Source: a virus
Lineage: Duplodnaviria; Caudoviricetes
Length of the DNA: 64,000 nt
IMG/VR virus record: IMGVR_UViG_2881966637_000004
Span: 16,464 to 80,463 of that record
Direction: 5' to 3' (one strand)
Part shown: piece by piece, positions 1 through 64,000 of the stretch
Layout: each line of letters starts with the position of its first letter
How positions within the stretch are numbered: position 1 is the stretch's first letter
Notes under the pieces: model-generated
Database searches by the model: none
What the model was told of the DNA's origin: nothing
Seen by the model: the letters and a program-made list of their open reading frames with translations, nothing else
Made by a program: the position numbers and the translations under genes

Positions 1-22
1 GGCCACAGCAACACTGAAAGTC

Positions 23-1951
23 GTGGCTGTAAAAGTTGATCAGGGCGGTAGCGGCTACACCAGCGCACCAACCGTAAGTGTTTCTGCGGTAGACGGTAGC
101 GGTGCAACGGCCGAAGCGGTGATCAGCAACGGAACAGTTACCTCTGTCGTCGTTACCAGCGCGGGAGACGGCTACCTCTACGAGCCCAGTATCATTTTTT
201 CGGGCGGTGGGGGTAGTGGAGCTTCGGCCACCCCTATTCTGGGTATAGCTTCGGTCAGTGTCGTGTCGGGGGGCAGTAACTACACCAGTGCCCCTACCGT
301 AACAGCAAAAGACAACGGCGTCATCCTGGACGAATACGGCGGTCTGCAAACGGGCGGGGCGGTTCTGACCGCTACGGTTAGCGGGGGCAGTGTTGTATCG
401 GTCAATGTGGCATCGCCGGGGAACAGCTTTGGCCGGGGAAACACCAATATTGTGATCCGGGGAAATAAATTTTTCTCTACGTCGGTCAACTCACCTATTC
501 AGATTATCAACCTGACGGGTCGGCATCTTCGGGTTGAGGATAATTACTTTTACCGCACGGCCGCCTACAGCAATGCGACCCACTGGCAGTCAGGCGGGGT
601 GGTTGTCAGCACGTCCGGGCTGGGTCTGCTGGACGAGGTGGCTATTGATCGCAACACCTTTATCTTCAAGGGTAAAATGGGGTCAGGGCAGTATGCCGCA
701 ATCGGGCAGTATCTTAGCTTTTCTGACCGGGTGCTGACCAAAGGGCTTCGGGTTACGAACAATTTCATTGACGGCTATTTCACGCGGGGCATATACGTCA
801 ACGACCAGTCAACCGATTCTGAAATACTCAACAATGAGATTTCAGATTTAGTCGGCACACCTTACATCATCGGGGCCGGGAAGCGTATGTTTTCGCTTAG
901 AACCTTCAACGGCAGTTCAGCCCCAACAGCGGGTAACTGGCGTGCTGGCGATAAGCTGCTCAATCCGGCTCCTCAACTCGGCCAGCCGGAAGGGTTTATA
1001 TGTATAGCATCGGGTAGCCCAGGTACGTGGATTGAACTCTCGCCGGTCGGAACGGACAGGATTGGCGACGGGTCGCCCAACGGGGTTGTTTCAGCTCCGG
1101 TGGGGTCGATCTATCGCAACACATCATCTAGCGCGGCCGCTTTGCACTACAAAGCCGGGGGGCTATCCGGCAATACAGGCTGGCGGGAGCTGGCTAACGT
1201 CAGCAATACGATTATGCTGGGCGACCCGTCCATTTCTCACAACGCGGGTACGGGCCTTAAAATGGCCAGTAACACCACGTCAGGCGGAGATGGACATTTC
1301 TTGAACTCAGTTGATGCCAGTGAGTTTTTCCTCACCAACAGCAACAGCAGCCAGACCCGGTTTGAATTAAAGTTTGGGTCTGCCAGAAGCAATGACGCGA
1401 CGGTGGGGCTACGATATATCACGGGCACACTGGGGGCAGGAGCCGGGGTACTATCTATTGGTCAGGCATCAAAGAGTTTGTCAGGATGGACACATGGGTT
1501 CACGCGCCTGTACAATATGGGCGTAATTACCATGACCACCACGCCGACTAACCGTGTCCTCATCGGGACGCAAACCGACAATGGCCGGGATATTGCACAA
1601 CTCGCCGGATCAATCTCGGCGAGTGCAGTCTATGGGGCAGGCCTGACGCCAACAATTACCGCCGGGGCCGGAGCGGGCACCACACCAACGGTATCGGTCG
1701 TAGGTACAGCAACGGCGGGAGTAATTACCATTACCACGGGCAGCTCCCCGGCCGCAGGAACCCTGGCAACCGTTACGTTCCCGTCCGCTTACGCAACCAA
1801 TGCGCCTATCGTCGTCGTCTCCGGGGCGCAGGGCACAACCCTGGCCGCATACACGACGGGAGAGACAACGTCGGCTTTCTCGCTGGCAACGGCGGCCACC
1901 CCTTCGGCCGCCACGACCTATCGCTTTGCGTATATAACCATCGGACGCTGA
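23..1951 (+). CDS. Tail fibre/spike-like virion protein (5' end probably outside the window)
   Basis: Frame stays open to the left edge. Repeated GGSGYTSAPTV motifs, a beta-helix-like middle and a Thr/Ala/Gly-rich C-terminus typical of phage fibres. Confidence 0.65.
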   Translation: MAVKVDQGGSGYTSAPTVSVSAVDGSGATAEAVISNGTVTSVVVTSAGDGYLYEPSIIFSGGGGSGASATPILGIASVSVVSGGSNYTSAPTVTAKDNGVILDEYGGLQTGGAVLTATVSGGSVVSVNVASPGNSFGRGNTNIVIRGNKFFSTSVNSPIQIINLTGRHLRVEDNYFYRTAAYSNATHWQSGGVVVSTSGLGLLDEVAIDRNTFIFKGKMGSGQYAAIGQYLSFSDRVLTKGLRVTNNFIDGYFTRGIYVNDQSTDSEILNNEISDLVGTPYIIGAGKRMFSLRTFNGSSAPTAGNWRAGDKLLNPAPQLGQPEGFICIASGSPGTWIELSPVGTDRIGDGSPNGVVSAPVGSIYRNTSSSAAALHYKAGGLSGNTGWRELANVSNTIMLGDPSISHNAGTGLKMASNTTSGGDGHFLNSVDASEFFLTNSNSSQTRFELKFGSARSNDATVGLRYITGTLGAGAGVLSIGQASKSLSGWTHGFTRLYNMGVITMTTTPTNRVLIGTQTDNGRDIAQLAGSISASAVYGAGLTPTITAGAGAGTTPTVSVVGTATAGVITITTGSSPAAGTLATVTFPSAYATNAPIVVVSGAQGTTLAAYTTGETTSAFSLATAATPSAATTYRFAYITIGR

Positions 1952-1952
1952 C

Positions 1953-2216
1953 ATGGAAGCTACGCCCAAATACTTTATCCTTGACCGGCGACTGATCGGC
2001 GTTGTCGAAGTTGCCAAGCGAATGGTCGAAGCTGCGGCCGGCGCATCTGCCGTGTCTGACTACCCCTGGGTAGCACTGGTGCTGATCGTTTTCCGGGTAG
2101 GCCTGTCCGGTATTGGCTACTTTTCCCTGCCCAAAAACCCGATCAACGTCAATACCGAACAGACTGTATCTATAGCCACCGAACCCAAAGCCGATGCGCC
2201 ATCGCCAGACCTTTGA
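1953..2216 (+). CDS. Small membrane protein (holin-like)
   Basis: 87 aa with a hydrophobic segment (WVALVLIVFRVGLSGIGYF); tightly coupled to both neighbours. Confidence 0.5.
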   Translation: MEATPKYFILDRRLIGVVEVAKRMVEAAAGASAVSDYPWVALVLIVFRVGLSGIGYFSLPKNPINVNTEQTVSIATEPKADAPSPDL

Positions 2217-5200
2217 AAAGGGCATGTCGTCCGACCTTGCCCCCCTGCTTACTCCCCCCGGCACCTACCAGTACGCCCATAGTCTGTACCTGGGCCTGAC
2301 GGGTGACGGGCGCGGCATGGCCCTGACCGTAGAAAAGCCCGAGCGACCCGTCACCGTGACGGGTCTGCCCGCGTCGTACCGGCTCGTCGGCCTGCAGGGG
2401 CTGGTTGCCTCCGGCGACTACCTCGCCTTTCTGACCAATCCCAACCGCCCGTCCGGCGTAGCCCGCGATCTGATCGCCCGGCTGACGCTGAACATCGACG
2501 GCCTGACGGCCTCGGCGCAGGTGCTCTTCGATGACCGGCGCGATCCGGCCGGGGCGCAGCTCAACCTGCCCGCCGGGGTGAAGCTGCAGACGCGGCTGGA
2601 AACCGAAACCGAAAGCCTGATGCGGGTCTACTGGAACGACGGGGTCAACGAGCCGCGCTGCTTGACGCTGGCCGACGGCTACGACGCCTTCGGCAGTCCG
2701 CACCACCTGTCCACCCAGGACTACCCCCGGCGGTGGAGCGTCCACCAGTTTGCCCTGCAGCCGGCGGTGCTGTGGGGTACGCCGATGTTTGAAAAGACCA
2801 CCGAAGAAGGGTCGCTGCTGTCGGGCTTCTACCGCTACAGCTACCGCTACCGTTCGGGATCGGTAGAGTCGGCCCCCTTCCCGCTCTCTACGCCCCTGAC
2901 GCTCCGCCAGGATATGGGCGAGCCCGACCTGACCAAGCCCGTACAGATGGAAGCCTCGGGGGTGTCCACCAAATCCGCCATCCACATCATTGTCGATCAG
3001 CCGGACGACCGCTGGGAAGAAGCCGAGCTGCTGATGAGCTATTCAGCCGACGGCAGCAGCTGGTCCGACCTGGTCATCGCCGACCGCAGGGCCGTACCCG
3101 AGCGGCCCTCCGTTGGGCCCGCCGAGTTGCTGCGGCTGACGCACGATAAGCCCGCCGGCCTCGGTACGACCGTATCGCTGGCGCGGCTCAGTCAGATCGA
3201 TCAGGTGGTCAGTCAGGCCGGGGTGATGACGCTGCACAAGCAGAAGCTGATCCTGGGTGATCTGACCCTGTCGATGCCGCTGGACCCGCCGACCCAGACC
3301 GTGACGCTCTCGCCCAAGCTGGTGGATATGCCCCTGGACGAAAGCGGCTTTCCCACCTCCCCCAACCGGACACTGGGACTGGCCTATACCTTTAAGCAGG
3401 CGGTGAACGACCCGCCCCTGACCGAGTCGGCCTACAAACGCCAGGACGGCACCATAGCCACGCGCACCAAACCCATCGTCGCCGACTACCGCGACTACAA
3501 AGGGGTGCAGGTAGCCCATAGCCGGGTTGGTCTGCGCGGGGGCGAGAGCTACCCCTACGCCCTGGTCCTTTTCGACATGATCGGTCAGCCGACATTCGCC
3601 TGGCCCATTGGCACGTTTGCCGCACCCAACCGCTACGACGACCCCGCCGGCAACGGCACCTTTCCCTACGCGCCCACCGCTGCCCGTAATCTGGGCACGG
3701 CCCTCGGCATGGGCTTTGTCGCCCGGCCGATGGGGTTGTCCGTGTCGGGCATCAACATCCCCGTCGAGATGGTCTTCGACGCGGCCGGCCGCCAGCAGGT
3801 ATCGGGCTTCGCCATCGTGCGGGGCAACCCGTCGGGTCGCATCAAAGCCCAGGGTATCGCCCTGCCCGCCCTCTGGGAGCAGGGTGGCCGCGACAAGTTC
3901 ATCGTCTCCATCCCCAGCTATACCAACCACCTCACCGACCAGCCGACGAGTGACGGCTTTGGGCTGTTCAACGACATTCCGGCGAAGGCTGGGGCGGTCT
4001 ATCGCCACCTGGCGGGCTGGATGACCTTTCTCTCCCCCGATCTGATGGTTGAGGGAAGTCTGGATACCAACCCGCCCACCGGCACCCGGCTCCGGCTGCT
4101 GGGCAGTATGCACGGGCCGGACGACAGCAACCACGTCCGCCAGCTCGACGGCGATAACCGCCAGCACTACGTCAAGGCGTACCGCTACATCGGCAAGTCG
4201 GCCCTGAGTCTGCGCCCGGCGGCCCGGTCCAGGCCCAACCCCGGCGAGACGACCAACATCCGCCAGGCGTACAAGACCGTGCTCAACCAGACGCTTGAAA
4301 AGTTCTACGCCGACGACCAGAGCCTGGTCTTTTCGCCGGGCGTAACCTCGTCGGCGGGGCTGGCCCAGCAGACGCCGGGCTACCTGCTCAAAGTAGACGG
4401 CTTTTCGCTGGTGGACCGGGGCGAATCCCCCACCAAGCCCGCCGGCTACGCCATCGTCAACCTCGAAGTCAACACGCCCCCGGCGGCCAGCCAGAACCAG
4501 ACGTTCCAGTGGACGAACCACTTCCAGCCCCTGACCGAAATAGTGCTGGGCGAGGTGCCGCAGGTGTTTATCAGCGGCAAAGCCTGTTACCGCTTCGATG
4601 AGGTAGAGGTCTGGGGTGGCGACACCTACCTGCCCCTGATCGACATGGCCCGGATGCTGCCCTACTACGCCCCGGTTGGCGGGTATATAGCCACCGAAGG
4701 CCACGGGCACGGCATCTTTACGGTCATTGAGAGTAAGTTCAACCACGCCCTGCGCTACGGCAGAACATATAAGCACGTCGGCACCATGCCGACTATCGAA
4801 GCTACGGGGGGCGGGGGTGGCGGCTACCGGCAGGCCATCAACGTGTTTCAGCCCGAAGACTGGAACGTCAACCAGGGGCTGCAGAGTAAAGAAACCGTCC
4901 GGCTGTTTCAGCCGCTGCCGGCCGACATCCGGCTCGAACGGCGGTGGCCACAGGGACTGGCGTGGTCGCAGGTCAAAAGCGACGGCCAGCGGCTGGACGC
5001 CTACCGACGCATACCGGCTCCAAACCTGTTTCTGCTCGAAGGCGAGAACGGCCCCGTCACCGGCTTTGCCGTGTTGTTCGGCGAACTCTACGCGGGTCAG
5101 TTCCGGGCCGTCAGCAAGGTGCGGGTCAACGAGCGGCAGCTCATCACCGACGCCACGGGCAAACCCCTGCAGATCGGCGAGGCTTCGGGGGCTGAAATCT

Positions 5201-5907
5201 CCGGAGCCGATACGCTGACGAGCCGCATTGGCTGGCAGGCGGTGAGCCACTACGTTGTCACCAGCCGGGCGTTCTACTGGCTCGACCGGCGCAATGGCAA
5301 GTTCTACCGCTTCTCCCAGGCGGGCATCGACTGTCTCTCGGATCGGGACGGTCTGCATGACGCCCTGCAGAACACGGACCTGTCGGCCTTCTCGGTGGTC
5401 TATGACGAAGAGAACGAACTGGTGCATCTGCTCTGCGCGAGTGAGCGCATCAGCTACAGCGAGAAGGCCAACGCCTTTGTCGCCTGGCACGACTGGGTAA
5501 ACGGGCTGGCATGGGCCATCAGCGGCCACGTCCTGGTCACCAGCCCCGACGGCAGCAGCCTCTTTCGGATGGGGAAAGACCCGGACAGCCGGCCCGTGCT
5601 GCGCTACCGGCACGTACCCCAGCCCGGCCAGCCGCTGTACTTCGACAACATCCTCATTGGCCTGCGTCCTGACTGGATCGAAGCCATTGATGTGGAGTCC
5701 AGCATGGGTCAGCAGGTCACCCTGACGCCGGACACGGACGGGCGGTTTCGCTTTCGGGATGGCCGACTGCTCGGCCCCCTGCGCGGGCGTAGTCAGAGTT
5801 ACCGCATGTACGGCGAGTGGATCAGCATCAGCATCACCATGACGCCCACCGCCGACCCGACCCTGCTGCTTTCGGAGATTGAGGGCCGACTACTCTATCG
5901 CAGTTGA
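2194..5907 (+). CDS. crAss-like tail stabilization/muzzle protein (P22 gp10-like)
   Basis: 1237 aa. N-terminal FEKGMSSD motif, YWNDGVNEPR, FYWLDRRNGK and YSEKANAFVAW segments recalled from crAss-like muzzle proteins; lies just before the cargo genes. Confidence 0.65.
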   Translation: MRHRQTFEKGMSSDLAPLLTPPGTYQYAHSLYLGLTGDGRGMALTVEKPERPVTVTGLPASYRLVGLQGLVASGDYLAFLTNPNRPSGVARDLIARLTLNIDGLTASAQVLFDDRRDPAGAQLNLPAGVKLQTRLETETESLMRVYWNDGVNEPRCLTLADGYDAFGSPHHLSTQDYPRRWSVHQFALQPAVLWGTPMFEKTTEEGSLLSGFYRYSYRYRSGSVESAPFPLSTPLTLRQDMGEPDLTKPVQMEASGVSTKSAIHIIVDQPDDRWEEAELLMSYSADGSSWSDLVIADRRAVPERPSVGPAELLRLTHDKPAGLGTTVSLARLSQIDQVVSQAGVMTLHKQKLILGDLTLSMPLDPPTQTVTLSPKLVDMPLDESGFPTSPNRTLGLAYTFKQAVNDPPLTESAYKRQDGTIATRTKPIVADYRDYKGVQVAHSRVGLRGGESYPYALVLFDMIGQPTFAWPIGTFAAPNRYDDPAGNGTFPYAPTAARNLGTALGMGFVARPMGLSVSGINIPVEMVFDAAGRQQVSGFAIVRGNPSGRIKAQGIALPALWEQGGRDKFIVSIPSYTNHLTDQPTSDGFGLFNDIPAKAGAVYRHLAGWMTFLSPDLMVEGSLDTNPPTGTRLRLLGSMHGPDDSNHVRQLDGDNRQHYVKAYRYIGKSALSLRPAARSRPNPGETTNIRQAYKTVLNQTLEKFYADDQSLVFSPGVTSSAGLAQQTPGYLLKVDGFSLVDRGESPTKPAGYAIVNLEVNTPPAASQNQTFQWTNHFQPLTEIVLGEVPQVFISGKACYRFDEVEVWGGDTYLPLIDMARMLPYYAPVGGYIATEGHGHGIFTVIESKFNHALRYGRTYKHVGTMPTIEATGGGGGGYRQAINVFQPEDWNVNQGLQSKETVRLFQPLPADIRLERRWPQGLAWSQVKSDGQRLDAYRRIPAPNLFLLEGENGPVTGFAVLFGELYAGQFRAVSKVRVNERQLITDATGKPLQIGEASGAEISGADTLTSRIGWQAVSHYVVTSRAFYWLDRRNGKFYRFSQAGIDCLSDRDGLHDALQNTDLSAFSVVYDEENELVHLLCASERISYSEKANAFVAWHDWVNGLAWAISGHVLVTSPDGSSLFRMGKDPDSRPVLRYRHVPQPGQPLYFDNILIGLRPDWIEAIDVESSMGQQVTLTPDTDGRFRFRDGRLLGPLRGRSQSYRMYGEWISISITMTPTADPTLLLSEIEGRLLYRS

Positions 5908-5909
5908 AA

Positions 5910-5925
5910 GTCAACTAAAATCAAC
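5910..5925 (+). promoter_or_regulatory. RTCAAC-N4-RTCAAC box (GTCAAC TAAA ATCAAC)
   Basis: Intergenic; followed by TAACTTTCG (5927-5935), a -7-like box, upstream of the cargo gene. Confidence 0.65.
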
Positions 5926-5956
5926 CTAACTTTCGGCTGATAACTCCACACATACA

Positions 5957-8900
5957 ATGGCAACATTCTCCACCTCTACGCCCCTGACAACCTACTGGAC
6001 CCCGCCGACGGTGGCGAAGGGGTGGGATAAGGCCATGCTGGGCCTGACGGGCTACAAGGAAGACGGCACCCAGAACACCTTCGGTAAGATCGGCAGCTGG
6101 ATACCCGGCTTCAACCTGGCCCAGAACGCAGCGGCCCAGAACACGGCCCGTAACGCCGGCCTGACCGACGTGGCCAACACTATCGCCGACGACTTCGACA
6201 ACCGGCTGGGGAAACTCAAGACGGTGGGCGGGGTCGCCCTGGGGGTAGCGGGTGGTGTGACAGGCAACCCCGCCCTGATCCAACGGGGGCTCTCCATGTC
6301 GGCGTCGGGCGTGACGGGTCTGGCAGCCGATCCCGGCCAGACGCCGATGGCGGGGCAGTCGTACCTGCAGGCGTTTGCCGGTGGTGGCGTCTACGGTCCC
6401 GGCAAAGGGGCGACGATGGCTGCCGACCGCACCGCAGTAGCCAGGCCGATGCTGGCTGGCCAGACGACAGGTGGACTGGGCAAGGCGGTCAACAGCGTGA
6501 CCAAACCCGCCGACGAGTTTACCCAGATGTCGCAGGAGATGGTAGCCCGCGACGGCACCGACTACGTGCGCAACTGGGTGCGGCAGTCGGCGGCAATGGG
6601 CCGGGCCGGGCTTCGCCCCGGTGACGCGGTCTACGCCGGGCTGCTTAACACCCCGACGGTGATGAACACCAACGCTGCCTACAACTCAGTCAGTGCCGGC
6701 AACGACTCAGGTGGGCAGTACGACCCCATGACCAAAGAAGCCATCCTTCGACCCAACGCCGATCCGCTGGTTATCCAGTCAGCGGCCACCCATGAGGTTA
6801 CTCACCAGTGGCAGGACATGATGGGAGATCGCAGCCTGTCCGGGCCGGGTCAGCGGTCGGTTACCAATCCTGCCTGGGCGGCTTCGGAGAGTTTGATCCG
6901 CCAGTCGGTTGCCGGCTCCTCGAAGGCCAGCAAAGACCCCTACCTTACCCAGCCGATTGAGGTTCACTCGCGGATCATGGAGATGCGGCAGGCGGCCGAC
7001 CTCAAGCCGGGGCAGGTGGTCACCCCGGAGTTGTACCAGAAAGTAAAGCGGTCGGCCGAGCAGTATGCCCCGAACGCCGTGGGTGGACTGAATCGGGTAC
7101 TGGACGAAAAGCAGATCATTGATCTGATGAATAAGACGGTCAGCAATGACCAGCCCCAGACCGATCCCACACTCTTTGCTGCTGCCGAGGGTGGTGTTTA
7201 TCAGCCGCCGGGAGGCACCCGCCTTCCCACGAGGGATGAGTTGATTCGTATGGGTGTATCTCCACAACAGGCAGATCAGTACCTGGCGGCACGAATAAAC
7301 CAGTCGGCATCGCCACCCGCCCACCGATCCGCCACCAGGCCATCGTCCACCCCGCCCCCTGCGACTACATCCGCGCCACCCCGCCGAACTAACCCGATGC
7401 CGCTAATGGACCTGCCTGACAATGTCGCACGCACGGACACGGACCAAACAGCAACGTCCCGGCCTGTTAGTTTATTCAAGAGACCCAACGAAGGTTATCA
7501 GACCCCCCAGACGTTCTCAAAAGGGGAGCCGGAGCGTCTGTACCAGAAGAATGCCCAAAAAGGGACTGATTATGTACGAAACTGGATACGTCAGTCAGCA
7601 GCTATGGGTCGGGCCGGGCTTCGACCGGAAGACGCGGTTGCTGCCAGCCGGATTGCCAATCCAGTTATCGTCAAGTCGAAGGAAGAGTTTGACCGGATAT
7701 ATGAGGGGAACACAGCAGACGTTGGTGCATTCTACCAATCAAAGGTAGATAGCAGCTTTATTCCCAGCACACAAGGATTTGCTGCCGACACACATGCCGC
7801 GCACGAAGCGACCCATCAATGGCAGCGGGCTATGGGCGACCAAACCATAACCAGACTTGGCGCGGGTCAGGCAATAACACCTGGCTGGGCGGCCTCCGAA
7901 GCATTAATTCGGCAGGCGGTCCATAGCTCGTCAAAGGCGTCCAAAGACGATTACCTCACCAAGCCTGTTGAGGTTCACGCCCGGATCATGCAACTACGCC
8001 GGGCCGGAAACCTCAAGCCGGGACAGGTCGTGACCCCGTCGCTTTATCGACAGCTAGTAAATAAGGTGGTCCCTAGACTGAACGAAGAACTCAATCAGGT
8101 GCTGGATGAAAAGCAGATTATTGACCTGATGAACAAAACCGTAAGCAACGATATGCCCCAGGATCAGACGACCTTCGCTGCCTACAAGGGTGGCGCACTA
8201 CCCGGTATCGGCGGACCCGTTGCCGGTCAAGTTCGACAGTATAGCCCCGGCAGCCGGCAGGAAGACCAGCTCATCGTGGACCAGACGACGGGGCAGGTGA
8301 ACGGACTCATGCGGGCCGGCGAGCTGATCTTCGATCAGAAAGCCAAACAGACCATCGACCGGCTCATCGACGGCGGCACCGCTGCCGAGCTGGGCAACTT
8401 CATCAAAAAGGAACGGGCGACCCATCCCGACCAGACGCAGGCGTTTTGGGAGGGCGGGGTCAGCGAAGACCCGGCCTACTGGACGCGGATGCTCAACCCG
8501 ATATCACCCATCAACATGGCCAAGCCCATCGTTCCCCAGCGGCCGTCTACCCCCTTCACCCCGACCATTAAACCCATTGATCAGGCGCAGAAAGCCATCG
8601 GCTCCCTGTCTACCCAGGCGACGGGATCGGCGGGCGCATCGGCCCCATCCGCGAAGATGGGCGTCGGCGACTGGGCCAGCATCGGCATGGATGCGCTGGG
8701 GGCTATCGGCTCGGCCATTGGGGCTAACCGAAAGCTGCCGACCCAGACGGTCACCCCGGCCTGGCAGAGCTACCTCAACGAAGTGTCGGCCCGCGCCGAT
8801 CAGGGACTGTTGCCGTCGGAGCGGGCAGCGGCCGAGCGGGCCATCGGCTCGGGCTACGACCGGCAGGTGCAGAGCATCGCCGATGTCGTGGGGGGCGGTG

Positions 8901-9301
8901 GCAGCGGAGCGGCCGTGCTGTCGGCTCTGGGTACGGCGGGGCGCAACACGCTGGACGCCGGACTCAACCTCGAACTGGCAGCGGCCGATCGTCGCCGGCA
9001 GAACCTCGGCGTCTACGGACAGGCGGTGGGTCAGCAGATGGCGCAGGACAACCAGAACTATTCGCTGGCCTACAACAACGCCGTTAACAGCCGGGACGCC
9101 TTTACCAAAAGCATGGTCGCCAACCTGCAGCAGATCGGCAACCGATTCAGCTACAACCAGACCTACGGCCCCGGCTCGGCGTTCCAGACCCTGCAGGCCG
9201 AGATGGCGAAGATGGGTCAGGGCTACCAGCAGTCGGCTAACGCGCCCTTCGCCGGCTTCTCCGCGCCGATTGGTATCAACACCAGCTTCGGCAAAAAGTA
9301 A
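5957..9301 (+). CDS. Internal virion/ejection (cargo) protein with two duplicated HExxH zincin-like modules
   Basis: 1114 aa. HEVTH (6791-6805) and HEATH (7802-7816) lie in two ~200-aa homologous units; FAGGG/AEGG/YKGG/WEGG spacer motifs; Gly/Ala-rich helical termini. Confidence 0.65.
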   Translation: MATFSTSTPLTTYWTPPTVAKGWDKAMLGLTGYKEDGTQNTFGKIGSWIPGFNLAQNAAAQNTARNAGLTDVANTIADDFDNRLGKLKTVGGVALGVAGGVTGNPALIQRGLSMSASGVTGLAADPGQTPMAGQSYLQAFAGGGVYGPGKGATMAADRTAVARPMLAGQTTGGLGKAVNSVTKPADEFTQMSQEMVARDGTDYVRNWVRQSAAMGRAGLRPGDAVYAGLLNTPTVMNTNAAYNSVSAGNDSGGQYDPMTKEAILRPNADPLVIQSAATHEVTHQWQDMMGDRSLSGPGQRSVTNPAWAASESLIRQSVAGSSKASKDPYLTQPIEVHSRIMEMRQAADLKPGQVVTPELYQKVKRSAEQYAPNAVGGLNRVLDEKQIIDLMNKTVSNDQPQTDPTLFAAAEGGVYQPPGGTRLPTRDELIRMGVSPQQADQYLAARINQSASPPAHRSATRPSSTPPPATTSAPPRRTNPMPLMDLPDNVARTDTDQTATSRPVSLFKRPNEGYQTPQTFSKGEPERLYQKNAQKGTDYVRNWIRQSAAMGRAGLRPEDAVAASRIANPVIVKSKEEFDRIYEGNTADVGAFYQSKVDSSFIPSTQGFAADTHAAHEATHQWQRAMGDQTITRLGAGQAITPGWAASEALIRQAVHSSSKASKDDYLTKPVEVHARIMQLRRAGNLKPGQVVTPSLYRQLVNKVVPRLNEELNQVLDEKQIIDLMNKTVSNDMPQDQTTFAAYKGGALPGIGGPVAGQVRQYSPGSRQEDQLIVDQTTGQVNGLMRAGELIFDQKAKQTIDRLIDGGTAAELGNFIKKERATHPDQTQAFWEGGVSEDPAYWTRMLNPISPINMAKPIVPQRPSTPFTPTIKPIDQAQKAIGSLSTQATGSAGASAPSAKMGVGDWASIGMDALGAIGSAIGANRKLPTQTVTPAWQSYLNEVSARADQGLLPSERAAAERAIGSGYDRQVQSIADVVGGGGSGAAVLSALGTAGRNTLDAGLNLELAAADRRRQNLGVYGQAVGQQMAQDNQNYSLAYNNAVNSRDAFTKSMVANLQQIGNRFSYNQTYGPGSAFQTLQAEMAKMGQGYQQSANAPFAGFSAPIGINTSFGKK

Positions 9302-9322
9302 TCCACCTACTGATTCACACCG

Positions 9323-10924
9323 ATGACACCCATAACGCCCGGCTTTGCCCCTAACCCCAACTCAGCCCCCTCTCCTACGCTGGCGGCTGCGCTGATGCCG
9401 ACCGAGAATCTGGCCCAGCGCAGGGCGGATCAGCAGGCCGGGCTGTATTTCCAGTCGCAGCTCAACGAGGTGTGGCGGCAGCAGAACGCCGAACGGCAGG
9501 CCGCCATCGTGGACCTGGAAAAGACCAACAACCAGATCGGCAGCATGGGTCTGCTCGGCCCCGACGCCAGCCGGCTCTACAACCAGTTCGCCGAACCCTG
9601 GCGCAGAAAGGTCGAAGACATCATCAAGAACGAATACCAGGGCGACGTGCGTAGGTTCCGGCGCGAGAAGGGCGACTACCTCATGGGCGAGTTCAACACC
9701 ATGCTCACCACCAGCCGGGAGTTGCAGCAGGCCCAGCAGAACAAAACCAACTACGCCCTCTGGCTCAAAGACAAGCAGGATGGCAAGCTGGCCCTGGGCG
9801 ACATGGACACGGCCTTCGCCCAGTTTACCAACGGGGATCGGCCGGACCTGCCCTATGCCGGTGGCTATGAGCCGCCCAAGAATGTCTTCGACCGGATCGC
9901 CAAAGGCACCAAGCCCGGCTACGAGTGGGGGCTGTCGGTCAAGGACGAGCGGGGCAACCACATCGGCTACGCGCCCGTGCCGGCCTCAAGGGAAGACATC
10001 TACCGAGAAGCCCTCAATGACGGGCTCTCTCCCGCCCAAGCCAGCGACTACGTGGACAACAAACTCCGCTATCAGGGCGGGGTGAACTGGGGCATGAAGC
10101 AGCCCGACCCCTACAAGCTCCGTCAGGACGCCATCGAAAACGAGCAGTGGAAGATGAAGTTCAACCAGGCCGAGCGGTTCCAGGCGCAGGACATCGGCGA
10201 ACGCCGGGCCGACCGCGCTGCCCGTGAAAAGGCACGAAAGGAAGAAGCGGCCGCCAAAGCCAAAGTGCCCGGCGCGGGTCTGCCGTCCTACTACGACCGA
10301 CTGTTTTCGACGACGGGCTTCAACGAGCGGTTCCAGGTGCCGGGCCAGTCGGGCCTTTCCTTCCCCCAGCGCAGCGGTATCGTGGCCGGGGAGCGCGACG
10401 CCCTGCTGGCCGCGCTGGGCTACGACGATAAGAACGCCCGCGAGTTGACCAACGCCGACAATCCGGCCATACCACAGGACAAACCCATAAAGGTCAATGC
10501 CGTGACGCCGGGGCAGGTGATGTACCGCGTCGGGGGTGGACAGACGGTGACGGGGCCAGCGGTGATCTCGGCCGACGGCAGCAAGGTCATCCCGATGAAA
10601 GACGGCATCCTGCGCGAAGTGACCGAGATTGATCCCAGCCGCATCATCCAGCTGCCGGCGGCCCGCTTCGGTGGTCCGGCCGGGGTGCCCATCATGGCCG
10701 TCAAGGCGAAGGTCAACCTCAAGGCCGCCGACGGCACAACCAAATTCAATCAGGACGTGTTTATTCCCGTCTCTACCAGCATGAACACCCGAGCGGGCCT
10801 GACCGATCTGACCCCCTTCGGGTCGCCCAACCCCCGCGCTGCGGCCATGCAGCCCACGGGCTACGACGGCCCCGACCAGCCCACCACCCGAACCTACGTC
10901 CAGCAACTCCTTAACGAAGACTGA
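9323..10924 (+). CDS. Putative internal virion/ejection protein
   Basis: 533 aa, strong GC3 bias, helical charged N-half, between two cargo genes. Confidence 0.55.
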   Translation: MTPITPGFAPNPNSAPSPTLAAALMPTENLAQRRADQQAGLYFQSQLNEVWRQQNAERQAAIVDLEKTNNQIGSMGLLGPDASRLYNQFAEPWRRKVEDIIKNEYQGDVRRFRREKGDYLMGEFNTMLTTSRELQQAQQNKTNYALWLKDKQDGKLALGDMDTAFAQFTNGDRPDLPYAGGYEPPKNVFDRIAKGTKPGYEWGLSVKDERGNHIGYAPVPASREDIYREALNDGLSPAQASDYVDNKLRYQGGVNWGMKQPDPYKLRQDAIENEQWKMKFNQAERFQAQDIGERRADRAAREKARKEEAAAKAKVPGAGLPSYYDRLFSTTGFNERFQVPGQSGLSFPQRSGIVAGERDALLAALGYDDKNARELTNADNPAIPQDKPIKVNAVTPGQVMYRVGGGQTVTGPAVISADGSKVIPMKDGILREVTEIDPSRIIQLPAARFGGPAGVPIMAVKAKVNLKAADGTTKFNQDVFIPVSTSMNTRAGLTDLTPFGSPNPRAAAMQPTGYDGPDQPTTRTYVQQLLNED

Positions 10925-13900
10925 TGCAGCCACTACCCCCTTCGCAGTACGGAAAGCCCGCAGCGGCTGCCAGCCCGGCCGACTCGCTGAGCTTCGGCGG
11001 TGATATGCCGCCCGTGCGCAGCAGCCCGCCCGCCTACAAACGCAACGATCCGCTGGTGGCTGGCGTCGCCAAAGCCATTGAGCAAAACGGACTGGGCACC
11101 TACGACCAGGTGATGAACCGCTGGAACAATGCCGTTGCCAAAGGGCCGGACTACGTCGATCAGTTCATGCCCAAGCTCGAAGAGCTGGGCCGCATCGCCG
11201 GCACCGAAATCAACCGGGCGGCCTTTCTGCCGGGTGGGGCCGAGCGGCTGGCCGGCCCTAAGACCGCCCCGCCGTCCGAGCCGGGGCTGGCCGCCACCAC
11301 GCGGGGCGTAGGCAAAGGCCTGTGGAACGGGCTAGTGTCGCTGGCGCAGGGCGTTGTTGAGCTGCCCGAGACGGTACTCGGGGCCGAGCGCGGCATCGAA
11401 GCCGGCATGATGGCCGCCGGTCAGGTGATCAGGGGCGACGTACCCCGCACCGCCGAAGGGTTCGGACAGGCCTTCGACGCGGCCGACCAGCAGATCGGCC
11501 AGTCTTCACTCGGTCTGGGTAAGTCCGACGCGGTGCTGAACCGGTTACGCTCGGTCAGCGAGTTTATCAACAACGGACTCGAACAGGTGAAGTTCGCCGT
11601 CGATCCCAAGACGCTGCTGTCGTATAACGACGGCGTCGAGTGGACAGGTGCGCTGGACGAAGGCACCGGGGCGGCCCTGGGCGAAGGACTCTTCACCGCC
11701 ATCTCGGCAATGGCCCCCGCGCTGGGAGCCGCCAGGATCGGCCAGCTTCCCAAACTCATCCGGGCCGCCGAGCTGGCCGGTGATCTGGCCGAAGCGGGCG
11801 TCCTGACAGCTCGCCTGCGCCAGACGCAGATGGGCCTCTCTACGCTGTCGTCCACCGTTTCGATGGTTCGCCCCATCACCGAAGAAGCCAGGGCTGCTGG
11901 CCTCTCGCCTACCGAGACGAGCCTGTTTGCTGGCCTGCTGGCTCCCGTCATGGGGGTGATGGAAAGCCGGCTCGGCATCGAAAAGAACTTTTTCGCGGGA
12001 GCCGGCCGCAGCATCCGCGACTCGGCCATCAAGGCGGGCCTCGCCGAACTGCGGGCGGGCGTCAGTGAAGCCTCGCTGCGTCAGGCGGCCAAATCCACCA
12101 CCAACGCCCTGATGCGGGGCATCAAGGCGGCCCCGGCCAACATCCTCGAAGGGGTCATCAAAGAAGGGGTCTACGAAGAAGGGCTGCAGTCGGCGGGCGA
12201 AGAGTTCGCCAAGCTGATCTTCAACAACACCGTTGGGGCCAATGCCGCCACGGGCAAGGGGCAGTTCGACCAGTCCATGAACAGCGTGCTCAACAACATC
12301 ATCGGCTCCATGTCGATGGGCGCAGCGGTGGGCGGCTTTCTCAATACGTTCCATAACTCGGGCGCGATGACGCCAACGCTCTTCGGGGCCATCGACCAGC
12401 GCATCCGCGAGGGTCAGGGCGTCGAAGACGTGCAGCAGTGGCTGAGTCCGATGCTGGACGGCCTGGACAGTCAGCCGAACCTATCGCCCCAGGCGCGGCA
12501 AGAGATACGCCAGAACGCGGCCGACCTCATCGACGTGGCCATGCGCTTCTCGCGCCTGCCGAACACGACCGCCTTTCAGCGGTATCAGTATTACGACATC
12601 ACCCGCAATCACATCCCCGAAGTCAGCGGCCGGATCATGGCCGCCGAAGCGGTCGCCAACGAACTACCTGCCCTGCAGGAACAGTACGCAGCGGCCCAGG
12701 GTGACGATAAGATCGACATTGCCGCCCGGATCGCCGAGATCAACGCGGCCCTGCCCGAAGGATACAGCGACAGCGAACGGGCCAAAGATGACCGCCGGAT
12801 GCGCTTTCTCACCGATCAGGTGGACGGACTGCTGACGGGCCGCCAGGCCACAGCCGTCTCGGAAGGGCTGGGCCATATCGACCGGCTGGACGTGGGGATG
12901 CTGGCCAGCGGACAGGGCGAGAACGGGCCCGTGTCCGGCTCTATCGTAGACATCTCCGCCGACGGTCAGCGGGTCACCATCAGCCAGCCGACCGAAGATG
13001 GTCAGCCGGACGTACCCGTCACCCTGCCCGCCGGTAAAGTCGTTGTGCGCAACGAAGCCGACATGGCTCCCCCATCGGTCAGCGTCGCCAATCCGCGCAC
13101 CGTCGCCGAGGAGCCCGGCTTTGTCACCGCCGAGATCAAACCGCTGTCGGCTTACCAGCCCGGCGAGTTCGTCCGGCTGTCGGGCATCGCCGACCCTATC
13201 CGCGTGGACGCCGTCAGCAGCGAGGACGGTCAGGTGCCGACGATCACCCTGGCGATGCCGGGTGAGGGCGGGGTTACGTCCCAGACCTACGACATGGAGC
13301 AGCTACTGAGCGACGCCGACAACGGCTTTATCGGCGGCTACGATCCCGAGCTGGCTCTGCAGCAGGAAGCCAACGCCCGGCGCGAGGCCCAGACCAACCA
13401 GCTTCGCGCCAGGCTGGAAGCCAAACTCAGCCCGACGACGGTAGCCGCCATCAACGCCCTGCCGGACGCGGCCCTGCTGGGTCGGCGCGACGGCTTCAAG
13501 GGGCGTACCGTGGCCGCCGACGAGCGGCCCCTGCGCGACTACATCAACTTCATCGCCGATCAGCGCGGCCTGACCGCTGCCCCCGCCAATGAAACAAACC
13601 CGACCAGTCCCTCACCCACGCCCGATTCGCCCCAGCCCGTATCCACGGCGGCCGATCCCCAGTCTATCCTGGAAAACGGGCCGGTAGCCTACGACCCCGA
13701 GAACGGCATCGTCCTGATCAACGGCCTGCCCTATACGCTGCCCGAGGGGCAGGTGCTGGCCGACGCCTTCGCCTACGACAAGAACGGCAAACTCTTCGGC
13801 GTGAAGCTGGTGGACAGCAAAGGTGTCGAGCGGACCATCCGCAAGGGCGATGTGCTTTCTGCCTTGCAGGTGCTCGATCTGCAGGCGCAGATGAGTGCGC

Positions 13901-16900
13901 TGCCGGGGCCGGTGGTTGGTCAGGCCATCGAAGAAGCCATCGCCGACACCCAGGCCGAAGCCGCCGAGTCGGCCACCGACCCCGACGCGCTGACGCCCGT
14001 AGGCCAGCAGCGCATGAACCAGGCTGTCGCCCTGTTCGACGCGGTCTATTCGTCGGATACGGTAGCGCAGATCGTGCAGGCGCAGGGTGAAGGCTTTACC
14101 GCCGATGAGATCGGCGCGGCCAGCTCGGTCGTGCAGTCGGTAGCGGCTCAGCTCGAAGCCATGCGCCCAGGCGACGGCCTGATCGCATCCGACGCCGAGG
14201 TGCTGGGTCGCTATATTGACGAAAATATACCCGGCTTGTACCAGGTAAACGAAGTGCTTACCACGCTTTATGAATTAGCCCAAACCAACAATGGAGAGTC
14301 CACAACCCCGGCCGGAAACCCCGCCGACAATACAGACCAGCCCGGTGCAGTGGCAGAACCCGGCCAGGGCCAAAGCGATCCGCTCCCTGCCGATGCAGGC
14401 GTTGCTGTTCAACCTGAACCGGCAGCTGCACCGCCTGCCGCCGACCCAACGCCAGCAGGTGCTGAGCCGGCTGTCGCAGTCGCTGGCAACGATCAGCCCG
14501 ATGGTAGCGTTGCGGACGGAGCAGTTGCAGAACCAGGTGCGCCAGCAAATCCAGACGGCGGTACGGCTCCCGTTGGGAATCCGGACGCGCTGAACCAGCC
14601 CGTCTCCGACAGCGACTACCGCGCCTTCCGGCAAGACCCGTCGGGTTTCCTGCTCACGCCCGAACTGGCGCAGGGCATCGCCGACCGCATCCGCGAAGGC
14701 CGCTCCGACACCCGCGATCAGGTGATCTACCAGAACCGCCGGGCCGAGATTGACCCCCTCATCGCCCGTGGCCGGGGGCTGACGACGACTCCGGCTACTC
14801 CCCCGTCCGGCATGGCTGACATCAACCTGGACGGCATGGACGCTACCGATCTCGAACTGGCCGCTGCCGAAAGCGGACGAGCAGCCACGCCCCTGTCCGT
14901 GAGGTCTTCGACCGTGGAAGCTGCGGTGGGCATGGATGTGCAGGTGGGCCGCACCAACCCCTTCGAGGCCAAGATCATTGGCTTCACCGAAGACGGGCAG
15001 GTGGTGGTGAACCGCGACCGACTGGGTAAGAAAGGTAAGTTCACCTACCCCCTCGACGCCGTGCGGGACGGGCGGGGCGTTCGCTCCCTGACGCTGCCGG
15101 CCAACATCCACGAAGCCAACGCAGCCGCCGTGGCCGCTCCATCTACCCCCTCGGTGGGTGAACCCGTCGCGGCCCAAAACGTTGCCGTCGAAGGCTACTA
15201 CAAAAACTATACGCTGCCGGGAGCCGGCAAGAAAGGTTACCTCGTCCGCGTGGCGGCCCTGAACACCACCGCCGACGGCAAGGTCATTGCCGACGTGTAC
15301 GTCGTGGCTACCAAAGAACGCCGGTCGATCCTGGCCAGCAAGCTCATGGAAGCCAGCGAGGCCGAGCAGAACCAGGCGAAGGCACTGGTGGACAAAGCCA
15401 TTCCCAAGCGGCTGCCGACGATCCGGGAGCAGCGGGTGCCCGACGGACGAACGCTGACATCTGACCCCATCGGCCGGGCCCGGCTTGAAGCGATGGCCAG
15501 CCGGCTCGGCAACGCCTTTCCGAGGGTGCGGGTCGAGATACTGTCCAACGAGGCCATGACCGAAGGCTTCGGCGAGGGGTTACTGGGCAGCGTTCGGGAC
15601 GGGGTCGTCTACCTCAACGCCGACTACGCCACCGCCGACGCGCCCATCCACGAATTTGGCCACGTCTACACCACCCTGGCCAAAGCCGAGATGCCCGACC
15701 TCTACCAGTCGGGTCTGGACCTGGTGCGGGGCAGCGAGTACGAAAGCCGGGTGCGGGATACCTACGCCGGCCGGGGGCTCAGCGATGAGCAGCTACTCGA
15801 AGAAGCCCTGGTTACCGCCATCGGCGAACGCGGGGCCGCCATGACCCGGCCCACTATCGCTAAGCGGTTCGCCACCTGGCTGCGGGTGATGATGAAGCGG
15901 ATCGGCGCGAAGCTGGGCCTGACCCTTTCGCCCGAGACGACCCTGGACGCCTTCGCCGACGCCCGTGCCGAAGAACTCCTCGCCGGACTACCCCTCTCGC
16001 TGGCGACCAGTGAGCAGATCGGCGACCTGTCGGCGCAGCTGGACATGGCCCCCGACCGGGCCCGGCTGCACACGGGCCCACTGCCGGCGGTGATCGACAA
16101 CAACTGGCTGGCCCAGCACACACTCAGTAAAGACCAGCAGGATCAGCTGCTGCAGTACGGCTGGGCGTCGCCCGACCCCGATACCGGGGAGATGGTGCGC
16201 GTCGCGCCCGACCTGGCCGCCCAGCAGGCCGACGTGGATACGGCCCGCCAACTCTACAAAGGCAAGCTGTATGCCGCCCTGCGCACCGCAGCCTACACGA
16301 TGGACATCCGCAACCTCGCCCGGCTGGTGTACGGCGAGGGTAGCAAAACGGCCAAGAACCTGATCGGCCTGCTGGATGCGTCGCGCAACCGCACGGCGGG
16401 TCTGCAGGTCATCAAGCACGACGCCCTCAACGCCCTCTACGAAACCGGCCGGGGGCTGACGACGCACCGCTCCCTGACGGCGGTAGAAGATGTGCCCCGA
16501 TTCTCCACCACCGCCGTCGTCAACGGACAGGCGGGCAGTATCGACATTCCGGTGGACCGGGTGCTGACCATCGTGGCCCAGCACAAGACCATCATGGCCA
16601 ACACCAACGGCGGCAGGAAACTGGTGAACGGGGTAGAGACGCGCATTACCCCACCCGTCTTCGAGATGATCTCGCCCGACGACGACACGCAGACGCTCAG
16701 CGTTGCGCTGAGTCTGGACGAGCTGCGCGACCTGGAAGCCCGCGTCGATGCCGACCCCACCCTGACGCAGATGCTGGACACCTGGCGGACGATGCGCGAC
16801 GGCTTCGCCCCGGTGGTGGCCGACACCTACCAGACCTCGACGGGCGGCAGCCTGCGGCTCTACAACGAATACTTCCCCCTGCGCACCATCCGCGACGAGA

Positions 16901-18561
16901 AAGAAATCAACCGGCGCAGTGTCAGCCAGACCGTTGAGGATGTTGGTCTGCTGCAAAGCCGCACGGGTATTCCGTCCCGGCTGATCGTAGAGCCCTTTAC
17001 GGCGGTGGTGGAACGCTACGCTAGGCAGGCCGAAAGCTACGTGCAGTACCAGCCGGTGTACGCCGAGATGGAGCGGCTGCACGTAGCCCAGGCCAACGGC
17101 TATACCGGCAACCAGAAAAACTACTGGAAGTCGGTAGGGCTCGGCGGTACGGGCGGGCCGGAGTCGGCCTGGCTGACGGCGATGGACCGGCTGGGCAAAC
17201 CCCATGTCAGCCGCAACCAGTACGCGGTTTCTATAATGGGACTGAGTGTGGGAAATCTAATGAAGAGAGCGACCATTAGTCGGTTTGCTACTAACTTTTC
17301 AGTAGGTCTCAAACAGACCACTGGCTATATTGCAGCCTTTGGATCAGGTTTCATTGACAGTAAATACTTATGGACCGAGATGCCCCACTACGGCAAGATG
17401 ATCGGCGAGAGCTACGTACTCATCGGGCGGGGCGGCAAACCCGAGTGGTATAACGGCAGCCCGACCGACTTTGATCTGGCCGAGCAGGAGCTGCGTCAGG
17501 TCGCCCAGCTACCGGGCGGGGAAGCTGCCAACGTCCTGCTGTGGCGTCTGCTGGGCGAAGCCACGCCGGATGTTGACTTTGACACATGGCAACAGTATAG
17601 TCAAAATCCGACCCGAACCAAGCGGATTGGTCAGAAAATGAGGGGCTTTATTGAAGAGTATGGATTGTCTGCCATTCAGCGGGCGGACAAGGCCGTCGTG
17701 GCCTCTTTTTACCGGGCGGCACTGGCCCAGGCGCAGGACACCATGCCGACGGCTTCGCCCGAGGAGCATCGGCTGGACGCGGCCCGCCGGGCGGTGGGGG
17801 CTCTCTACTACTCCAACCAGACCTACGATCAGACCGACCGGGCGGCCATCCAGATGATTGACAACCCGGTGGCTAGAATGATGAATATGTATCGGGGGCA
17901 GGCTGCCAAGATTTCCAACACCACTTACCAGCGTATTCTGGAAGCCGGCGCGGCTACCGACCCTACCCTCAAGGCGCAAGCCAGGGGTAGATTAGCCCTT
18001 CAACTGGGCTTGAACGCGGTCATTATTCCTGCCATTACCGCAGCCATCAATGCGCTGGCAAAGTACGTCAGAAACTTATTGGCCGACGATGAAGAAAAGC
18101 GGAAAACAGAAACGGACGAATATTTCTGGGATGTGGCGTCACAGACGCTGTCCACGTACCTGCCGCCCATTGCCAATGAGCTTGTTGGTGGGGCAATTGC
18201 CACCCTGCAAGACAAGCCGTGGGCGGATGAGATGTTTACGGAGACCGGCCTCAATGGCGTTGGTAAGTTCTTTTTCCATGCCGTGTCCCTGATTCGATTT
18301 GTGGGGCCGTTCGGTGAGTTTAAAAATGAAGCCGACTACGAAAAGCAACTCAACAAAGAAATACAGAGTCTGCTCCGTTCGGGAGCGGAGGTGGGCGGCA
18401 TTCCTCAAGAAGTTATTAGGCAGATTAATATTCAGATCAACAACCAACTACCGCAGAAGGCGATAAGAAAAGAGCCGACTAGCTACACTGGGTTTGAAGT
18501 AATCAGTGGCGACGCCCCGACGGGTGGAGACCAGAAACGCATTCGCTCATCTCCCTACTAA
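10924..18561 (+). CDS. Giant virion ejection (polyvalent-type) protein with a zincin-like HEFGH domain
   Basis: 2545 aa. VYLNADYATADAPIHEFGHVY (HExxH at 15649-15663) followed by EEALV resembles the metallopeptidase domains of phage polyvalent proteins; Pro/Ala linkers separate domains. Confidence 0.7.
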   Translation: MQPLPPSQYGKPAAAASPADSLSFGGDMPPVRSSPPAYKRNDPLVAGVAKAIEQNGLGTYDQVMNRWNNAVAKGPDYVDQFMPKLEELGRIAGTEINRAAFLPGGAERLAGPKTAPPSEPGLAATTRGVGKGLWNGLVSLAQGVVELPETVLGAERGIEAGMMAAGQVIRGDVPRTAEGFGQAFDAADQQIGQSSLGLGKSDAVLNRLRSVSEFINNGLEQVKFAVDPKTLLSYNDGVEWTGALDEGTGAALGEGLFTAISAMAPALGAARIGQLPKLIRAAELAGDLAEAGVLTARLRQTQMGLSTLSSTVSMVRPITEEARAAGLSPTETSLFAGLLAPVMGVMESRLGIEKNFFAGAGRSIRDSAIKAGLAELRAGVSEASLRQAAKSTTNALMRGIKAAPANILEGVIKEGVYEEGLQSAGEEFAKLIFNNTVGANAATGKGQFDQSMNSVLNNIIGSMSMGAAVGGFLNTFHNSGAMTPTLFGAIDQRIREGQGVEDVQQWLSPMLDGLDSQPNLSPQARQEIRQNAADLIDVAMRFSRLPNTTAFQRYQYYDITRNHIPEVSGRIMAAEAVANELPALQEQYAAAQGDDKIDIAARIAEINAALPEGYSDSERAKDDRRMRFLTDQVDGLLTGRQATAVSEGLGHIDRLDVGMLASGQGENGPVSGSIVDISADGQRVTISQPTEDGQPDVPVTLPAGKVVVRNEADMAPPSVSVANPRTVAEEPGFVTAEIKPLSAYQPGEFVRLSGIADPIRVDAVSSEDGQVPTITLAMPGEGGVTSQTYDMEQLLSDADNGFIGGYDPELALQQEANARREAQTNQLRARLEAKLSPTTVAAINALPDAALLGRRDGFKGRTVAADERPLRDYINFIADQRGLTAAPANETNPTSPSPTPDSPQPVSTAADPQSILENGPVAYDPENGIVLINGLPYTLPEGQVLADAFAYDKNGKLFGVKLVDSKGVERTIRKGDVLSALQVLDLQAQMSALPGPVVGQAIEEAIADTQAEAAESATDPDALTPVGQQRMNQAVALFDAVYSSDTVAQIVQAQGEGFTADEIGAASSVVQSVAAQLEAMRPGDGLIASDAEVLGRYIDENIPGLYQVNEVLTTLYELAQTNNGESTTPAGNPADNTDQPGAVAEPGQGQSDPLPADAGVAVQPEPAAAPPAADPTPAGAEPAVAVAGNDQPDGSVADGAVAEPGAPANPDGGTAPVGNPDALNQPVSDSDYRAFRQDPSGFLLTPELAQGIADRIREGRSDTRDQVIYQNRRAEIDPLIARGRGLTTTPATPPSGMADINLDGMDATDLELAAAESGRAATPLSVRSSTVEAAVGMDVQVGRTNPFEAKIIGFTEDGQVVVNRDRLGKKGKFTYPLDAVRDGRGVRSLTLPANIHEANAAAVAAPSTPSVGEPVAAQNVAVEGYYKNYTLPGAGKKGYLVRVAALNTTADGKVIADVYVVATKERRSILASKLMEASEAEQNQAKALVDKAIPKRLPTIREQRVPDGRTLTSDPIGRARLEAMASRLGNAFPRVRVEILSNEAMTEGFGEGLLGSVRDGVVYLNADYATADAPIHEFGHVYTTLAKAEMPDLYQSGLDLVRGSEYESRVRDTYAGRGLSDEQLLEEALVTAIGERGAAMTRPTIAKRFATWLRVMMKRIGAKLGLTLSPETTLDAFADARAEELLAGLPLSLATSEQIGDLSAQLDMAPDRARLHTGPLPAVIDNNWLAQHTLSKDQQDQLLQYGWASPDPDTGEMVRVAPDLAAQQADVDTARQLYKGKLYAALRTAAYTMDIRNLARLVYGEGSKTAKNLIGLLDASRNRTAGLQVIKHDALNALYETGRGLTTHRSLTAVEDVPRFSTTAVVNGQAGSIDIPVDRVLTIVAQHKTIMANTNGGRKLVNGVETRITPPVFEMISPDDDTQTLSVALSLDELRDLEARVDADPTLTQMLDTWRTMRDGFAPVVADTYQTSTGGSLRLYNEYFPLRTIRDEKEINRRSVSQTVEDVGLLQSRTGIPSRLIVEPFTAVVERYARQAESYVQYQPVYAEMERLHVAQANGYTGNQKNYWKSVGLGGTGGPESAWLTAMDRLGKPHVSRNQYAVSIMGLSVGNLMKRATISRFATNFSVGLKQTTGYIAAFGSGFIDSKYLWTEMPHYGKMIGESYVLIGRGGKPEWYNGSPTDFDLAEQELRQVAQLPGGEAANVLLWRLLGEATPDVDFDTWQQYSQNPTRTKRIGQKMRGFIEEYGLSAIQRADKAVVASFYRAALAQAQDTMPTASPEEHRLDAARRAVGALYYSNQTYDQTDRAAIQMIDNPVARMMNMYRGQAAKISNTTYQRILEAGAATDPTLKAQARGRLALQLGLNAVIIPAITAAINALAKYVRNLLADDEEKRKTETDEYFWDVASQTLSTYLPPIANELVGGAIATLQDKPWADEMFTETGLNGVGKFFFHAVSLIRFVGPFGEFKNEADYEKQLNKEIQSLLRSGAEVGGIPQEVIRQINIQINNQLPQKAIRKEPTSYTGFEVISGDAPTGGDQKRIRSSPY

Positions 18562-18623
18562 GGGTAGTATTCATAGCGGAGTGGCTTTTGGTGTGCGTTG
18601 CATCACTAAACGCCCCTTTACGT

Positions 18624-18995
18624 ATGTTGCAGGCTTGGTTTTTATTTGGAATCCTGTCCTTTTCGGTAGCAACGGCTTACCTATGGCAAGAGGGAGAGTT
18701 CAAAAAAATGAATCTATTTGATTTTTTTGACTACTCGTTTCCAGCAATTATGTACGGTCCAATTGGCTTTATTTATTTGCTGTATCAAATGCCAACGCCA
18801 TACAACAAATACAAGAAGTATGGTGCAATGCTGGTAATTGTTTCCTTTCTATTTATTTCGGTAACTGAGGGAACGAAGGAGTTTATCGGCTGCGTGTGTA
18901 AAGATGGATGGAGAAGTCCCTCCACGGGGCGAGGCACTTGCTCTTGGCACGGAGGGATTGACTACTACGATTACAAGTACTGGTGGGATAAATAA
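18624..18995 (+). CDS. Membrane protein with C-terminal DUF3761-like CxDGxxS...GTCSxHGG motif
   Basis: CVCKDGWRSPSTGRGTCSWHGGID preceded by 2-3 hydrophobic segments; AT-rich; start codon uncertain (18588, 18624 or 18708). Confidence 0.6.
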   Translation: MLQAWFLFGILSFSVATAYLWQEGEFKKMNLFDFFDYSFPAIMYGPIGFIYLLYQMPTPYNKYKKYGAMLVIVSFLFISVTEGTKEFIGCVCKDGWRSPSTGRGTCSWHGGIDYYDYKYWWDK

Positions 18996-19002
18996 GAGTC
19001 TT

Positions 19003-19416
19003 TTAGTCCTCAATGCGCTTCTCACGGTACTCAATGTATAGATCACCACCCAGCGCATTGAATAGATCACCCAGCGTCTTCAACCCCAACTTGCGCCTAC
19101 CCTGTTCAATGTTGCCAATGACGGGAGCCGGATAGCCGATGGCCTCCCCTAGTTCGGCCTGAGTCATACCTCGAAGCTTCCTAAGGGATGTGATCAGCTC
19201 CGGCATGGCGTCAGGTGTATTAGATAGCCGCAGCCCACCACCCGGCAGCAACTCACCCGGTATGTTGATCTCCTCTACTTCAAAGGCCGGCGTATCTACA
19301 TTGTCGTTACTGGCTTCGCTTGACCAGCCCGGCCCACCCGACTGCATCCGGTCGGCTAAAGTGCTACCCTCGTCTATCGGGTCATCAATATCTTGTTCTT
19401 CGTTTGGCTCATTCAT
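19003..19416 (-). CDS. XRE/Cro-C1 family HTH regulator with acidic N-terminus
   Basis: LRKLRGMTQAELGEAIGYPAPVIGNIEQGRRKLGLKTL is a canonical HTH_3 pattern. Confidence 0.8.
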   Translation of the reverse strand: MNEPNEEQDIDDPIDEGSTLADRMQSGGPGWSSEASNDNVDTPAFEVEEINIPGELLPGGGLRLSNTPDAMPELITSLRKLRGMTQAELGEAIGYPAPVIGNIEQGRRKLGLKTLGDLFNALGGDLYIEYREKRIED

Positions 19417-19439
19417 ACGCTAGTACGTCTTTTCTGTAT

Positions 19440-19721
19440 CTAATCCCTCCTATCTTCTTGCATCCAGGCCAACAATTCCGATGATTTAAACGAAAGTCTA
19501 TTGCCCCTTTTAAAGTGAGGTATTTTTCGTTGAGCTACCAAAGCATAAACCCTAGCTCGGCTGAGCCTGGTAATCTCTGCTGCAGCCCGAATACCTATAA
19601 TGTCGCTAACAGGACTAGGCGTGTTAGTCTGTTGGTATTCTTGCATCGCTAACTTAACAGCCGCGTTGATTATTTTGGTTAAATCCTCCACTCTGAGTGG
19701 CGATAATAATATATCGTGCAT
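19440..19721 (-). CDS. Excisionase/AlpA-like HTH protein
   Basis: IIGIRAAAEITRLSRARVYALVAQRKIPHFKRGNRLSFKSSELLAWM is a canonical HTH_17 pattern. Confidence 0.8.
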   Translation of the reverse strand: MHDILLSPLRVEDLTKIINAAVKLAMQEYQQTNTPSPVSDIIGIRAAAEITRLSRARVYALVAQRKIPHFKRGNRLSFKSSELLAWMQEDRRD

Positions 19722-19741
19722 TGTTTTATTTTGTTTTGGTT

Positions 19742-19767
19742 GTCAACTAATATCAATTTAAATCAAC
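19742..19767 (+). promoter_or_regulatory. Triple box GTCAAC TAAT ATCAAT TTAA ATCAAC
   Basis: Three units at 10-bp period in the divergent intergenic region. Confidence 0.6.
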
Positions 19768-19827
19768 TATCTACGCAACCATAATGATCGACTGGATAGT
19801 TCCCCGTTTGGCATTTGTTGAAAATCT

Positions 19828-19876
19828 TTTGACAGGGGGGCTGTCAACATAGCCGGGGCGCGGGCATCTAGTTTTG
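19828..19876 (+). promoter_or_regulatory. Late promoter candidate A: TTGACAG-N5-CTGTCAA palindrome plus TAGTTTTG -7 box
   Basis: 19828-19850 is identical to 36466-36488; TAnnTTTG at 19869-19876. Confidence 0.7.
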
Positions 19877-19881
19877 CTTCC

Positions 19882-20757
19882 ATGCTCACGCCCCGGTTTT
19901 CCATCCTCAAGCGCAGCGGCTCCCAGGCAGGGATGAAGCTCAGCGACCTGACGGGCGACTACCACGCTACCAACAATCCCGGTGGCTGGTGGCCGCCGGC
20001 TCCGGCGGGTCAGTCGCTGCCGTCCAACCGACTCAATCCCACCCGCGCCGAGTCCGCCGTCCTGCTGGTGGTTACCAACGCCCGGACGGGTGACGAGATC
20101 GGCCAATATGAGCTGCAGCGTGACCCCGCCGACTCCACCCCAACCTACATCGTTCCCTTTGCCCCCACCGATGGCGTCTACATCTTTACGATGCTGGTCA
20201 AAGCCAAAGCGGGGCAGGCCCGGCCGCTGTATTCCTACAGCCTGACGCGCCCCGCCCAGACGGGCATCACCCTCTGGGTGCGCAGCGACGGAGCCTGGAT
20301 CAACACCGAGTCACTGGTCGTCAGCACCCCATCCGGCCGGCTGTGGCAACTCGACGCCACGCCCCAGATCATTACCGAGTGGCGCGAAATCAACGGGGCA
20401 GGTCAGATCGTAGCCAGTGCGCCGATCCTGGCCGAGCAGACCTTCGCCGATCCGACCGCCAGCATGACGGGTTCCGTCGAAGCGGTCGTGGGTCGAACCA
20501 GCCTCACCCAGCTCATCAGCCGGAGCCTGGAATTTAAGCTGGGCCATATCGCGGCCAGCCTCTCCTACGACAGCGCGAACCTGCCCCAGATCAACCAGCA
20601 CCGTCAGACGATGACCAACCGATTTACCCTAGCTGACCGGGGGCTGCTGGCCCTCGAAGCCGCCATCTCCCACCTGTCGGTATTCACGGCGGAGAAGGAG
20701 ATGTTGCGGCTGCATCAGCTGGTGGACTCCATCAACCACATCAGCCCGGCCACATGA
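19882..20757 (+). CDS. Virion structural protein (possible tail hub/adaptor)
   Basis: 291 aa; TGDYHATNNPGGW motif reminiscent of crAss-like tail proteins; first gene after late promoter A. Confidence 0.45.
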   Translation: MLTPRFSILKRSGSQAGMKLSDLTGDYHATNNPGGWWPPAPAGQSLPSNRLNPTRAESAVLLVVTNARTGDEIGQYELQRDPADSTPTYIVPFAPTDGVYIFTMLVKAKAGQARPLYSYSLTRPAQTGITLWVRSDGAWINTESLVVSTPSGRLWQLDATPQIITEWREINGAGQIVASAPILAEQTFADPTASMTGSVEAVVGRTSLTQLISRSLEFKLGHIAASLSYDSANLPQINQHRQTMTNRFTLADRGLLALEAAISHLSVFTAEKEMLRLHQLVDSINHISPAT

Positions 20758-20945
20758 ACGATCTGCTTGCGGACGGGTCATGGCCCGCCATACTGGCCTA
20801 CATCATTCAGGAAGGCCGGCAAACTAAAGACCTGGATGTCGTCGTCGCCTACTCGGCCCGACGCTACCAGACCCCGTATCAACAGGCCGAGGCACTAGCC
20901 TGGGCGCAACAAAAAACTGGTTATGGCCTGCAACTGCTCCGATAA
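20754..20945 (+). CDS. Hypothetical protein
   Basis: 63 aa; ATGA overlap with the upstream gene and overlap with the downstream start. Confidence 0.5.
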   Translation: MNDLLADGSWPAILAYIIQEGRQTKDLDVVVAYSARRYQTPYQQAEALAWAQQKTGYGLQLLR

Positions 20946-23502
20946 CAACCCAGACAAACCCTGCGCCAAGTGCGGAGAGCCGGACGGTTGCGCCCCGGCC
21001 TACAGCCCCATTCAGCTGACGCCCGTGGAGCCCGACCTCTGCCCCAAGCCGGCGGATGCAACCACGGTGCAGTACTTCCGCCGACTGCTCGAACTCATCG
21101 CCCGGCGCAGTGCCGGCTCGGGCTCCGGTAGTGGCTCGGGTTCCTCGTCGGGTTCCGGATCGGGCAGCGGCCCGACGCCCCCCGTGGGCTGGCCCGACCC
21201 CAACCTGCTCGGCCCGCTGGGCTGGGAGCGGATGCCCGACGGCACCTGCCCCAAACCCCAGGAACTGCAGCTCATCGCGTCGGCCGACGTGTCGGGCACA
21301 CTGGCCGACTGCCGAAAGACGGTGGACTACACCTTTTCTATCGCCGGCAAAACGTCCGGTCTGAGCTGGTCGGTGTCCCGCGACGGGGGCTACAGCTACC
21401 AGCCGGCCGCCACGACGCCCATCTTCTCGTTCTCTACCGCTGGCGGGGCCAGGGCCGACTGGTATCACTTCCGCGTCCGGGCCGACCACGCCGACGGGGC
21501 GGGCGTCTGGGCCATCGAAGTACACCCCACGACCGGGTCGCTGACCGCCACGCGGCTGGGTGCCTACGTCAACCGGCCCGCCGGCTGCGCCTTCAACCGC
21601 TGGCAGCTGGTGCTCCCGCTGGGCGTTACGCTGGTAGCCTCGGCCCTCACCGCCGACGCCGGCATCGCCATGACCGAAGTGGCACCGGGCGTCGTAGATG
21701 TGCGGGGGTTTCAGGGCAAGGTGACGGGTTTCGTCAGCCTGCGCTGGAACGGCCAGACGGTCAACGTGCCGGTGCGCCCCCTCTACGCGCTGGGCACGGG
21801 CTTCTTTGCCGGCCTGCTCAGCGAAGTACCCCTGCCGGTACTGACGCTGCTGACCTATCCGCTCTGTGACAACACGACCTGGTTTGCCGTCCGCGTGACG
21901 GGGGGTAACCTGGCCGAGCCGATCCAGTGGAGCCGGGGCGGCAGCAGCCTGACCGGCGGCATGACGGAAAAGAAACTGCCCAACGTGGGCGGGGCGGTTG
22001 GCGTGTCGGTCGTTACTGACAAGGGCACCCTGACGGCCAGCAAAGACCCCCTCGCCGGCAGCGGATCGGGCAGCAGCTCGGGTACGGGTAGCGGCTCCGC
22101 GTCAGGCACTGGCTCGGGCACTGGCTCGGGTACGGGTTCCGGTAGCGGAACAGGTTCAGGCAGCAGCAGCGGTTCGGGCTCCTCGTCGGGTTCCGGTTCG
22201 GCATCGGGCAGCGGAGCCCCGACGGTGCGCTGTAACTTCGGCTCCATCCGCAAGTTTGCCCTGCCCGACATCCTCACCTACTTCATTCCCATTGACGAGG
22301 TGTTCAGCGGCAACCCGACGGCGTTCCGGCTGGAACTGGCCGGCTCGGGCGGCATTGGCATCCCCCTGCCGACGAGCGACTACAGCTTACAGCTCAGCGT
22401 CGCCACCGAAGAGAATCCGGATGGATCGGTCGTGCTGGTGCGCTACCTGCAGATGGGCATCCGCACGACGGCGGCCGGCCTGGCGACCTACCGGCTGGTG
22501 GCGACCAATACCGCCGGCAGCGCGAACATTGAGTTTCCGGTTACGACCATCAGCCGCACCGGCTTTGCGGTTCCGAACCTGCTGCTCAGCATCAGCTCGG
22601 CGAACCGGGCTTTGTCGGCCTTTATCAACGACAACGCAGCCGTCACCCAGGCGTTCATCACGCCGGCCGGTACGTGCAACACGTCGGGAGCCACCCCGCC
22701 GACCCAGTTTGTCATCGACAACAGCCTGGCCCTGCCCTACCAGAAGAAGCTGACCCTGCCGGCCAAACCGCGTGGGCTCTATACGCTCTGGCTGGGTAAC
22801 GCCAACGGCGGTGACGAGATCACCGTCTCGCTGCCGACGCCCGACGGCGCGGCCAGGGTGATGGCCGACTCACGGGAAACCTCGGGCTCGGGCTCGGGCT
22901 CGTCGTCCGGTACGGGCAGCGGCTCGGGTAGCGGCCCGGTGTATTACGCCATCGGCACCCCGATAGAAACCTCGGACCCCACCGCATCCGGCTCGGGATC
23001 GGGATCGGGATCGGGCAGCGGTTCAGGTAGTGGCAGTGGTACGGGTTCGGGCTCCGGTAGTGGGTCTGGGTCTTCGTCGGGCTCCGGCTCGGCGGCACCC
23101 CCCGCGTCGGTCAACCAGGTCGCCATCTGGCGCACGCCTGGCAACACGCCGATGTTTTTGATGCGCTCGGCGTCCACCTCGGGTAACCTGGGCATGGAAG
23201 GCTTCTGGTCACCGCTGGGCCTGTGGCTGCCGGTCGGTTACAGTGGCGAGTCGGGTTCCATTACCGACGCCCGCCCCACCGGCTTCGAGGACTTCCAGTA
23301 CCAGTACGAGTACGGCGCGTCGGTGGGCGACTACCTCACCGCCCTCGGCGGCACGACGACCTTTCAGCTGCGCAAGGCGGGCCAGACGCTGCCCTTCCTG
23401 TCGGTTGACTTCTCGGCGGCCGGGCTGGGACTCAACCAGGTTAAGATCATTTACAGTGGCGACCAGGCCAACGAAATTCTTGTAGACGTTTTCACGTACT
23501 GA
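20923..23502 (+). CDS. Multidomain virion fibre-like protein with Gly-Ser linkers
   Basis: 859 aa; Cys-rich N-terminus (CNC...C..C...C); four (GS)n tracts separating beta-rich domains. Confidence 0.6.
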   Translation: MACNCSDNNPDKPCAKCGEPDGCAPAYSPIQLTPVEPDLCPKPADATTVQYFRRLLELIARRSAGSGSGSGSGSSSGSGSGSGPTPPVGWPDPNLLGPLGWERMPDGTCPKPQELQLIASADVSGTLADCRKTVDYTFSIAGKTSGLSWSVSRDGGYSYQPAATTPIFSFSTAGGARADWYHFRVRADHADGAGVWAIEVHPTTGSLTATRLGAYVNRPAGCAFNRWQLVLPLGVTLVASALTADAGIAMTEVAPGVVDVRGFQGKVTGFVSLRWNGQTVNVPVRPLYALGTGFFAGLLSEVPLPVLTLLTYPLCDNTTWFAVRVTGGNLAEPIQWSRGGSSLTGGMTEKKLPNVGGAVGVSVVTDKGTLTASKDPLAGSGSGSSSGTGSGSASGTGSGTGSGTGSGSGTGSGSSSGSGSSSGSGSASGSGAPTVRCNFGSIRKFALPDILTYFIPIDEVFSGNPTAFRLELAGSGGIGIPLPTSDYSLQLSVATEENPDGSVVLVRYLQMGIRTTAAGLATYRLVATNTAGSANIEFPVTTISRTGFAVPNLLLSISSANRALSAFINDNAAVTQAFITPAGTCNTSGATPPTQFVIDNSLALPYQKKLTLPAKPRGLYTLWLGNANGGDEITVSLPTPDGAARVMADSRETSGSGSGSSSGTGSGSGSGPVYYAIGTPIETSDPTASGSGSGSGSGSGSGSGSGTGSGSGSGSGSSSGSGSAAPPASVNQVAIWRTPGNTPMFLMRSASTSGNLGMEGFWSPLGLWLPVGYSGESGSITDARPTGFEDFQYQYEYGASVGDYLTALGGTTTFQLRKAGQTLPFLSVDFSAAGLGLNQVKIIYSGDQANEILVDVFTY

Positions 23503-23503
23503 T

Positions 23504-25429
23504 ATGCCAAACGGAATCAAAAAACAGGTACTCGGCAGCAACGGCACCCCGACCGGGGAGTTCCGCTACTATACCGAATCGGTGGCGGGATCAGGGGTGT
23601 ACGACGTGCTCATCCCCGAACCTTCGTCCATGACCCCGGCGCGTATCGGCATCCGGTCGCTGGCCCCCTACAAGCCAGAGCCGGTGCAGGTCTTCAACCC
23701 GCAGCAGTTCGGCGTGGGCGACTACTACCACCCCAACTTCACCTGCGCCATCGACTTCACCGACGGCAAGACGGTGCCCGAACGCAAGGCACTGGGCATA
23801 AACCTGTTCAACGCGCCGACGATGGACGACGCCCAGAAGGGAGCCCTGACCTTCGGGGAAGGGATGCTCTATATCACCGAGTCCACCTGCCATAAGGAAC
23901 TCGAAGGGCCGGGCGTGTACGAGTCAAGCCTGCAGACGTACTTTCAAAAGATATGGCAGTACATCCCCGCGCTGGGCTACGGCATCGACGTGGGTATCAA
24001 GTACGCCATCTTCAACATCGAAACCAGCCTGGGCTGGGGCCGCGATGTGTACGGGCAGGGTGGCCACTGGGCCAAAACCTGGGATCAGGCGAAGAGCCTT
24101 TCGATTGTCTGCGAAAAGGACGGTGTCACCCGCACCCTAGAGCAGCTGCACAACCAGGGGCCAGCTGAGTGGGACCGCGAGTTCACCACGCGCCGGGCCA
24201 ACCGGATGACGCTGCTGCTGCTGGTCGCCAGAGAGAAAGGCTACCCCGGCCTCAAGGTGTCTTTCGGAGCCAGCCCCTACCAGGGCCAGCCGCGCATCGA
24301 CTTTGCCACGGGGAACAGCGTCTTCACCGACGGAGCGTGTAACGTCAACCACATCGGCGGATCGGGCAACGTGATCACGCTCAACCGGCCGGGGGGCGGC
24401 ACCAGCACCTATACGATGGCCGGCAACCAGTGGGACTACGAAGACTTCGTGACGGGCTACTACTACGACTTTTACTTCGACGTCCCGGTGCGCCAGGACT
24501 TTATCGACATCTGGGTCAACAAGCTGCCCCACACCCAGAACTACCCCTACATCTGGTCGAAGATGGGCGTTCGCCACGTCTTCGCCGACGAGAAGGGCTA
24601 TATCCAGCTCAACCGGCAGCGGATGCTGGCCCGCCAGGGCGTCGTGCGCCCCTTCAAACGGCAGGTCGAACCCATGTACGAAGCCAACGCGGCCGGCATC
24701 GTGGCCGGTCAGTGGGTCGAGGCCAACCAGGGCGGTGAGATATTCAGGGTGCCCCACACCCACCTGCAGAGCAGCATCCTGTATGCCGACCTCAACAAGT
24801 TCGACACCCCAAAGGTGTGGCAGCAGCCCTACGAGATGGACGCCTTCTACTGCGTGACGCGCTTCTTCGCCGGCAACGACGAAGGCTGGGGTTTCCATAT
24901 GTTCCCCTTCAACTTCGCCCCCGAGAGTGTCCGCTTCCCCATCATCAACACCAACTACTACAAGCATGAGATGCACACCATTACGGCCATCCACCAGGCC
25001 CGTAAGCGGATGCAGCCCTACGAGCGGTACTATACCGGCTCGACGCTGGTAGAAGACCCCGAGGTGCAGATAAACGAGACGGGCAGCTGGTCGGCCTATT
25101 CGGGCACTGACGCCTACAACTACAACGCGGGCAGCTTCGGGGTGCAGAAGCCTTCGTTCATGCTGCGCTACAAGGCCGTGTCGGGCGGCTGGCATGTACT
25201 TATCGCGGGCGGCATGAACCAGGGCTGGACGACCGAGCGCACCGATCAGGTCCGGGTGCCGGGTGGGCTGCTAAACGGCAACAAGTTCCGCTGTAAGCTG
25301 CGCGGCCCGTCGGTTCACATCTTCGAGTTTTTCGTCCGCGACAGCGATACGAACCAGACCTACGAAGCGGTGCCCAACACACCAACCGGCTGGGAACGGC
25401 CCGGCTACGTGCCCCGCATCATCTCATAG
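23504..25429 (+). CDS. Large aromatic-rich protein, possibly glycoside-hydrolase-like receptor-binding protein
   Basis: 641 aa, Trp/Tyr/Phe-rich globular sequence; the fold assignment is inference only. Confidence 0.45.
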   Translation: MPNGIKKQVLGSNGTPTGEFRYYTESVAGSGVYDVLIPEPSSMTPARIGIRSLAPYKPEPVQVFNPQQFGVGDYYHPNFTCAIDFTDGKTVPERKALGINLFNAPTMDDAQKGALTFGEGMLYITESTCHKELEGPGVYESSLQTYFQKIWQYIPALGYGIDVGIKYAIFNIETSLGWGRDVYGQGGHWAKTWDQAKSLSIVCEKDGVTRTLEQLHNQGPAEWDREFTTRRANRMTLLLLVAREKGYPGLKVSFGASPYQGQPRIDFATGNSVFTDGACNVNHIGGSGNVITLNRPGGGTSTYTMAGNQWDYEDFVTGYYYDFYFDVPVRQDFIDIWVNKLPHTQNYPYIWSKMGVRHVFADEKGYIQLNRQRMLARQGVVRPFKRQVEPMYEANAAGIVAGQWVEANQGGEIFRVPHTHLQSSILYADLNKFDTPKVWQQPYEMDAFYCVTRFFAGNDEGWGFHMFPFNFAPESVRFPIINTNYYKHEMHTITAIHQARKRMQPYERYYTGSTLVEDPEVQINETGSWSAYSGTDAYNYNAGSFGVQKPSFMLRYKAVSGGWHVLIAGGMNQGWTTERTDQVRVPGGLLNGNKFRCKLRGPSVHIFEFFVRDSDTNQTYEAVPNTPTGWERPGYVPRIIS

Positions 25430-25444
25430 TCAACTTTTGTCAAC
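25429..25444 (+). promoter_or_regulatory. Box GTCAAC TTTT GTCAAC
   Basis: Fills the 18-nt gap between the stop at 25429 and the ATG at 25448. Confidence 0.7.
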
Positions 25445-25447
25445 GCC

Positions 25448-28018
25448 ATGCCACGCTATCAGCGCACCAATACCAACCAAGCTGCTTCGCTCACCGACGC
25501 GAACAACGCCTTCGTGACCATGCTCGACGGGGAAACGTCCGCGCAGGCAGCCGCCCGGCGCACGGCCAACCCAGCCCTGCCGGTGCTGCTCGACATTCCC
25601 ATGCCCAGATGGCTGCTGGCGTTCCGGCAGACCTACGACCTGGCCACCCGCGCCCTGATCATCGAAGCCGCCCCGGCGGCCGGCGTGGACATCCGCGCCA
25701 AGATCAGACTCGTCAGCAACGCGGCCCTCGTCATGCAGTCGGGTGGCGGCCAGTCGCTGACGGCGGGTACGTACTACCCCCCCGGCCCGCTGGCGAACCA
25801 GAACCCCTTCACCCGCGAGTGGGGCTTTCTGCCTACGGTGACGGTTGGCTCGGGTGTACCCCAGCAGGAAGTCGAAGTGACTTTTCTCAACTTCACCACG
25901 GGTCAGGAGTTCTGGGTGCGCTGGACCCCGCAGCCGCTGAGCCGCTGGGTCGTGGCCGGCCCCAATGCCGCCATCGGATCGGGCAGCGCGTCGGGCACCG
26001 CCGGGGTGCCGGTGGGTCCGTCGTGGCTCAACGTCCGCTACACCCACTCGGCCTACTACGTCGTGCAGGTAGCCTCGCCGGGGCCGGTGCAGATGATGAT
26101 TGAACGCACCGATGGCATCGCCATGACGCTCAACAACGAGAATAACCCCCTGCTGTTCTCGGGCGTCTTCTACCCCGCCGGACAAGTGCAGGGCCAGGGA
26201 GCCTACACCCAGGACTACCAGTTCCGGCCAATCCCGGTCAACGTCAGGGTGCGGCTCACGTTTAGAAACCAGTCCGGCCAGACATACTCTCTGGAACACC
26301 TGGCCACCAACACCTCTACCCCCACGCCGTTGCTGGTGGCGGGCGTGGGGGCCGGTAGTGGTTCGGGTACGGGTTCCGGCACGGGGAGCGGAACCGGCTC
26401 GGGTAGCGCGTCGGGCACCTCGTCGGGCTCGGGCAGTGCATCCGGATCGGGTACAGGTAGCGGATCGGGTCAGCTGCCGCTGCCGGCGGGTGGCTTTGTG
26501 GAGGGGCCGACGGTGGCTTCGCTGCTGGCTTACGCACCCTTTGCGCCCGGTGCCAACCAGTACCAGTCGTGGCCGACCGGCAACACCGAGCAGTACCTCA
26601 GTAACGGCACCATCGTCGCCGGCTTCGGCCGGGCCGTGGGAGCCAGCCTCAAGACGCTCCGCAAAGCCAATGGCCCCAACTGGGTCAACACCAGCTTCCA
26701 GGACAGCTCCATCTTCGAGGGCGTACTCTCCCCCGATACCGGGCGGTCGGGCGGCTTTTCGATCTACGGATTCCCCGATGGCGGACCCGTCAATCAGCAG
26801 ACGGGCCTGAGCCCAAACCCCTACTACGAAAACGAGCAGAACAGTTCCATGCGCTCCGACGACACGGGCTGGAACCCCGTACAGGGGGGCAGCCGGGGGG
26901 CTCTGGATAGAAGCCCGATTCTGCACTACGAACGGCGTACTGTCAACGGCGTTGAATACATCCATACCGTCACCCAGCCCTACCAGTGGGCGATGTCGGG
27001 CATCCTGGGTAAGTGCAAGATACACGCCTGGTGGTGGCTGGAAGGGCCGGTCCTGCGCTACTATACGATCTTCGAGAACTTCCGCGACGACGTGCAGATG
27101 CTCTTCGAGGGCCGCGACCAAGAGTTTATCTTCTGCTACACCATCGGTGACCTGTGGCGGCATTTGTTGTACACGGGCAATGCCCCGCTGACAGACGGCA
27201 ACCTGCAGGAGATCACGACGGTATCGCCCACCGAAGGGGGTGGACAGGATAACCAGACCGACACGGGCGAGTTCTTCGGCACCGAGCACTGGATCGGATC
27301 GCTCAACGGGGCCGGCAACGAAGGGGTATTCATCGTCACCCCCTACAGCACCGGCTTCCGGGGTAAACAGTTTCAGGGTCGCTGGGGCAATGCCGACACC
27401 AACGCCAGCAGCTACATCAACGCCAACATGACCAGCGTGATGGGCGATCTGCCCTACTGCTACGGGTTTACGGGCTACGTCTACGTCGGCAACCTCAATG
27501 AGTTTAGGGCGTGGCGCAAGGCAACCAACATCAACCCGCTGCCCTTCGGCTGGACGTTCGGCCCCGGCAAGGCCAACAACTGGTACGGCACCAGCTGCCC
27601 GGCCAAATTCGTGGATGGCAAGTACACCTGCACGATTGGCAAGATCAGAAACAACGGCCACCCCCTTGAGAGCAATATCGGCTTCGGCCGGTTCTGGTCA
27701 CCCAAAGGGGCGTGGAAGGCCAGCGACTATTCGACCATCTACGTGCGGGGCAAAGTTACCGGCCTGACCAACCTGTGTTTGTTCTTCCGCCGGCCGGGCG
27801 ATACGGCCAGCGACATCGACCTGAACCAGATTCCCTTTACGGTCGTCGGCGACGGGGTTACCCGCACCTACGCCATCACGGTCAGCACCAACCAGCGGTG
27901 GCAGCAGACGGGTGTGTTCGTGCAAATATGCATCGGAAACCCCGTACCCCGCGTGACCCGCGTGGGCAACGAAACCATGCAACTCGACTACGTCGGACCC
28001 ATCAACCCAGGCAACTAA
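25448..28018 (+). CDS. Multidomain fibre/receptor-binding protein with Gly-Ser linker and carbohydrate-binding-like C-terminal domains
   Basis: 856 aa; (GS/GT)n tract at about 26340-26470; beta-rich aromatic C-terminal half. Confidence 0.55.
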   Translation: MPRYQRTNTNQAASLTDANNAFVTMLDGETSAQAAARRTANPALPVLLDIPMPRWLLAFRQTYDLATRALIIEAAPAAGVDIRAKIRLVSNAALVMQSGGGQSLTAGTYYPPGPLANQNPFTREWGFLPTVTVGSGVPQQEVEVTFLNFTTGQEFWVRWTPQPLSRWVVAGPNAAIGSGSASGTAGVPVGPSWLNVRYTHSAYYVVQVASPGPVQMMIERTDGIAMTLNNENNPLLFSGVFYPAGQVQGQGAYTQDYQFRPIPVNVRVRLTFRNQSGQTYSLEHLATNTSTPTPLLVAGVGAGSGSGTGSGTGSGTGSGSASGTSSGSGSASGSGTGSGSGQLPLPAGGFVEGPTVASLLAYAPFAPGANQYQSWPTGNTEQYLSNGTIVAGFGRAVGASLKTLRKANGPNWVNTSFQDSSIFEGVLSPDTGRSGGFSIYGFPDGGPVNQQTGLSPNPYYENEQNSSMRSDDTGWNPVQGGSRGALDRSPILHYERRTVNGVEYIHTVTQPYQWAMSGILGKCKIHAWWWLEGPVLRYYTIFENFRDDVQMLFEGRDQEFIFCYTIGDLWRHLLYTGNAPLTDGNLQEITTVSPTEGGGQDNQTDTGEFFGTEHWIGSLNGAGNEGVFIVTPYSTGFRGKQFQGRWGNADTNASSYINANMTSVMGDLPYCYGFTGYVYVGNLNEFRAWRKATNINPLPFGWTFGPGKANNWYGTSCPAKFVDGKYTCTIGKIRNNGHPLESNIGFGRFWSPKGAWKASDYSTIYVRGKVTGLTNLCLFFRRPGDTASDIDLNQIPFTVVGDGVTRTYAITVSTNQRWQQTGVFVQICIGNPVPRVTRVGNETMQLDYVGPINPGN

Positions 28019-28020
28019 CT

Positions 28021-28494
28021 ATGGACACCTCCACGATTACCATTGAGCCCTCGAAGGCGGAACTCATGGGTCAGCTCTACGCCCTGGCCGAGCAGCTGGG
28101 GCTGGGCATTTCCGACCTGCGCTTTCTGACCACCGACCCGCCCCTGCCGGATGGCCCCGGCCCCACCCCCCTGCCCGATCTGGTGGACGGGCTGGGCCTG
28201 CGGGTGCAGCTGCGGGTGCAGAGCGGCACATTGCAGTACCGCTACCTCGACAGCCAGGACTGGACGACAGCCGGTGTCGTGGGCGGTTCGGGCGGGGTGC
28301 TTGAACCCGTGGACATCCCCATCTCCACGGTGGGCCAGACCAGCTTTGCGCTGGTCAACGAAGAGCCGCGCCGGTCGCTCTACCTCAACGGGGTGCTGCT
28401 GGGTAGCGACGAGTACACCATCGCTCCGCCGACGCTGACCTACTCGGGATTCTGTACACTCGACCCCGACGATACACTCACCTTAAAACCATAG
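28021..28494 (+). CDS. Small tail-associated protein
   Basis: ATG at 28021 just after the previous stop; LQYRY and LYLNGVLL...EYTI motifs typical of fibre accessory domains. Confidence 0.55.
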   Translation: MDTSTITIEPSKAELMGQLYALAEQLGLGISDLRFLTTDPPLPDGPGPTPLPDLVDGLGLRVQLRVQSGTLQYRYLDSQDWTTAGVVGGSGGVLEPVDIPISTVGQTSFALVNEEPRRSLYLNGVLLGSDEYTIAPPTLTYSGFCTLDPDDTLTLKP

Positions 28495-28499
28495 AGCCC

Positions 28500-28919
28500 A
28501 TGCCCGTCCGTGGTAAACAAATCGCCCAGGCCGTATCGGCCCTCCTGCCCGCCAGTGAGCTGGTCAGCCCAGCCGCCGGCACCGTCGGTGACTTTCTGAA
28601 AAACAACGTCCAGCGCACGGTGCGCTACCCGGCCATCGTCGCCACGCTGGACGCGGCCAAAGCCACCAACAGCACCCTGGCCCACAAACCCCTTTCCCTG
28701 CCCGTCATCAACGTGAACGGGGGTGACAGCAGCGGTGTCGTGGGCGACGGCGTCAAGACCGGCGCGTTTTATTTCTCGGCCGACTCGGGCGCGACCGCCC
28801 GCACCCTGGCCAACATGGCGGCCGGCGACAGTCTGTACGTCAACCCGACGGTGCTGGGTTATCCGCTCGACACCGACGACGTGCTGATCGTCTCGTACCG
28901 CGCCTACCCGGCGGCCTAA
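28500..28919 (+). CDS. Small tail-associated protein
   Basis: 139 aa, in operon, strong codon bias. Confidence 0.55.
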   Translation: MPVRGKQIAQAVSALLPASELVSPAAGTVGDFLKNNVQRTVRYPAIVATLDAAKATNSTLAHKPLSLPVINVNGGDSSGVVGDGVKTGAFYFSADSGATARTLANMAAGDSLYVNPTVLGYPLDTDDVLIVSYRAYPAA

Positions 28920-28944
28920 TCCTCACCACTACGCAACCAAACCG

Positions 28945-30876
28945 ATGGGAGTTCACACGAAACAACTAAGGGGTTACCACATACTTGACGACGAAACCGC
29001 CCTGTCGGCCTATAAGGGGTTGGTCAATCGCGCCATGCTGGCCTCGGGTCGGGCCTACACGTATGACCAGGGGGCAAGCGGCTCTCCGGATGGTGTGCTG
29101 ACCCTGGGCGCAACGGGAAAGGGGTCAGGGCTATGGCGGGCCAGGGTGCAGCAGGCCGTCAACCTGCGCGACTACATTACCGTGCCGTCGGGGCAAAATG
29201 CCACCAGCCAGGTACAGAAGGCCGTCAACTACTGCATTGCCACCGGACGAAGCCTCTACGTGCCGGGCGGACCGGACATCTACATCGCCAACGTGCTGAT
29301 CAATAATTCGCTGACCATCTTCGGCGACAGCAACCGGAGCGTGTTTGCGTTGGCGGAAGATGATGCGTATTGCTTTGTGATCGACACGCTGAACCAGACC
29401 TGCCTGCGCGACGTGTTCATGGTGTCACCGCCCAGCTATGGCCTGAATACCGGCGGCATGTACGTGACAGGTGGCAATAGCTATTCCGTCATTGACAACT
29501 GCTTTTTCCTGAACTGCCAGCAGAGTATCCACCTGCACAACGCGGCCTTCCAGACCATCAAAAACAACAGGTTTCTGGCGGGGCGGTATGGGGTCTGGGT
29601 AGAGAATCAGCCACACCCGGACGGCGGGGATAGCATCATTGAGAAGAATAAGTTCTGCGGCAACAGCCTGGCTTCGATTTTCTACCGCTCATCCGGTGGC
29701 TTGATGGTCTATAAAAACAAATTCCTGCCTCACAACGGAGTAGAGAATGGCGTTGCTTTTAACATGACGCTGGCCCCTGGGGCGCAGACGGTTGACTTGT
29801 TTATCCAGCAGAACAGCATAGAGTCGTACACCAACTACGGCATCATCCTGCAGATGGGGGCCGGCAGCCAGTTCTACGATGTACTCATCTCGCAGAACCA
29901 GATCGTTGACTACTCAGCCAACCCCACCAACACCAACATCGCCATCAATGGCGACGGGGGTACGCTTGAGAATGTCTTTGTTACGGACAATATTCTCAAA
30001 AACAAAGGGGATGCTATCTATGCCAACAATGTCAATGGCTTTTTGTCCACAGACAATATCATTGACTCGTTCCCAAGCCTGAACCTGACCAACACCAGAG
30101 CCTACAACCTGACCAATACGGTCACCAACCACAAGGTCTTCGGGAATATTCAGAAGCGACAGGCGTTGGCGGACATATTGCCCAACGGAGACGGCACCAA
30201 CCTGGTGGCGTATGGGGCTAGTCAATCCCTGTCAAGCGGGCAGAAAGTCCAGGCCAGAACAAACATCGGAGCCATGACGGTGAGTGACCTGAAACTGTCG
30301 GCGGTAACGACAGGGTCAGGCGTTCAGTACGCTCCCATCCTCACGCTGCCCGGCTCATCGGGGGCCAGCTACGACGGCAGTATTGTAGAGGTCGCGCTGG
30401 GGGGCTACTCAAGCAACGCCAAAAAGGTACTGACGATAAACGTCGGGCAGCGGGATGCGTTCATAGCAAACGCAATCTGCCAGGGCGACAACGGGGCACC
30501 CGGTAAAGTTGTCGCCTACCAGAACGCCGACAACTCCACTACCCTGTACGCCGTGGTTGACAGCTATATGGAGGTTGGGGTGTTTTACATCAAGACCGTT
30601 CAGTCAACGCCGGTCACGACGCTGGCACTTAGCTCGTCAACACCCACGGGTACGCTCATCTACGACTCGTCAGTCACCAAGCCCAACCTGGAAGTCGGGT
30701 CCGACTTTGTACGGGCTGGCGGGAATATGATTCCTTCCGTTCTGGAAAAAGCGGGCGCACCGTCCACGACCGACATCCCCGACAAGTCATGGCGGCTGGT
30801 TGACAACACCAGCGATGGTAGCGTAAAGCTGTACTACAACAAGGGCGGCACACTCAAATCGGTAACGTTAAGCTAA
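28945..30876 (+). CDS. Pectate-lyase-like beta-helix tailspike
   Basis: VNLRDY...NATSQVQKAVN N-terminal motif, then parallel beta-helix repeats (IDNCFF, IKNNRF, IEKNKF, IQQNSI, ISQNQI). Confidence 0.75.
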   Translation: MGVHTKQLRGYHILDDETALSAYKGLVNRAMLASGRAYTYDQGASGSPDGVLTLGATGKGSGLWRARVQQAVNLRDYITVPSGQNATSQVQKAVNYCIATGRSLYVPGGPDIYIANVLINNSLTIFGDSNRSVFALAEDDAYCFVIDTLNQTCLRDVFMVSPPSYGLNTGGMYVTGGNSYSVIDNCFFLNCQQSIHLHNAAFQTIKNNRFLAGRYGVWVENQPHPDGGDSIIEKNKFCGNSLASIFYRSSGGLMVYKNKFLPHNGVENGVAFNMTLAPGAQTVDLFIQQNSIESYTNYGIILQMGAGSQFYDVLISQNQIVDYSANPTNTNIAINGDGGTLENVFVTDNILKNKGDAIYANNVNGFLSTDNIIDSFPSLNLTNTRAYNLTNTVTNHKVFGNIQKRQALADILPNGDGTNLVAYGASQSLSSGQKVQARTNIGAMTVSDLKLSAVTTGSGVQYAPILTLPGSSGASYDGSIVEVALGGYSSNAKKVLTINVGQRDAFIANAICQGDNGAPGKVVAYQNADNSTTLYAVVDSYMEVGVFYIKTVQSTPVTTLALSSSTPTGTLIYDSSVTKPNLEVGSDFVRAGGNMIPSVLEKAGAPSTTDIPDKSWRLVDNTSDGSVKLYYNKGGTLKSVTLS

Positions 30877-30882
30877 ACGCAT

Positions 30883-31530
30883 ATGCTCATTCTCAAACGC
30901 ATCGGCCTGTGGGTGGCTAAAAACCCCATCGTCATCGGCCTCGCCCTGCTGGTCTGGGTCATGCTGGCCACCTACCAGTGCAACCGCAACGGGCAAAAGC
31001 TCACCGCCCAGCAGGACCGCAGCGACAGCCTGGCCCGCTCGGTTGTATCGCTGGCCAAAGACACGCTCGTCAAGGGGCGAACGATCTCCCTGGCGAAAGC
31101 CGACTACGCCCGCACCGACAGCGCGTGGAAAGCCGAGAAGCGCAACATCAAGATCAAGGTCGCCTGGCTACCGGGCCCGGCCCGCGTGGATACGGTCTGG
31201 AAAATCCTGCGCGACACGGGCCTCGACTCGTCCGCCAGTCCGATCTACCCCACCGAGCCAGCCCTGGCGACCGCCATTGCCCGGCTGACGGGGAGTGGGT
31301 ATTCGGTGTATGATTCGGCGCGGCAGGCGGGCCTGACCCGCATGGCCCTGGAATACCGCTTTCTGCGCGACACCAGGGACGCCAACGAGCGGGGCGTGTC
31401 GATCTACCGGGGGCAGGTAGCCGCCCTGCTCGAAGCCCAGCAGTCGCTCAAAGACTGCCACCACTGGCTCTTCTGCAGCTGCGACCGCAAGGCGCGTCGC
31501 GTCGAACGTAAACTGGCCAGACCCGACTAA
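30883..31530 (+). CDS. Membrane-anchored coiled-coil protein (spanin-like)
   Basis: N-terminal TM helix and helical periplasmic part; first gene of the lysis cassette. Confidence 0.5.
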   Translation: MLILKRIGLWVAKNPIVIGLALLVWVMLATYQCNRNGQKLTAQQDRSDSLARSVVSLAKDTLVKGRTISLAKADYARTDSAWKAEKRNIKIKVAWLPGPARVDTVWKILRDTGLDSSASPIYPTEPALATAIARLTGSGYSVYDSARQAGLTRMALEYRFLRDTRDANERGVSIYRGQVAALLEAQQSLKDCHHWLFCSCDRKARRVERKLARPD

Positions 31531-31563
31531 CCCTCAACGCCATGTGCAAAACCACTTCAACCT

Positions 31564-31953
31564 GTGAGAGAGGAACTGCTGATAACCAGGATACCCCTGT
31601 ACCTGGACGTACTGATTGTGCTATGCGCCTTCGTGGGTGCGCTGGTTCGGCTGTTCCGGGGCGAGGCTCTGACGTTCGTGGCCAGCGCGAAGGAGCTATT
31701 CTCGGGCTTCTGCATCGGCATGGCCCTGACGGCCCCGGCCCTGTGGGGCTTCAAGCTGCCGCTCTGGATGGGGATGCCCATTGCGTTCCTGCTGAGTCTG
31801 TTCAGCAGCCTGCTCGTCTCCATCGTGGAGAAGAAGCTGGGCGAATTGCGCGACATGAAATTTTCTGAGATCGTCAAGGTCGTATTCACCGAACTGATCG
31901 GCGAGATCAAGCGACTCTTTCCGGGTAAAACCAACAACACACCGCCGAACTGA
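31564..31953 (+). CDS. Holin-like membrane protein
   Basis: 129 aa, about 3 TM segments, charged C-terminus. Confidence 0.6.
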   Translation: MREELLITRIPLYLDVLIVLCAFVGALVRLFRGEALTFVASAKELFSGFCIGMALTAPALWGFKLPLWMGMPIAFLLSLFSSLLVSIVEKKLGELRDMKFSEIVKVVFTELIGEIKRLFPGKTNNTPPN

Positions 31954-31954
31954 C

Positions 31955-32476
31955 ATGGACACCTTACACCTCCTCTCCGTAATTACAGCCATCGGTGCCC
32001 TGCTGGGTGCCGTCGGCCTCGCTGTACTGGTCGGCATGATGGGCGACGAGCCCGGCCGCGAGATGCGCTTTCCCTGGACTGTCCGGGCGGGCACGGCCCT
32101 GCTGTCGGTGTCGCTGCTGGGGGTGTCGCTGAGTATCTTCCGCGCCCCGCCCCTGCTACCCTGGGCGGAGGCCGCGATGGTCGTGTCGCTACTGTGGCTC
32201 AGCGTAACCGGACTAACCCTTTACATGCGCCAGCCGATGACCCTGGAAGAGCGGGTCCGCTTTGTGGTGGGCTCCCTGCTGGTGGGGGCCGTCATCCTGG
32301 GGGCTGGCCTGCTGATCGAGTACGTGATCTACGAGATCAGCCAGAACAGTGCGCGGCAGGCCGAATCCCTCTCCAACCAAGAGGAGATAATGAACAAGAT
32401 GGACACCACCCGGCGCGACCTGGATTCCATCAAGGCAATGCTGAAAGACTCCACCCATAGACAACCACACCCATGA
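31955..32476 (+). CDS. Multi-TM membrane protein (holin/antiholin-like)
   Basis: About 4 hydrophobic helices plus a C-terminal coiled coil. Confidence 0.5.
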   Translation: MDTLHLLSVITAIGALLGAVGLAVLVGMMGDEPGREMRFPWTVRAGTALLSVSLLGVSLSIFRAPPLLPWAEAAMVVSLLWLSVTGLTLYMRQPMTLEERVRFVVGSLLVGAVILGAGLLIEYVIYEISQNSARQAESLSNQEEIMNKMDTTRRDLDSIKAMLKDSTHRQPHP

Positions 32477-32910
32477 GACAGATTGATCATATCGTACTCC
32501 ACTGCACCGCTGGTCCGCAGAGCCAGACCATCGACGCGATTAAGAACTGGTGGAAGACCGGCCTCGGCTGGAAACAGGTTGGCTACCATATACTCATCAA
32601 GGCCGACGGCGAAGCCGTGCGGTTGGCCGAAGACGAGGTGGTGACCAACGGCGTAAAGAACCACAACGCCCGATCCATCCACATCTCCTATATCGGCGGG
32701 GTCAACAAGAACGGAGTGGCGGTTGATAACCGGACGCCGGCTCAGATCGCTACGCAGCTCCGGCTGCTTCGGGAGTACAAAGAGAAGTACCCTGCTGCCC
32801 GGATCGTGGGGCACCGCGACTTCCTGGTGCCGGGTAAGCCGGGCTACAAGTCCTGCCCGTCGTTCTCGGTGCGCGACTTTCTGACCAAACACGCCCCCGA
32901 GTTGCTATGA
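32473..32910 (+). CDS. N-acetylmuramoyl-L-alanine amidase endolysin (T7 lysozyme/Amidase_2 type)
   Basis: IVLHCTAG, GWKQVGYHILI, HISYIGG, IVGHRDF and KSCPSF Zn-amidase motifs. Confidence 0.92.
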   Translation: MRQIDHIVLHCTAGPQSQTIDAIKNWWKTGLGWKQVGYHILIKADGEAVRLAEDEVVTNGVKNHNARSIHISYIGGVNKNGVAVDNRTPAQIATQLRLLREYKEKYPAARIVGHRDFLVPGKPGYKSCPSFSVRDFLTKHAPELL

Positions 32911-33779
32911 ACTTCCCCTGTTACGTGTCGGCCGGTGGCCTCGGCGATTCGGTGTCGGGCCTGTACGCAGCCTGCGGACTCGCCGATCAGGGGGGCGAGG
33001 GCAACACCGTTGTCTTTCACACCAGACACCCCAGCTGGCTGGCGTCGTTCTCCCATCCCAACCTGGTGCTGGCTCCTCATCTGGATAACCAGCCAATGGG
33101 TCCGGACATGAACGAGGGCTACGACGCGCAGCTCCACTACGCCCAGTCCAGAAAGCAGCACTACTGCACCAACCTCGGCCGCCAGTACGTTATTGAGGGG
33201 GTGCGGCCGGCTCGCCCCCGCTACCATACCGAGCTGCCGTTTGTGCTGGAACCGAGCCTGTCGCCCTACGTGGTGCTGTCGCCCTTCTCGGCGTATTCGT
33301 CCAGGGCGTGGCCGCTGATGCACTGGGTCCGGCTGGCGATCCGGCTGGGCGAAGCGGGCTTTCATGTAGTGGTACTCGACAGCAACGAAGAGAAGATGGC
33401 TCCCTTTCAGCATACGGGTGCCAGCTGGTGGTTCGGGATGCACCCGTCCTGGGTGATGGGATGCCTCGAACACGCGGCTGCGGTGGTGGCCAACGACTCG
33501 GGCCTCGCCCACGCGGCCGGGCTGCTGGGCACACCGACCGTCGCGGTGATGGCGCAGCTGAGTCCGCTGCAGGTCTTTTCCCATACCGACGTGCAGGGGG
33601 TGATTCCCTCTGCGTCCTGTTCGCCCTGCGCCTGGCGCGGTGACCGGGGCTGGCGAAAACCGTGCGACGACCTGGGCTGCTCGGCTCTGCACAGCATCCC
33701 GGTGGAGACGGTGCTGCAGCGCACGGTCAGCATCACCAGGCCGGCGGTGTCGGCGCGGCAGGTTGCCCTGCAACAGTAG
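32907..33779 (+). CDS. Glycosyltransferase family 9 (heptosyltransferase-like)
   Basis: GGLGD N-terminal motif, VVLSPFS...RAWP...W, ANDSGLAHAAGLLGTPTVAV signature and a C-terminal CSPC...C....C cluster. Confidence 0.85.
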   Translation: MNFPCYVSAGGLGDSVSGLYAACGLADQGGEGNTVVFHTRHPSWLASFSHPNLVLAPHLDNQPMGPDMNEGYDAQLHYAQSRKQHYCTNLGRQYVIEGVRPARPRYHTELPFVLEPSLSPYVVLSPFSAYSSRAWPLMHWVRLAIRLGEAGFHVVVLDSNEEKMAPFQHTGASWWFGMHPSWVMGCLEHAAAVVANDSGLAHAAGLLGTPTVAVMAQLSPLQVFSHTDVQGVIPSASCSPCAWRGDRGWRKPCDDLGCSALHSIPVETVLQRTVSITRPAVSARQVALQQ

Positions 33780-33784
33780 GACTT

Positions 33785-33814
33785 GTCAACTTTTGTCAAC
33801 TGTTGTATCTTTCG
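33785..33814 (+). promoter_or_regulatory. Box GTCAAC TTTT GTCAAC plus TATCTTTCG -7-like element
   Basis: Upstream of the packaging genes; followed by GGGAGCCAAC, also seen after the -7 box at 36508. Confidence 0.7.
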
Positions 33815-33833
33815 GGAGCCAACCATCACGACC

Positions 33834-34436
33834 ATGACCGACGTGCTCCCCCAGCCAGTACCCAAACCCGCTCTCGCCGACGACGATCAGCGCGATGCGC
33901 TGACGTTTCTCTCCGAGCGGATCGCCTTTCTCGAACACCGGGAAAGTGAACTCTCCCAGCTACTGGCCTACCTGGCCGAAGAGGCCGGCAGTACCGTGCT
34001 GCTGCGGCTGCAGTTCCACAAAAGGCGGCAGCTGCTGCACGACATCGCCGTGGCGGAGTACCAGCTGGAAAGTGAATGGGTGCTTTACTCGGCCAGCCGC
34101 GCCTGGCAGAAGGGCCATCCCAGGAAAGATCACGGCGTCAACACCCGCAGTCTGGGTAACGACAACGAGAAGGCAGCGCGGTACGTCATCTGGTTTCTGC
34201 TGCTGCGCTACGACCAGTACGCCAGCCGGTCGGTGCTGGAAGAGGAGTACGGCATGGGCGGCAGCCAGAACACGGTGGCCCTGCTGAGCAAGCTGCTCAC
34301 CAAAGAAGGCCAGAAAAGCCGGATGGCTACCGTGGAGCGCAAGTTCCTCGAAGCCATCGGCTGGATACAGCCCGGCCAGCGGTTCGTTGCCACCGAGCTA
34401 CCCGCCCCCGGCGAACCCATCAACCCCTGGAAATAA
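33834..34436 (+). CDS. Hypothetical protein (positional candidate for terminase small subunit)
   Basis: Helical 200-aa protein whose stop overlaps the TerL start. Confidence 0.45.
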   Translation: MTDVLPQPVPKPALADDDQRDALTFLSERIAFLEHRESELSQLLAYLAEEAGSTVLLRLQFHKRRQLLHDIAVAEYQLESEWVLYSASRAWQKGHPRKDHGVNTRSLGNDNEKAARYVIWFLLLRYDQYASRSVLEEEYGMGGSQNTVALLSKLLTKEGQKSRMATVERKFLEAIGWIQPGQRFVATELPAPGEPINPWK

Positions 34437-36445
34437 TGAAGTCGCGTCGTCTCGAACGGGAAAAACAAAAGGCTGGCCTGCCCAGCAAATACGACAGGAT
34501 ACGCCCGGTCGAGCGCGACTACCTGACCCATCCTGACAGTGTGCAGGTCAAGTATCGGCCCGTCCTGCAGGCTCCCATTCCCGACCCGCCCGAGGAAGGT
34601 GAGGTAGGCACCGAGCGGGCGATCTGGTGGCAGACGCAGCTCTACCGCTGCAAATACGGATGGACCTACGAAGCCGAGGGCGAGACGCCGAAGTACTTCA
34701 CCCCGGCCTACTACTTCTACCTCAACTTCGTCAAGGTTGAGATCAAGGACAAGAAGCGGGGCCGGAAGCGGATGGCACCCTTGTATTCGGACTCCGACCA
34801 CCGCATCTTCAACTGGATATACAGCCTCGAAGCCCAGGCGTATTCGATGGCCAGAGACGGCATCGTCACCAAAGGGCGACGCAAACACTGGTCCTACATC
34901 ACCCACTGCGGGGTGTTTCTGCACGACTTCTGCTTCGATACGGCCAGCCACGTAGCGATTGGCTACGACAGCAAGATAAGCCGGGAAGAAGGGCAGCGCA
35001 TTTTTCAGGGGGCGTACAACTCGCTGCCCAGCTATTTTAAGCACGACACCCTCTACACGGAAAAAGAGGGCGAGCTGTCGAATGGCGAAGCGGTCTACGA
35101 CGCCGACGGTCAGTTGACGGGCTACGTGGAGCGTAACACCATTATCTTTCGGGAGCTGGATAAAAACCCCGGCGGCCTGCGGGGTAGAAACCTCAAGCGG
35201 GTACTCCTGGATGAGATCGGCAAGTACCGCAACGCGATGGCCTGCGTGATCGCTACCGAAGATGCGCTGCGCGAAGGCCTCGACAAGCACGGCTCCCTGC
35301 TGGCGGGTGGCACGTCGGATGCCATCAGTAACGAATCGAAAGATTATAAGACGCTCTGGAAACAGGCCGACGTGCGGGGCTGGGGTCGGCTGTTTGTCAG
35401 CGCGGGCTGGGTAGCCCCCCCCTACTTTGATTATTTTACGGGCGTCTCCGACATCAAGGCGGCCGAAGCCGAGTATCGGGCCGAGCGGGATGCGCTGCTC
35501 AACGTCGGCGACGTGATGGGCTACTATGGCAAAATGCAGGAGAACCCCCTCACGCCCGAGGAGTGCTTCAACCCGCCCGTGCGCAGCCGCTACCCAGCCC
35601 ACATCATCCAGGAGCAGGTGTTCTTTCTGCGCCAGTGGCCCACCGAACACTGGATCATCCGGGGTAGGCTGGACTGGGTCAACGACGTACTGGGTAATCA
35701 CATCCGGGTGGACTTCACCGAAGACCCCAATGGGTCGTGGCACTTTTACCGCGACGGCTTTCCCCGCCGTGACCTGCCCGGCCTGGACATTCTCGGCGTC
35801 GATGACGTGTACCTGGACAAAGAGCGGGAAGAGGTGAGCGACGACGACTCGCTGCAGAGTATCGTCATCAAACGGCGCAAGGTGGATAAGCAGTTTGAGA
35901 ACGATCTGTTCGTGGCCTACTACGAAGACCGCCACGACCGGCACGTCTTCGCCCGCGAACTCCACAAAGCCCTCTGGTTCACCAACGGCAAAGCCATCAT
36001 CGAAAACAACGACAAGTTTCTGCCCGACTTTCTGCAGCGCAACAACCTGCAGGATCAGGTGATCTGGGTAAACGGCAAGATGGGTATCCGCAACGACGAG
36101 CGGACGATCCCCCACCAGCAGATGCTGGCCCAGGACTGGTTCGACGCGGGCGGTGCCAGCCGCTGCTACTTCGAGCGCATCCTGGACAGCTTCAAAAACT
36201 TCCGGTCCACCAACGACGACGTGGCTTCGGCCGCTCACCTGGCCCTGCACGCCGAAGACATCATCAAGGACCACCCCATCCGCACGGAAGCCGACGCCAA
36301 AGGCTTCGGCCTCAAGATCGGCACGGGCTACTCGCCCCTGCTGGCCAGGATGACGGGTCTGCAGGACACCGGCCTGAACGGCGAATCGGGTTCCCGGCTC
36401 GACGGCATACGCCGGATGCGTGAGCAGATGCGCCGGGTGGCGTAG
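34436..36445 (+). CDS. terL: Terminase large subunit, crAss-like
   Basis: YYFYLNF, Walker A-like KGRRKHWSY, Walker B VLLDEIGK, GGTSD, nuclease GVDD and DDVASA motifs. Confidence 0.88.
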   Translation: MKSRRLEREKQKAGLPSKYDRIRPVERDYLTHPDSVQVKYRPVLQAPIPDPPEEGEVGTERAIWWQTQLYRCKYGWTYEAEGETPKYFTPAYYFYLNFVKVEIKDKKRGRKRMAPLYSDSDHRIFNWIYSLEAQAYSMARDGIVTKGRRKHWSYITHCGVFLHDFCFDTASHVAIGYDSKISREEGQRIFQGAYNSLPSYFKHDTLYTEKEGELSNGEAVYDADGQLTGYVERNTIIFRELDKNPGGLRGRNLKRVLLDEIGKYRNAMACVIATEDALREGLDKHGSLLAGGTSDAISNESKDYKTLWKQADVRGWGRLFVSAGWVAPPYFDYFTGVSDIKAAEAEYRAERDALLNVGDVMGYYGKMQENPLTPEECFNPPVRSRYPAHIIQEQVFFLRQWPTEHWIIRGRLDWVNDVLGNHIRVDFTEDPNGSWHFYRDGFPRRDLPGLDILGVDDVYLDKEREEVSDDDSLQSIVIKRRKVDKQFENDLFVAYYEDRHDRHVFARELHKALWFTNGKAIIENNDKFLPDFLQRNNLQDQVIWVNGKMGIRNDERTIPHQQMLAQDWFDAGGASRCYFERILDSFKNFRSTNDDVASAAHLALHAEDIIKDHPIRTEADAKGFGLKIGTGYSPLLARMTGLQDTGLNGESGSRLDGIRRMREQMRRVA

Positions 36446-36460
36446 TCAACCCTTGTCAAC
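36445..36460 (+). promoter_or_regulatory. Box GTCAAC CCTT GTCAAC
   Basis: Overlaps the TerL stop, directly upstream of late promoter B. Confidence 0.7.
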
Positions 36461-36465
36461 GCACA

Positions 36466-36515
36466 TTTGACAGGGGGGCTGTCAACATTCGCGGGGCGGG
36501 TGCCGACTACTTTTG
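36466..36515 (+). promoter_or_regulatory. Late promoter candidate B: TTGACAG-N5-CTGTCAA palindrome plus TACTTTTG -7 box
   Basis: 23-nt identity with 19828-19850; TAnnTTTG at 36508-36515; precedes scaffold and capsid. Confidence 0.7.
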
Positions 36516-36544
36516 GGAGCCAACAATCCCAAAACTGATTCGCC

Positions 36545-37591
36545 ATGACGGCAACTGCATCCACGCTTTCCCAGACGCCCGAGGACTTCTTCTCCAACGA
36601 CCTGCCGGCAGAAGCCCCGGCAACCCCCGGTGGACAGGCGGCCCCAGCCAGTCCGGCACCCGCTCCGGCAACACCGCCAGCCGCGCCGGCTGCACCCGCC
36701 ACGCCAACGACTACCCTACCGGCTCCGGCAACACCGCCCGCCGATCCGGCCCAGCCTGCCACACCACCGGCCGACGGATGGGGTGACGAGTGGGAAGACC
36801 CCGCAGCTCCGGCAGCTCCGGCTGCGCCCGCCACGCCAACGACTACCCCACCGGCCCCGGTAGACGCCAACCCCGTACTGAGCCGGCTGGCCCAGCGGCT
36901 GGGTCTGAACGAATTACCCGCCGACCCGGAGGCCTGGGAGCGGGCGGTTGATCAGTACACCGCCAGTCAGGTGCAGGTGATGCCCGACGAACTGGGACAA
37001 CTCAACAGCCACCTCGCCCTGACGGGCAAAGACTTTCTCAGGGCCGAGATCGCGGCCCGCTTCCGTGACCCGGTGGTCAACGGCCCGGACTTCGTGGAGA
37101 ATAAACTCCTCGAACTCGAAGACAGCGGACGGCTCGAAGAAGCCGAGCGGTACTACCGCCAGGAGCGGACGCAGCAGCGCGACCAGATCGTGACCCAGGC
37201 CCGTCAGCAGCAGCAGCAGGCCGAGCAGCAGGCCCGTCAGCAGATTGCCGCCATCGAGCAGCACATCGACGGAGCCAAAAGCCCGGACGGGCAGGCGTAT
37301 CCGCAGCGGGTGCGCGACGAGATCAAGCGGTTCATCTTCTCGGGTGAGCTGGCCCAGACGCTGTACGGAAAAGAAAACGCCGACGCCCTGCTGGACGTAG
37401 CCCTGCGCTACCACCCCAAGCTGCGGGAGCAGTACACCAAACGCTACGAAGCCGCCCTGCTCAAGCGCGGGGAGTCGTCGGCGTACCGGAGTCTGGAAAA
37501 CACGACACTGAACGTAGGCTCAGGCTACGGCGCACCCCAGCAGGGTAGCCAGATCGCCAAAAGCGACGAAGACTTTTTCTCGAACAACTAA
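36545..37591 (+). CDS. Capsid scaffolding protein
   Basis: Pro/Ala/Thr low-complexity N-terminus, acidic coiled-coil C-half, directly upstream of the major capsid gene. Confidence 0.65.
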   Translation: MTATASTLSQTPEDFFSNDLPAEAPATPGGQAAPASPAPAPATPPAAPAAPATPTTTLPAPATPPADPAQPATPPADGWGDEWEDPAAPAAPAAPATPTTTPPAPVDANPVLSRLAQRLGLNELPADPEAWERAVDQYTASQVQVMPDELGQLNSHLALTGKDFLRAEIAARFRDPVVNGPDFVENKLLELEDSGRLEEAERYYRQERTQQRDQIVTQARQQQQQAEQQARQQIAAIEQHIDGAKSPDGQAYPQRVRDEIKRFIFSGELAQTLYGKENADALLDVALRYHPKLREQYTKRYEAALLKRGESSAYRSLENTTLNVGSGYGAPQQGSQIAKSDEDFFSNN

Positions 37592-37657
37592 ACCAATGTG
37601 GCCTCGGGGCTACCGTGTGAGGGCTTTCTATCCACACCACTTTTTATCTAACAGAAT

Positions 37658-39184
37658 ATGGCAAAGATTATCAAGCAACAGTTCGGGGCCGGCACACTGG
37701 ACCTGCCCTTCCTGGGACTGGCCCTCGCCCGGCAGCCGCAGATGCTGCAGGAGTTTATCGTCAGCCGGTTTGCTTCCAACAACCTGGCTCTGACGACGCT
37801 CTTCCAGGGTATCTATCCCGAGTCGCAGGGCGAAGAGGTGCTGGGTAGCAACCAGGTGAGCTGGGAGGTCTACAACCTACCCGAAAAGCCCATCTACATC
37901 GACGGCATCGTGGGTACACCGAAGGTTGGCAACGACATTGAGGTAGACCTGACCGAAGGCTGGCTCCGCGCCGGGGCCAAGCTGCGGCTCGAAGACGGCC
38001 GGACCCTGTTACACCTGCAGACCAACGGCTCTCCCCGCGCCAACGGTATCGTCCGCTACCGGGGTCGGATCGTGGGCAACAACACGGAACACGAAGCTCC
38101 GTCGTGGCTTTTCGAGCGCAACCGGGCGGCCAACTACCAGACGGCCAACTACGAGGAGGGCTCCCACATGGGCCACCCGATGTACTACGGGACGGGCGAC
38201 AAGTACAAGCAGGCGATGTCTACTCACCGCCACGACGCCGACCTGACGGGCGACGCCCTCTCGGAAGTAACGATCTTCGAGACGACCCGCGAGATACCAA
38301 ACTCGGGTGGACGCACGAAAACCTACCGGGGCTGGCTGCCCGAGTTCCTGCGGAGCCCAACAACCTCGCTGCTCGACTTCCACCAGCGGCACTGTGAACT
38401 GGATCACATTTACGGTCAGAGCAACATCAACTTTGAGACGGGCGAGATTTTCAACATCAACGAAACCAACGGCTCGAAGAAGGTGATGATGGGTGATGGG
38501 CTTATTGCTCAGCTCGACGGCGCGTACACCAAATGCTACGACCCGAAGGATTCGCTATCGTCTATCCGTAACAAGGTGAAGAATATCATCACCTATATGT
38601 CGGCCCACTGGAACAACCAGGACTTCCTGGAAATGGTCGTGATGGGTGGCATCGGGGCGGACGCCGTCTTCCAGGACGTGATGGCCGAGTTACAGGCCAG
38701 CTCGGGCGTTCAGGTGTGGCGCACGCCAGACTCAGAAGGCAAAGTCGTTGTCGGCCTTCGCTTTTCGGAGTGGATCATTGGCGGCATGGGCAAGATCAAG
38801 TTCGTGCGTAACAACAGCATGGGCGACATCACCGCCAAATCGCGCATGATCAACTACAACGGGGTTGCTCTCAACGCCGAGTCGTTCGATATGTACTTCA
38901 TGCCGATTGGGATGATGTCGAACGGCAAGACCAACATCCGCTTCTTCTCGAAGGGTAAGACGGTCAACGGCCAGCAGATCAACCGTTCGCTGGTGTTCAG
39001 CCACATCCAGGGCGTGACCGGCTACCTGTCCAACAATCTGTCGAAAGCCTCGGCGGATGGGCTGTCGGAGTATGCTAACCTGGTGGGCACCTCGCGGGAT
39101 GCCGAGCAGTTCCATCTGCTCAGCCAGAAGATGCTGATCGTTACCAACCCAACCGAGTTCGCCCGGTTGCTGGTGTACCGATAG
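37658..39184 (+). CDS. Major capsid protein, crAss-like
   Basis: 508 aa, strong codon bias; motifs such as ANYEEGS...P, STHRH...TGDA, MGDGLIAQL recalled from crAss-like MCPs; followed by a terminator. Confidence 0.75.
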   Translation: MAKIIKQQFGAGTLDLPFLGLALARQPQMLQEFIVSRFASNNLALTTLFQGIYPESQGEEVLGSNQVSWEVYNLPEKPIYIDGIVGTPKVGNDIEVDLTEGWLRAGAKLRLEDGRTLLHLQTNGSPRANGIVRYRGRIVGNNTEHEAPSWLFERNRAANYQTANYEEGSHMGHPMYYGTGDKYKQAMSTHRHDADLTGDALSEVTIFETTREIPNSGGRTKTYRGWLPEFLRSPTTSLLDFHQRHCELDHIYGQSNINFETGEIFNINETNGSKKVMMGDGLIAQLDGAYTKCYDPKDSLSSIRNKVKNIITYMSAHWNNQDFLEMVVMGGIGADAVFQDVMAELQASSGVQVWRTPDSEGKVVVGLRFSEWIIGGMGKIKFVRNNSMGDITAKSRMINYNGVALNAESFDMYFMPIGMMSNGKTNIRFFSKGKTVNGQQINRSLVFSHIQGVTGYLSNNLSKASADGLSEYANLVGTSRDAEQFHLLSQKMLIVTNPTEFARLLVYR

Positions 39185-39209
39185 TCAACTATAGTCAACG
39201 CAAGTTGAC
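39184..39209 (+). promoter_or_regulatory. Box GTCAAC TATA GTCAAC followed by an inverted unit (GCAA GTTGAC)
   Basis: Overlaps the MCP stop codon. Confidence 0.7.
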
Positions 39210-39218
39210 GACGCATAG

Positions 39219-39253
39219 CGGGGCCGATGCCGGCCAGTGTCGGCCCCGTATTT
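39219..39253 (+). terminator. Hairpin after the major capsid gene (probable intrinsic terminator)
   Basis: CGGGGCCGA (39219-27) pairs with TCGGCCCCG (39240-48), followed by TATTT. Confidence 0.55.
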
Positions 39254-39277
39254 AACCAACCCAAATCCAGTACGACA

Positions 39278-40267
39278 ATGCACGAAGTTCAGCTCAGACG
39301 AAAGAGTTTAAACCCCCAAATCAAACGGTTCGCCCCGTGCAGCCTGGGGGCGTTCATGGCTCCCGGCGAAGATGGCGTTGACCAGCGGTGGTACTACACC
39401 GACGGACGCCGGACAGCCACGGGCGAATTTGAGGAAGTAGACCTTGAAATCGGCGACGGTGGTGTCATCAAGATCGACATCGACCTGCCGCACCACGCCC
39501 ACAACTTAGAGACACTGCAGAAGGCGCAGTCGATGATACCCTCGAAGCTGCCCCCCGGTGTGCAGATTGAGATTATCGACAGCCGGCTGCTGGCCGAAGA
39601 TGGCATCAGCCATCACCTGCTCGTCGCTGAGCTATACGGCAAGGTCGAAGGATTGTCCACCGAGATGATGCAGAGCCTGGCCCGTGTGTTGGGATTTGGC
39701 CGGATGGAAGGACGGCTGGATACCGAGGTAAAATACTTCGTGCTGCGTAAGATCAAAGAAGACACCAAGCGGGTCCGCGATCTGCTGGACGCCGAAGATC
39801 AGGAGGTGCAGATCGAGGTCGCCAAAGGTCTTGAGGCCGGATTCATCATCCACCGCGACGGGCAGTACACCTACAACGACCAGTTTCTGGCGACGACGGA
39901 AGAAGCCATGCGGGCCAAACTCATGGGCGATGGTAGTCTGTTCACCGACCTCAAGCTGCGCAACGGCAGACACTTCGCCAGCACCACCCCCCTGCGCCGG
40001 CAGGCACCACCCGTCGATACGGTTACCACGAGTGTCGGGGATGCCTCGAAGCTGGGCGGTGGGTCAACGGGCGTCAACGTCAACGACCTATTCAAGCGGG
40101 GTAAAGATAAATCGCACATCTCCTACCAGCGTACCGCCGAGGGAGAGCGCAAGCAGGGCTACTACTTCGGACAGATGTTTCTGGGCAACTCGGAAAGCAC
40201 GGCCGTAGCGATGCTGTCGGAGAACGCACTGGTTGCTGAACTACTCGAAAAAGCCCTGGCAGCATGA
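39278..40267 (+). CDS. Hypothetical late protein
   Basis: ATG after an A/C-rich leader; about 330 aa; coupled to the next gene. Confidence 0.6.
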   Translation: MHEVQLRRKSLNPQIKRFAPCSLGAFMAPGEDGVDQRWYYTDGRRTATGEFEEVDLEIGDGGVIKIDIDLPHHAHNLETLQKAQSMIPSKLPPGVQIEIIDSRLLAEDGISHHLLVAELYGKVEGLSTEMMQSLARVLGFGRMEGRLDTEVKYFVLRKIKEDTKRVRDLLDAEDQEVQIEVAKGLEAGFIIHRDGQYTYNDQFLATTEEAMRAKLMGDGSLFTDLKLRNGRHFASTTPLRRQAPPVDTVTTSVGDASKLGGGSTGVNVNDLFKRGKDKSHISYQRTAEGERKQGYYFGQMFLGNSESTAVAMLSENALVAELLEKALAA

Positions 40268-40914
40268 CCTGGATGGAAGCCCATGATCGGATCACGTTCT
40301 TTCTCTCGCAGGAAGGACGCCCCTGGTACAACCAGGAAGAGATCGACATGGCCTTGCAGCAGGCGCAGCGCGACTGGCTCCGGCAGGAGCTGTCGGCAGC
40401 GGAGAGCAACGGCGAAAGCCGCGAATCATTGGGACTCATCACCCGGATTGTGACGGGTGAGGGCACGGTGATCGACATGAGCGCGGATAAGTTCAAGGGG
40501 CTCGTCCGGCTCCTGTCGATAGAGTGCCGCTGGAAAGACCCCCAGACGGGTTCGGCGGGTACGTTCGTGGCGGTACGGCCCGTCAGCCGCGACGCGCTGG
40601 CCCGCACGATGCGCAACCCCTTCGGGCGGGCGACCGACGCCCAGCCGCTCTACGTGATGGGGCAGCCCAATGTGCAGCCGGGCAGTGAGCCGGCCCTGCA
40701 GGTCACCCTGCTGAGCGAGTCACCGCCTTCGTCCTGGCGCGTTTCGTTCGTGGTCGAACCCGCCCAGCCGGACGGAGCAAATAAGCCGGACGATCTGTGG
40801 ACGGGCGTGGGGCCACTGCAGCAGCAGCAGATCATCCAGCGGGCCGTGCAGTGGCTCATGCACCAACAGGACAACACACCCGCCTGGCAGCGTCAGGCGC
40901 AAACCCAGACTTAA
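40264..40914 (+). CDS. Head-tail ring/adaptor protein, crAss-like
   Basis: N-terminal ...WYNQEEIDMALQQAQRDW pattern typical of crAss ring/tail tubular proteins. Confidence 0.6.
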   Translation: MTWMEAHDRITFFLSQEGRPWYNQEEIDMALQQAQRDWLRQELSAAESNGESRESLGLITRIVTGEGTVIDMSADKFKGLVRLLSIECRWKDPQTGSAGTFVAVRPVSRDALARTMRNPFGRATDAQPLYVMGQPNVQPGSEPALQVTLLSESPPSSWRVSFVVEPAQPDGANKPDDLWTGVGPLQQQQIIQRAVQWLMHQQDNTPAWQRQAQTQT

Positions 40915-40942
40915 ATAAACCACACCAGTTTTTCTTACCGCT

Positions 40943-41884
40943 ATGGCCAATATCACAGAGTTCGCCCACGGGCCGCAGATACCCGGATCGCTCGTCTACG
41001 ACGGCACAGACCTGCTCATACCAGCCCTTGACCCGGCGGTAAAACCTGACCGAGCCATCATCCTGGGCACGGGAGCAGCCAGCTCCATCGCCCTGACGCG
41101 GGGTGTGGTCGTGGCTACCGACGAGCTGGGCAACAAGCTGCGCTTTAAGTACAAAGACATCGAAGAGGATAGCGTCGTGGTGACCACCTCGGCTACCTCC
41201 GTCGCCCGCGTGGTAGACATCCAGGCCGTGGCAATGGCAACGGGTGGGCTGATCTCGCTCTCGCTCTTCCGCCACGAAGGCCGCCAGGAGTACCCCTACC
41301 GGGAAGACTACAGCGTCGATCTGGGCACGACCAACACCACCGCTGCCAACGTAGCGGCCAAGATCATCGCCGAGATCAACCGCGACCCCAAACGGATCGT
41401 CACCGCATCGGAAGGGGCCAGCTCAACGAAGGTGCGGCTCACCTCGCTCAAGCCGGGGCTTGGCTTCACGGTCACCAAAGGCGACGGCTTCACCGACGAG
41501 ACGGTCATCACCGAGCAACGCGCCGAGTTCGCTACCGGCCCGACCCTGAAAGACATCATGCCGGCCGGCTCGTACACCACGGCGCAGGTTGCTACGGGTA
41601 AGACCTACAAGGTCATCTCGCTGGTGGCTTACGAACACATTGACCTGGCCAATGCGGGCTTCATCGGCGGACGGGATGGTCTGCAGGGAGCCAAAGCGTT
41701 GCAGCCGTCGTCGATCTGGCTGCTGTTCGATCTGGCGACGACCGAGTCGGGCACGGGATCAGGTACGGGTACGGGAGCCATCCCGCCCAGCGACTTCGAC
41801 AAGGCGATCAGCATCCTTACCGGAGCCGAGCCGCAGGCTGCCTACCTGTCGCGTCTGGCTTCATCCACACCGATTAACGCATAA
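40943..41884 (+). CDS. Virion structural protein (possible auxiliary capsid protein)
   Basis: 313 aa, Thr/Ala-rich beta protein followed by strong hairpins and a terminator. Confidence 0.45.
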   Translation: MANITEFAHGPQIPGSLVYDGTDLLIPALDPAVKPDRAIILGTGAASSIALTRGVVVATDELGNKLRFKYKDIEEDSVVVTTSATSVARVVDIQAVAMATGGLISLSLFRHEGRQEYPYREDYSVDLGTTNTTAANVAAKIIAEINRDPKRIVTASEGASSTKVRLTSLKPGLGFTVTKGDGFTDETVITEQRAEFATGPTLKDIMPAGSYTTAQVATGKTYKVISLVAYEHIDLANAGFIGGRDGLQGAKALQPSSIWLLFDLATTESGTGSGTGTGAIPPSDFDKAISILTGAEPQAAYLSRLASSTPINA

Positions 41885-41888
41885 GAGT

Positions 41889-41977
41889 ACCCTGGGCGTG
41901 GGTATCCCTGCGCCCAGGGTTGGTTGGCCGATGCCGGACGGTAGCAGCGACGCTGCCTGCCGCCGGCATCTTTTTTT
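41889..41977 (+). terminator. Two consecutive hairpins, the second an intrinsic terminator
   Basis: ACCCTGGGCG/CGCCCAGGGT (41889-41920), then GATGCCGG...CCGGCATC (41930-41970) followed by T7. Confidence 0.7.
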
Positions 41978-41991
41978 CTCCCCCCTTCGCC

Positions 41992-44412
41992 ATGCAGCCA
42001 AACCCATCGGTTATCACCCCCTACCAGAACCCCTACCAGACCGTCGCGTCGGACAAAGCCAATGACTTCGGTGACTACCCCCTGCTGGTGGTGCCCGAAG
42101 GAAAGCCCGGCTCGGCCGAGTACGAGCGAAAGCTGGACGCCCTCTTCAAGCGGCTCCACGACTGGCTCTCCTCGCGCTGGCTGTATCGCAACGACACCAA
42201 CGGCACCGGCCCCTTTGCGCGGAACCCCCTCAAAAACTACAAGCGCGTCAACGGTACGCCCGACGAGGCCGACCACGCCGACATCCTGGCTCCCTTCGGA
42301 CAGGCGGGCCTCTCGCAGCTACAGGCCGCCGACTTCTATTCGACCAACCTGGGGGTGCTGGCCGGTATCCTGGCCGAGTCGCCACTGCGCTACAGCGTGG
42401 ACATCCTCAACCCCGAAGTCTCCGAGCGGGCACTGGATAAAGTAGCCCAGATGGGAGCCGAAGGCTTTCTGCGGGCCGCTGCCCAGCAGGCCAGCCAGGC
42501 GACCGGCACCGACCTGCAGCCGGGCCTGACCGACCCGTCGATCTTCGTGCCCGATAACGAAGACGAAGTCATGGCCCCCCTGACGGAGAAGGAAGAGATC
42601 GCGTCGGTGACCTACGACATGCTCAAGGCCGCCAGCGAGGAGACGCGGCTCGAACGCATCCTGGCCAACTGCTTCGATGATCTCGGCGTGGTCAACGCCG
42701 AGATGATGGAGATACGCATTGAGAACGGCAAGCTCCGGGTGGACCGGCTGACGGGCAACGAAGTCGCCTGGCTGGGACCGGCCGAGATTGAGAAGGCGGA
42801 CCAGGCCGACGGCTGGGGTATCTTCCGGATGCTGCCGGCGACCCAGTGCGTGGCCCAGTACGGCGGCTACATGGAAGAGGTAGACACGCTCAAGGCGTTT
42901 AAGAGCTGGCTGGAAAACGGCATGAAGGATCAGCCGGCTGCGGTAGCCGGGCCCAAAGCCCAGACGAGCTGGTCGCTGCGAAACGCCCTGCCCTACGTGA
43001 GCAATGGCGACACGCCGGCCCTGCTCGAAAGCCGTATCTACGTTAAGCTGGTGCGCTTTCTCAAGTTCGCCCTGACCCTGGACGGGTTGGAGCTCAGCGA
43101 CGAGCAGGTCAAAAAGTTCAGAAAGCGGCAGCTTGACGAGGCCGAGCGGGTACTCTATACCCGGCTGACCGACGAAGAGGCCGAGGTGCAGAAGGCGCAG
43201 GGGCGGGCGATCCACACCATTCCCATCGTCGAACTGTGGGAGTCGGTGCGGCTGGGCGGTGAGCACCTGATCTACCGACGCCCCGCGCCGGGGCAGATCA
43301 GACGGCAGGGGGAGCGGGCCAATGTGAAGTATCCCATCATCGCCCACTTCCAGCCGGGCCAGAGTCTGGTCACCAAAGGTGTTCCGCTCTACGAGCTGCA
43401 CACCAACATTATGACCAAGCTCCGCAAGCTCGTCGCCCTGTCGGGCATGAAGACACTGGTGATCGACGCCAGCGAGGTGCCGGAAGGGTCAAGCGTGGAC
43501 CAGATGCTCATCGAAGCCAACGAGATCGGGGTGCTGGTGATCAACAGCCAGCGCACGTCAGGGGCTCCCACGAAGGAAAGCTACAAGCACATGACCACCG
43601 TTGATCTGAGTCTGAACGACAACGTGGTTCACCTGCTCAACCTGGCCGCCACGCTGCGGGATATGTACGACAACATGACTGGGGTGACGCCGGCCATGAA
43701 AGGACTCTTCGCCAACCGCGAGGCACTGGGCCAGACGCAGATGGCCAAGCTGCAGGGTACGCTGATTTCGCAGCGGCACTTTGCGGCTCATTCCGAGTTT
43801 GTGCGGGAAGGCCTTGAGGTGATGGTCAACCTAGGCAAGTATGTCTGGGCGGGGCAGGGTCGCAAGCGCATCCTGCTGGGCGAGGGGGGTGTGAAGACCT
43901 TGCGGCTGGCCGAGGAGATAAACAGCTACGACTACGGCATCTACCTGTCGGATTCGATGAAGGCCGCCAGGGATAAGGAGTTTTTGATGAACGTCGCCCA
44001 GCAGGGCATGTCGAGCGGTCAGGTCGGCCTGAGAGAGATCATCTCCATGTACTACGCGGATAACCCCTACAAGGTACTCAGCATCGTCAGAGACGGGCTA
44101 TCGGCTTACGAGCGGATGGAAGGGCAGATCAAGCAGATGCAGGCGGAGAACCAGCAGGCGATGGCCGAAGCGGCAAAGGCCAGGGCGCAGGCTCCGATAG
44201 AGGTGGCCAACATCACCGGGCAGTGGAAGCTGGAAGTGGAAAAGCTCAAACAGGAGTTCGAGGCAATGCGTCAGGAAGGCAAGCTGCAGCACGACGCCGA
44301 CAAGTTCGACGTGGGCAACCAGGTAGCCGTCAAGCGCGACGCCATGCGCCTGACGGCCCAGGAAGAGATGGCTAATCCGCAGCCGGAGGTGGTGCCAGTG
44401 GACGCCCGCTAA
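41992..44412 (+). CDS. Portal protein, crAss-like
   Basis: About 806 aa; ELWESVRLG, YDNMTGVTPAMKG and a C-terminal Q/E-rich barrel coiled coil typical of P22/crAss-type portals. Confidence 0.75.
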   Translation: MQPNPSVITPYQNPYQTVASDKANDFGDYPLLVVPEGKPGSAEYERKLDALFKRLHDWLSSRWLYRNDTNGTGPFARNPLKNYKRVNGTPDEADHADILAPFGQAGLSQLQAADFYSTNLGVLAGILAESPLRYSVDILNPEVSERALDKVAQMGAEGFLRAAAQQASQATGTDLQPGLTDPSIFVPDNEDEVMAPLTEKEEIASVTYDMLKAASEETRLERILANCFDDLGVVNAEMMEIRIENGKLRVDRLTGNEVAWLGPAEIEKADQADGWGIFRMLPATQCVAQYGGYMEEVDTLKAFKSWLENGMKDQPAAVAGPKAQTSWSLRNALPYVSNGDTPALLESRIYVKLVRFLKFALTLDGLELSDEQVKKFRKRQLDEAERVLYTRLTDEEAEVQKAQGRAIHTIPIVELWESVRLGGEHLIYRRPAPGQIRRQGERANVKYPIIAHFQPGQSLVTKGVPLYELHTNIMTKLRKLVALSGMKTLVIDASEVPEGSSVDQMLIEANEIGVLVINSQRTSGAPTKESYKHMTTVDLSLNDNVVHLLNLAATLRDMYDNMTGVTPAMKGLFANREALGQTQMAKLQGTLISQRHFAAHSEFVREGLEVMVNLGKYVWAGQGRKRILLGEGGVKTLRLAEEINSYDYGIYLSDSMKAARDKEFLMNVAQQGMSSGQVGLREIISMYYADNPYKVLSIVRDGLSAYERMEGQIKQMQAENQQAMAEAAKARAQAPIEVANITGQWKLEVEKLKQEFEAMRQEGKLQHDADKFDVGNQVAVKRDAMRLTAQEEMANPQPEVVPVDAR

Positions 44413-44629
44413 ATTCGTAGGTAGGCGAAGGAAATTTATATCGTTCAGCCAATGCCTTTTTCGCGCAATTAGGGAGCGGGTTTTCGTTTTCGTCTTCTAC
44501 GTATGCATCGTGAAGATGCAATTCATCCCCCGCCAGCGTGGTTACTATAGTGTGCGAACCGTCTGTTATTTCCTTACCGCAGTAGTCGCAATAGGTTACC
44601 CGGTACGGCACTAGTTCTGTTCGTCTCAT
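44372..44629 (-). CDS. Small Cys/His-containing hypothetical protein
   Basis: MRRTELVPYRVTYCDYCG...; 3' end overlaps the portal 3' end convergently. Confidence 0.5.
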   Translation of the reverse strand: MRRTELVPYRVTYCDYCGKEITDGSHTIVTTLAGDELHLHDAYVEDENENPLPNCAKKALAERYKFPSPTYEFSGRPLAPPPAAD

Positions 44630-44630
44630 A

Positions 44631-44951
44631 TCATCCGTTTCTCGCCCGGTCGGCGTTGGTTTGTTCGTCTTTAGAAGGAACGCCGGGGAACGATGAAGTC
44701 TCAAGGTCAATGAACGGGGTGCCCGCATAGATGGCCGGCTTCTCCGGAAGTGGCCCACTAATCTCTTCATCCCACCCTTCGGCTTCCTGATAGCCTTCTT
44801 CGTCCAGATACCAGTCTGCCTTTGTTACTGACACAACGGTATTTCCGCCCGACTCTCCCTTCTCCCAGTGGATGGGGCTGTCAAGTATGTTGTCGTCGGT
44901 GATGGTATTCAGCAGGTCGCGCACTTCGCGCCAGTTGGTTAGTTTAGTCAT
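44631..44951 (-). CDS. Hypothetical protein
   Basis: 106 aa, A/C-rich leader, in operon. Confidence 0.55.
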   Translation of the reverse strand: MTKLTNWREVRDLLNTITDDNILDSPIHWEKGESGGNTVVSVTKADWYLDEEGYQEAEGWDEEISGPLPEKPAIYAGTPFIDLETSSFPGVPSKDEQTNADRARNG

Positions 44952-45360
44952 TGGTTGGTTGGTTTACTGTGATTGTTTCAAAATAAAAGACGATAGGCTT
45001 TGGTGTTTCTTCGACAAGGCCGTACCGCTTTGCCATCCTGTAGTTTGAGCTATAGCTGTTAACCCGCTTGATCTGATCTTGGATTTCAGATCGAAAGAAC
45101 TCAATAGGGTTGGTACTCTTCCAGTTGTTGCAGACCCTACAGGCGGGCATCAGGTTGTCAATGTGGTTAACATCGTCCGTAGTCAGGTGTAGTAAGTAGT
45201 CTGGCACCTGCCACTTGTTGACGATATGGGTCAGGAAGTTTCGCTGGGAGATAATGTGATCCACCTGAAACCCGTTTTCCTTAATGGACTCTCCGCAGTA
45301 CCCACACCGTCCGCCACACTTTTGATACACCTTCTGTCGCAGGGCTTTACCGATTGCCAT
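44944..45360 (-). CDS. HNH endonuclease
   Basis: CGYCG...FQVDHII...NLMPACRVCNNWK. Confidence 0.9.
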   Translation of the reverse strand: MAIGKALRQKVYQKCGGRCGYCGESIKENGFQVDHIISQRNFLTHIVNKWQVPDYLLHLTTDDVNHIDNLMPACRVCNNWKSTNPIEFFRSEIQDQIKRVNSYSSNYRMAKRYGLVEETPKPIVFYFETITVNQPTND

Positions 45361-45610
45361 AGTCTTTGTAGTGGTTCTTGTTTCTAGCCCGGTGCCGGTG
45401 TCTGATGCGCAGTCTGGCATAGCGAACCAGTGTGTGATACAGGCCGGCGTATGAGATGATACGGGTGACTGGCCCGTCAAGTGACCACAGCAGAAGCCGG
45501 GCTATGGCCGACAGGCCCGCGTAGAGTATAGCCAGACAGACAACCCCGGCTATGGTGCATAGAACGATGAAGAGCATGAAGCCTTCGAGTCCGTTAAATT
45601 CAAGGTGCAT
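45347..45610 (-). CDS. Small membrane protein
   Basis: Hydrophobic N-half, basic C-terminus. Confidence 0.5.
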   Translation of the reverse strand: MHLEFNGLEGFMLFIVLCTIAGVVCLAILYAGLSAIARLLLWSLDGPVTRIISYAGLYHTLVRYARLRIRHRHRARNKNHYKDYGNR

Positions 45611-45623
45611 GGGATGGGTGGTT

Positions 45624-45661
45624 AAAACGACGGGCCGGCAAAAAAGATGACCGGCCCGTCG
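45624..45661 (-). terminator. Intrinsic terminator after the lipoprotein gene
   Basis: CGACGGGCCGG (45628-38) pairs with CCGGCCCGTCG (45651-61); T4 follows on the minus strand. Confidence 0.65.
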
Positions 45662-45664
45662 CAG

Positions 45665-45680
45665 GTTGATTACAGTTGAC
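45665..45680 (-). promoter_or_regulatory. Box GTCAAC TGTA ATCAAC
   Basis: Between the lipoprotein stop and its terminator. Confidence 0.6.
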
Positions 45681-45682
45681 GA

Positions 45683-46378
45683 TTAATACCAACCGCCCGG
45701 CGGTGTGCCTGGTTCAAAGTAGGCAACCATGATGCTGTTCGTTGGCCCGTTTTCGTGTACCCAGTACATTGTCGGCTGATTGTTGGGGCCATAAAAAATA
45801 TAGACCGTAATACCGTACAACCCACAGGCCGGATCATGGTTGTTGTTGGTCCGGTAGGTGAGGTTCGGAGAGCCGGGGATGGTGTTATAGATATGGCTGA
45901 TGGGGCTTTGCTGACTGGGCAGTACCATGCGCCGAAGTCCGGAGTCGCCACACACCGGGTCAATATAGCTCCCCGGCTCAGAGCACAACGTCATGTGCGA
46001 AATGTAGTACCGGCCGTCTACGGGCGGCTGGATGCTCAAATAGACAAAGTCGAACATGCAGCTTAACGGAAACATCGACTTATACTGGGCCTTGTTTTTG
46101 GCGTATCCGGGGGTGTAGATATATTCCTCGGTAGCATACCAATCAACAAACCGCCAGCTGCCAACGATTTCGGCAGGGAGTTCCTGGGCGGGACGGGCCG
46201 ACTTGTTGGTAGTTGTCTTGGCACTAAGGTCAACCTTCACGGCGCGACCATCGGCGACGGCCTGCAACAGTTCCGACTTAGTTTTAGGTCGCTTGTAATC
46301 GGGCTTAGACTTGGGTTCGTTGGCTTTTTCGCAGGAGAAAGCAAACAGGAGAGCGAGAATAAGAATGAGTTGTTTCAC
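45683..46378 (-). CDS. Lipoprotein (moron-like)
   Basis: GTG start; MKQLILILALLFAFSC signal peptide with lipobox Cys, then a Lys-rich stretch. Confidence 0.7.
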   Translation of the reverse strand: MKQLILILALLFAFSCEKANEPKSKPDYKRPKTKSELLQAVADGRAVKVDLSAKTTTNKSARPAQELPAEIVGSWRFVDWYATEEYIYTPGYAKNKAQYKSMFPLSCMFDFVYLSIQPPVDGRYYISHMTLCSEPGSYIDPVCGDSGLRRMVLPSQQSPISHIYNTIPGSPNLTYRTNNNHDPACGLYGITVYIFYGPNNQPTMYWVHENGPTNSIMVAYFEPGTPPGGWY

Positions 46379-46419
46379 GATTTGGTTGTTTGATTGTTTG
46401 GTTTGATTTGAAATAGACA

Positions 46420-46435
46420 CTTGACAAAAGTTGAT
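46420..46435 (-). promoter_or_regulatory. Degenerate box ATCAAC TTTT GTCAAG
   Basis: In the divergent intergenic region upstream of the lipoprotein. Confidence 0.5.
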
Positions 46436-46523
46436 ACGTGCGGATGGGGTGGTCCTCGCTGGTATGGCATGTTGGCGATTGATTAAACTGGTTACTTTCT
46501 TTGCGGCCGAAACCCTTCCGGCC

Positions 46524-46718
46524 ATGAATCTGTCCCTGCCCTACCGCATCATCCTGTCGGCGGCCACGCTGCTGATCCTCTTCCCGATCACCCATGCTAT
46601 CGCCTACAACCTGAGCCCGACCACGGCATACAATTTCCTCTACACCTGGCATGTGTGGGTGACAGGCACGGCATTGGCAACGGGGCTGCTGCTGCTAATC
46701 TGGCGGGGGTATCGTTAA
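46524..46718 (+). CDS. Small two-TM membrane protein on the opposite strand
   Basis: MNLSLPYRIILSAATLLILF...ALATGLLLLIWRGYR; start uncertain. Confidence 0.5.
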   Translation: MNLSLPYRIILSAATLLILFPITHAIAYNLSPTTAYNFLYTWHVWVTGTALATGLLLLIWRGYR

Positions 46719-46903
46719 GCGGGTCGGCCGGTTGACGGATGAATGTAGGTCGAAGCGTTAACCTGCCGGTCGGCTACGTGGCTGTCGATGGCGTGTTGAA
46801 TACAGCGGATGATGTAGTCTCTGGGCTGACCGCCGAACGTCTCGGGGGATTTGAAGCCGGTCATCTGCCGGTAGGCATGGACGGCGCGTTGCTTGCTGGT
46901 CAT
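46715..46903 (-). CDS. Hypothetical protein
   Basis: 62 aa, ATGA-coupled. Confidence 0.5.
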   Translation of the reverse strand: MTSKQRAVHAYRQMTGFKSPETFGGQPRDYIIRCIQHAIDSHVADRQVNASTYIHPSTGRPA

Positions 46904-47352
46904 TTCTTTTTGCGTGTCTTTTTAGTGGGCTGCATGGGTTGCATGGTTTTGCTGTCGATCAGGACGATAGTGACACCGTACTGCGCTTTGGCGTGACGGG
47001 CTTTCCACTGGAACAGAAGGTTCTTGGCACCCACTGGCGTCTTGACATCGTGCCATTCCTGATGTCCATCGTGAAAGTACACCAGGTAGTCTAGCTCGTA
47101 GTAGCCTACGAGCCCCCCACCTTCGGCGATCAAGGGCATAACGACGTGCGTATCATAGCTGGCGATCTCACCGGCCAGAACCTGCATGTCCAGTTTACCC
47201 TTGTAGCGGTGCTCGGATATACTGTCGTAGGTGTGCCCCTCGCGTTTGATGTGCGTATTGCCGTACTTGGTTTTCTTACCTGCGCCAGTGGTTTGCTGGC
47301 GCAGGTAATCCTGATACTGCTGGGGTGTGTAGGTTTCTCTATCCTCGCTCAT
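46900..47352 (-). CDS. DUF1064-like PD-(D/E)XK nuclease (resolvase-like)
   Basis: KKTKYGN...YDSISEHRY...YELDYLVY...HDVKTP. Confidence 0.75.
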   Translation of the reverse strand: MSEDRETYTPQQYQDYLRQQTTGAGKKTKYGNTHIKREGHTYDSISEHRYKGKLDMQVLAGEIASYDTHVVMPLIAEGGGLVGYYELDYLVYFHDGHQEWHDVKTPVGAKNLLFQWKARHAKAQYGVTIVLIDSKTMQPMQPTKKTRKKK

Positions 47353-47560
47353 GGTTACGTGGCCTGATGATCAGGGTGACGAAGTCGGAGAGTACCAGCG
47401 CGGGCCAGAACAGGGCCGACGCAGTCTGACGAGGCAACTTACAGTCGTCGTAAGCCATCCAGAACAGGGCGGCCATCAGGGCGTAGGCGACACCCAGCAG
47501 GAAGAAGAGTACGAACAGCCCCGCCGATGAGGAGCAGAAGAGATAAACAAACCCGGTCAT
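47339..47560 (-). CDS. Small membrane protein
   Basis: Hydrophobic, ALFWPALV motif, in operon. Confidence 0.5.
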   Translation of the reverse strand: MTGFVYLFCSSSAGLFVLFFLLGVAYALMAALFWMAYDDCKLPRQTASALFWPALVLSDFVTLIIRPRNHERG

Positions 47561-47569
47561 GGTGTGTGC

Positions 47570-47585
47570 GTTGATTTAAGTTGAC
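47570..47585 (-). promoter_or_regulatory. Box GTCAAC TTAA ATCAAC
   Basis: Overlaps the stop at 47576; identical 16-mer at 62466-62481. Confidence 0.65.
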
Positions 47586-47908
47586 TGCTGTTCAGCGATA
47601 AAGGCTTTGAGTATGGAAGTAACTCTTTCGAGCGTTGCGCCAAGATAAAAGGCAGCCAGTACCTGTTCGGCGGTTGAGGTTGGCTTCCACGTATCTATGG
47701 CGGTCAACACCCGTTCTGATAAAGTATCCATATACCAGTGATTCTCCTCGTCAACGTCGTCCGCCACGGGGTTGTTGAGAAAGTCATTGGACTCAATCTC
47801 TATCAATTCGCCAAGCACTTTCTTTCGCGTTGCATCTACATCGAAGGTGTTGGCATTGTCACCGGACGAGATGATGTACGGGCGAAGACTATACGTTTTC
47901 AGGGCCAT
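47576..47908 (-). CDS. Hypothetical protein
   Basis: 110 aa, acidic, coupled. Confidence 0.55.
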   Translation of the reverse strand: MALKTYSLRPYIISSGDNANTFDVDATRKKVLGELIEIESNDFLNNPVADDVDEENHWYMDTLSERVLTAIDTWKPTSTAEQVLAAFYLGATLERVTSILKAFIAEQQST

Positions 47909-48111
47909 TAGAGCAGGGTGTTTAAAACGTTGGCGAGGTTGTAGCCGTACTTGTCAAACAGCGCGGAGATGGACGCTTCGATGTCGCGGTCGCAGATGGA
48001 GCCGGTGAGCCGGCAGGAGATGCGCGGATTAACCATACGCGGCTGCTGGAAATTAACGGGGCGGACCTGGGCTTCGCCCTTGATGGGGAGTTCTAACTGA
48101 TTCGCTGGCAT
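47908..48111 (-). CDS. Hypothetical protein
   Basis: 67 aa; A/C-rich leader; stop overlaps the next start. Confidence 0.5.
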   Translation of the reverse strand: MPANQLELPIKGEAQVRPVNFQQPRMVNPRISCRLTGSICDRDIEASISALFDKYGYNLANVLNTLL

Positions 48112-48150
48112 TGTGTTGATTGGTTAAATGGTAACTGGTTCGATTGATTG

Positions 48151-48531
48151 CTACTCTTTATCCGATGAGCCAGATGGCTGCTCAAGCGTCATGGTGAACG
48201 TTCTGTATTTGGATACATACCCATCGGGCATATCGTCGTGTATCTCGGTGAGTTGTCGAATCACTTTAGCCAACGACTCTTTCGTCTCAAAGCGAATGTG
48301 AATCATATCTCGTTGATCCATCATGTCATTAAGCTGCGGAGTTGTTACATCCAGCAGTCCGGCTTCGTTGACCTGCTTCATCTCTTCCTCAGTGGCCTGC
48401 ATGAGGTTGATGCTGTCATAGAACCCCTGCGACTTTGATCCGGATCGTCCGATGAGAATGTCGTTCGACCCGAAGCTGGCGATCTGACAGATGGTTCGAT
48501 GCTCGGGATTGATGTTGGTTATAATCGGCAT
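48151..48531 (-). CDS. Hypothetical protein
   Basis: 126 aa, AACCAACC-type leader. Confidence 0.55.
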   Translation of the reverse strand: MPIITNINPEHRTICQIASFGSNDILIGRSGSKSQGFYDSINLMQATEEEMKQVNEAGLLDVTTPQLNDMMDQRDMIHIRFETKESLAKVIRQLTEIHDDMPDGYVSKYRTFTMTLEQPSGSSDKE

Positions 48532-48550
48532 TGTGTTGGTTGGTTATCTG

Positions 48551-48566
48551 GTTTACAAAGGTTGAC
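48551..48566 (-). promoter_or_regulatory. Box GTCAAC CTTT GTAAAC
   Basis: Intergenic, upstream of 48531. Confidence 0.55.
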
Positions 48567-48587
48567 TCAGTATCAAATATACTCGTT

Positions 48588-48878
48588 TCAAAAGGGCAAA
48601 TCGTCACCGTTTGCTTTGTTTTTTCGCCAGCTAAAGTAGCGGCCCATCACGTAGAAGTCGGCAATCACCGACTGCCATGACGATCGGTTAAGATACCAAT
48701 GCATATGGAGTATCTGCCATCTGGTTTCTTCGGGAAGCCCCTGATCGTTCGGTACAGTGTTGTCTATCTGTAGTAGCACAACTTGTAGGTGATACCGGGA
48801 AAAGGAAATAATCAGCGGGTTTATTTGCAGGAATCCCACAACGATTTCAAGGAGGTTAATTTGCTTGTGCATGGTCAT
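48588..48878 (-). CDS. Hypothetical protein
   Basis: ATGA-coupled to the clamp gene; ends in DDLPF; AT-rich. Confidence 0.45.
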   Translation of the reverse strand: MTMHKQINLLEIVVGFLQINPLIISFSRYHLQVVLLQIDNTVPNDQGLPEETRWQILHMHWYLNRSSWQSVIADFYVMGRYFSWRKNKANGDDLPF

Positions 48879-50047
48879 CGTCCGGTTAATACGATAGGCA
48901 TGATCATCGCCATCGTCTTGGTTTTTGGTTTGGAAAAGGTGATGAACACAGCGCGGCCGGGCGCATCGCTCTGGGTCTGTAGCTGCACCTCGCCCTCGAA
49001 GGCGGACAGAGCAGCCAGCAGACGACTGGCCCGGAACCCTTTGGGCCGGCTGTTGAGCGGCCCCTCGTAGGTGACGGGCATGATCTCTTCGGCGTGGTAG
49101 TCGGAGTAGTGATAGGTCATGTCCTTCTGGTTCTCCCAGGCGACGATGTGGTCGCCGTCGTGGTGATCCGCCGGCAGCGTCTTGATCCGCAGCAGCATAT
49201 TTTCCAGCAGGTCTTTACTGCCGACCATCGTGATGTCGTTCTCCTGGTTGGCGTAGAAATAATCCCATATCTGCGTTGGGTTGTAGGGAGAATGTTCCAT
49301 CTGACGAACGGAGATCGTCTCGCCACCGGCCTCGAAGTGAATCCACTTACCCACCTGAATAACGACTTCCATCTCCCACTTGAGCAGGGGCATCAAGGCG
49401 GGCAGGGCGTAGCCCGGTATCAGGAACGTGCCAGGCACTTCGATGCTGTCCACGTATTCGTAGTAGCAAATCTCCGTGTTGACCGCATCCACGCGGCAGC
49501 CGCCACTCTCGGGGTCGGGCGAGAGCCAGACACCGGAGAACTCGGGCCGCAGGGCATCGTTGATGGTGTAGGCTTTGGCGCGTTTGATGGCTTCGCCCAG
49601 CGCATAGGTCATGTCCGCCGGCACGGTGAAGGTCAGCGACTCCCGATCCACCGTATTGGGATTGGTGAAGTCACGGGCGGGATAGGCCGGCAGGGTTACG
49701 GTGCCGTGGAGACTGGTTAGTTTGGCCGAGGTGCCGTCGTAGTCGATGGTGATGGGCTGGCTGGTCATCGACGCCAGCACACGCACCAGCGGGTGGTATT
49801 CGATGCAGCAGGCGAAGGCGTCCTGAGAGTCTGTCTCGTCAATGGGTAGCTGCACGACCCGGCGCATGATGTCGCTGGCCCCGACGATCTGGATGTAGGT
49901 GTCGGCAAAGCCATCCACCTGGATGAGCACGGATGCGTGGACGGGGATGGCCGGGTTGTCTTTGATGATCTTGGAGAATGGCACCAGCGCGGAGCGCAGC
50001 TTCTCGGAGTTGATGGTCAGGCACTGTGTCTGGATTGCGATCGGCAT
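48875..50047 (-). CDS. dnaN: DNA polymerase III beta-clamp homolog
   Basis: 390 aa; NPAIPVHASVLI, LPAYPARDF, DALRPEFSGV and GFRASRLLAALSAF match the three-domain clamp pattern. Confidence 0.8.
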   Translation of the reverse strand: MPIAIQTQCLTINSEKLRSALVPFSKIIKDNPAIPVHASVLIQVDGFADTYIQIVGASDIMRRVVQLPIDETDSQDAFACCIEYHPLVRVLASMTSQPITIDYDGTSAKLTSLHGTVTLPAYPARDFTNPNTVDRESLTFTVPADMTYALGEAIKRAKAYTINDALRPEFSGVWLSPDPESGGCRVDAVNTEICYYEYVDSIEVPGTFLIPGYALPALMPLLKWEMEVVIQVGKWIHFEAGGETISVRQMEHSPYNPTQIWDYFYANQENDITMVGSKDLLENMLLRIKTLPADHHDGDHIVAWENQKDMTYHYSDYHAEEIMPVTYEGPLNSRPKGFRASRLLAALSAFEGEVQLQTQSDAPGRAVFITFSKPKTKTMAMIMPIVLTGR

Positions 50048-50050
50048 GGG

Positions 50051-50515
50051 CTAGTTGCTTTCGGGGTTGGACAGTATCTCGGGGCCGATGGTCGCCCGCT
50101 TGGCCATCACCTTCTCGTAGGAGAGTTTGGCCAGATCGTTCAGGGTCATGCCCATGCAGGACGCGATGGCGTTGAGGTAGTAGAACACATCGGCCAGCTC
50201 AAGTTTAAAATCCTCTTCGTTGGCTATCTCAACGACCAGTCCGTTGCTATACGCACGATCCTTTCTAACCTGTTTCTTGAGGGCGTCAACTTCGGCGGCA
50301 TAGAATCTGAGCATGTGCTTCTTTTGGTATATCTCCCGTTCGAGCATGGATAGCCCCTCTACCTCGCTGATCAATTCATTTCTGGCTGATACGTCCGCTT
50401 CGGCGGCCACCTCGCCGACCTCGCCCAGTAAACCCAGGAAGGCGACGGGTTCGTTGTTGCCCGGCTTATAGCCGATCTGCTGCTGTAACTCGGTGAGTTG
50501 TTTGATGTAATCCAT
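50051..50515 (-). CDS. MazG-like nucleotide pyrophosphohydrolase
   Basis: LGLLGEVGEVA...ELADVFYYLNAIASCMGMTL. Confidence 0.8.
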   Translation of the reverse strand: MDYIKQLTELQQQIGYKPGNNEPVAFLGLLGEVGEVAAEADVSARNELISEVEGLSMLEREIYQKKHMLRFYAAEVDALKKQVRKDRAYSNGLVVEIANEEDFKLELADVFYYLNAIASCMGMTLNDLAKLSYEKVMAKRATIGPEILSNPESN

Positions 50516-50529
50516 AGGGGTTGGTTGGT

Positions 50530-52053
50530 TTAAAATGGGGTATCGTTTTCAGGGGCTAACTGACGGGCTATATCGGGGAAAGACAATGCGCCATTCGCCG
50601 GGTACTGCTGCACCCACTTAGGCCGGTGGGCGGCCGGGTTTAGTTCGCGCTCTTCGGGCTTGACGGGGATCAGGGGTGGCTCGTCGGCGAACTGACCAGT
50701 CCTTACATCGCACCATAGTTTGGCTACGCCAGGCTCACCATTTCGGTATTTGAGAAAGTCCATCTCGAACTCGTAGTCGAAGATGGGTGGCACGAACATG
50801 GCCCCTTTCTTGACATCTTCGGTTGCCCGGCGCAGTTTGTAGTAGTCGTCCCGGTATAGCCCAACGATGATGGTAGCATCCTCTTCAATCTTGCCCGACT
50901 CCCGAAGGTCTTCAAGCTGTGGTCGTTTGTTGTCGCGGCTTTCAATACCTCTGGATAGCTGCGACCCCCAGAGCCACGGAGACTTCATCTTGAGGTTAGC
51001 GTCTTTAATTTTTCCGCTGACAGAAGAGACAACCTCGTAGGCTTTGCTGCCCTTCACCTTTCGGTCGCCGGCTTTTTGCAGGTAGTCGAGTACCGTAAGG
51101 CCGCACCCAAACTGCTGCTGCATATCGTAAGCCGAGTAGATGATGTCGTTGATGTCCGTGCTGCCACTCTCATCGAAGTAGATGGGCAGCGTCCGCAGGT
51201 AGTCACCGGCTTCTCGTATCGCTTTCCAGTCTTCGGCGGAGAACGAATGATCTTTGTGTCGCCCTTTGATGAGCGCACCGTATGGAATCCCGCAGATAGA
51301 CGAGATGAGCCGGTTGGTACACTGCTCGGCGGAAATTTCCAGCGAGAAGAAACTTGTCGGTGTCCCTGCAATGGCGGCTTCTTTGGCCAGGTTGAGCAGC
51401 ACCAGTGTCTTGCCTGCGCCGGGCCGACCGGCAAACCCCACCGAGTCGCTACTCTGCCACCCCCCTGTAATCCGGTTGAGCTTATCCGATCCGGAGCTTA
51501 CGCCGGACAATCCGGTAGGGCTATTGGCAGCGGCTTCGATGTGAGCCAGGGTGCTGTCGATCACTTTGCTCATCCCCCTGACGTGGCGGGATGCTGTGCC
51601 GCTGGTTACCGCCGTGGTCAGGTCTTTGGCCTTCTGGATGATAGCATCAAATGACTCGTTGTTGTAGGCGTCCCGGATTAGCTCGGCCGCCTGGGAGATG
51701 GCGATGCGCTTGACGTATAGCTCACGCAGATGGATGGCCGTTTCCATGTGGGCCAGACCAATTGCCCGGTTGGCCAGCTGGTCGAGGGGTGGCAGCCGGT
51801 GCAGCAGCGCGTCAGTGCCGGATGATCTCAGATGCTGGATGATGGTGATGGGCCGTATGGTCTTGCCCTCATCAGCGATAGCCAGCAGGATGCGGTAGAG
51901 ATGCTGATGGTCTTCCTTGTAGAAGACGGCTCCCTCATCCAGTATGGCCCGTACATCGAAGAGCCGGGCCGGCTTATCCAGCAGACTACCCAGCAGGGAT
52001 AGTTCGCTGTCGCTATCCTGGGGTGGAATTTTGTCGATCAGGTAGTTGGTCAT
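50530..52053 (-). CDS. dnaB: Replicative DNA helicase
   Basis: PPQDSDSE, AGRPGAGKT Walker A, FFSLE, VLDYLQ, SQLSR, RPQLEDLRESGKIEEDA, KYRNGE. Confidence 0.95.
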   Translation of the reverse strand: MTNYLIDKIPPQDSDSELSLLGSLLDKPARLFDVRAILDEGAVFYKEDHQHLYRILLAIADEGKTIRPITIIQHLRSSGTDALLHRLPPLDQLANRAIGLAHMETAIHLRELYVKRIAISQAAELIRDAYNNESFDAIIQKAKDLTTAVTSGTASRHVRGMSKVIDSTLAHIEAAANSPTGLSGVSSGSDKLNRITGGWQSSDSVGFAGRPGAGKTLVLLNLAKEAAIAGTPTSFFSLEISAEQCTNRLISSICGIPYGALIKGRHKDHSFSAEDWKAIREAGDYLRTLPIYFDESGSTDINDIIYSAYDMQQQFGCGLTVLDYLQKAGDRKVKGSKAYEVVSSVSGKIKDANLKMKSPWLWGSQLSRGIESRDNKRPQLEDLRESGKIEEDATIIVGLYRDDYYKLRRATEDVKKGAMFVPPIFDYEFEMDFLKYRNGEPGVAKLWCDVRTGQFADEPPLIPVKPEERELNPAAHRPKWVQQYPANGALSFPDIARQLAPENDTPF

Positions 52054-52056
52054 AGG

Positions 52057-52344
52057 TTAGTAGCTACTGTAGTGGAGCAGCAGCAGTTGCTCCTGCATAT
52101 CTTCGTCGGTGATGGTAGCGCGGACGGTAGCGTAGTCAAAGTGCATGTCCGGTGTTGGCTTGAGTAGCCCGTAGGGTTGGTACGCCCAGGGCGGTGGCGG
52201 GAAGTTATAGAGGCCCGCTTCTTCCCGTCGGTTGCATACTTCCTGCCACTGCTGCAGATCGGAGTAGGTTACCCGTCTGGTGTGGAGCATCATCAGGTGC
52301 GTCTCGGAGAGATCGGGGGTTGGCTGGGGCTCACTTGTATTCAT
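52057..52344 (-). CDS. Hypothetical protein
   Basis: Between initiator and helicase; start overlaps the initiator end. Confidence 0.5.
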   Translation of the reverse strand: MNTSEPQPTPDLSETHLMMLHTRRVTYSDLQQWQEVCNRREEAGLYNFPPPPWAYQPYGLLKPTPDMHFDYATVRATITDEDMQEQLLLLHYSSY

Positions 52345-53347
52345 AGCTGCCAAAGTCGATGCGGTGCGAATAGCTGGGCTGGCTGGCTTTTACCAGCTCA
52401 ACCTGCTTGTCGGTCGCGTAGAGGTTGAAGAATCGAAAGACCTGTGATCGGTCTTTGAAGGTGTTGTTGATCGCGCGTTCGTTGACGAAGCAGTCCACAA
52501 AGTCGGTGAATGGGGCTTTAAACTTTTTGAAAAACAGGTCGGCTTTCTCGCCCCGAAACAGGATTGCCAGTAGTTTGTAAAGCTGCTCTCTGGTACAGGG
52601 GAGTCCGCTGATCCGGCACCACTCCCCTTCGGCTACCGCAAACGGATCGGTTGCTATGGCTTCCCGGTGCTGACTAACAAACGCCGGCACGTCGCCGGGT
52701 TGATAGTGAGATTGACTTGGGTTGACAAGAGCAGCAGCAGCAGCAGCAGACGGACTAACCTGCGGGTATGTCTCCATCTTATTATCTACCTCTTGTACTA
52801 CTACTCTTTTTTTTCTTTTTATACTTTTTATATTCCTTATATATGCGGGTAAACAATTTGTTAAGGGTTCCATAACATTTAGATTACCCCCCTTAACATT
52901 TAGATTAGGGTTTACCCTTAACATTTTGTTATTACCCCCCTTAACAAATTGTTTAGGGGGGGGTAATCTATTTGTTAAGGGTAGTCCACTTCCCGTCATG
53001 GTAGAAACGGCATTTGCCGGCGAGGCTGCGACAGACATCTGCAGGGGTTCGGGTTGCTGATCGTCCGCATAAAACAGAACTGCTATGGACGGCTCCACCT
53101 CAATGTGGCGGGCGTTATCGGGCTGGTTAATACTGATCAGGCCGTACTCTTTGAGGTCGTTAATGATTCGACTAATGGAGCTACTGTGTACGACGCCGGT
53201 TTGCTGGGCCAGCATCGCATTTGTGTCACAACATACCCCGCCATTACCAGCGGCCCGGTACGCAATCTGCGAGAGGACAACGCGCTCAGTCATACTCAGT
53301 GCATCGTTGGTTAAAATCTCCTGTGGAATGAATAAGCCCTTGTTCAT
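52331..53347 (-). CDS. Phage replication initiator (N-terminal wHTH)
   Basis: LFIPQEILTNDALSMTERVVLSQI...ISRIINDLKEYGLI wHTH; internal AT-rich iteron region; upstream of DnaB. Confidence 0.8.
   Translation of the reverse strand: MNKGLFIPQEILTNDALSMTERVVLSQIAYRAAGNGGVCCDTNAMLAQQTGVVHSSSISRIINDLKEYGLISINQPDNARHIEVEPSIAVLFYADDQQPEPLQMSVAASPANAVSTMTGSGLPLTNRLPPPKQFVKGGNNKMLRVNPNLNVKGGNLNVMEPLTNCLPAYIRNIKSIKRKKRVVVQEVDNKMETYPQVSPSAAAAAALVNPSQSHYQPGDVPAFVSQHREAIATDPFAVAEGEWCRISGLPCTREQLYKLLAILFRGEKADLFFKKFKAPFTDFVDCFVNERAINNTFKDRSQVFRFFNLYATDKQVELVKASQPSYSHRIDFGSYEYK
52805..52982. repeat. Probable replication origin (iterons plus AT-rich tract) within the initiator gene
   Basis: 18-bp perfect inverted repeat at 52850-52867/52938-52955; repeated ATTACCCCCCTTAACA, AACATTTAGATTA and TTTGTTAAGGGT; T-rich tract at 52805-52845. 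Confidence 0.7.
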
Positions 53348-53359
53348 GGCGTTAACTAA

Positions 53360-53650
53360 TTAAAGGATGGTGATGCGCAGCTTGTTGTGAGGCAGCTTGC
53401 TGTAGGCGATGTGAGACGCTTTCGTCAGGTAGTCCAGGGTAAGGGTCATCTCGTCGGCAGATCGCAAGCCAGCGACAACTCGTAGCTCCATGCTGTCCAC
53501 ATCAAAGGTGGAGCCCACCTCGCGGATGACGAAGTACAACAGGGCCGAGTACGTCGCCATGTGCAGCGAGGTGGCATCCGGTCTTCCAGCGTTGGCAATG
53601 ACGAACCGGCTCAGCTTATCCGGAAGGTTGACTTTAGTTGACGTAGCCAT
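53360..53650 (-). CDS. Hypothetical protein (possible wHTH)
   Basis: 96 aa preceding the initiator. Confidence 0.55.
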   Translation of the reverse strand: MATSTKVNLPDKLSRFVIANAGRPDATSLHMATYSALLYFVIREVGSTFDVDSMELRVVAGLRSADEMTLTLDYLTKASHIAYSKLPHNKLRITIL

Positions 53651-54045
53651 CGTTGTAGTGGGGCTTCGGTGGGTGAATCGGGTTGTCTGGGGATGGGGGG
53701 CGGTGGTGGCGATACGATCAGGGGTGGCGGGGCAGACACATCGGTAACGCCTACCGACCCGTACTTCTCTTTGATCCTGTCCATCTCCCCGAGGAACTCT
53801 TCGACCAGTTTGGACTGGTACTTGTTGACCAGATACTGGATGTCTTCGGTGTCCAGTCTAAAGAGTTCATAAGGGCCATGACTGTAGATCATATCGCCCG
53901 ACCTAAAGCACAGATGAAATGAAGAGCAGACCTTTTTGTGAATGTCGAAAGAATGGAAACGTTCTTCGGCTGATAGCTTCTCTTCTTCTCTTATGATCGC
54001 TTCATTCTCTTTGAGAATCTGGAAGAACCTTTGGTAGTCATTCAT
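53611..54045 (-). CDS. Hypothetical protein
   Basis: 144 aa, Pro-rich C-terminus. Confidence 0.5.
   Translation of the reverse strand: MNDYQRFFQILKENEAIIREEEKLSAEERFHSFDIHKKVCSSFHLCFRSGDMIYSHGPYELFRLDTEDIQYLVNKYQSKLVEEFLGEMDRIKEKYGSVGVTDVSAPPPLIVSPPPPPIPRQPDSPTEAPLQRWLRQLKSTFRIS
53627..53642 (-). promoter_or_regulatory. Box GTCAAC TAAA GTCAAC
   Basis: Within the first codons of 53360-53650. Confidence 0.55.
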
Positions 54046-54057
54046 GGAGTTGGCTGA

Positions 54058-54390
54058 TTAAAAAGGTGTCTCTTCTCCCTCTTCGGGTATGTATGTCTCG
54101 ACGGCATCTCTTCCGTCCGGCATCTTGACACTGACATACGTGCGAATCTTTTCCTGATACGCATCGCCGATCACTTCGGAAGCCACCTCGAATAAGTCCA
54201 TGACATCAAGGGCGTGGCTGGCCGCGTTCGGCATGATTTCTTGTTGCTTACTTTTCTGATAGTACCGATCCAGTTGACCGTCAACATACTCTTCCAGTAT
54301 TTTCAACTCAACCAGCGAGAGTTCCTTTAACTGGCTCGGGTCAATAAAAAGTTGCAGGGGATTTTTTGATTTCTCAGCGGTAGCCATCAT
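54058..54390 (-). CDS. Hypothetical protein
   Basis: 110 aa, ATGA-coupled to Rha. Confidence 0.55.
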   Translation of the reverse strand: MMATAEKSKNPLQLFIDPSQLKELSLVELKILEEYVDGQLDRYYQKSKQQEIMPNAASHALDVMDLFEVASEVIGDAYQEKIRTYVSVKMPDGRDAVETYIPEEGEETPF

Positions 54391-55148
54391 CGTGCTTGTT
54401 TAAGTTGTGGTACTGGCTTTGGAGCCTCGGTGATGCCCAGCTCCTGCATCTTCTGAAACAGTGGCAGAGCGTGGGTCTTACAGATGATTGAGGCCTCGTC
54501 AATGCCGATCCGGCCAGTCTTACAGAAGTCGTCGGCGAGAGCCATTGAGGAGGCCACAGCTGGCTTGAATGTACGGATGACTTCTTTGGCCGAGGTGCGG
54601 TGCTTGGACGGTACGCCTTTTGTTTTGGCCCAGTGGAGTATTTCGTGCGGGGTCTTGCCGGTGTGGTGGAAACAGTTGGCCCGGTTGTAGGCGATAGCCT
54701 GATCCTTTCCACCCTGCGAGAAGTTGTAGCTGTTCACTTCTTTGCTGTTGGCGATCTGCTTGGGTCGCTGGGTAAAGACCAACAGCTGCTTTACCTCTGG
54801 GCTTTCTGATACCTGGCTTCGCTCCTCTTCGAGTTGTTGCCAACGCTGGATGATCTTGTGCCGGGCCACTACGTCGTAACCCGACAGAAGGGTTATTGTC
54901 GTGTTCTTGTCCAGCCAATACAAGGGTAGTTGCTTTCCCTGTTCGCTAACATAAAACCCTGATTCACAATGAAAGCTCAAAGTTGAGCCGTCCGCTGCTG
55001 CTGCCTTTAGCTGACGCAGCATGGTTCTAATGTCTCGGATAACGTTCTTGTGAATCTTTCCGGTTAGCTCGGCTATTTCCAAGCTGTTCATTGTGCGAAC
55101 CGGGCCAGTAGATGACTGGCCTGCTGGTTGTGGTGCTGTGGACTTCAT
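54387..55148 (-). CDS. rha: Rha family phage regulatory protein (antirepressor-like)
   Basis: MNSLEIAELTGKIHKNVIRDIRTML...GYDVVARHKIIQRWQQLE is the Rha signature; start taken at ATG 55148, downstream of the leader structure. Confidence 0.8.
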   Translation of the reverse strand: MKSTAPQPAGQSSTGPVRTMNSLEIAELTGKIHKNVIRDIRTMLRQLKAAAADGSTLSFHCESGFYVSEQGKQLPLYWLDKNTTITLLSGYDVVARHKIIQRWQQLEEERSQVSESPEVKQLLVFTQRPKQIANSKEVNSYNFSQGGKDQAIAYNRANCFHHTGKTPHEILHWAKTKGVPSKHRTSAKEVIRTFKPAVASSMALADDFCKTGRIGIDEASIICKTHALPLFQKMQELGITEAPKPVPQLKQAR

Positions 55149-55163
55149 CGTGTTGATAAATAA

Positions 55164-55250
55164 AAGAGGTAACCCCTCCAATGGTATGTTGCGTTGGCGA
55201 CGCAAGACGGGACAGCGACCGTCTACATACCATTGGAGGGGTTACCTCTT
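55164..55250 (-). ncRNA. Structured leader RNA: 26-bp perfect stem capped by two hairpins, followed by a U-rich run
   Basis: 55164-55189 is the exact reverse complement of 55225-55250; the loop holds TTGCGT/ACGCAA and AGACGG/CCGTCT hairpins. Confidence 0.7.
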
Positions 55251-55306
55251 AATGTCCTGCTGTCTATGTACCATCGAGTGCCAGTCGATGCGGGGGCAAC
55301 TGTTAC

Positions 55307-55322
55307 GTTGATAAAAGTTGAC
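55307..55322 (-). promoter_or_regulatory. Box GTCAAC TTTT ATCAAC
   Basis: In the Rha leader. Confidence 0.6.
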
Positions 55323-55335
55323 GAGGACGTTAAGT

Positions 55336-55362
55336 AAGCCCACCATCAGGGACAGTGGGCTT
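55336..55362 (-). other. 8-bp hairpin in the Rha leader
   Basis: AAGCCCAC (55336-43) pairs with GTGGGCTT (55355-62). Confidence 0.5.
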
Positions 55363-55428
55363 TACCATAGAATACATTCCTCTTGAGCGTCAACTTGTAA
55401 TAACCCTTACCCACTCAACAAACCGGCC

Positions 55429-55465
55429 CGAAAAGATAGTTCCAAACTAGTTGACAAAAGTTTAC
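55429..55465 (-). promoter_or_regulatory. Box GTAAAC TTTT GTCAAC plus TATCTTTTCG -7-like element (Rha leader promoter)
   Basis: Box at 55450-55465; -7-like element at 55429-55438 on the minus strand. Confidence 0.6.
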
Positions 55466-55468
55466 TAT

Positions 55469-56020
55469 TTAATACGGCTTACCCTCAACCCTTGCTTCGG
55501 CTTTAAGCTGGGCGAACCACTTCTCGTCAGGGAATATGGCGTGCTGGTGCGGGAAGAAGAACAGCTCCACCCCTACTTGCTCGCGCTCAGAATGAACCGA
55601 AATCTGGTGGAGAACCCCCATGTCCGTGAGGCTGTGTAGTTCCTGATACACATCGCCATGAAACATCCCCACCACGCCAGCTACCTCCTCGCAGGTTACC
55701 ATTTGTAAGCCGCCAAATGTAGCATCCCTATTCCCTGTGAGTATGCTTTTGAATACGATCTTGGCTACACCAAAGACAACGACGGCGAGGTTCTTTGAGG
55801 TTTCTCGGGCCAGGGCGTGTGGATACTGGGCCATGCCCTGTTCGGTAAGCATGATTCGCTTTACATCCTCGGGATTGACCGACTCAAACAGGTAAACAAA
55901 GCCGAGTTTGCACACATCCTCCGGGGATACTGATGGCGTGGATGGTGATTGCTTTGGGGATGGCTCATCCGAATACGCTTTTACTGAGCCTGTGTTGACT
56001 GTCATCATATTCTGGTACAT
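55469..56020 (-). CDS. Hypothetical protein
   Basis: 183 aa, AACCAACC-type leader. Confidence 0.55.
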   Translation of the reverse strand: MYQNMMTVNTGSVKAYSDEPSPKQSPSTPSVSPEDVCKLGFVYLFESVNPEDVKRIMLTEQGMAQYPHALARETSKNLAVVVFGVAKIVFKSILTGNRDATFGGLQMVTCEEVAGVVGMFHGDVYQELHSLTDMGVLHQISVHSEREQVGVELFFFPHQHAIFPDEKWFAQLKAEARVEGKPY

Positions 56021-56032
56021 ATTATTGGTTGG

Positions 56033-56251
56033 TTAAAATTTACGCTCTTTGATTGCTATGTAAACGGATACCGTAATGACCAGGTCTATAAAGACGAAGA
56101 TCAGAAAAAAGAATCGCGTGACCCTGTGCCATGTGGATACATCTGGGTTCCACTGGATAAAGGAAAAGAACAGGTACGGTATCGGGATAGACACCAGCAG
56201 GGCGGCCAGGACAATGCCGATCCGCCGTATAGTTTTCATTGTGCTATTCAT
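56033..56251 (-). CDS. Small two-TM membrane protein
   Basis: Two hydrophobic helices around WNPDVSTW. Confidence 0.55.
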   Translation of the reverse strand: MNSTMKTIRRIGIVLAALLVSIPIPYLFFSFIQWNPDVSTWHRVTRFFFLIFVFIDLVITVSVYIAIKERKF

Positions 56252-56549
56252 TGGCTTGGTTGGTTAGTAGTTCGATTCGTTTATTGATCGTCTCCAAATT
56301 CTTGATCACCTCATCCCGCACCATCTGCCAGGCTACCACCTCTTCCGTCTGCGCTTCCAGCAGATCAATCAGGTGCAGGTAGTGCGGCTTCTTGGTGATG
56401 GGCTTACCGTCGTCACCGTCGGGGAACAGGACCGTGTAGTAGTCACGGCCCAATACCCGTCGGTCGAGTATCCAGTGCGTTACGTCGGTCGCCCCCGGAA
56501 TGTAGAGGCTGGTGCCTGGGGCGAGTTCGCTGAGTTCATCGGCGGTCAT
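56244..56549 (-). CDS. Hypothetical protein
   Basis: 101 aa, coupled. Confidence 0.55.
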   Translation of the reverse strand: MTADELSELAPGTSLYIPGATDVTHWILDRRVLGRDYYTVLFPDGDDGKPITKKPHYLHLIDLLEAQTEEVVAWQMVRDEVIKNLETINKRIELLTNQANE

Positions 56550-56567
56550 GGGTGTGCTGGTTTAAAC

Positions 56568-56900
56568 TTATCCTCTGTCTACTGGATACATCTCATGCTC
56601 TTTGGCAATTCTGTCTACATCCGGATGGACACAGATGGTAAAGAGTTCGCCGTCCACCGAATGAGTTTGCCGCTGGTACATATCCCCTGGCAGTATCCTG
56701 CCCTTATTATGGCGCAGAAACTTTACCAGTAGTCGCCGGTCGGCGAACGAAACAAACTCAAACGCCTCTGGTGGGCATAAAGAAACCCACTCGCAGGCGT
56801 TGCAAGGGTATTCCTTACGCGCCTTCTGGGTGCTGGTGTACGCTAATCGTGCTGTCGTCATGGCTATGTCTGGATTATGTTGGCTTTGATACCCACCCAC
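56568..56900 (-). CDS. Hypothetical Cys-containing protein
   Basis: ARKEYPCNAC...C.HP.C-like pattern; start may be the internal MTTARL. Confidence 0.55.
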   Translation of the reverse strand: MGGYQSQHNPDIAMTTARLAYTSTQKARKEYPCNACEWVSLCPPEAFEFVSFADRRLLVKFLRHNKGRILPGDMYQRQTHSVDGELFTICVHPDVDRIAKEHEMYPVDRG

Positions 56901-57247
56901 TCCCAGCCGAATCGGGCCAGCACGTAGATGGTAGATACCCCCGACTGACGGGTGGGGCGTATGAATACGCGGTGGTCTTTTGGATTATGCTGCGCGAACA
57001 GGTTGTTGACTCGGAAGAACTGACGGCTTCTCCATTTGTCGTTGTTGGAGTTCCATAGCATTTGCATCAGCAGCTCCTGCCCTGCCGTAATCAGGCTACC
57101 ATCATCATCGCGCTCGGCTTTCCAAAGGGCGGTGTGCAGTATGTTGGTGCGAACCAGACTCACCGGCTCGTCACCCTCGCTAGACCAAGTCAACACTGGA
57201 CCCAGCAGGATCACCCGAAGTTGGGATTCAAATAGATTCGCGTTCAT
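56864..57247 (-). CDS. Hypothetical protein
   Basis: 127 aa, overlapping neighbours. Confidence 0.5.
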   Translation of the reverse strand: MNANLFESQLRVILLGPVLTWSSEGDEPVSLVRTNILHTALWKAERDDDGSLITAGQELLMQMLWNSNNDKWRSRQFFRVNNLFAQHNPKDHRVFIRPTRQSGVSTIYVLARFGWEWVGIKANIIQT

Positions 57248-58142
57248 AGATAGTTTGACAGGTGCTTATTGTTCTGTCCCGGACGAAGCTGTCGCGCAGG
57301 TAGCTGGGCAGGTCGCTGACGATACGCTCGTAGTTCTCATGCCCTACAGCGGCCAGCACGTAGGCTTCGTGAACCCGGTTGATCTTCTCCACGATGGAAA
57401 CCAGGTCGGCATGAAAGGCTTTGATGTCCAGCCCCTCGTTATGGACCCATTCTTCCAGGCTGCGCTCCGTCGATGAGATGCGCAGGCGGGCCAGCACGTC
57501 GAAGAAGGTGGTGTGGTTCAGCCCCTTGCTCACCTGCTTCTTCTCTGCATCGGGCATGGTGTTGAGATTGAACAATGTACCTGACAGCTGGTTGCGCAGC
57601 GCAATCTTTGGGTTACTCTGGATGTCGCTGACCCGCCGTTTAAACTGCACCCCTCTGCACTGGCGGTAGAGTTCGACCACTTCGTCCTGCTTTTCGGCCC
57701 GCTGCAGCCGGCTGGTCCGGAAGCTGTGGGCCGGGTAGTTGGATGGAAAGCCACCCACATACACACCCAGCGAGACGGGGTAGTAGCTGCGCTGAACGAA
57801 CGAGGCTATACGTTTTGCGATCAACCCCTCACTGCTGACGTAGTAGCCCCGCACCATCAAGAGGGCTCGGGACGTAAACAGCACAGCGTAGTAGGCCTGG
57901 GGGAACGTCCAGTGCAGGGACGATTTCAGGTACTGATCGTCGTTGACAACGGGCGTGATGCGCAGGGCGTACTCGGCTGACCAGCCATTGAGCAGCAGCT
58001 TACCCAAGTCTCTGAGTTGCTGGGGTCCGAAGGGGTCGGGATACGAAAAGGTGCGGGGTTCCCACGGGTGGGCCTGCCGGTTGTCTACCTGATTCAGATA
58101 GTGCGCCCAGTCGGCGAAGAGATTCAATTTGACGGTGCTCAT
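57228..58142 (-). CDS. Hypothetical protein with a HEPN-like segment
   Basis: QAYYAVLFTSRALLMVRG resembles the HEPN helix motif AYYAxFxAxRALL; LARLR later in the sequence. Confidence 0.5.
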   Translation of the reverse strand: MSTVKLNLFADWAHYLNQVDNRQAHPWEPRTFSYPDPFGPQQLRDLGKLLLNGWSAEYALRITPVVNDDQYLKSSLHWTFPQAYYAVLFTSRALLMVRGYYVSSEGLIAKRIASFVQRSYYPVSLGVYVGGFPSNYPAHSFRTSRLQRAEKQDEVVELYRQCRGVQFKRRVSDIQSNPKIALRNQLSGTLFNLNTMPDAEKKQVSKGLNHTTFFDVLARLRISSTERSLEEWVHNEGLDIKAFHADLVSIVEKINRVHEAYVLAAVGHENYERIVSDLPSYLRDSFVRDRTISTCQTIYERESI

Positions 58143-58465
58143 GGGGTGACGCTGTCTAAGATGCTGTTGATGGTACGCAGGGATTCTAATGGCAACTGAT
58201 TGGTCCGGCCCCGTTGAGTGGCTTTGTTTGCAATGGCCGAGGTCAATGTGTTTCTCTCTGCCTCATCGTAGTAGGCCTGCTCCGTGGTGTAGATGCGGTA
58301 CGTGGCCGAGTACTTGGTGACCTGATACAGTGTGTCGATGTAAAACTTGACCAGCCGACTGCCGATGGTCAGCGTGATATACTTGGGGCCGACGTTGTCA
58401 ATGGGGATGGCCTTGAGTCCGTCCTTGACAATGCCCGATACAAATACGATGTCTCCCTTTTTCAT
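58139..58465 (-). CDS. Hypothetical protein
   Basis: 108 aa, ATGA-coupled. Confidence 0.55.
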   Translation of the reverse strand: MKKGDIVFVSGIVKDGLKAIPIDNVGPKYITLTIGSRLVKFYIDTLYQVTKYSATYRIYTTEQAYYDEAERNTLTSAIANKATQRGRTNQLPLESLRTINSILDSVTP

Positions 58466-58962
58466 TTTGGTTGTTGTTTGGCGTGTTCTTCTTTGAGTAC
58501 GACTACTTCGCGCACGGTGCCGCCGGCATTGATCTTATCAACCATCTTGTCCAGCAGCGGCATGGCCCAGTTTGGAATGTATTTGTCTTTGGTTTCTATG
58601 AATACTTTCGGAAAGTCATAGAGGCCACGACCCAGCCCGAACTGCACGGCGCATCGCTTCATGGCATCGCTGATACCACCCTTGATGGGCTCGATCCCGG
58701 TGCGGCTGGCACCATCCGTCTTGCGGACGATCTCGCCACCATCCAGCACGACGCTGATGGTACACAGGAAGCCCCCGTCTACCTCTTTGATTTCATTGTG
58801 CCAGCGTTCCCATCCGAACTGATCATCGAAGCGTTGCATCACACATCGGTTCGTGATGTAAGGGACGACGATAATCTTCTGGGCATCTTTGGTCTGGCTC
58901 TGCACCCGCCATTCAATTTCTGTTGACGTGATCGGTGCTGACAATACATTTAGTTCTTTCAT
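58462..58962 (-). CDS. Rad52/Rad22-family single-strand annealing protein
   Basis: IEWRVQ...VPYITNRCVMQRFDDQFG...KGGISDAMKRCAVQFGLGRGLY. Confidence 0.88.
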   Translation of the reverse strand: MKELNVLSAPITSTEIEWRVQSQTKDAQKIIVVPYITNRCVMQRFDDQFGWERWHNEIKEVDGGFLCTISVVLDGGEIVRKTDGASRTGIEPIKGGISDAMKRCAVQFGLGRGLYDFPKVFIETKDKYIPNWAMPLLDKMVDKINAGGTVREVVVLKEEHAKQQPK

Positions 58963-59606
58963 TACTGGATTGGCTTTCGGTTTAACGTTAGGGTTGTTGA
59001 TACGAACTCTTTCATCTGGCAGATCGCGTAGTCTGTGTTGACAGAACCTTTCTTCTCTATCCAGGATACAGCCTTGTCGTACTCCCGGAACACCTGATTG
59101 ATAACCCGGTTGACGGGCAGCACCATGACGAAGTAGGCTTCCAGCGCAGGCTTTTCGGCTGGCTCCTCTATAGGCGTATCCGGCTGGGCTTGTGGCGACT
59201 CAGCAACGGGCTCGACAGGCGGTGTCTCGGCAGCATCTGCCGGCAGGGTCAGATTCTTTTTAATTACATGACGCTCATTAATAGCCAGCAGGTGATTGTT
59301 GACTACCAACCGGAGAACCTGCGGGGTCAGCCGGTCAAGCTCTCTGGTTCGCATGTACAGGAATGTGCCGCCCTTTATCTTTCGCCGGATGATCCACTTG
59401 CGTTCGGCCATCACCCGAAGGGTTGACTTCGAGACGCCATAGATTTCGTGAACCACATCTATCGGCAGGGATACCCACTCACCTTTGGCGAGCTGTGATT
59501 TAATGTCGGCCAGGAAACTCGAATAGTTTGCCAGCGACCGTTCGTTTCTGTGCTGTCTATCTTGGGTATGCAGGGTTTCGGTCGGGGCTATGGTTTGTGC
59601 TTCCAT
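58962..59606 (-). CDS. Hypothetical protein
   Basis: 214 aa, coupled. Confidence 0.55.
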   Translation of the reverse strand: MEAQTIAPTETLHTQDRQHRNERSLANYSSFLADIKSQLAKGEWVSLPIDVVHEIYGVSKSTLRVMAERKWIIRRKIKGGTFLYMRTRELDRLTPQVLRLVVNNHLLAINERHVIKKNLTLPADAAETPPVEPVAESPQAQPDTPIEEPAEKPALEAYFVMVLPVNRVINQVFREYDKAVSWIEKKGSVNTDYAICQMKEFVSTTLTLNRKPIQ

Positions 59607-59608
59607 GA

Positions 59609-60145
59609 TCAGGGGGTTTGTGGTTGAGAAACTTGCTCGTTGATAGCGGCCAGCAACGCGAAGACGGCGGCCATCTCTGGGTTGCGGAAGGCGTGGTTGA
59701 GGTAATCGCGGGGGTTGTCGTAGTGGTAGTGGTTGGCTTTGATGTGGGCTTTACACCCAGCCTCAGTGAAGAAGGCGTTCTGATACTTGTGCTTGATTGA
59801 ATACGAATCCCGCAGACAACCCACCTTTTCCAGCCACTCTTCACTGTCGGATTCGTACACCGACCATCCAGTTCTCAAGTCTTTATACCAGTCGGGCCGC
59901 TTGACGCCATTCTCTTTGGCCAGCTTAGCCACTGTCTTATGGTCGAAAGGGCCAACTTCCGTATGATCATCAAGGCTTACGATCACCTGATGGTCGCCGT
60001 TCAGGTTGGGCACCCAAACCTTTTCGTCGGTCTGTATCTGGAACAGATAGGGCGTGGCTGTGCCCCTGTTGCTCTGCGTGGCGACCGCCTGGGCGATCTC
60101 TTTGAGCGTGTCGAACAACTCATCACTTACCTGTATCGTTTTCAT
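59609..60145 (-). CDS. Conserved-looking phage protein
   Basis: TQSNRGTATPYLF...AFFTEAGCKAHIKANHYHY...DYLNHAFRNPEM. Confidence 0.65.
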   Translation of the reverse strand: MKTIQVSDELFDTLKEIAQAVATQSNRGTATPYLFQIQTDEKVWVPNLNGDHQVIVSLDDHTEVGPFDHKTVAKLAKENGVKRPDWYKDLRTGWSVYESDSEEWLEKVGCLRDSYSIKHKYQNAFFTEAGCKAHIKANHYHYDNPRDYLNHAFRNPEMAAVFALLAAINEQVSQPQTP

Positions 60146-60149
60146 AGTA

Positions 60150-60165
60150 GTTGATATAGGTTGAC
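60150..60165 (-). promoter_or_regulatory. Box GTCAAC CTAT ATCAAC
   Basis: Fills the gap between the stop at 60165 and the ATG at 60145. Confidence 0.65.
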
Positions 60166-60779
60166 TACATCTCAATAAGATCGCCGATACTTCTGGGCTC
60201 CCCGTACTGCTGGGTCAGCCGCTGCAGGTACGCCACGTAGTAGTCGGCGTCGATCTGCTCGTCGTCCAGCCACCGGCTACCCAGACTAAGCAGCCGCTGC
60301 ATCTGCAGACTACAGCGCAGCAGGTCACCGTGCAGGGGCGCATCATCCTGATCCAGCCAGTTGGATACCGCTGCCGTGTAGTTATGTTGGGCCACCTGAA
60401 TCATGGCGCACAGCCGGCGGGTGCGCTCCATCCAGACTCGGTACGCTTTCTGCTGACAATCAATGAAGTGGATCGTGAAGCCCAACTGATCGCAGGTGTT
60501 GACCTTGCCGGCGTCACCCATCAGCAGCAGACAGCAGATGCCATCGGGATGGGTCAGGTGGATCAGGGCGTTCATGCAGTCGATAGCCGTCATGGACGCA
60601 TCCATGTAGCGGGGCGTGTCGGCGAAGTCTACGATAGCCGTCAGGAGTGGGTCGTCGGCCATATGCAGATCACCGTAGAGGGTTTCGGTCTGCTGCCACA
60701 GGGCTGTGGCCAGGGCGTAGGCAGGGGCAGGCCAGGCAGACGGGCTTCCGTAAGAGAGGGTTGCCAAAAGTTGACGCAT
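60165..60779 (-). CDS. Hypothetical protein
   Basis: 204 aa, in operon. Confidence 0.55.
   Translation of the reverse strand: MRQLLATLSYGSPSAWPAPAYALATALWQQTETLYGDLHMADDPLLTAIVDFADTPRYMDASMTAIDCMNALIHLTHPDGICCLLLMGDAGKVNTCDQLGFTIHFIDCQQKAYRVWMERTRRLCAMIQVAQHNYTAAVSNWLDQDDAPLHGDLLRCSLQMQRLLSLGSRWLDDEQIDADYYVAYLQRLTQQYGEPRSIGDLIEM
60760..60775 (-). promoter_or_regulatory. Degenerate box GTCAAC TTTT GGCAAC
   Basis: In the first codons of 60165-60779. Confidence 0.5.
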
Positions 60780-60791
60780 GGAAAGGAATGT

Positions 60792-61847
60792 TTAAAGGGT
60801 TAATACTCTAGGTTTAATTGCGTGATCAATCGGGCCCAGGGTTTTCAGTATCCGGGCGTCGGCCATGTCTACATAGGCCTGCTTGAGATCGAAGCCAATG
60901 TAATTTCGCTTGGTCAGCCGGGCGGCAATCGCCGTGCTGCCGCTTCCCATAAAGGGGTCTACCACTACACCGCCCGCAGGACATCCCGCCATAATACAGG
61001 GCTTGATCAATTCTACCGGGAAGACAGCGAAGTGAGCATCAGCAAATCCTTTCGTGGATACAGACCACACCGAACGCCTGTTGCGTTTTTCATAGGCAAC
61101 ATCAGATATTTTAAGCAGACCCGATTTTGTTCTGTGTTCTTCCGTATCTAATTGCTCATGGACAGAGACATACTTGTGACTCTTATTGCCAGAGGCTCGG
61201 GGCTTGACACTGGCCCGGCCCAGTTGATGGATGCCTGTTTTACCCGTGTGAAACACAGAGCCGTTCGCCCCTACCACCGCCGGCTCTTTGATAGCTTCAT
61301 GGTCGAAGTAATACTTAGCTGACTTTGACAGCAGGAAGATGTACTCATGGGCTTTCGTGCAACGGTCGGTCACCGACTCAGGCATCGGGTTCTTTTTGTG
61401 CCACACAATATCCTGTCTGACCCACCACCCGTCATCCTGCAGGGCTATCGCCAGCCGGTGTGGAATCATCATCAGGTCTTTTGGTTTGAGTCCGGTGTAT
61501 CGTTTATTGCGTCCGATGGGAGAGTCATGTAGAGCTTTGGCATGTTTCCCTCCTGTGTGTCCACCCCACTTGCCATCGTTGGCATAGGAGTCGCCGATGT
61601 TTATCCAGCACGTCCCTGTCTTCTTGAGTACGCGCCGGGCTTCCCGGAATACATCAACCATCCGGGCGATATACTGGGCCGGCGACTCTTCAAGGCCGAT
61701 CTCCATGTGCTTATCGGGGTCGTCATCATCCAAGTACGAGCGCAGTCCGAAGTAGGGTGGCGAGGTGACGATGCAGTCAACGCTATTGTCTGGCAGCATA
61801 GCGAACCCAGCCTTTGCATCTACTTTATGAATAATATTTATCTGCAT
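60792..61847 (-). CDS. N4-cytosine/N6-adenine DNA methyltransferase (beta class)
   Basis: CIVTSPPY (motif IV) near the N-terminus and VVDPFMGSGSTA (motif I) near the C-terminus. Confidence 0.93.
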   Translation of the reverse strand: MQINIIHKVDAKAGFAMLPDNSVDCIVTSPPYFGLRSYLDDDDPDKHMEIGLEESPAQYIARMVDVFREARRVLKKTGTCWINIGDSYANDGKWGGHTGGKHAKALHDSPIGRNKRYTGLKPKDLMMIPHRLAIALQDDGWWVRQDIVWHKKNPMPESVTDRCTKAHEYIFLLSKSAKYYFDHEAIKEPAVVGANGSVFHTGKTGIHQLGRASVKPRASGNKSHKYVSVHEQLDTEEHRTKSGLLKISDVAYEKRNRRSVWSVSTKGFADAHFAVFPVELIKPCIMAGCPAGGVVVDPFMGSGSTAIAARLTKRNYIGFDLKQAYVDMADARILKTLGPIDHAIKPRVLTL

Positions 61848-62245
61848 TACTGAAAGTGCATGAGATAGCGTTCGGTGTCCAGGATGTCGCGGTCGTTGGT
61901 GTCCTTCTCCTCGGCCCCTATGTGGGCGTGGATGATCAGGTGAGCAACCCGCCGGGCGGCTTCGTCAACGGTCAGGTTAGTGGGCAGGCAGATGGGGGCT
62001 TCCTGGTCTACCTCAATCTCGCCGTACTCAATATCCCCGTCGTCGTCTACGCCGGTCGGGTAGCCATACGTGGTGCCGTGGATACGGTAGCGGACAAACA
62101 ACCCGAAGGGTGATCGGGTGAAGTCAAGGCGAGTCACCTGCAGGTTAGTGAGGTTAACTTGTCTGGCCTTTGCTTCGATCTGATCCAGCAGACCAGCATC
62201 GAAGAGGGCGGTATCAACCGCATCCTCAAAAAAAGTAGATACCAT
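61847..62245 (-). CDS. Hypothetical protein
   Basis: 132 aa, acidic, coupled. Confidence 0.55.
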   Translation of the reverse strand: MVSTFFEDAVDTALFDAGLLDQIEAKARQVNLTNLQVTRLDFTRSPFGLFVRYRIHGTTYGYPTGVDDDGDIEYGEIEVDQEAPICLPTNLTVDEAARRVAHLIIHAHIGAEEKDTNDRDILDTERYLMHFQ

Positions 62246-62458
62246 TTAATTAATTTTTTGATTGAGAGAATCTATAAGTTTATCGGCCAGTCTCACGGCG
62301 TCCGCAGTAAATGCCTCGAACTCTATGTGTGCGTGTTCCGGGTTGGCTAGTAGCCCCTGCAGGGCTGCGGCTGCGAAGTACTCTCGCTTGGTCAGGCCGC
62401 CATAGGTTTGTGTGTTGACACGGACAGGTGTAACGAGATCGTTTCTTGTAGTCTTCAT
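62246..62458 (-). CDS. Small conserved phage protein
   Basis: GLTKREYFAAAALQGLLAN motif, widespread in phage early regions. Confidence 0.7.
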   Translation of the reverse strand: MKTTRNDLVTPVRVNTQTYGGLTKREYFAAAALQGLLANPEHAHIEFEAFTADAVRLADKLIDSLNQKIN

Positions 62459-62465
62459 TGTGCGG

Positions 62466-62481
62466 GTTGATTTAAGTTGAC
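62466..62481 (-). promoter_or_regulatory. Box GTCAAC TTAA ATCAAC
   Basis: Intergenic; identical to 47570-47585. Confidence 0.65.
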
Positions 62482-62483
62482 GA

Positions 62484-62768
62484 TTACTTTTTATTGATGC
62501 GGGATTTGCTGGCGACATAATCCAGGGCGTCGCCCCATTTGATACGCACGATCTTGGCCCCCTCTTCGTAGCGGGGCAGGGGCCACCGCCGGACCACCGG
62601 CTCGGACAGACTCATCCGTCTGGCGAGTTCATCCAGGGTGATCCAACGCTCCCGGCTCTGGGCTTCGATCAGCTTCTGGTTGTACTCGGCAATGATGCGG
62701 TCAACCGACGCCCCCAGCATCGCTTCCGCCTGCTGGGGGCTTAATACGATCAGGCTATTGCTGTTCAT
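62484..62768 (-). CDS. Excisionase-like HTH protein
   Basis: WITLDELARRMSLSEPVVRRW...VRIKWGDALDYV. Confidence 0.7.
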   Translation of the reverse strand: MNSNSLIVLSPQQAEAMLGASVDRIIAEYNQKLIEAQSRERWITLDELARRMSLSEPVVRRWPLPRYEEGAKIVRIKWGDALDYVASKSRINKK

Positions 62769-63045
62769 GGCACACGGGTAGGATGCCCTGGCTGGCAGCC
62801 AGCTGACCAATGACAGCGAATATCTCAATGTGGACCTGGCTGATGAGGTCAGCGACGTGGTCCATCTCCCGCAGCAGCTCGGCGTGGTAGGCGGGATCGT
62901 GAAGGTTCTTCTCGGCGGTGCATAGCAGCTCCCGCTGGTAGGCCTGCAGGGCCAGTAAGACCAGCTCAGTCTGGCTGCTGGTGGCCGGGCCACGGACAAT
63001 GGAAAGCGATAGGTTGATGGATGGAAACGGGTTTGTGGCGTTCAT
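62755..63045 (-). CDS. Hypothetical protein
   Basis: 96 aa downstream of cro. Confidence 0.5.
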   Translation of the reverse strand: MNATNPFPSINLSLSIVRGPATSSQTELVLLALQAYQRELLCTAEKNLHDPAYHAELLREMDHVADLISQVHIEIFAVIGQLAASQGILPVCHEQQ

Positions 63046-63056
63046 AGAGTACAGGA

Positions 63057-63329
63057 TTATAGGTTGACAGAAGTTGACTGCGGACTTATTTTTTTTAGCC
63101 GTGAGAGTCTAAGCGAAACCTCGTTGGCTTCTACTGTCTCTAATAGGAGAAGACCGTCATATATTTTTTTAACGGTGTCGTCTTTCGCCGGCTCACCATT
63201 TAAGGTGCGATGGATGGTTTTTCTGGTGACTTTTCCCAGCCGGGACACGCCAGTAATACCCCGTCTGGTCTTGCCCAGACGCACCTTGAGCCGGTCAATC
63301 TCCTCGGCGGGTAGGGGGATGCCTTTCAT
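63057..63329 (-). CDS. Cro-like regulator
   Basis: GITGVSRLGKVTRKTIHRTLNG HTH-like; divergent from the repressor. Confidence 0.65.
   Translation of the reverse strand: MKGIPLPAEEIDRLKVRLGKTRRGITGVSRLGKVTRKTIHRTLNGEPAKDDTVKKIYDGLLLLETVEANEVSLRLSRLKKISPQSTSVNL
63063..63078 (-). promoter_or_regulatory. Box GTCAAC TTCT GTCAAC
   Basis: In the last codons of the cro-like gene. Confidence 0.6.
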
Positions 63330-63375
63330 ATATTCTGGATTGGTGTTTACTTTGCCGCTTACTCAAACGGATACT

Positions 63376-63419
63376 CAAATGTAACATTTAATTATTACAT
63401 TGTGTCAACTGCTGTCAAC
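63376..63419. promoter_or_regulatory. Lysis-lysogeny switch region
   Basis: Minus-strand TACATTTG -7 box (63376-83); inverted repeat AATGTAA-N10-TTACATT (63378-63401); box GTCAAC TGCT GTCAAC (63404-63419). Confidence 0.7.
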
Positions 63420-63436
63420 CAGAATAGAAAAAAATA

Positions 63437-64000
63437 ATGAACGAAGACCTCTCTCCTCCTCACGACAAGACCACCAGCGAACCGGCTGATAATACAAGTC
63501 AAGCCACTGGCTCGGAAACGGTCAGGCGATACCGTAAACCAGCCTCGCCCGACGACCGGCTGCGGGGCACCCTGCTGCAGAACCTGCGGCTCAAGCGCAA
63601 GCTGGACTTCGCCGGCTTTGCCGACCTGACGGGTCTGTCGGTGGATGTCATTCGTCAGAGTGAGCGGGGGGCGCACAGCCTCACCGCCCAGGAGATACAG
63701 GCCATATGCGTGGCGACCGAAACGCCGGTCGTCTATTTCTTTCCGGCTACCCAGCCCGCGTCCATGCGGGTGCTGCCCTCGGGGGAGCCGGGTATGAGCC
63801 TGGGAGCGTGGCTCAAAGAGAAGCGGCTGCTCAAGGGTTACAGCCAGACCGACGCGGCTAACCGGATCGGCATCACCAAGCAGGCGATCTCCAAGATTGA
63901 GCGCGACGACAACCAGATCAGCCCCTCGCACATTGAGAAGTACGCCGAGACAGTTGGCGTCACCGTGCAGGAGATCGTCGAACGGATGAGTCTGGACTAG
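63437..64000 (+). CDS. CI-like repressor with two tandem XRE HTH domains and no peptidase domain
   Basis: LQNLRLKRKLDFAGFADLTGLSVDVIRQSERG and LKEKRLLKGYSQTDAANRIGITKQAISKIERD; stop at 63998-64000. Confidence 0.8.
   Translation: MNEDLSPPHDKTTSEPADNTSQATGSETVRRYRKPASPDDRLRGTLLQNLRLKRKLDFAGFADLTGLSVDVIRQSERGAHSLTAQEIQAICVATETPVVYFFPATQPASMRVLPSGEPGMSLGAWLKEKRLLKGYSQTDAANRIGITKQAISKIERDDNQISPSHIEKYAETVGVTVQEIVERMSLD

Follow-up and report, generated by a model that had tools for sequence, protein, structure and literature searches.

Control of a phage genome by a DNA-binding regulator that acts at many dispersed sites is known from mycobacteriophages, P1, and SPbeta. In P1, a single repressor, C1, governs many scattered operons, including the lytic replication gene repL, through asymmetric operators. 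Excisionase-type winged-helix proteins bind head-to-tail, as at the X1-X1.5-X2 sites of lambda Xis and the boxes of P2 Cox and 186 Apl, and T7-like and phiKZ/AR9-like phages carry dispersed promoters. Genome-wide arrays of oriented repressor sites are established in other phages (PMC9283540, PMC10516654), among them those of the Cluster A mycobacteriophage repressors, namely L5 gp71, Bxb1 gp69, and the TipsytheTRex repressor (PMC9283540, PMC6550527). In the large Bacillus prophage SPbeta, a 15-bp element, SPBRE, recurs at many promoters and between many genes; decades after its in silico prediction, ChAP-seq identified the master repressor MrpR (YopR) as its binder (PMC10516654). Among crAss-like phages, phi14:2 and its relatives carry a middle/late promoter motif that is intergenic and almost always in the sense direction (bioRxiv 10.1101/2020.03.07.982082), and in the literature that we searched, we found no description of a site network comparable to the one reported here.

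The window (the whole 64,000-nucleotide stretch of DNA analyzed) lies in an 80.7-kb prophage that is integrated at a tRNA-Ser of a Spirosoma bacterium with a 7.37-Mb genome; the left end of the prophage is 16.6 kb left of the window. An earlier note on this DNA had taken the phage to be crAss-like and temperate, and both assignments were borne out, the former by a muzzle protein (PF25731, E 1.5e-214) and a Crass_capsid match, and the latter by an integrase, the tRNA-Ser, and an att core at its 3′ end. The integrase adjoins attL and is the only recombinase-fold protein found in the prophage, ∼7% of which is intergenic.

Spread over this prophage, at gene junctions, are ∼30 copies of a 16-bp tandem word, RTCAAC-N4-RTCAAC. 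Both of its units are alike (RTCAAC, then Y), each repeating unit being RTCAACY plus three A/T bases; the spacer is nearly devoid of G and C, the word has no self-complementarity, and information content outside the 16 bp is at background, with no conserved flank. The 10-bp spacing noted earlier is the only period, as 17 same-strand hexamer pairs lie exactly 10 bp apart, against at most two at each of the other spacings between 6 and 30 bp. The window contains 14 exact copies (0.03 expected) and 22 with at most one mismatch (0.88 expected). The enrichment likewise held against shuffles and the host chromosome: the 7.1 kb made up of intergenic DNA and the adjoining 10 nt of genes contain 26 copies, compared with 0.13 in shuffles, and 17 of the 21 exact copies in the whole genome lie within the prophage (C21:388669-465817), whereas with at most one mismatch there are 34 copies in the prophage and 101 in the remaining 7.29 Mb. 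Since the word is thus private to the phage, with those 17 exact copies lying between the att cores, a host factor is unlikely to be its reader. Every coordinate listed earlier holds a copy, and more were found besides. Twelve belong to the part of the prophage that precedes the window on its left (L001:5568-16381), and three in the window, at 40063, 27520, and 52711 (spacers GGGC, CAAC, and CCAA), are probably chance or secondary occurrences, because they lie deep in coding DNA and have spacers containing G or C. The copies nearest the att cores are 0.7 and 2.1 kb away from them, and the rest are spread over 78 kb. The sites listed earlier, the two late promoters, and three genes for HTH proteins are as follows.

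5910..5925 (plus strand): exact tandem site GTCAACTAAAATCAAC, 2 nt past the stop of the muzzle gene, with a TAACTTTC box (5927) 1 nt on
19003..19416 (minus strand): gene for a 137-aa XRE HTH protein, in one unit with the HTH_17 gene
19440..19721 (minus strand): gene for a 93-aa HTH_17 (excisionase/MerR-like winged-helix) protein, a candidate reader
19742..19767 (plus strand): triple hexamer GTCAAC-TAAT-ATCAAT-TTAA-ATCAAC, in phase, with one-mismatch copies at 19742/19752; 20 nt from the HTH_17 gene start and upstream of late promoter 1, in a divergent promoter gap
19829..19876 (plus strand): late promoter 1, palindrome TTGACAGGGGGGCTGTCAA, then, after 22 nt (20 nt from the GTCAAC hexamer), TAGTTTTG
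25429..25444 (plus strand): exact site filling the 18-nt gap that separates two structural genes; a TAG stop ends on its G, and an ATG follows 3 nt on
33785..33800 (plus strand): exact tandem site 5 nt past a stop, with a TATCTTTC box (33806) 5 nt on
36445..36460 (plus strand): exact site that shares bases with a TAG stop; the TTGACAG-G5-CTGTCAA palindrome of late promoter 2 lies 6 nt downstream
36467..36515 (plus strand): late promoter 2, palindrome as in late promoter 1, then, after 23 nt (21 from the GTCAAC hexamer), TACTTTTG
39184..39199 (plus strand): exact site that shares bases with the TAG stop of the major capsid gene; an inverted GTTGAC and a hairpin come next
45665..45680 (minus strand): exact site 2 nt past a TAA stop; a GC-rich, terminator-like hairpin with a T run lies 4 nt on
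46420..46435 (minus strand): intergenic tandem site with one mismatch
47570..47585 (minus strand): exact site with the upstream gene's TAA stop within its spacer; next ATG 9 nt downstream
48551..48566 (minus strand): site with one mismatch that begins 7 nt past a TATATTTG box (48574-48581), at ∼+1 of a host-type promoter
53627..53642 (minus strand): exact tandem site within the overlap between two early genes
55307..55322 (minus strand): exact tandem site in the long leader of a Rha-family gene
55450..55465 (minus strand): site with one mismatch, 3 nt past a stop and 11 nt before a TATCTTTT box
60150..60165 (minus strand): exact site overlapping a TAG stop; next ATG 4 nt downstream
60760..60775 (minus strand): site with one mismatch, directly downstream of a DNA methylase gene
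62466..62481 (minus strand): exact site 2 nt past a TAA stop; next ATG 7 nt on
63063..63078 (minus strand): exact site at the 3′ end of the first leftward early ORF; next ATG 17 nt on
63404..63419 (plus strand): exact site within the immunity interval, with the repressor ATG 17 nt on; the complement of the site is 20 nt upstream of a leftward TACATTTG box (63376-63383)
63437..64000 (plus strand): gene for a 187-aa protein with two XRE-type HTH domains (residues 44-97 and 126-180), a candidate reader and immunity repressor

With one mismatch allowed, 26 of the 34 prophage copies lie between genes or overlap a gene end; of the 29 informative copies (those not in divergent gaps), 28 are co-oriented with the genes (binomial about 6e-8). 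The earlier claim that the word changes strand along with individual genes is weaker than it first seems: the apparent local switches are all in divergent gaps, where any orientation faces one neighboring gene. Copies 63404 and L001:12368 also lie in divergent promoter gaps. A long-ORF stop falls within -8 to +7 nt of the site start in 17 of 27 cases, a TAG overlaps the site's first G in six copies, and a TAA lies within the spacer in three. The next start is 3 to 96 nt away, and seven copies end 3-9 nt 5′ of an ATG. Position relative to host-type TAnnTTTG boxes varies among copies, which may lie in the about -33 region (63404 relative to the box at 63376; L001:16278 relative to a plus-strand box), at +1 (48551; L001:12368, upstream of the RepL-family gene), in leaders (55307; L001:16278 for a minus-strand gene), or directly upstream of the box (5910 and 33785). 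A repressor would be expected to show such variability, whereas an activator or core promoter element would not.

A related prophage in Spirosoma oryzae DSM 28354, with a capsid 46% identical, carries the same kind of oriented network, so that conservation, which the earlier note had proposed to look for in related prophages, extends to the network but not to the word itself. The sister word is a different one, of 20 bp (CTAATCAATTnTATWWAnCA); 27 of the 44 genomic copies of its core lie within the phage, and gene orientation is matched by 30 of 32. In both phages, copies precede both G-run late promoters and follow a shared 290-aa gene. The sister word has a conserved C-A at +17/+18, with an ATG at +18 in 9 of 32 copies, and its own TAA is a long-ORF stop in 12 of 32. 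The TCAAY core and T-rich spacer common to both words hint at a homologous reader; among the proteins common to both phages, only RepL was recognized as DNA-binding. As two phages of one host genus use different words, neither the host ribosome nor a host RNase can be the reader.

The Cluster A operator/stoperator array and SPBRE/MrpR are the closest precedents, fitting better than either P1 C1 or Xis alone, which the earlier note had named. As in Cluster A, more than 20 copies of a short asymmetric site occur throughout a temperate phage genome (PMC9283540, PMC6550527), at promoters and in very short intergenic gaps overlapping stops or starts, with orientation that tracks transcription and site sequences that have diverged in related phages. 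Unlike Cluster A, the phage is a crAss-like podovirus of a Bacteroidota host, an unrelated phage order and phylum; its site is a 16-bp direct repeat of one hexamer with a 10-bp period, sometimes with three units, rather than a 13-bp non-repetitive word; and binding and polar arrest are predicted here from sequence. SPBRE is similarly a conserved element that recurs in a large prophage at many promoters and between many genes, but its word and architecture are unrelated, and its reader has a catalytically dead tyrosine-recombinase fold, whereas the only such fold found here is that of the integrase beside attL. The site at about +1 of the promoter box upstream of the RepL-family gene resembles P1 C1 control; P1 operators, however, overlap promoters and are not phased direct repeats, whereas most copies here have no recognizable promoter alongside, and no C1 homolog was seen. 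Xis, Cox, and Apl sites share with the tandem word identical direct units about one helical turn apart, in variable number, and are read by small head-to-tail monomers; an HTH_17 gene lies 20 nt away from the triple site here. The sites of those proteins are concentrated at attP or the lysis-lysogeny switch, whereas ours extend over 78 kb. The phi14:2 motif is also a conserved, nearly always sense, intergenic word of a crAss-like genome, but it is tripartite, with -35-like and -10-like blocks for the host polymerase, whereas here nothing is conserved outside the 16-bp repeat and host-type boxes are separate from it.

With moderate confidence, we interpret the tandem word as an oriented, operator/stoperator-like array of sites for a phage-encoded DNA-binding regulator, predicted to bind head-to-tail. 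The identical phased units, the near-G/C-free spacer, and the background flanks are a signature of tandem protein binding and not of a two-block promoter. Of the phage-wide regulon proposed earlier, a site network for a predicted phage DNA-binding protein is the best-supported reading, which upholds that proposal in part; protein binding, its effect on transcription, and the identity of the reader are what we infer. One sequence-specific phage protein would read the ∼30 sites over the whole integrated phage, with two protomers or domains (three at 19742) each contacting a 7-bp RTCAACY unit head-to-tail on one helix face, across the A/T spacer. Sites on or beside host-type promoters would act as operators (at the leftward early promoter, at those located at 48574 and upstream of the RepL gene, and at boxes 5927 and 33806), whereas at most sites, in tiny gaps between co-directional genes and at stop codons, the bound protein might block or gate RNA polymerase arriving from upstream in a polar, stoperator-like manner. 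The likely purpose would be to silence the 80-kb prophage or to time its operons. Consistent with this, the temperate phage has a gene for a repressor-like tandem-HTH protein, and a site precedes the ATG of this gene by 17 nt. Against it, the site directly before the terminator-like hairpin (45665) would be redundant for a roadblock, and the ATG exactly at +18 in 9 of 32 sister words fits a start-linked signal better.

It is rather unlikely, in our judgment, that the word is instead a compact promoter or initiation word, giving short-leader or leaderless mRNAs and used by a phage polymerase (e.g., the 2545-aa crAss-type cargo protein) or by a phage factor on the host polymerase. A phage-private, co-oriented word at junctions, with each related phage having its own, recalls T7, T3, and SP6; the seven copies just before an ATG agree with it, as does the sister C-A, whose A is that of the ATG in those nine copies, as in a pyrimidine/purine start of a leaderless mRNA; and crAss-like phages do carry dispersed, sense-oriented intergenic promoter motifs (bioRxiv 10.1101/2020.03.07.982082). 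An internal direct repeat with a triple variant is, however, unlike polymerase promoters, and the distance to the start is variable, yet the upstream stop is hugged. Furthermore, a terminator-like hairpin lies 4 nt past one copy, several copies are downstream of, or atop, host-type TAnnTTTG boxes, and a virion polymerase would be absent during prophage induction. No polymerase was recognized, the 2545-aa protein having no conserved DFDxD motif, PDB relative, or Pfam hit.

An action in mRNA, as an intercistronic signal for a phage-encoded RNA-binding protein or nuclease, seems quite improbable; it might serve processing, 3′-end protection, or termination-reinitiation coupling in a host without Shine-Dalgarno pairing. 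The word is strictly on the sense strand and is tied to stop codons, as is the sister word to both stops and starts, and the phage encodes a ProQ C-terminal-like protein. In the divergent promoter gaps of the 19742 triple, 63404, and L001:12368, however, sense transcription is neither expected nor needed, and the 10-bp phasing and A/T spacer match B-DNA geometry, whereas an RNA reader needs no helical-turn period. Moreover, no Rfam family matched, the word lacks self-complementarity, and the two phages of one host genus have different words.

A polar DNA signal of another kind, coinciding by chance with the two genome arms (a site for strand-specific nicking, a sequence that orients packaging or a translocase, a signal of replication polarity, or a boundary at which gene cassettes recombine), is highly improbable: although the phage encodes a Rad52-type annealing protein as well as an HNH endonuclease, and its sites run with the two divergent arms of the circular phage form with local switches only in divergent gaps, which makes replication-arm and transcription orientation inseparable, orienting or nicking signals need not avoid coding DNA or sit at stops and promoter boxes, and the non-conserved flanks indicate that the word is not part of a mobile element.

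For the phage-encoded regulator that we favor, the candidate readers are the tandem-XRE repressor 63437 and the HTH_17 protein 19440, whose fold class binds direct repeats head-to-tail. The 63437 protein has no peptidase domain, and a PDB search with it returned generic XRE domains only; no homolog of the gp71-type HTH-plus-Stoperator-domain repressors was found. In our reading, its two HTH domains differ at the helix-3 base-contacting positions of 434-type repressors, whereas the half-sites do not differ and three units are present at one site, which makes a tandem-HTH monomer an awkward reader. The classical repressors may use operators other than the tandem word, because the sister prophage has a repressor of the HTH-S24 type, non-homologous to 63437, with local GTACTCTTTT repeats adjoining its gene, and the immunity interval of the window contains a separate palindrome, AAATGTAACATTT.

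The copies of RTCAAC-N4-RTCAAC (GTCAACTTTTGTCAAC, hereafter the word), in which two RTCAAC hexamers share a 16-bp site, have about an even chance, in our view, of being the oriented putative sites of a phage-encoded DNA-binding regulator that, once bound, would act as an operator at promoters and as a polar block at gene junctions. The earlier note had proposed a phage-wide regulon; the sites, their phasing, their confinement and their orientation are in keeping with this, and several phage proteins are candidate readers. The window corresponds to C21:402414-466413 in a genome of 7.37 Mb. The array lies in a crAss-like prophage, integrated and 80,704 bp long (window -16598..64105, negative positions being left of the window; L001:3402 in the left flank to L002:105 in the right flank), whose bounds follow from a repeated 15-bp att core, GCAGAGAGGAAGAGA. 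The features that define this element are as follows.

Window -16598..-16584 and 64091-64105: the two copies of the att core, the right one forming the 3' end of a tRNA-Ser.
Just beyond the right edge of the window: two tRNA-Ser genes.
L001:3538-4794, lying 15-16 kb to the left of the window: integrase of the tyrosine type that carries an arm-binding domain.
Within the window: crAss muzzle protein PF25731 (E 1.5e-214), a major capsid protein of the Crass_capsid family, and a block of giant cargo genes.

The word is enriched over both shuffled sequence and the host chromosome. Exact copies number 14 in the window against 0.03 expected from dinucleotide shuffles, and copies with at most one mismatch number 22 against 0.88; in the 80.7-kb prophage, the corresponding counts are 17 and 34, compared with 4 and 101 in the other 7.29 Mb of the genome. 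Every coordinate at which the note had placed a copy holds one. Three extra copies deep inside genes (27520, 40063, and 52711), with G/C in their spacers, are probably due to chance. Altogether, 28 to 34 copies span 78 kb of the prophage (L001:5568 to window 63419), twelve of them left of the window (L001:5568-16381); the leftmost lies 2.1 kb inside attL, the rightmost 0.7 kb inside attR, and none lies within 600 bp of the att core. This confinement makes a host factor unlikely as the reader. The enrichment statistics rule out a chance origin of the array and, together with the unconserved flanks, a mobile element.

Among same-strand hexamer pairs spaced by 6 to 30 bp, 17 have a 10-bp period, and no other spacing is represented more than twice. 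Among 28 aligned junction copies, each unit reads R-T-C-A-A-C followed by a pyrimidine or non-A base, and the remaining spacer positions are almost exclusively A/T. Outside the 16 bp, across positions -30 to -1 and +17 to +60, the information content equals background and no position is conserved, which rules out a two-block promoter. The copy at 19742 carries three units in phase. Judging from this anatomy, we read the word as a probable landing site for two or three identical DNA-reading heads arranged head-to-tail on one helix face. A HincII-type site, considered because the phage encodes a methylase and GTCAAC fits GTYRAC, accounts for neither the ATCAAC units, nor the phasing, nor the junction position.

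By a crude gene call, which leaves about 7% of the prophage intergenic, the 34 copies include 17 between genes, 9 across a gene end, and 4 at most 11 nt from one; when the intergenic DNA is widened by 10 nt, 26 copies fall within it, whereas shuffles give 0.13. A long-ORF stop codon starts between -8 and +7 nt from the site in 17 of 27 copies, with the word's first base supplying the G of TAG in six and a TAA inside the spacer in three. The distance to the next gene start is not fixed, ranging from 3 to 96 nt. Outside divergent gaps, 28 of 29 copies are co-oriented with the genes. The apparent local switches of strand (63404, L001:12368, L001:16278, and 19742) all fall within divergent gaps. 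Since any orientation in such a gap faces a neighboring gene, orientation by transcription and by genome arm can be told apart only in part.

TAnnTTT[G/C] is the -7 consensus of Bacteroidota promoters. Fourteen such boxes lie in the intergenic DNA of the prophage, and about 8 copies stand beside boxes of this kind, which are in both counts consensus matches only. The sites and promoters concerned are listed below.

63404: site 17 nt before the repressor ATG; on the complement strand, it precedes the leftward early box TACATTTG by 20 nt, at about the -33 region.
48551: site beginning 7 nt after the box TATATTTG, at about +1.
L001:12368: site directly behind the TATTTTTG box, upstream of the RepL-family gene.
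L001:16278: site that overlies the -33 region of one box, which faces rightward, and falls in the leader of a leftward gene with a box of its own.
55307: site within the Rha gene's long leader.
5910 and 33785: sites that precede TAnCTTTC boxes by 1 and 5 nt.
19829..19876 and 36467..36515, plus strand: two strong late promoters, made of a palindrome followed by TAGTTTTG or TACTTTTG; each has an upstream copy, at differing distances.

Repressors usually show such variable geometry between sites and boxes, which is not the norm for activators or core promoter elements. The palindrome of the two late promoters, TTGACAGGGGGGCTGTCAA, is identical at 19829-19847 and 36467-36485; it heads two structural operons, and its GTCAAC precedes perfect TAnnTTTG boxes by 20-21 nt, the position of a -33 element. 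A near-palindrome, AAATGTAACATTT, followed by TTACATT (window 63377-63400) and unique in the prophage, overlies the leftward early -7 box and adjoins the tandem site; it may be a second operator, for a Cro-like protein.

No close relatives emerged when 12 kb was compared with the phage collection by Megablast, or from single-protein locus searches with the capsid; a family-level genome search with an alignment-based search returned two, a prophage of Spirosoma oryzae DSM 28354 and a contig from a Runella metagenome-assembled genome, whose length of 12.6 kb does not suffice to reveal a word. The former is the nearest relative (capsid 46% identical) and, as S. oryzae is listed in the same genus as the genome of the window, the host here is a Spirosoma. 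This sister prophage runs from about 21.5 kb to the end of contig C25 of its assembly (G089) and then over C6:1-15 kb. RTCAAC-N4-RTCAAC occurs at background level in both relatives, and the word sequence is thus not conserved. The sister phage instead has a word of its own, CTAATCAATTnTATWWAnCA (CTAATCAATTTTATTAAACA), whose core CTAATCAATW places 27 of its 44 genomic copies in the sister phage, compared with 8 for a reversed control pattern. Exact TAATCAAT copies point with the genes in 30 of 32 cases; their TAA is a long-ORF stop in 12 of 32, and an ATG follows at exactly +18 in 9 of 32, a partly fixed start distance. Some copies are tandem at 12-13 bp, and, as in the window, the word stands upstream of both late promoters, which carry G-runs there, and after a common 290-aa gene. 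The network design has thus been kept in the lineage while the word was rewritten, which again points to a phage-encoded reader. At the same two late promoters, the palindrome of the window is replaced in the sister phage by a G-run element, GCACCGGGGGGGTGGTGAC. Its repressor is an unrelated HTH-S24 protein, encoded beside its integrase, with private GTACTCTTTT repeats: three direct copies with a 10-bp period (L018:12019-12052, in C6) lie between the HTH-S24 gene and the leftward operon. Tandem GTACTCTTTT occurs at no other site in the sister phage, and these repeats are likely its classical operators.

The word might instead be a promoter for phage-specific transcription, read by a phage polymerase or specificity factor. 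The leaderless-like geometry in the sister phage and the precedent of other phage polymerases speak for this, but we consider it unlikely, because the site is a repeat, its distance to the start is variable, and its placement is biased toward the stop side; moreover, a terminator-like hairpin follows copy 45665 by 4 nt, copies lie downstream of host-type boxes, and no polymerase is recognizable. An RNA-level junction signal would explain the coupling to stops and starts, yet it seems quite unlikely given the helical-turn phasing, the copies within divergent promoter gaps, and the lack of any Rfam family matching the word. Improbable as well are promoters or initiation sites of an unrecognized phage transcription machinery, for example a diverged polymerase in the 2545-aa cargo protein (window 10924-18561, the position of the crAss virion RNA polymerase), with leaderless sister mRNAs starting from the conserved C-A at +17/+18; if true, this would be the first promoter consensus of a crAss-type polymerase, in a temperate member and with one word per phage. 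The cargo protein is 34% identical to a 2392-aa sister protein. It matches nothing in Pfam or the PDB, and the two proteins have no DFDxD motif in common; with no polymerase signature, a virion polymerase is a less likely reader, although the cargo protein may be a diverged one. A nick, packaging, or replication-polarity signal, which leaves the avoidance of coding DNA without account, is very improbable.

For the regulator favored here, the following DNA-binding proteins were recognized in the prophage.

63437: 187-aa protein, two XRE HTH domains (residues 44-97 and 126-180), no peptidase.
19003 and 19440: 137-aa XRE protein and 93-aa HTH_17 excisionase-like protein, both encoded in a minus-strand unit of low GC that adjoins the triple site.
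Others: Rha-family protein, HTH_36 replication protein, RepL, and integrase.

No family was assigned to about half of the small ORFs, and only one Phage_integrase-family protein, beside attL, was found in the prophage. By function, the 63437 protein fits best, being the product of an immunity-type gene beside attR whose divergent promoter gap contains a site. The helix-3 segments of the protein are SVDVIRQSER and TKQAISKIER, which on our reading would differ at the base-contacting positions of 434-type repressors; the half-sites are identical. The protein has no near homologues, a full HMMER scan returned generic multi-HTH proteins only, the sister prophage has no homologue, and a single-sequence AlphaFold model (mean pLDDT 46.7) was too poor for use. 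By binding mode, the HTH_17 protein would fit best, by analogy with Xis, Cox, and Apl, which align head-to-tail on direct repeats; as a lytic-phase factor blocking its own operons, it would make less sense. Neither candidate has a homologue common to both phages.

A common 168-aa protein, considered as a hidden regulator, proved to be the RepL-family replication protein (L001:12465-12971; window -7535..-7029), 36% identical between the phages; a 750-bp AT-rich gap with two TAnnTTTG boxes precedes its gene and is possibly the lytic origin region. The low-GC unit (0.49; window 18588-19721) breaks the GC-rich late region and encodes a Cys-rich membrane-like ORF, the XRE protein, with an acidic N-terminus, and the HTH_17 protein; the genes at the corresponding place in the sister phage are unrelated.

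In Cluster A mycobacteriophages, more than 20 asymmetric 13-bp operator/stoperator sites, whose orientation follows transcription, occur both at promoters and in short gaps between genes (PMC9283540). The prophage resembles them in (i) many copies of a short asymmetric site (28 to 34), (ii) their placement, and (iii) their orientation (28 of 29). However, the candidate reader has two XRE HTH domains in place of the gp71-type HTH and Stoperator domains, and a PDB search with the 63437 protein returned generic XRE domains, not the TipsytheTRex repressor, so the system is at most analogous to Cluster A and not a member. SPbeta SPBRE/MrpR is a close working analogue (PMC10516654) and P1 C1 another, but homology gives membership in none of the three, from which the phased direct-repeat architecture and the phage lineage also differ. 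Xis, Cox, and Apl sites share direct repeats about one helical turn apart (exactly 10 bp here, in 17 pairs, with three units at one site), but they cluster at attP or the lysis-lysogeny switch, whereas these are dispersed. In crAss-like phages, a dispersed tripartite middle/late promoter motif is read by the host polymerase (bioRxiv 10.1101/2020.03.07.982082); such phi14:2-type promoters have -35-like and -10-like blocks, unlike the word, outside whose 16 bp nothing is conserved. A limited literature search turned up no account of oriented arrays of regulator sites in crAss-like phages. The phased direct-repeat design, unlike mycobacteriophage and SPbeta sites, would predict a different binding mode.

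CrAss-like phages are among the most abundant known; to our knowledge, their gene regulation is almost unexplored, most studied members cannot lysogenize, and integrated ones outside gut Bacteroidales seem rarely described. Here, an integrated member has not only a clean att site and an immunity region but also an oriented array that spans its genome. The sister phage, in a culture-collection strain, has the same design with a different word, which makes the pair experimentally tractable as a natural swap experiment in which one small protein would gate transcription at about 30 junctions, and which would test an independent origin of stoperator-type silencing in Bacteroidota.

The two phages also share a Rad52/22-family annealing protein (58462-58962; C25:23324-23671 in the sister assembly), whose N-terminal 66 residues are 86% identical, against a genome-wide level of 25-50%, which suggests recent exchange. 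A second, weak crAss-type capsid match in the host genome (G000:C1:112334-113548; 25% identity, E 1.4e-5) may mark another distant crAss-like element.

What the first reader, a model, noticed from the sequence alone, without database searches (positions are those of the whole stretch)
55148..55465. Y-shaped RNA with a perfect 26-bp stem in the long leader of the Rha gene: candidate c4/CI-like riboregulator
Seen in sequence: 55164-55189 and 55225-55250 are exact reverse complements. The 35-nt loop folds into two hairpins (AGACGG-N8-CCGTCT and TTGCGT-N5-ACGCAA), giving a three-way junction. On the minus strand the stem is followed by TTATTT and then the rha ATG about 15 nt later. The ~280-nt leader also holds an 8-bp hairpin, one RTCAAC box, and a -7-like promoter with a second box beside it. 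The GCUGUC loop has a 6-nt complement (GACAGC, 55259-55264) just upstream, which is weak evidence. Established knowledge: P1/P7 c4 RNA and P4 CI RNA are structured leader RNAs that shut off downstream antirepressor or lytic genes. Inference: an analogous attenuator or antisense RNA controls an antirepressor-like gene in a Bacteroidota phage.
Basis: partly seen in the sequence, partly recalled or inferred. Interest (0 to 1): 0.75.

Follow-up and report, generated by a model that had tools for sequence, protein, structure and literature searches.

The report
Giant hairpin before a prophage rha gene
A real and very stable 87-nt hairpin sits just upstream of an antirepressor-like (Rha) gene in a prophage of a Spirosoma-like bacterium; it most likely acts as a terminator-type barrier in the messenger RNA, and no tested defining feature supports a c4/CI-like small RNA.

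Summary
Positions 55164-55189 and 55225-55250 are perfect 26-nt reverse complements around a 35-nt core. The fold is -60 to -66 kcal/mol (z about -11). It is the longest inverted repeat in the window and occurs once in the 7.4-Mb genome. The two small core hairpins that give the Y shape are only marginally better than chance (9 of 200 shuffles). The 6-nt loop complement is at chance level (0.17).

No Rfam family matches, including C4, IsrK and sRNA-Xcc1. No tRNA-like fold or host-type promoter was found in the leader. No homologue appeared in about 250 related genomes or three contig collections. The closest Rha relatives (59-68% identity) have no long leader. One 185-nt contig from a roughly 95%-identical relative keeps the element: 1 change in 77 nt, against 7 in the adjacent 57 nt.

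Three things favour a sense-strand intrinsic-terminator/attenuator hairpin (confidence about 0.4):
- The U-rich tail lies only on the transcribed strand.
- Long perfect repeats in this host behave like terminators.
- Two other junctions in this phage show the same order: box, hairpin, U-run, then ATG about 16 nt later.

RNase III processing, a DNA-level role, a neutral young palindrome and a new c4-like switch remain open. Earlier notes of this scan found IsrK/C4 switches before rha in other genomes, not this element. Interest is modest.

The parts
55164..55250 (-). 87-nt hairpin: a perfect 26-bp stem closing a 35-nt core
   Evidence: It is the longest inverted repeat in the window and single-copy in the genome.
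55164..55189 (.). Left arm of the 26-nt inverted repeat (the 3' arm on the transcribed minus strand)
   Evidence: One C>T change at 55179 is seen in a relative's contig.
55225..55250 (.). Right arm of the 26-nt inverted repeat (the 5' arm on the minus strand)
55190..55204 (-). Sub-hairpin of the core (plus strand TGCGT-TGGCG-ACGCA), a 5-6 bp stem with a 5-nt loop
   Evidence: It is only marginally non-random.
55205..55224 (-). Sub-hairpin of the core (plus strand AGACGG-GACAGCGA-CCGTCT), a 6-bp stem with an 8-nt loop
55149..55163 (-). U-rich tail after the stem (UUAUUUAUCAACACG), containing a half box AUCAAC at 55152-55157. It is also the AU-rich stretch before ATG 55148.
   Evidence: The T-tail score is 3.1-3.2 on the minus strand and 0.6-2.1 on the plus strand.
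54387..55148 (-). Rha-family (antirepressor-like) gene; an alternative start lies at 55091
55315..55396 (-). Second large leader hairpin. An inverted GTTGAC pairs with the first half of box 2, and the hairpin is followed by UUUUAUCAAC.
   Evidence: -33 kcal/mol, z -4.6; I5/I17.
55307..55322 (-). Tandem box 2 (GTCAACTTTTATCAAC)
55450..55465 (-). Tandem box 1 (GTAAACTTTTGTCAAC), followed by TAGTTTGG, an imperfect -7-like box
55469..56020 (-). Upstream 183-aa ORF. It is the last gene before the non-coding gap and has no relative in the protein collection.

Best explanation
The element is a cis-acting RNA hairpin on the sense (minus-strand) transcript of the phage early operon. It most likely acts as an intrinsic-terminator/attenuator-type barrier. 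It lies at the end of a 320-nt non-coding gap, just before rha and the replication genes.

Proposed mechanism:
1. RNA polymerase comes from the cro-side early promoter.
2. It crosses the recombination and methylase genes, then meets the hairpin at 55315-55396 with its UUUU run.
3. It then meets the 87-nt hairpin, followed by UUUUAUUUAU.
4. Many transcripts would end there, so Rha and the replication module are made only on read-through or antitermination.

What is shown: the structure, its strand-specific U-rich tail, its position, and the same layout at other junctions of this phage. What is inferred: termination itself, the source of the transcripts, and any factor that overrides the barrier.
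For: 1. Stability is extreme: z is -11 on the minus strand.
2. The U-rich tail is on the transcribed strand only. The T-tail score is 3.1-3.2 there and 0.6-2.1 on the other strand. The terminator scan picks up the base of the stem on the minus strand.
3. Base rate in this host: of 407 perfect inverted repeats with arms of at least 16 nt, 167 lie between convergent genes, 170 between co-directional genes and 29 between divergent genes. That is 28%, 7% and 3.7% of the respective gaps of at least 40 bp. The co-directional ones lie a median 28 nt after the upstream stop. As a class they behave like terminators.
4. The same order occurs elsewhere in this phage, always co-oriented with the genes. 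The order is stop codon, tandem GTCAAC box, strong hairpin, U-rich run, and, where the next start is clear, about 16 nt to the ATG.
   - On the minus strand: box 45680-45665, then a 14-bp GC hairpin, UUUU, and the ATG at 45610.
   - On the plus strand: box 39184-39199, then a 13-bp GC hairpin and UAUUUAAC; the next start is unclear.
5. The element sits at a module boundary: Erf/Rad52-like annealing protein, methylase and orphan ORFs upstream; Rha, an O-like initiator, DnaB and a sliding clamp downstream. It is in the only long non-coding gap of that operon.
6. A roughly 95%-identical relative keeps the element with 1 change in 77 nt, against 7 in the adjacent 57 nt (Fisher p = 0.011).
7. There is precedent. 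In Gifsy-1 a leader terminator, whose read-through makes the mRNA, lies upstream of the Rha-like anrP (PMC4825925).
Against: - No RNA data exist for this organism, so no 3' end is shown.
- The hairpin lies 218 nt after the upstream stop and 15 nt before the ATG. By contrast, 75% of co-directional host repeats lie nearer the stop.
- A 26-bp stem with a branched top is much larger than the ordinary terminators of this phage. Its base is AU-rich and the U-run is interrupted.
- All 37-38 pairs are Watson-Crick, with no G-U. That fits a DNA-level constraint or a young palindrome better than an old RNA-only structure.
- The single change in the relative (55179 C>T) gives G-U on the plus-strand RNA but an A-C mismatch on the minus-strand RNA. 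This rests on one low-depth contig.
- The closest Rha relatives lack any such leader.
- No antiterminator is recognisable among the genes.
Confidence: 0.4

Rival explanations
1. The hairpin is an mRNA processing, stability or translation-control element. The 26-bp uninterrupted double-stranded RNA would be cut by RNase III, or would act as a protective or standby hairpin. This would uncouple the rha-replication message from the upstream message and set rha translation, as RNase III sites do in the lambda N leader and in T7 early mRNA (established knowledge).
For: - 26 uninterrupted base pairs exceed the roughly two helical turns that RNase III needs.
- The stem ends 15 nt before ATG 55148, next to an AU-rich unstructured stretch.
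Against: - No cleavage or RNA data exist.
- This reading does not explain the strand-specific U-run any better than termination does.
- Nothing comparable is conserved before related rha genes.
Confidence: 0.18
2. The palindrome is young and largely neutral. It would have arisen by template switching, or arrived as a foreign hairpin insertion with this leader module, and has no dedicated role.
For: - Complementarity is perfect, with no G-U pair and no mismatch.
- No homologue was found anywhere.
- The closest Rha relatives have no leader.
- The host genome is rich in long perfect repeats.
Against: - A relative at about 95% identity keeps it with less change than the flanks (Fisher p = 0.011 to 0.048).
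- The strand-specific U-run and the match to this phage's junction layout would then be coincidences.
Confidence: 0.15
3. The function is at the DNA level. The perfect palindrome would extrude as a cruciform, or fold in single-stranded DNA, and serve as a protein-binding, priming or replication-associated site next to the replication module. Its T/Y shape resembles parvovirus terminal repeats or single-strand origins in outline only.
For: - All stems are Watson-Crick on both strands, so both strands fold equally well.
- It lies about 2 kb from the O-like initiator and DnaB genes.
Against: - A better origin candidate exists: iteron-like repeats inside the O-like initiator gene at 52850-52983.
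- No HUH/Rep, transposase or recombinase gene was recognised among the neighbouring genes scanned.
- The U/A flank asymmetry points to a transcript-level role.
- The relative's change breaks perfect symmetry.
Confidence: 0.12
4. One reading: a c4/CI/IsrK-like riboregulator. The Y-shaped RNA would be released from the leader, and its loops would pair with sites at the rha start to block or permit translation.
For: - Its position before a Rha-type gene matches known systems: C4/IsrK switches noted before rha in other genomes, sRNA-Xcc1 before a Rha gene in L006 and before an ORF6N gene in APSE phages.
- Loop GCUGU has complements GACAGC at 55259-55264 and ACAGC at +10 of ATG 55148 and +5 of ATG 55091.
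- A hairpin plus a U-run would give such an RNA a defined 3' end.
Against: - No covariance-model match to C4, IsrK or sRNA-Xcc1.
- The complementarity is at chance level (0.17).
- No perfect host-type -7 box in the leader and no tRNA-like fold for RNase P.
- The junction has no unpaired nucleotides, and the 26-bp stem is unlike these sRNAs.
- No homologues exist to test covariation.
Confidence: 0.08

Closest known systems
Intra-operon intrinsic terminators of temperate phages (for example lambda tR1 between cro and cII-O-P)
   Same: A hairpin plus a U-rich run on the sense strand, inside the early operon, just ahead of the regulator and replication genes. It would gate delayed-early expression.
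   Different: The stem is 26 bp with a branched top, far larger than classical terminators. No N/Q-like antiterminator or nut-like site is recognisable. Termination has not been shown.
IsrK leader terminator of the isrK-orf45-anrP locus in Salmonella Gifsy-1 (PMC4825925)
   Same: A terminator hairpin in the leader of a Rha-like antirepressor gene, where read-through produces the mRNA.
   Different: No sequence or covariance-model similarity. No promoter was identified in this leader. No evidence of a trans-acting short isoform. The host phylum is different.
P1/P7 c4 and P4 CI antisense RNAs (Rfam C4, RF01695)
   Same: A structured RNA encoded upstream of an antirepressor-type gene.
   Different: No model match. 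No significant seed complementarity. The closing stem is about three times longer. No processing signals were found.
sRNA-Xcc1 (Rfam RF02221)
   Same: A three-way-junction RNA of about 87 nt. It is found here in two tandem copies directly upstream of a Rha-family gene in viral contig L006.
   Different: Its closing stem is 9 bp, with unpaired junction nucleotides and conserved loops. The window element does not match the model.
Long perfect palindromic terminator-like hairpins of the host genome
   Same: Perfect Watson-Crick arms of 16-37 nt in intergenic DNA, enriched after stop codons and between convergent genes. Covariance-model hits in related genomes are of this generic kind.
   Different: Most host examples have short loops and lie close to the upstream stop. 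This one has a 35-nt structured core, lies next to the downstream start, and is phage-borne and unique.

Membership tests
C4/CI antisense RNA (Rfam RF01695; P1 c4, P4 CI) | Match to the family covariance model | tested here: not met
   cmscan of 54000-57000 at E up to 10 lists only spurious miRNA models over the hairpin. The whole window at gathering thresholds gives nothing.
C4/CI antisense RNA (Rfam RF01695; P1 c4, P4 CI) | Exposed seed sequences complementary to target sites at the ribosome-binding region of the downstream gene | tested here: inconclusive
   Only 5-6-nt matches to the 8-nt loop were found: GACAGC at 55259-55264, and ACAGC at 55135-55139 and 55083-55087. A 6-mer match occurs in 17% of shuffles. 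The 5-nt loop has no match.
C4/CI antisense RNA (Rfam RF01695; P1 c4, P4 CI) | Lies upstream of an antirepressor-type gene in the same transcript | tested here: met
   The downstream gene matches PF09669 (Phage_pRha) and PHROG anti-repressor families.
C4/CI antisense RNA (Rfam RF01695; P1 c4, P4 CI) | Processed out of the leader transcript (RNase P, tRNA-like end) | not testable with these tools
   ARAGORN finds no tRNA-like structure in the window. No RNA run was listed.
IsrK / sRNA-Xcc1 type prophage sRNAs | Match to RF01394 or RF02221 | tested here: not met
   No hit. The same search does find two sRNA-Xcc1 copies in L006, so the method works.
Intrinsic (factor-independent) terminator | Stable hairpin on the transcribed strand | tested here: met
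   The 87-nt element folds at -59.9 kcal/mol, and z is -11 in context.
Intrinsic (factor-independent) terminator | U-rich tract immediately 3' of the stem, strand-specific | tested here: met
   The stem end plus tail reads CUCUUUUAUUUAU. The T-tail score is 3.1-3.2 on the minus strand and 0.6-2.1 on the plus strand. The scan lists it. The run is interrupted by A residues.
Intrinsic (factor-independent) terminator | RNA 3' ends map to the U-tract | not testable with these tools
   No RNA holder was listed. The laid runs are short DNA-type contigs.
RNase III processing site | About 20 bp or more of uninterrupted double-stranded RNA | tested here: met
   26 perfect pairs. Cleavage itself cannot be tested here.
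Invertible DNA switch (inverton) | Inverted repeats flanking a segment found in both orientations, with a recombinase | tested here: not met
   The core is only 35 bp. The one relative contig has it in the same orientation. No recombinase was recognised among the neighbouring genes scanned.
MITE / REP-like repeated palindromic element | Multiple copies in the genome | tested here: not met
   Only the locus itself matches in the own genome. None was found in 54 genomes of the genus or about 200 of the family.

The most novel reading that the evidence does not exclude
The element is a Bacteroidota counterpart of the IsrK/C4 and sRNA-Xcc1 devices that guard Rha-type antirepressor genes in proteobacterial phages, unrelated to them in sequence. 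A short leader RNA would end at the giant hairpin. Its loops, or the choice between termination and read-through, would decide whether Rha and the replication genes are made. The choice might be read together with the phage's dispersed GTCAAC tandem boxes.
Probability: 0.1. Interest if true: 0.65.

Novelty: new member of a known kind. Interest (0 to 1): 0.3.

Why it matters
Little is known about how temperate phages of Cytophagales and other Bacteroidota regulate their genes. If the hairpin is a terminator-type gate before rha and the replication genes, it marks the immediate-early/delayed-early boundary of this prophage. It would also imply an unrecognised read-through or antitermination mechanism, possibly tied to the dispersed GTCAAC boxes. 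As it stands, this is one unconserved structure in one phage, and the ordinary explanation fits. Its value is mainly as an annotation, and as a pointer for an RNA-end mapping experiment on this lysogen.

Tried and rejected
- **Homologue searches, all negative.** These were:
  - blastn of the leader in the own genome, where only the locus itself matches;
  - 200 genomes of the family and 54 of the genus;
  - the phage collection;
  - exact or gapped pattern scans of viral, genome and metagenome contigs for the stem or the core.
- **Single-sequence covariance model R1.** It was run on 54 genus genomes, 150 family genomes and all fetched loci. Its hits, of 28-35 bits, are unbranched or single-branched long perfect hairpins in ordinary chromosomal settings. 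One lies after an AhpC-like gene. I rejected them as homologues.
- **Leaders of Rha relatives.** I fetched loci for five of the closest proteins and got gene positions only for a sixth. The rha gene follows a small gene by 3-52 nt, or in one locus sits divergent from the repressor across a 346-nt gap. The two loci scanned for inverted repeats show none before rha. Covariation therefore cannot be tested.
- **The upstream 183-aa protein.** It has no relative, so synteny could not be used.
- **RNA evidence.** No RNA holder was listed. The four runs laid give only 151-236-nt contigs.
- **Rejected identities.**
  - Ribozyme, Y RNA or tRNA-like RNA: no Rfam or ARAGORN hit.
  - MITE/REP: the element is single-copy.
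  - Inverton: the core is too short, the relative has the same orientation, and no recombinase was recognised among the neighbouring genes scanned.
  - Replication origin: a better iteron cluster lies inside the O-like initiator gene.
- **Promoter in the leader.** There is no perfect TAnnTTTG box there, only the imperfect TAGTTTGG and TATCTTTT with wrong -33 spacing.
- **Antiterminator.** None was recognised in the early-region ORFs scanned.

Full report
**1. The observation**

Positions 55164-55189 and 55225-55250 are exact 26-nt reverse complements separated by 35 nt.
- In a 131-nt context the minus-strand RNA folds at -66.2 kcal/mol (z -11.0; none of 200 shuffles as good).
- The plus strand folds at -67.6 kcal/mol (z -8.8).
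- With DNA parameters the same fold is -39.7 kcal/mol (z -13.2).

It is the longest inverted repeat in the window and occurs once in the 7.37-Mb genome.

Taken alone, the core has z of only -1.9, and 9 of 200 shuffles fold as well. The Y shape is therefore a weak observation. The 26-bp stem is the strong one.

The loop complement GACAGC (55259-55264) is present but at chance level (0.17).

On the minus strand the stem is followed by UUAUUUAUCAACACG and then the ATG at 55148.

**2. The gene and its start**

The downstream gene is a Rha-family protein (PF09669, E 6e-15; PHROG anti-repressor families). Its relatives are named in Spirosoma records.

The stored gene call starts at ATG 55091 (234 aa). 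However, homologues conserve V-[KR]-T-[ML] just before that Met, and one of them has Leu there. So ATG 55148 is a plausible start. The stem ends 15 nt before the first candidate start or 72 nt before the second.

**3. Context**

All genes from about 63900 down to 44400 lie on the minus strand.
- Upstream of the 320-nt gap are a DNA methylase, an Erf/Rad52-like annealing protein and orphan ORFs.
- Downstream are rha, three small ORFs, an O-like initiator, a DnaB-like helicase, a MazG-like protein, a sliding clamp, a resolvase and an HNH endonuclease.

The gap is therefore the boundary between an early/recombination block and the rha/replication block.

The gap also holds two copies of the phage's tandem GTCAAC-N4-GTCAAC box. 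That box occurs 32 times in the window against 4.4 expected. The gap contains a half box after the big stem as well. A second large hairpin lies at 55315-55396 (z -4.6), with an inverted GTTGAC pairing to box 2 at its base, and it is followed by UUUUAUCAAC.

The leader has no perfect host-type -7 box. Transcription most likely enters from upstream; this is an inference.

**4. Relatives**

No homologue of the element was found.
- blastn of the own genome matches only the locus itself; 200 family genomes, 54 genus genomes and the phage collection give nothing.
- Pattern scans of three contig collections were negative.
- A covariance model built from the element returned only generic long hairpins in chromosomal settings.

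For the closest Rha proteins (59-68% identity), rha lies 3-52 nt after a small cro-side gene, or in one locus 346 nt from a divergent repressor. The two loci scanned for inverted repeats show none before rha. The structure is therefore not a conserved attribute of this Rha lineage, and covariation cannot be tested.

The only comparative datum is a 185-nt contig from a public run, about 95% identical, covering 55056-55240.
- It has 9 differences in 55086-55124.
- It has one difference in the element, 55179 C>T, whose partner 55235 is unchanged.
- The core is in the same orientation.

The element is less changed than the adjacent 57 nt (1 of 77 against 7 of 57; Fisher p = 0.011), which hints at constraint. 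The single change gives G-U on the plus-strand RNA and A-C on the minus strand. One low-depth contig is too little to decide the strand.

**5. What such repeats are in this host and this phage**

The host genome has 407 perfect inverted repeats with arms of at least 16 nt and spacers of at most 80 nt.
- 167 lie between convergent genes, which is 28% of such gaps.
- 170 lie between co-directional genes (7% of such gaps), at a median 28 nt after the upstream stop.
- Only 29 lie in divergent gaps (3.7%).

This is the pattern expected of terminators.

Within the phage, two other junctions show stop codon, tandem box, GC-rich hairpin and then a U-rich run.
- On the minus strand: box 45680-45665, then the hairpin and UUUU, with the next ATG at 45610, about 16 nt after the hairpin.
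- On the plus strand: box 39184-39199, then the hairpin and UAUUUAAC; the next start there is unclear.

Both are co-oriented with the genes. The rha hairpin fits this layout and has a U-rich tail on the transcribed strand only.

**6. Best explanation**

The element is most likely a sense-strand terminator/attenuator-type hairpin that gates entry into rha and the replication genes (confidence about 0.4). Shown: the structure, the tail asymmetry, the position, and the recurrent layout. Inferred: termination, read-through control, and the source of transcripts.

Points against:
- the unusual size and the branched top;
- the AU-rich stem base and the interrupted U-run;
- the location next to the downstream start rather than the upstream stop;
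- perfect Watson-Crick pairing throughout;
- no RNA data.

The rivals are an RNase III processing or stability site (0.18), a young neutral palindrome (0.15), a DNA-level cruciform or single-strand site (0.12), and a c4/IsrK-like riboregulator (0.08).

**7. Comparison with known systems**

Rfam finds nothing real here. The only hits are spurious miRNA models over the hairpin, and nothing reaches gathering score.

The same tool finds two sRNA-Xcc1 copies, which are three-way junctions of about 87 nt with a 9-bp closing stem, directly before a Rha gene in viral contig L006. The literature places sRNA-Xcc1 before an ORF6N gene in APSE phages. It also describes c4 RNA as repressing Ant synthesis in P1 (PMC8546580) and the IsrK leader terminator as acting upstream of anrP (PMC4825925).

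Earlier notes of this scan report IsrK/C4 switches before rha in several other genomes. None reports this element.

RNA devices before Rha-type genes are thus a known theme. This element shares the position and the rough outline. It fails the testable membership criteria for those families.

**8. Verdict**

This is a real, extreme and apparently constrained hairpin. It is most simply read as a terminator-type leader element of one Spirosoma-type prophage. It is a new member of a known kind, of modest interest, unless RNA-end mapping shows a discrete regulatory RNA.

Noticed in passing
L006:2660-2744 and L006:2869-2953: Two tandem copies of sRNA-Xcc1 (RF02221; 58 and 62 bits, above the gathering score of 53) lie directly upstream of a Rha-family gene that starts near 3001 in viral contig IMGVR_UViG_639633022_000004. 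The second copy overlaps a 19-nt imperfect inverted repeat that ends 5 nt before the ATG.
   Followed up: partly
window:52850-52983: A dense cluster of direct and inverted repeats of CCCTTAACAAATTGTTTA-like units lies inside the O-like replication initiator gene (52331-53347). It is a likely phage replication origin, as in lambda O.
   Followed up: no
window: 32 sites, e.g. 25429, 33785, 39184, 45665, 47570, 53627, 60150, 62466, 63063, 63404: The tandem GTCAAC-N4-GTCAAC box occurs 32 times with up to 2 mismatches, against 4.4 expected. It is oriented with local transcription. It often fills the few nucleotides between a stop codon and the next ATG, as close as 4 nt before the ATG at 60165. That is too close to act as a promoter there, which suggests a roadblock/operator or an RNA-level site.
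   Followed up: partly
window:45627-45662 (-) and window:39218-39249 (+): GC-rich hairpins of 13-14 bp, each followed by a U-rich run, lie immediately after a tandem box. On the minus strand the next ATG follows about 16 nt later. The layout matches that of the rha leader.
   Followed up: partly
whole genome G000: The genome has 407 perfect inverted repeats with arms of at least 16 nt (88 single-copy ones with arms of at least 22 nt). They occupy 28% of convergent intergenic gaps. Several repeated families occur, for example CCCCCCAGCCCCCTAAAGGGGGAG. Very long perfect terminator-like palindromes seem typical of this genus.
   Followed up: partly
window:55469-56020 (-): This 183-aa ORF has no relative among 5.8 billion protein clusters and no Pfam or PHROG hit. 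Even so, short reads or contigs identical to its 3' half appear in runs of three different studies.
   Followed up: no
window:54387-54783 (-) and L003:3001-3396: The C-terminal half of Rha (residues 122-253) is 89% identical to the C-terminus of a protein with a KilA-N type N-terminal domain in another viral contig. This is a domain swap at the DNA-binding end of an antirepressor-like protein.
   Followed up: no
L007:3991-4049: A 26-nt perfect inverted repeat with a 7-nt loop (A-run, GC stem, T-run) lies between convergent genes next to a Spirosoma Rha gene. It is a textbook bidirectional terminator of the same arm length as the element studied.
   Followed up: no
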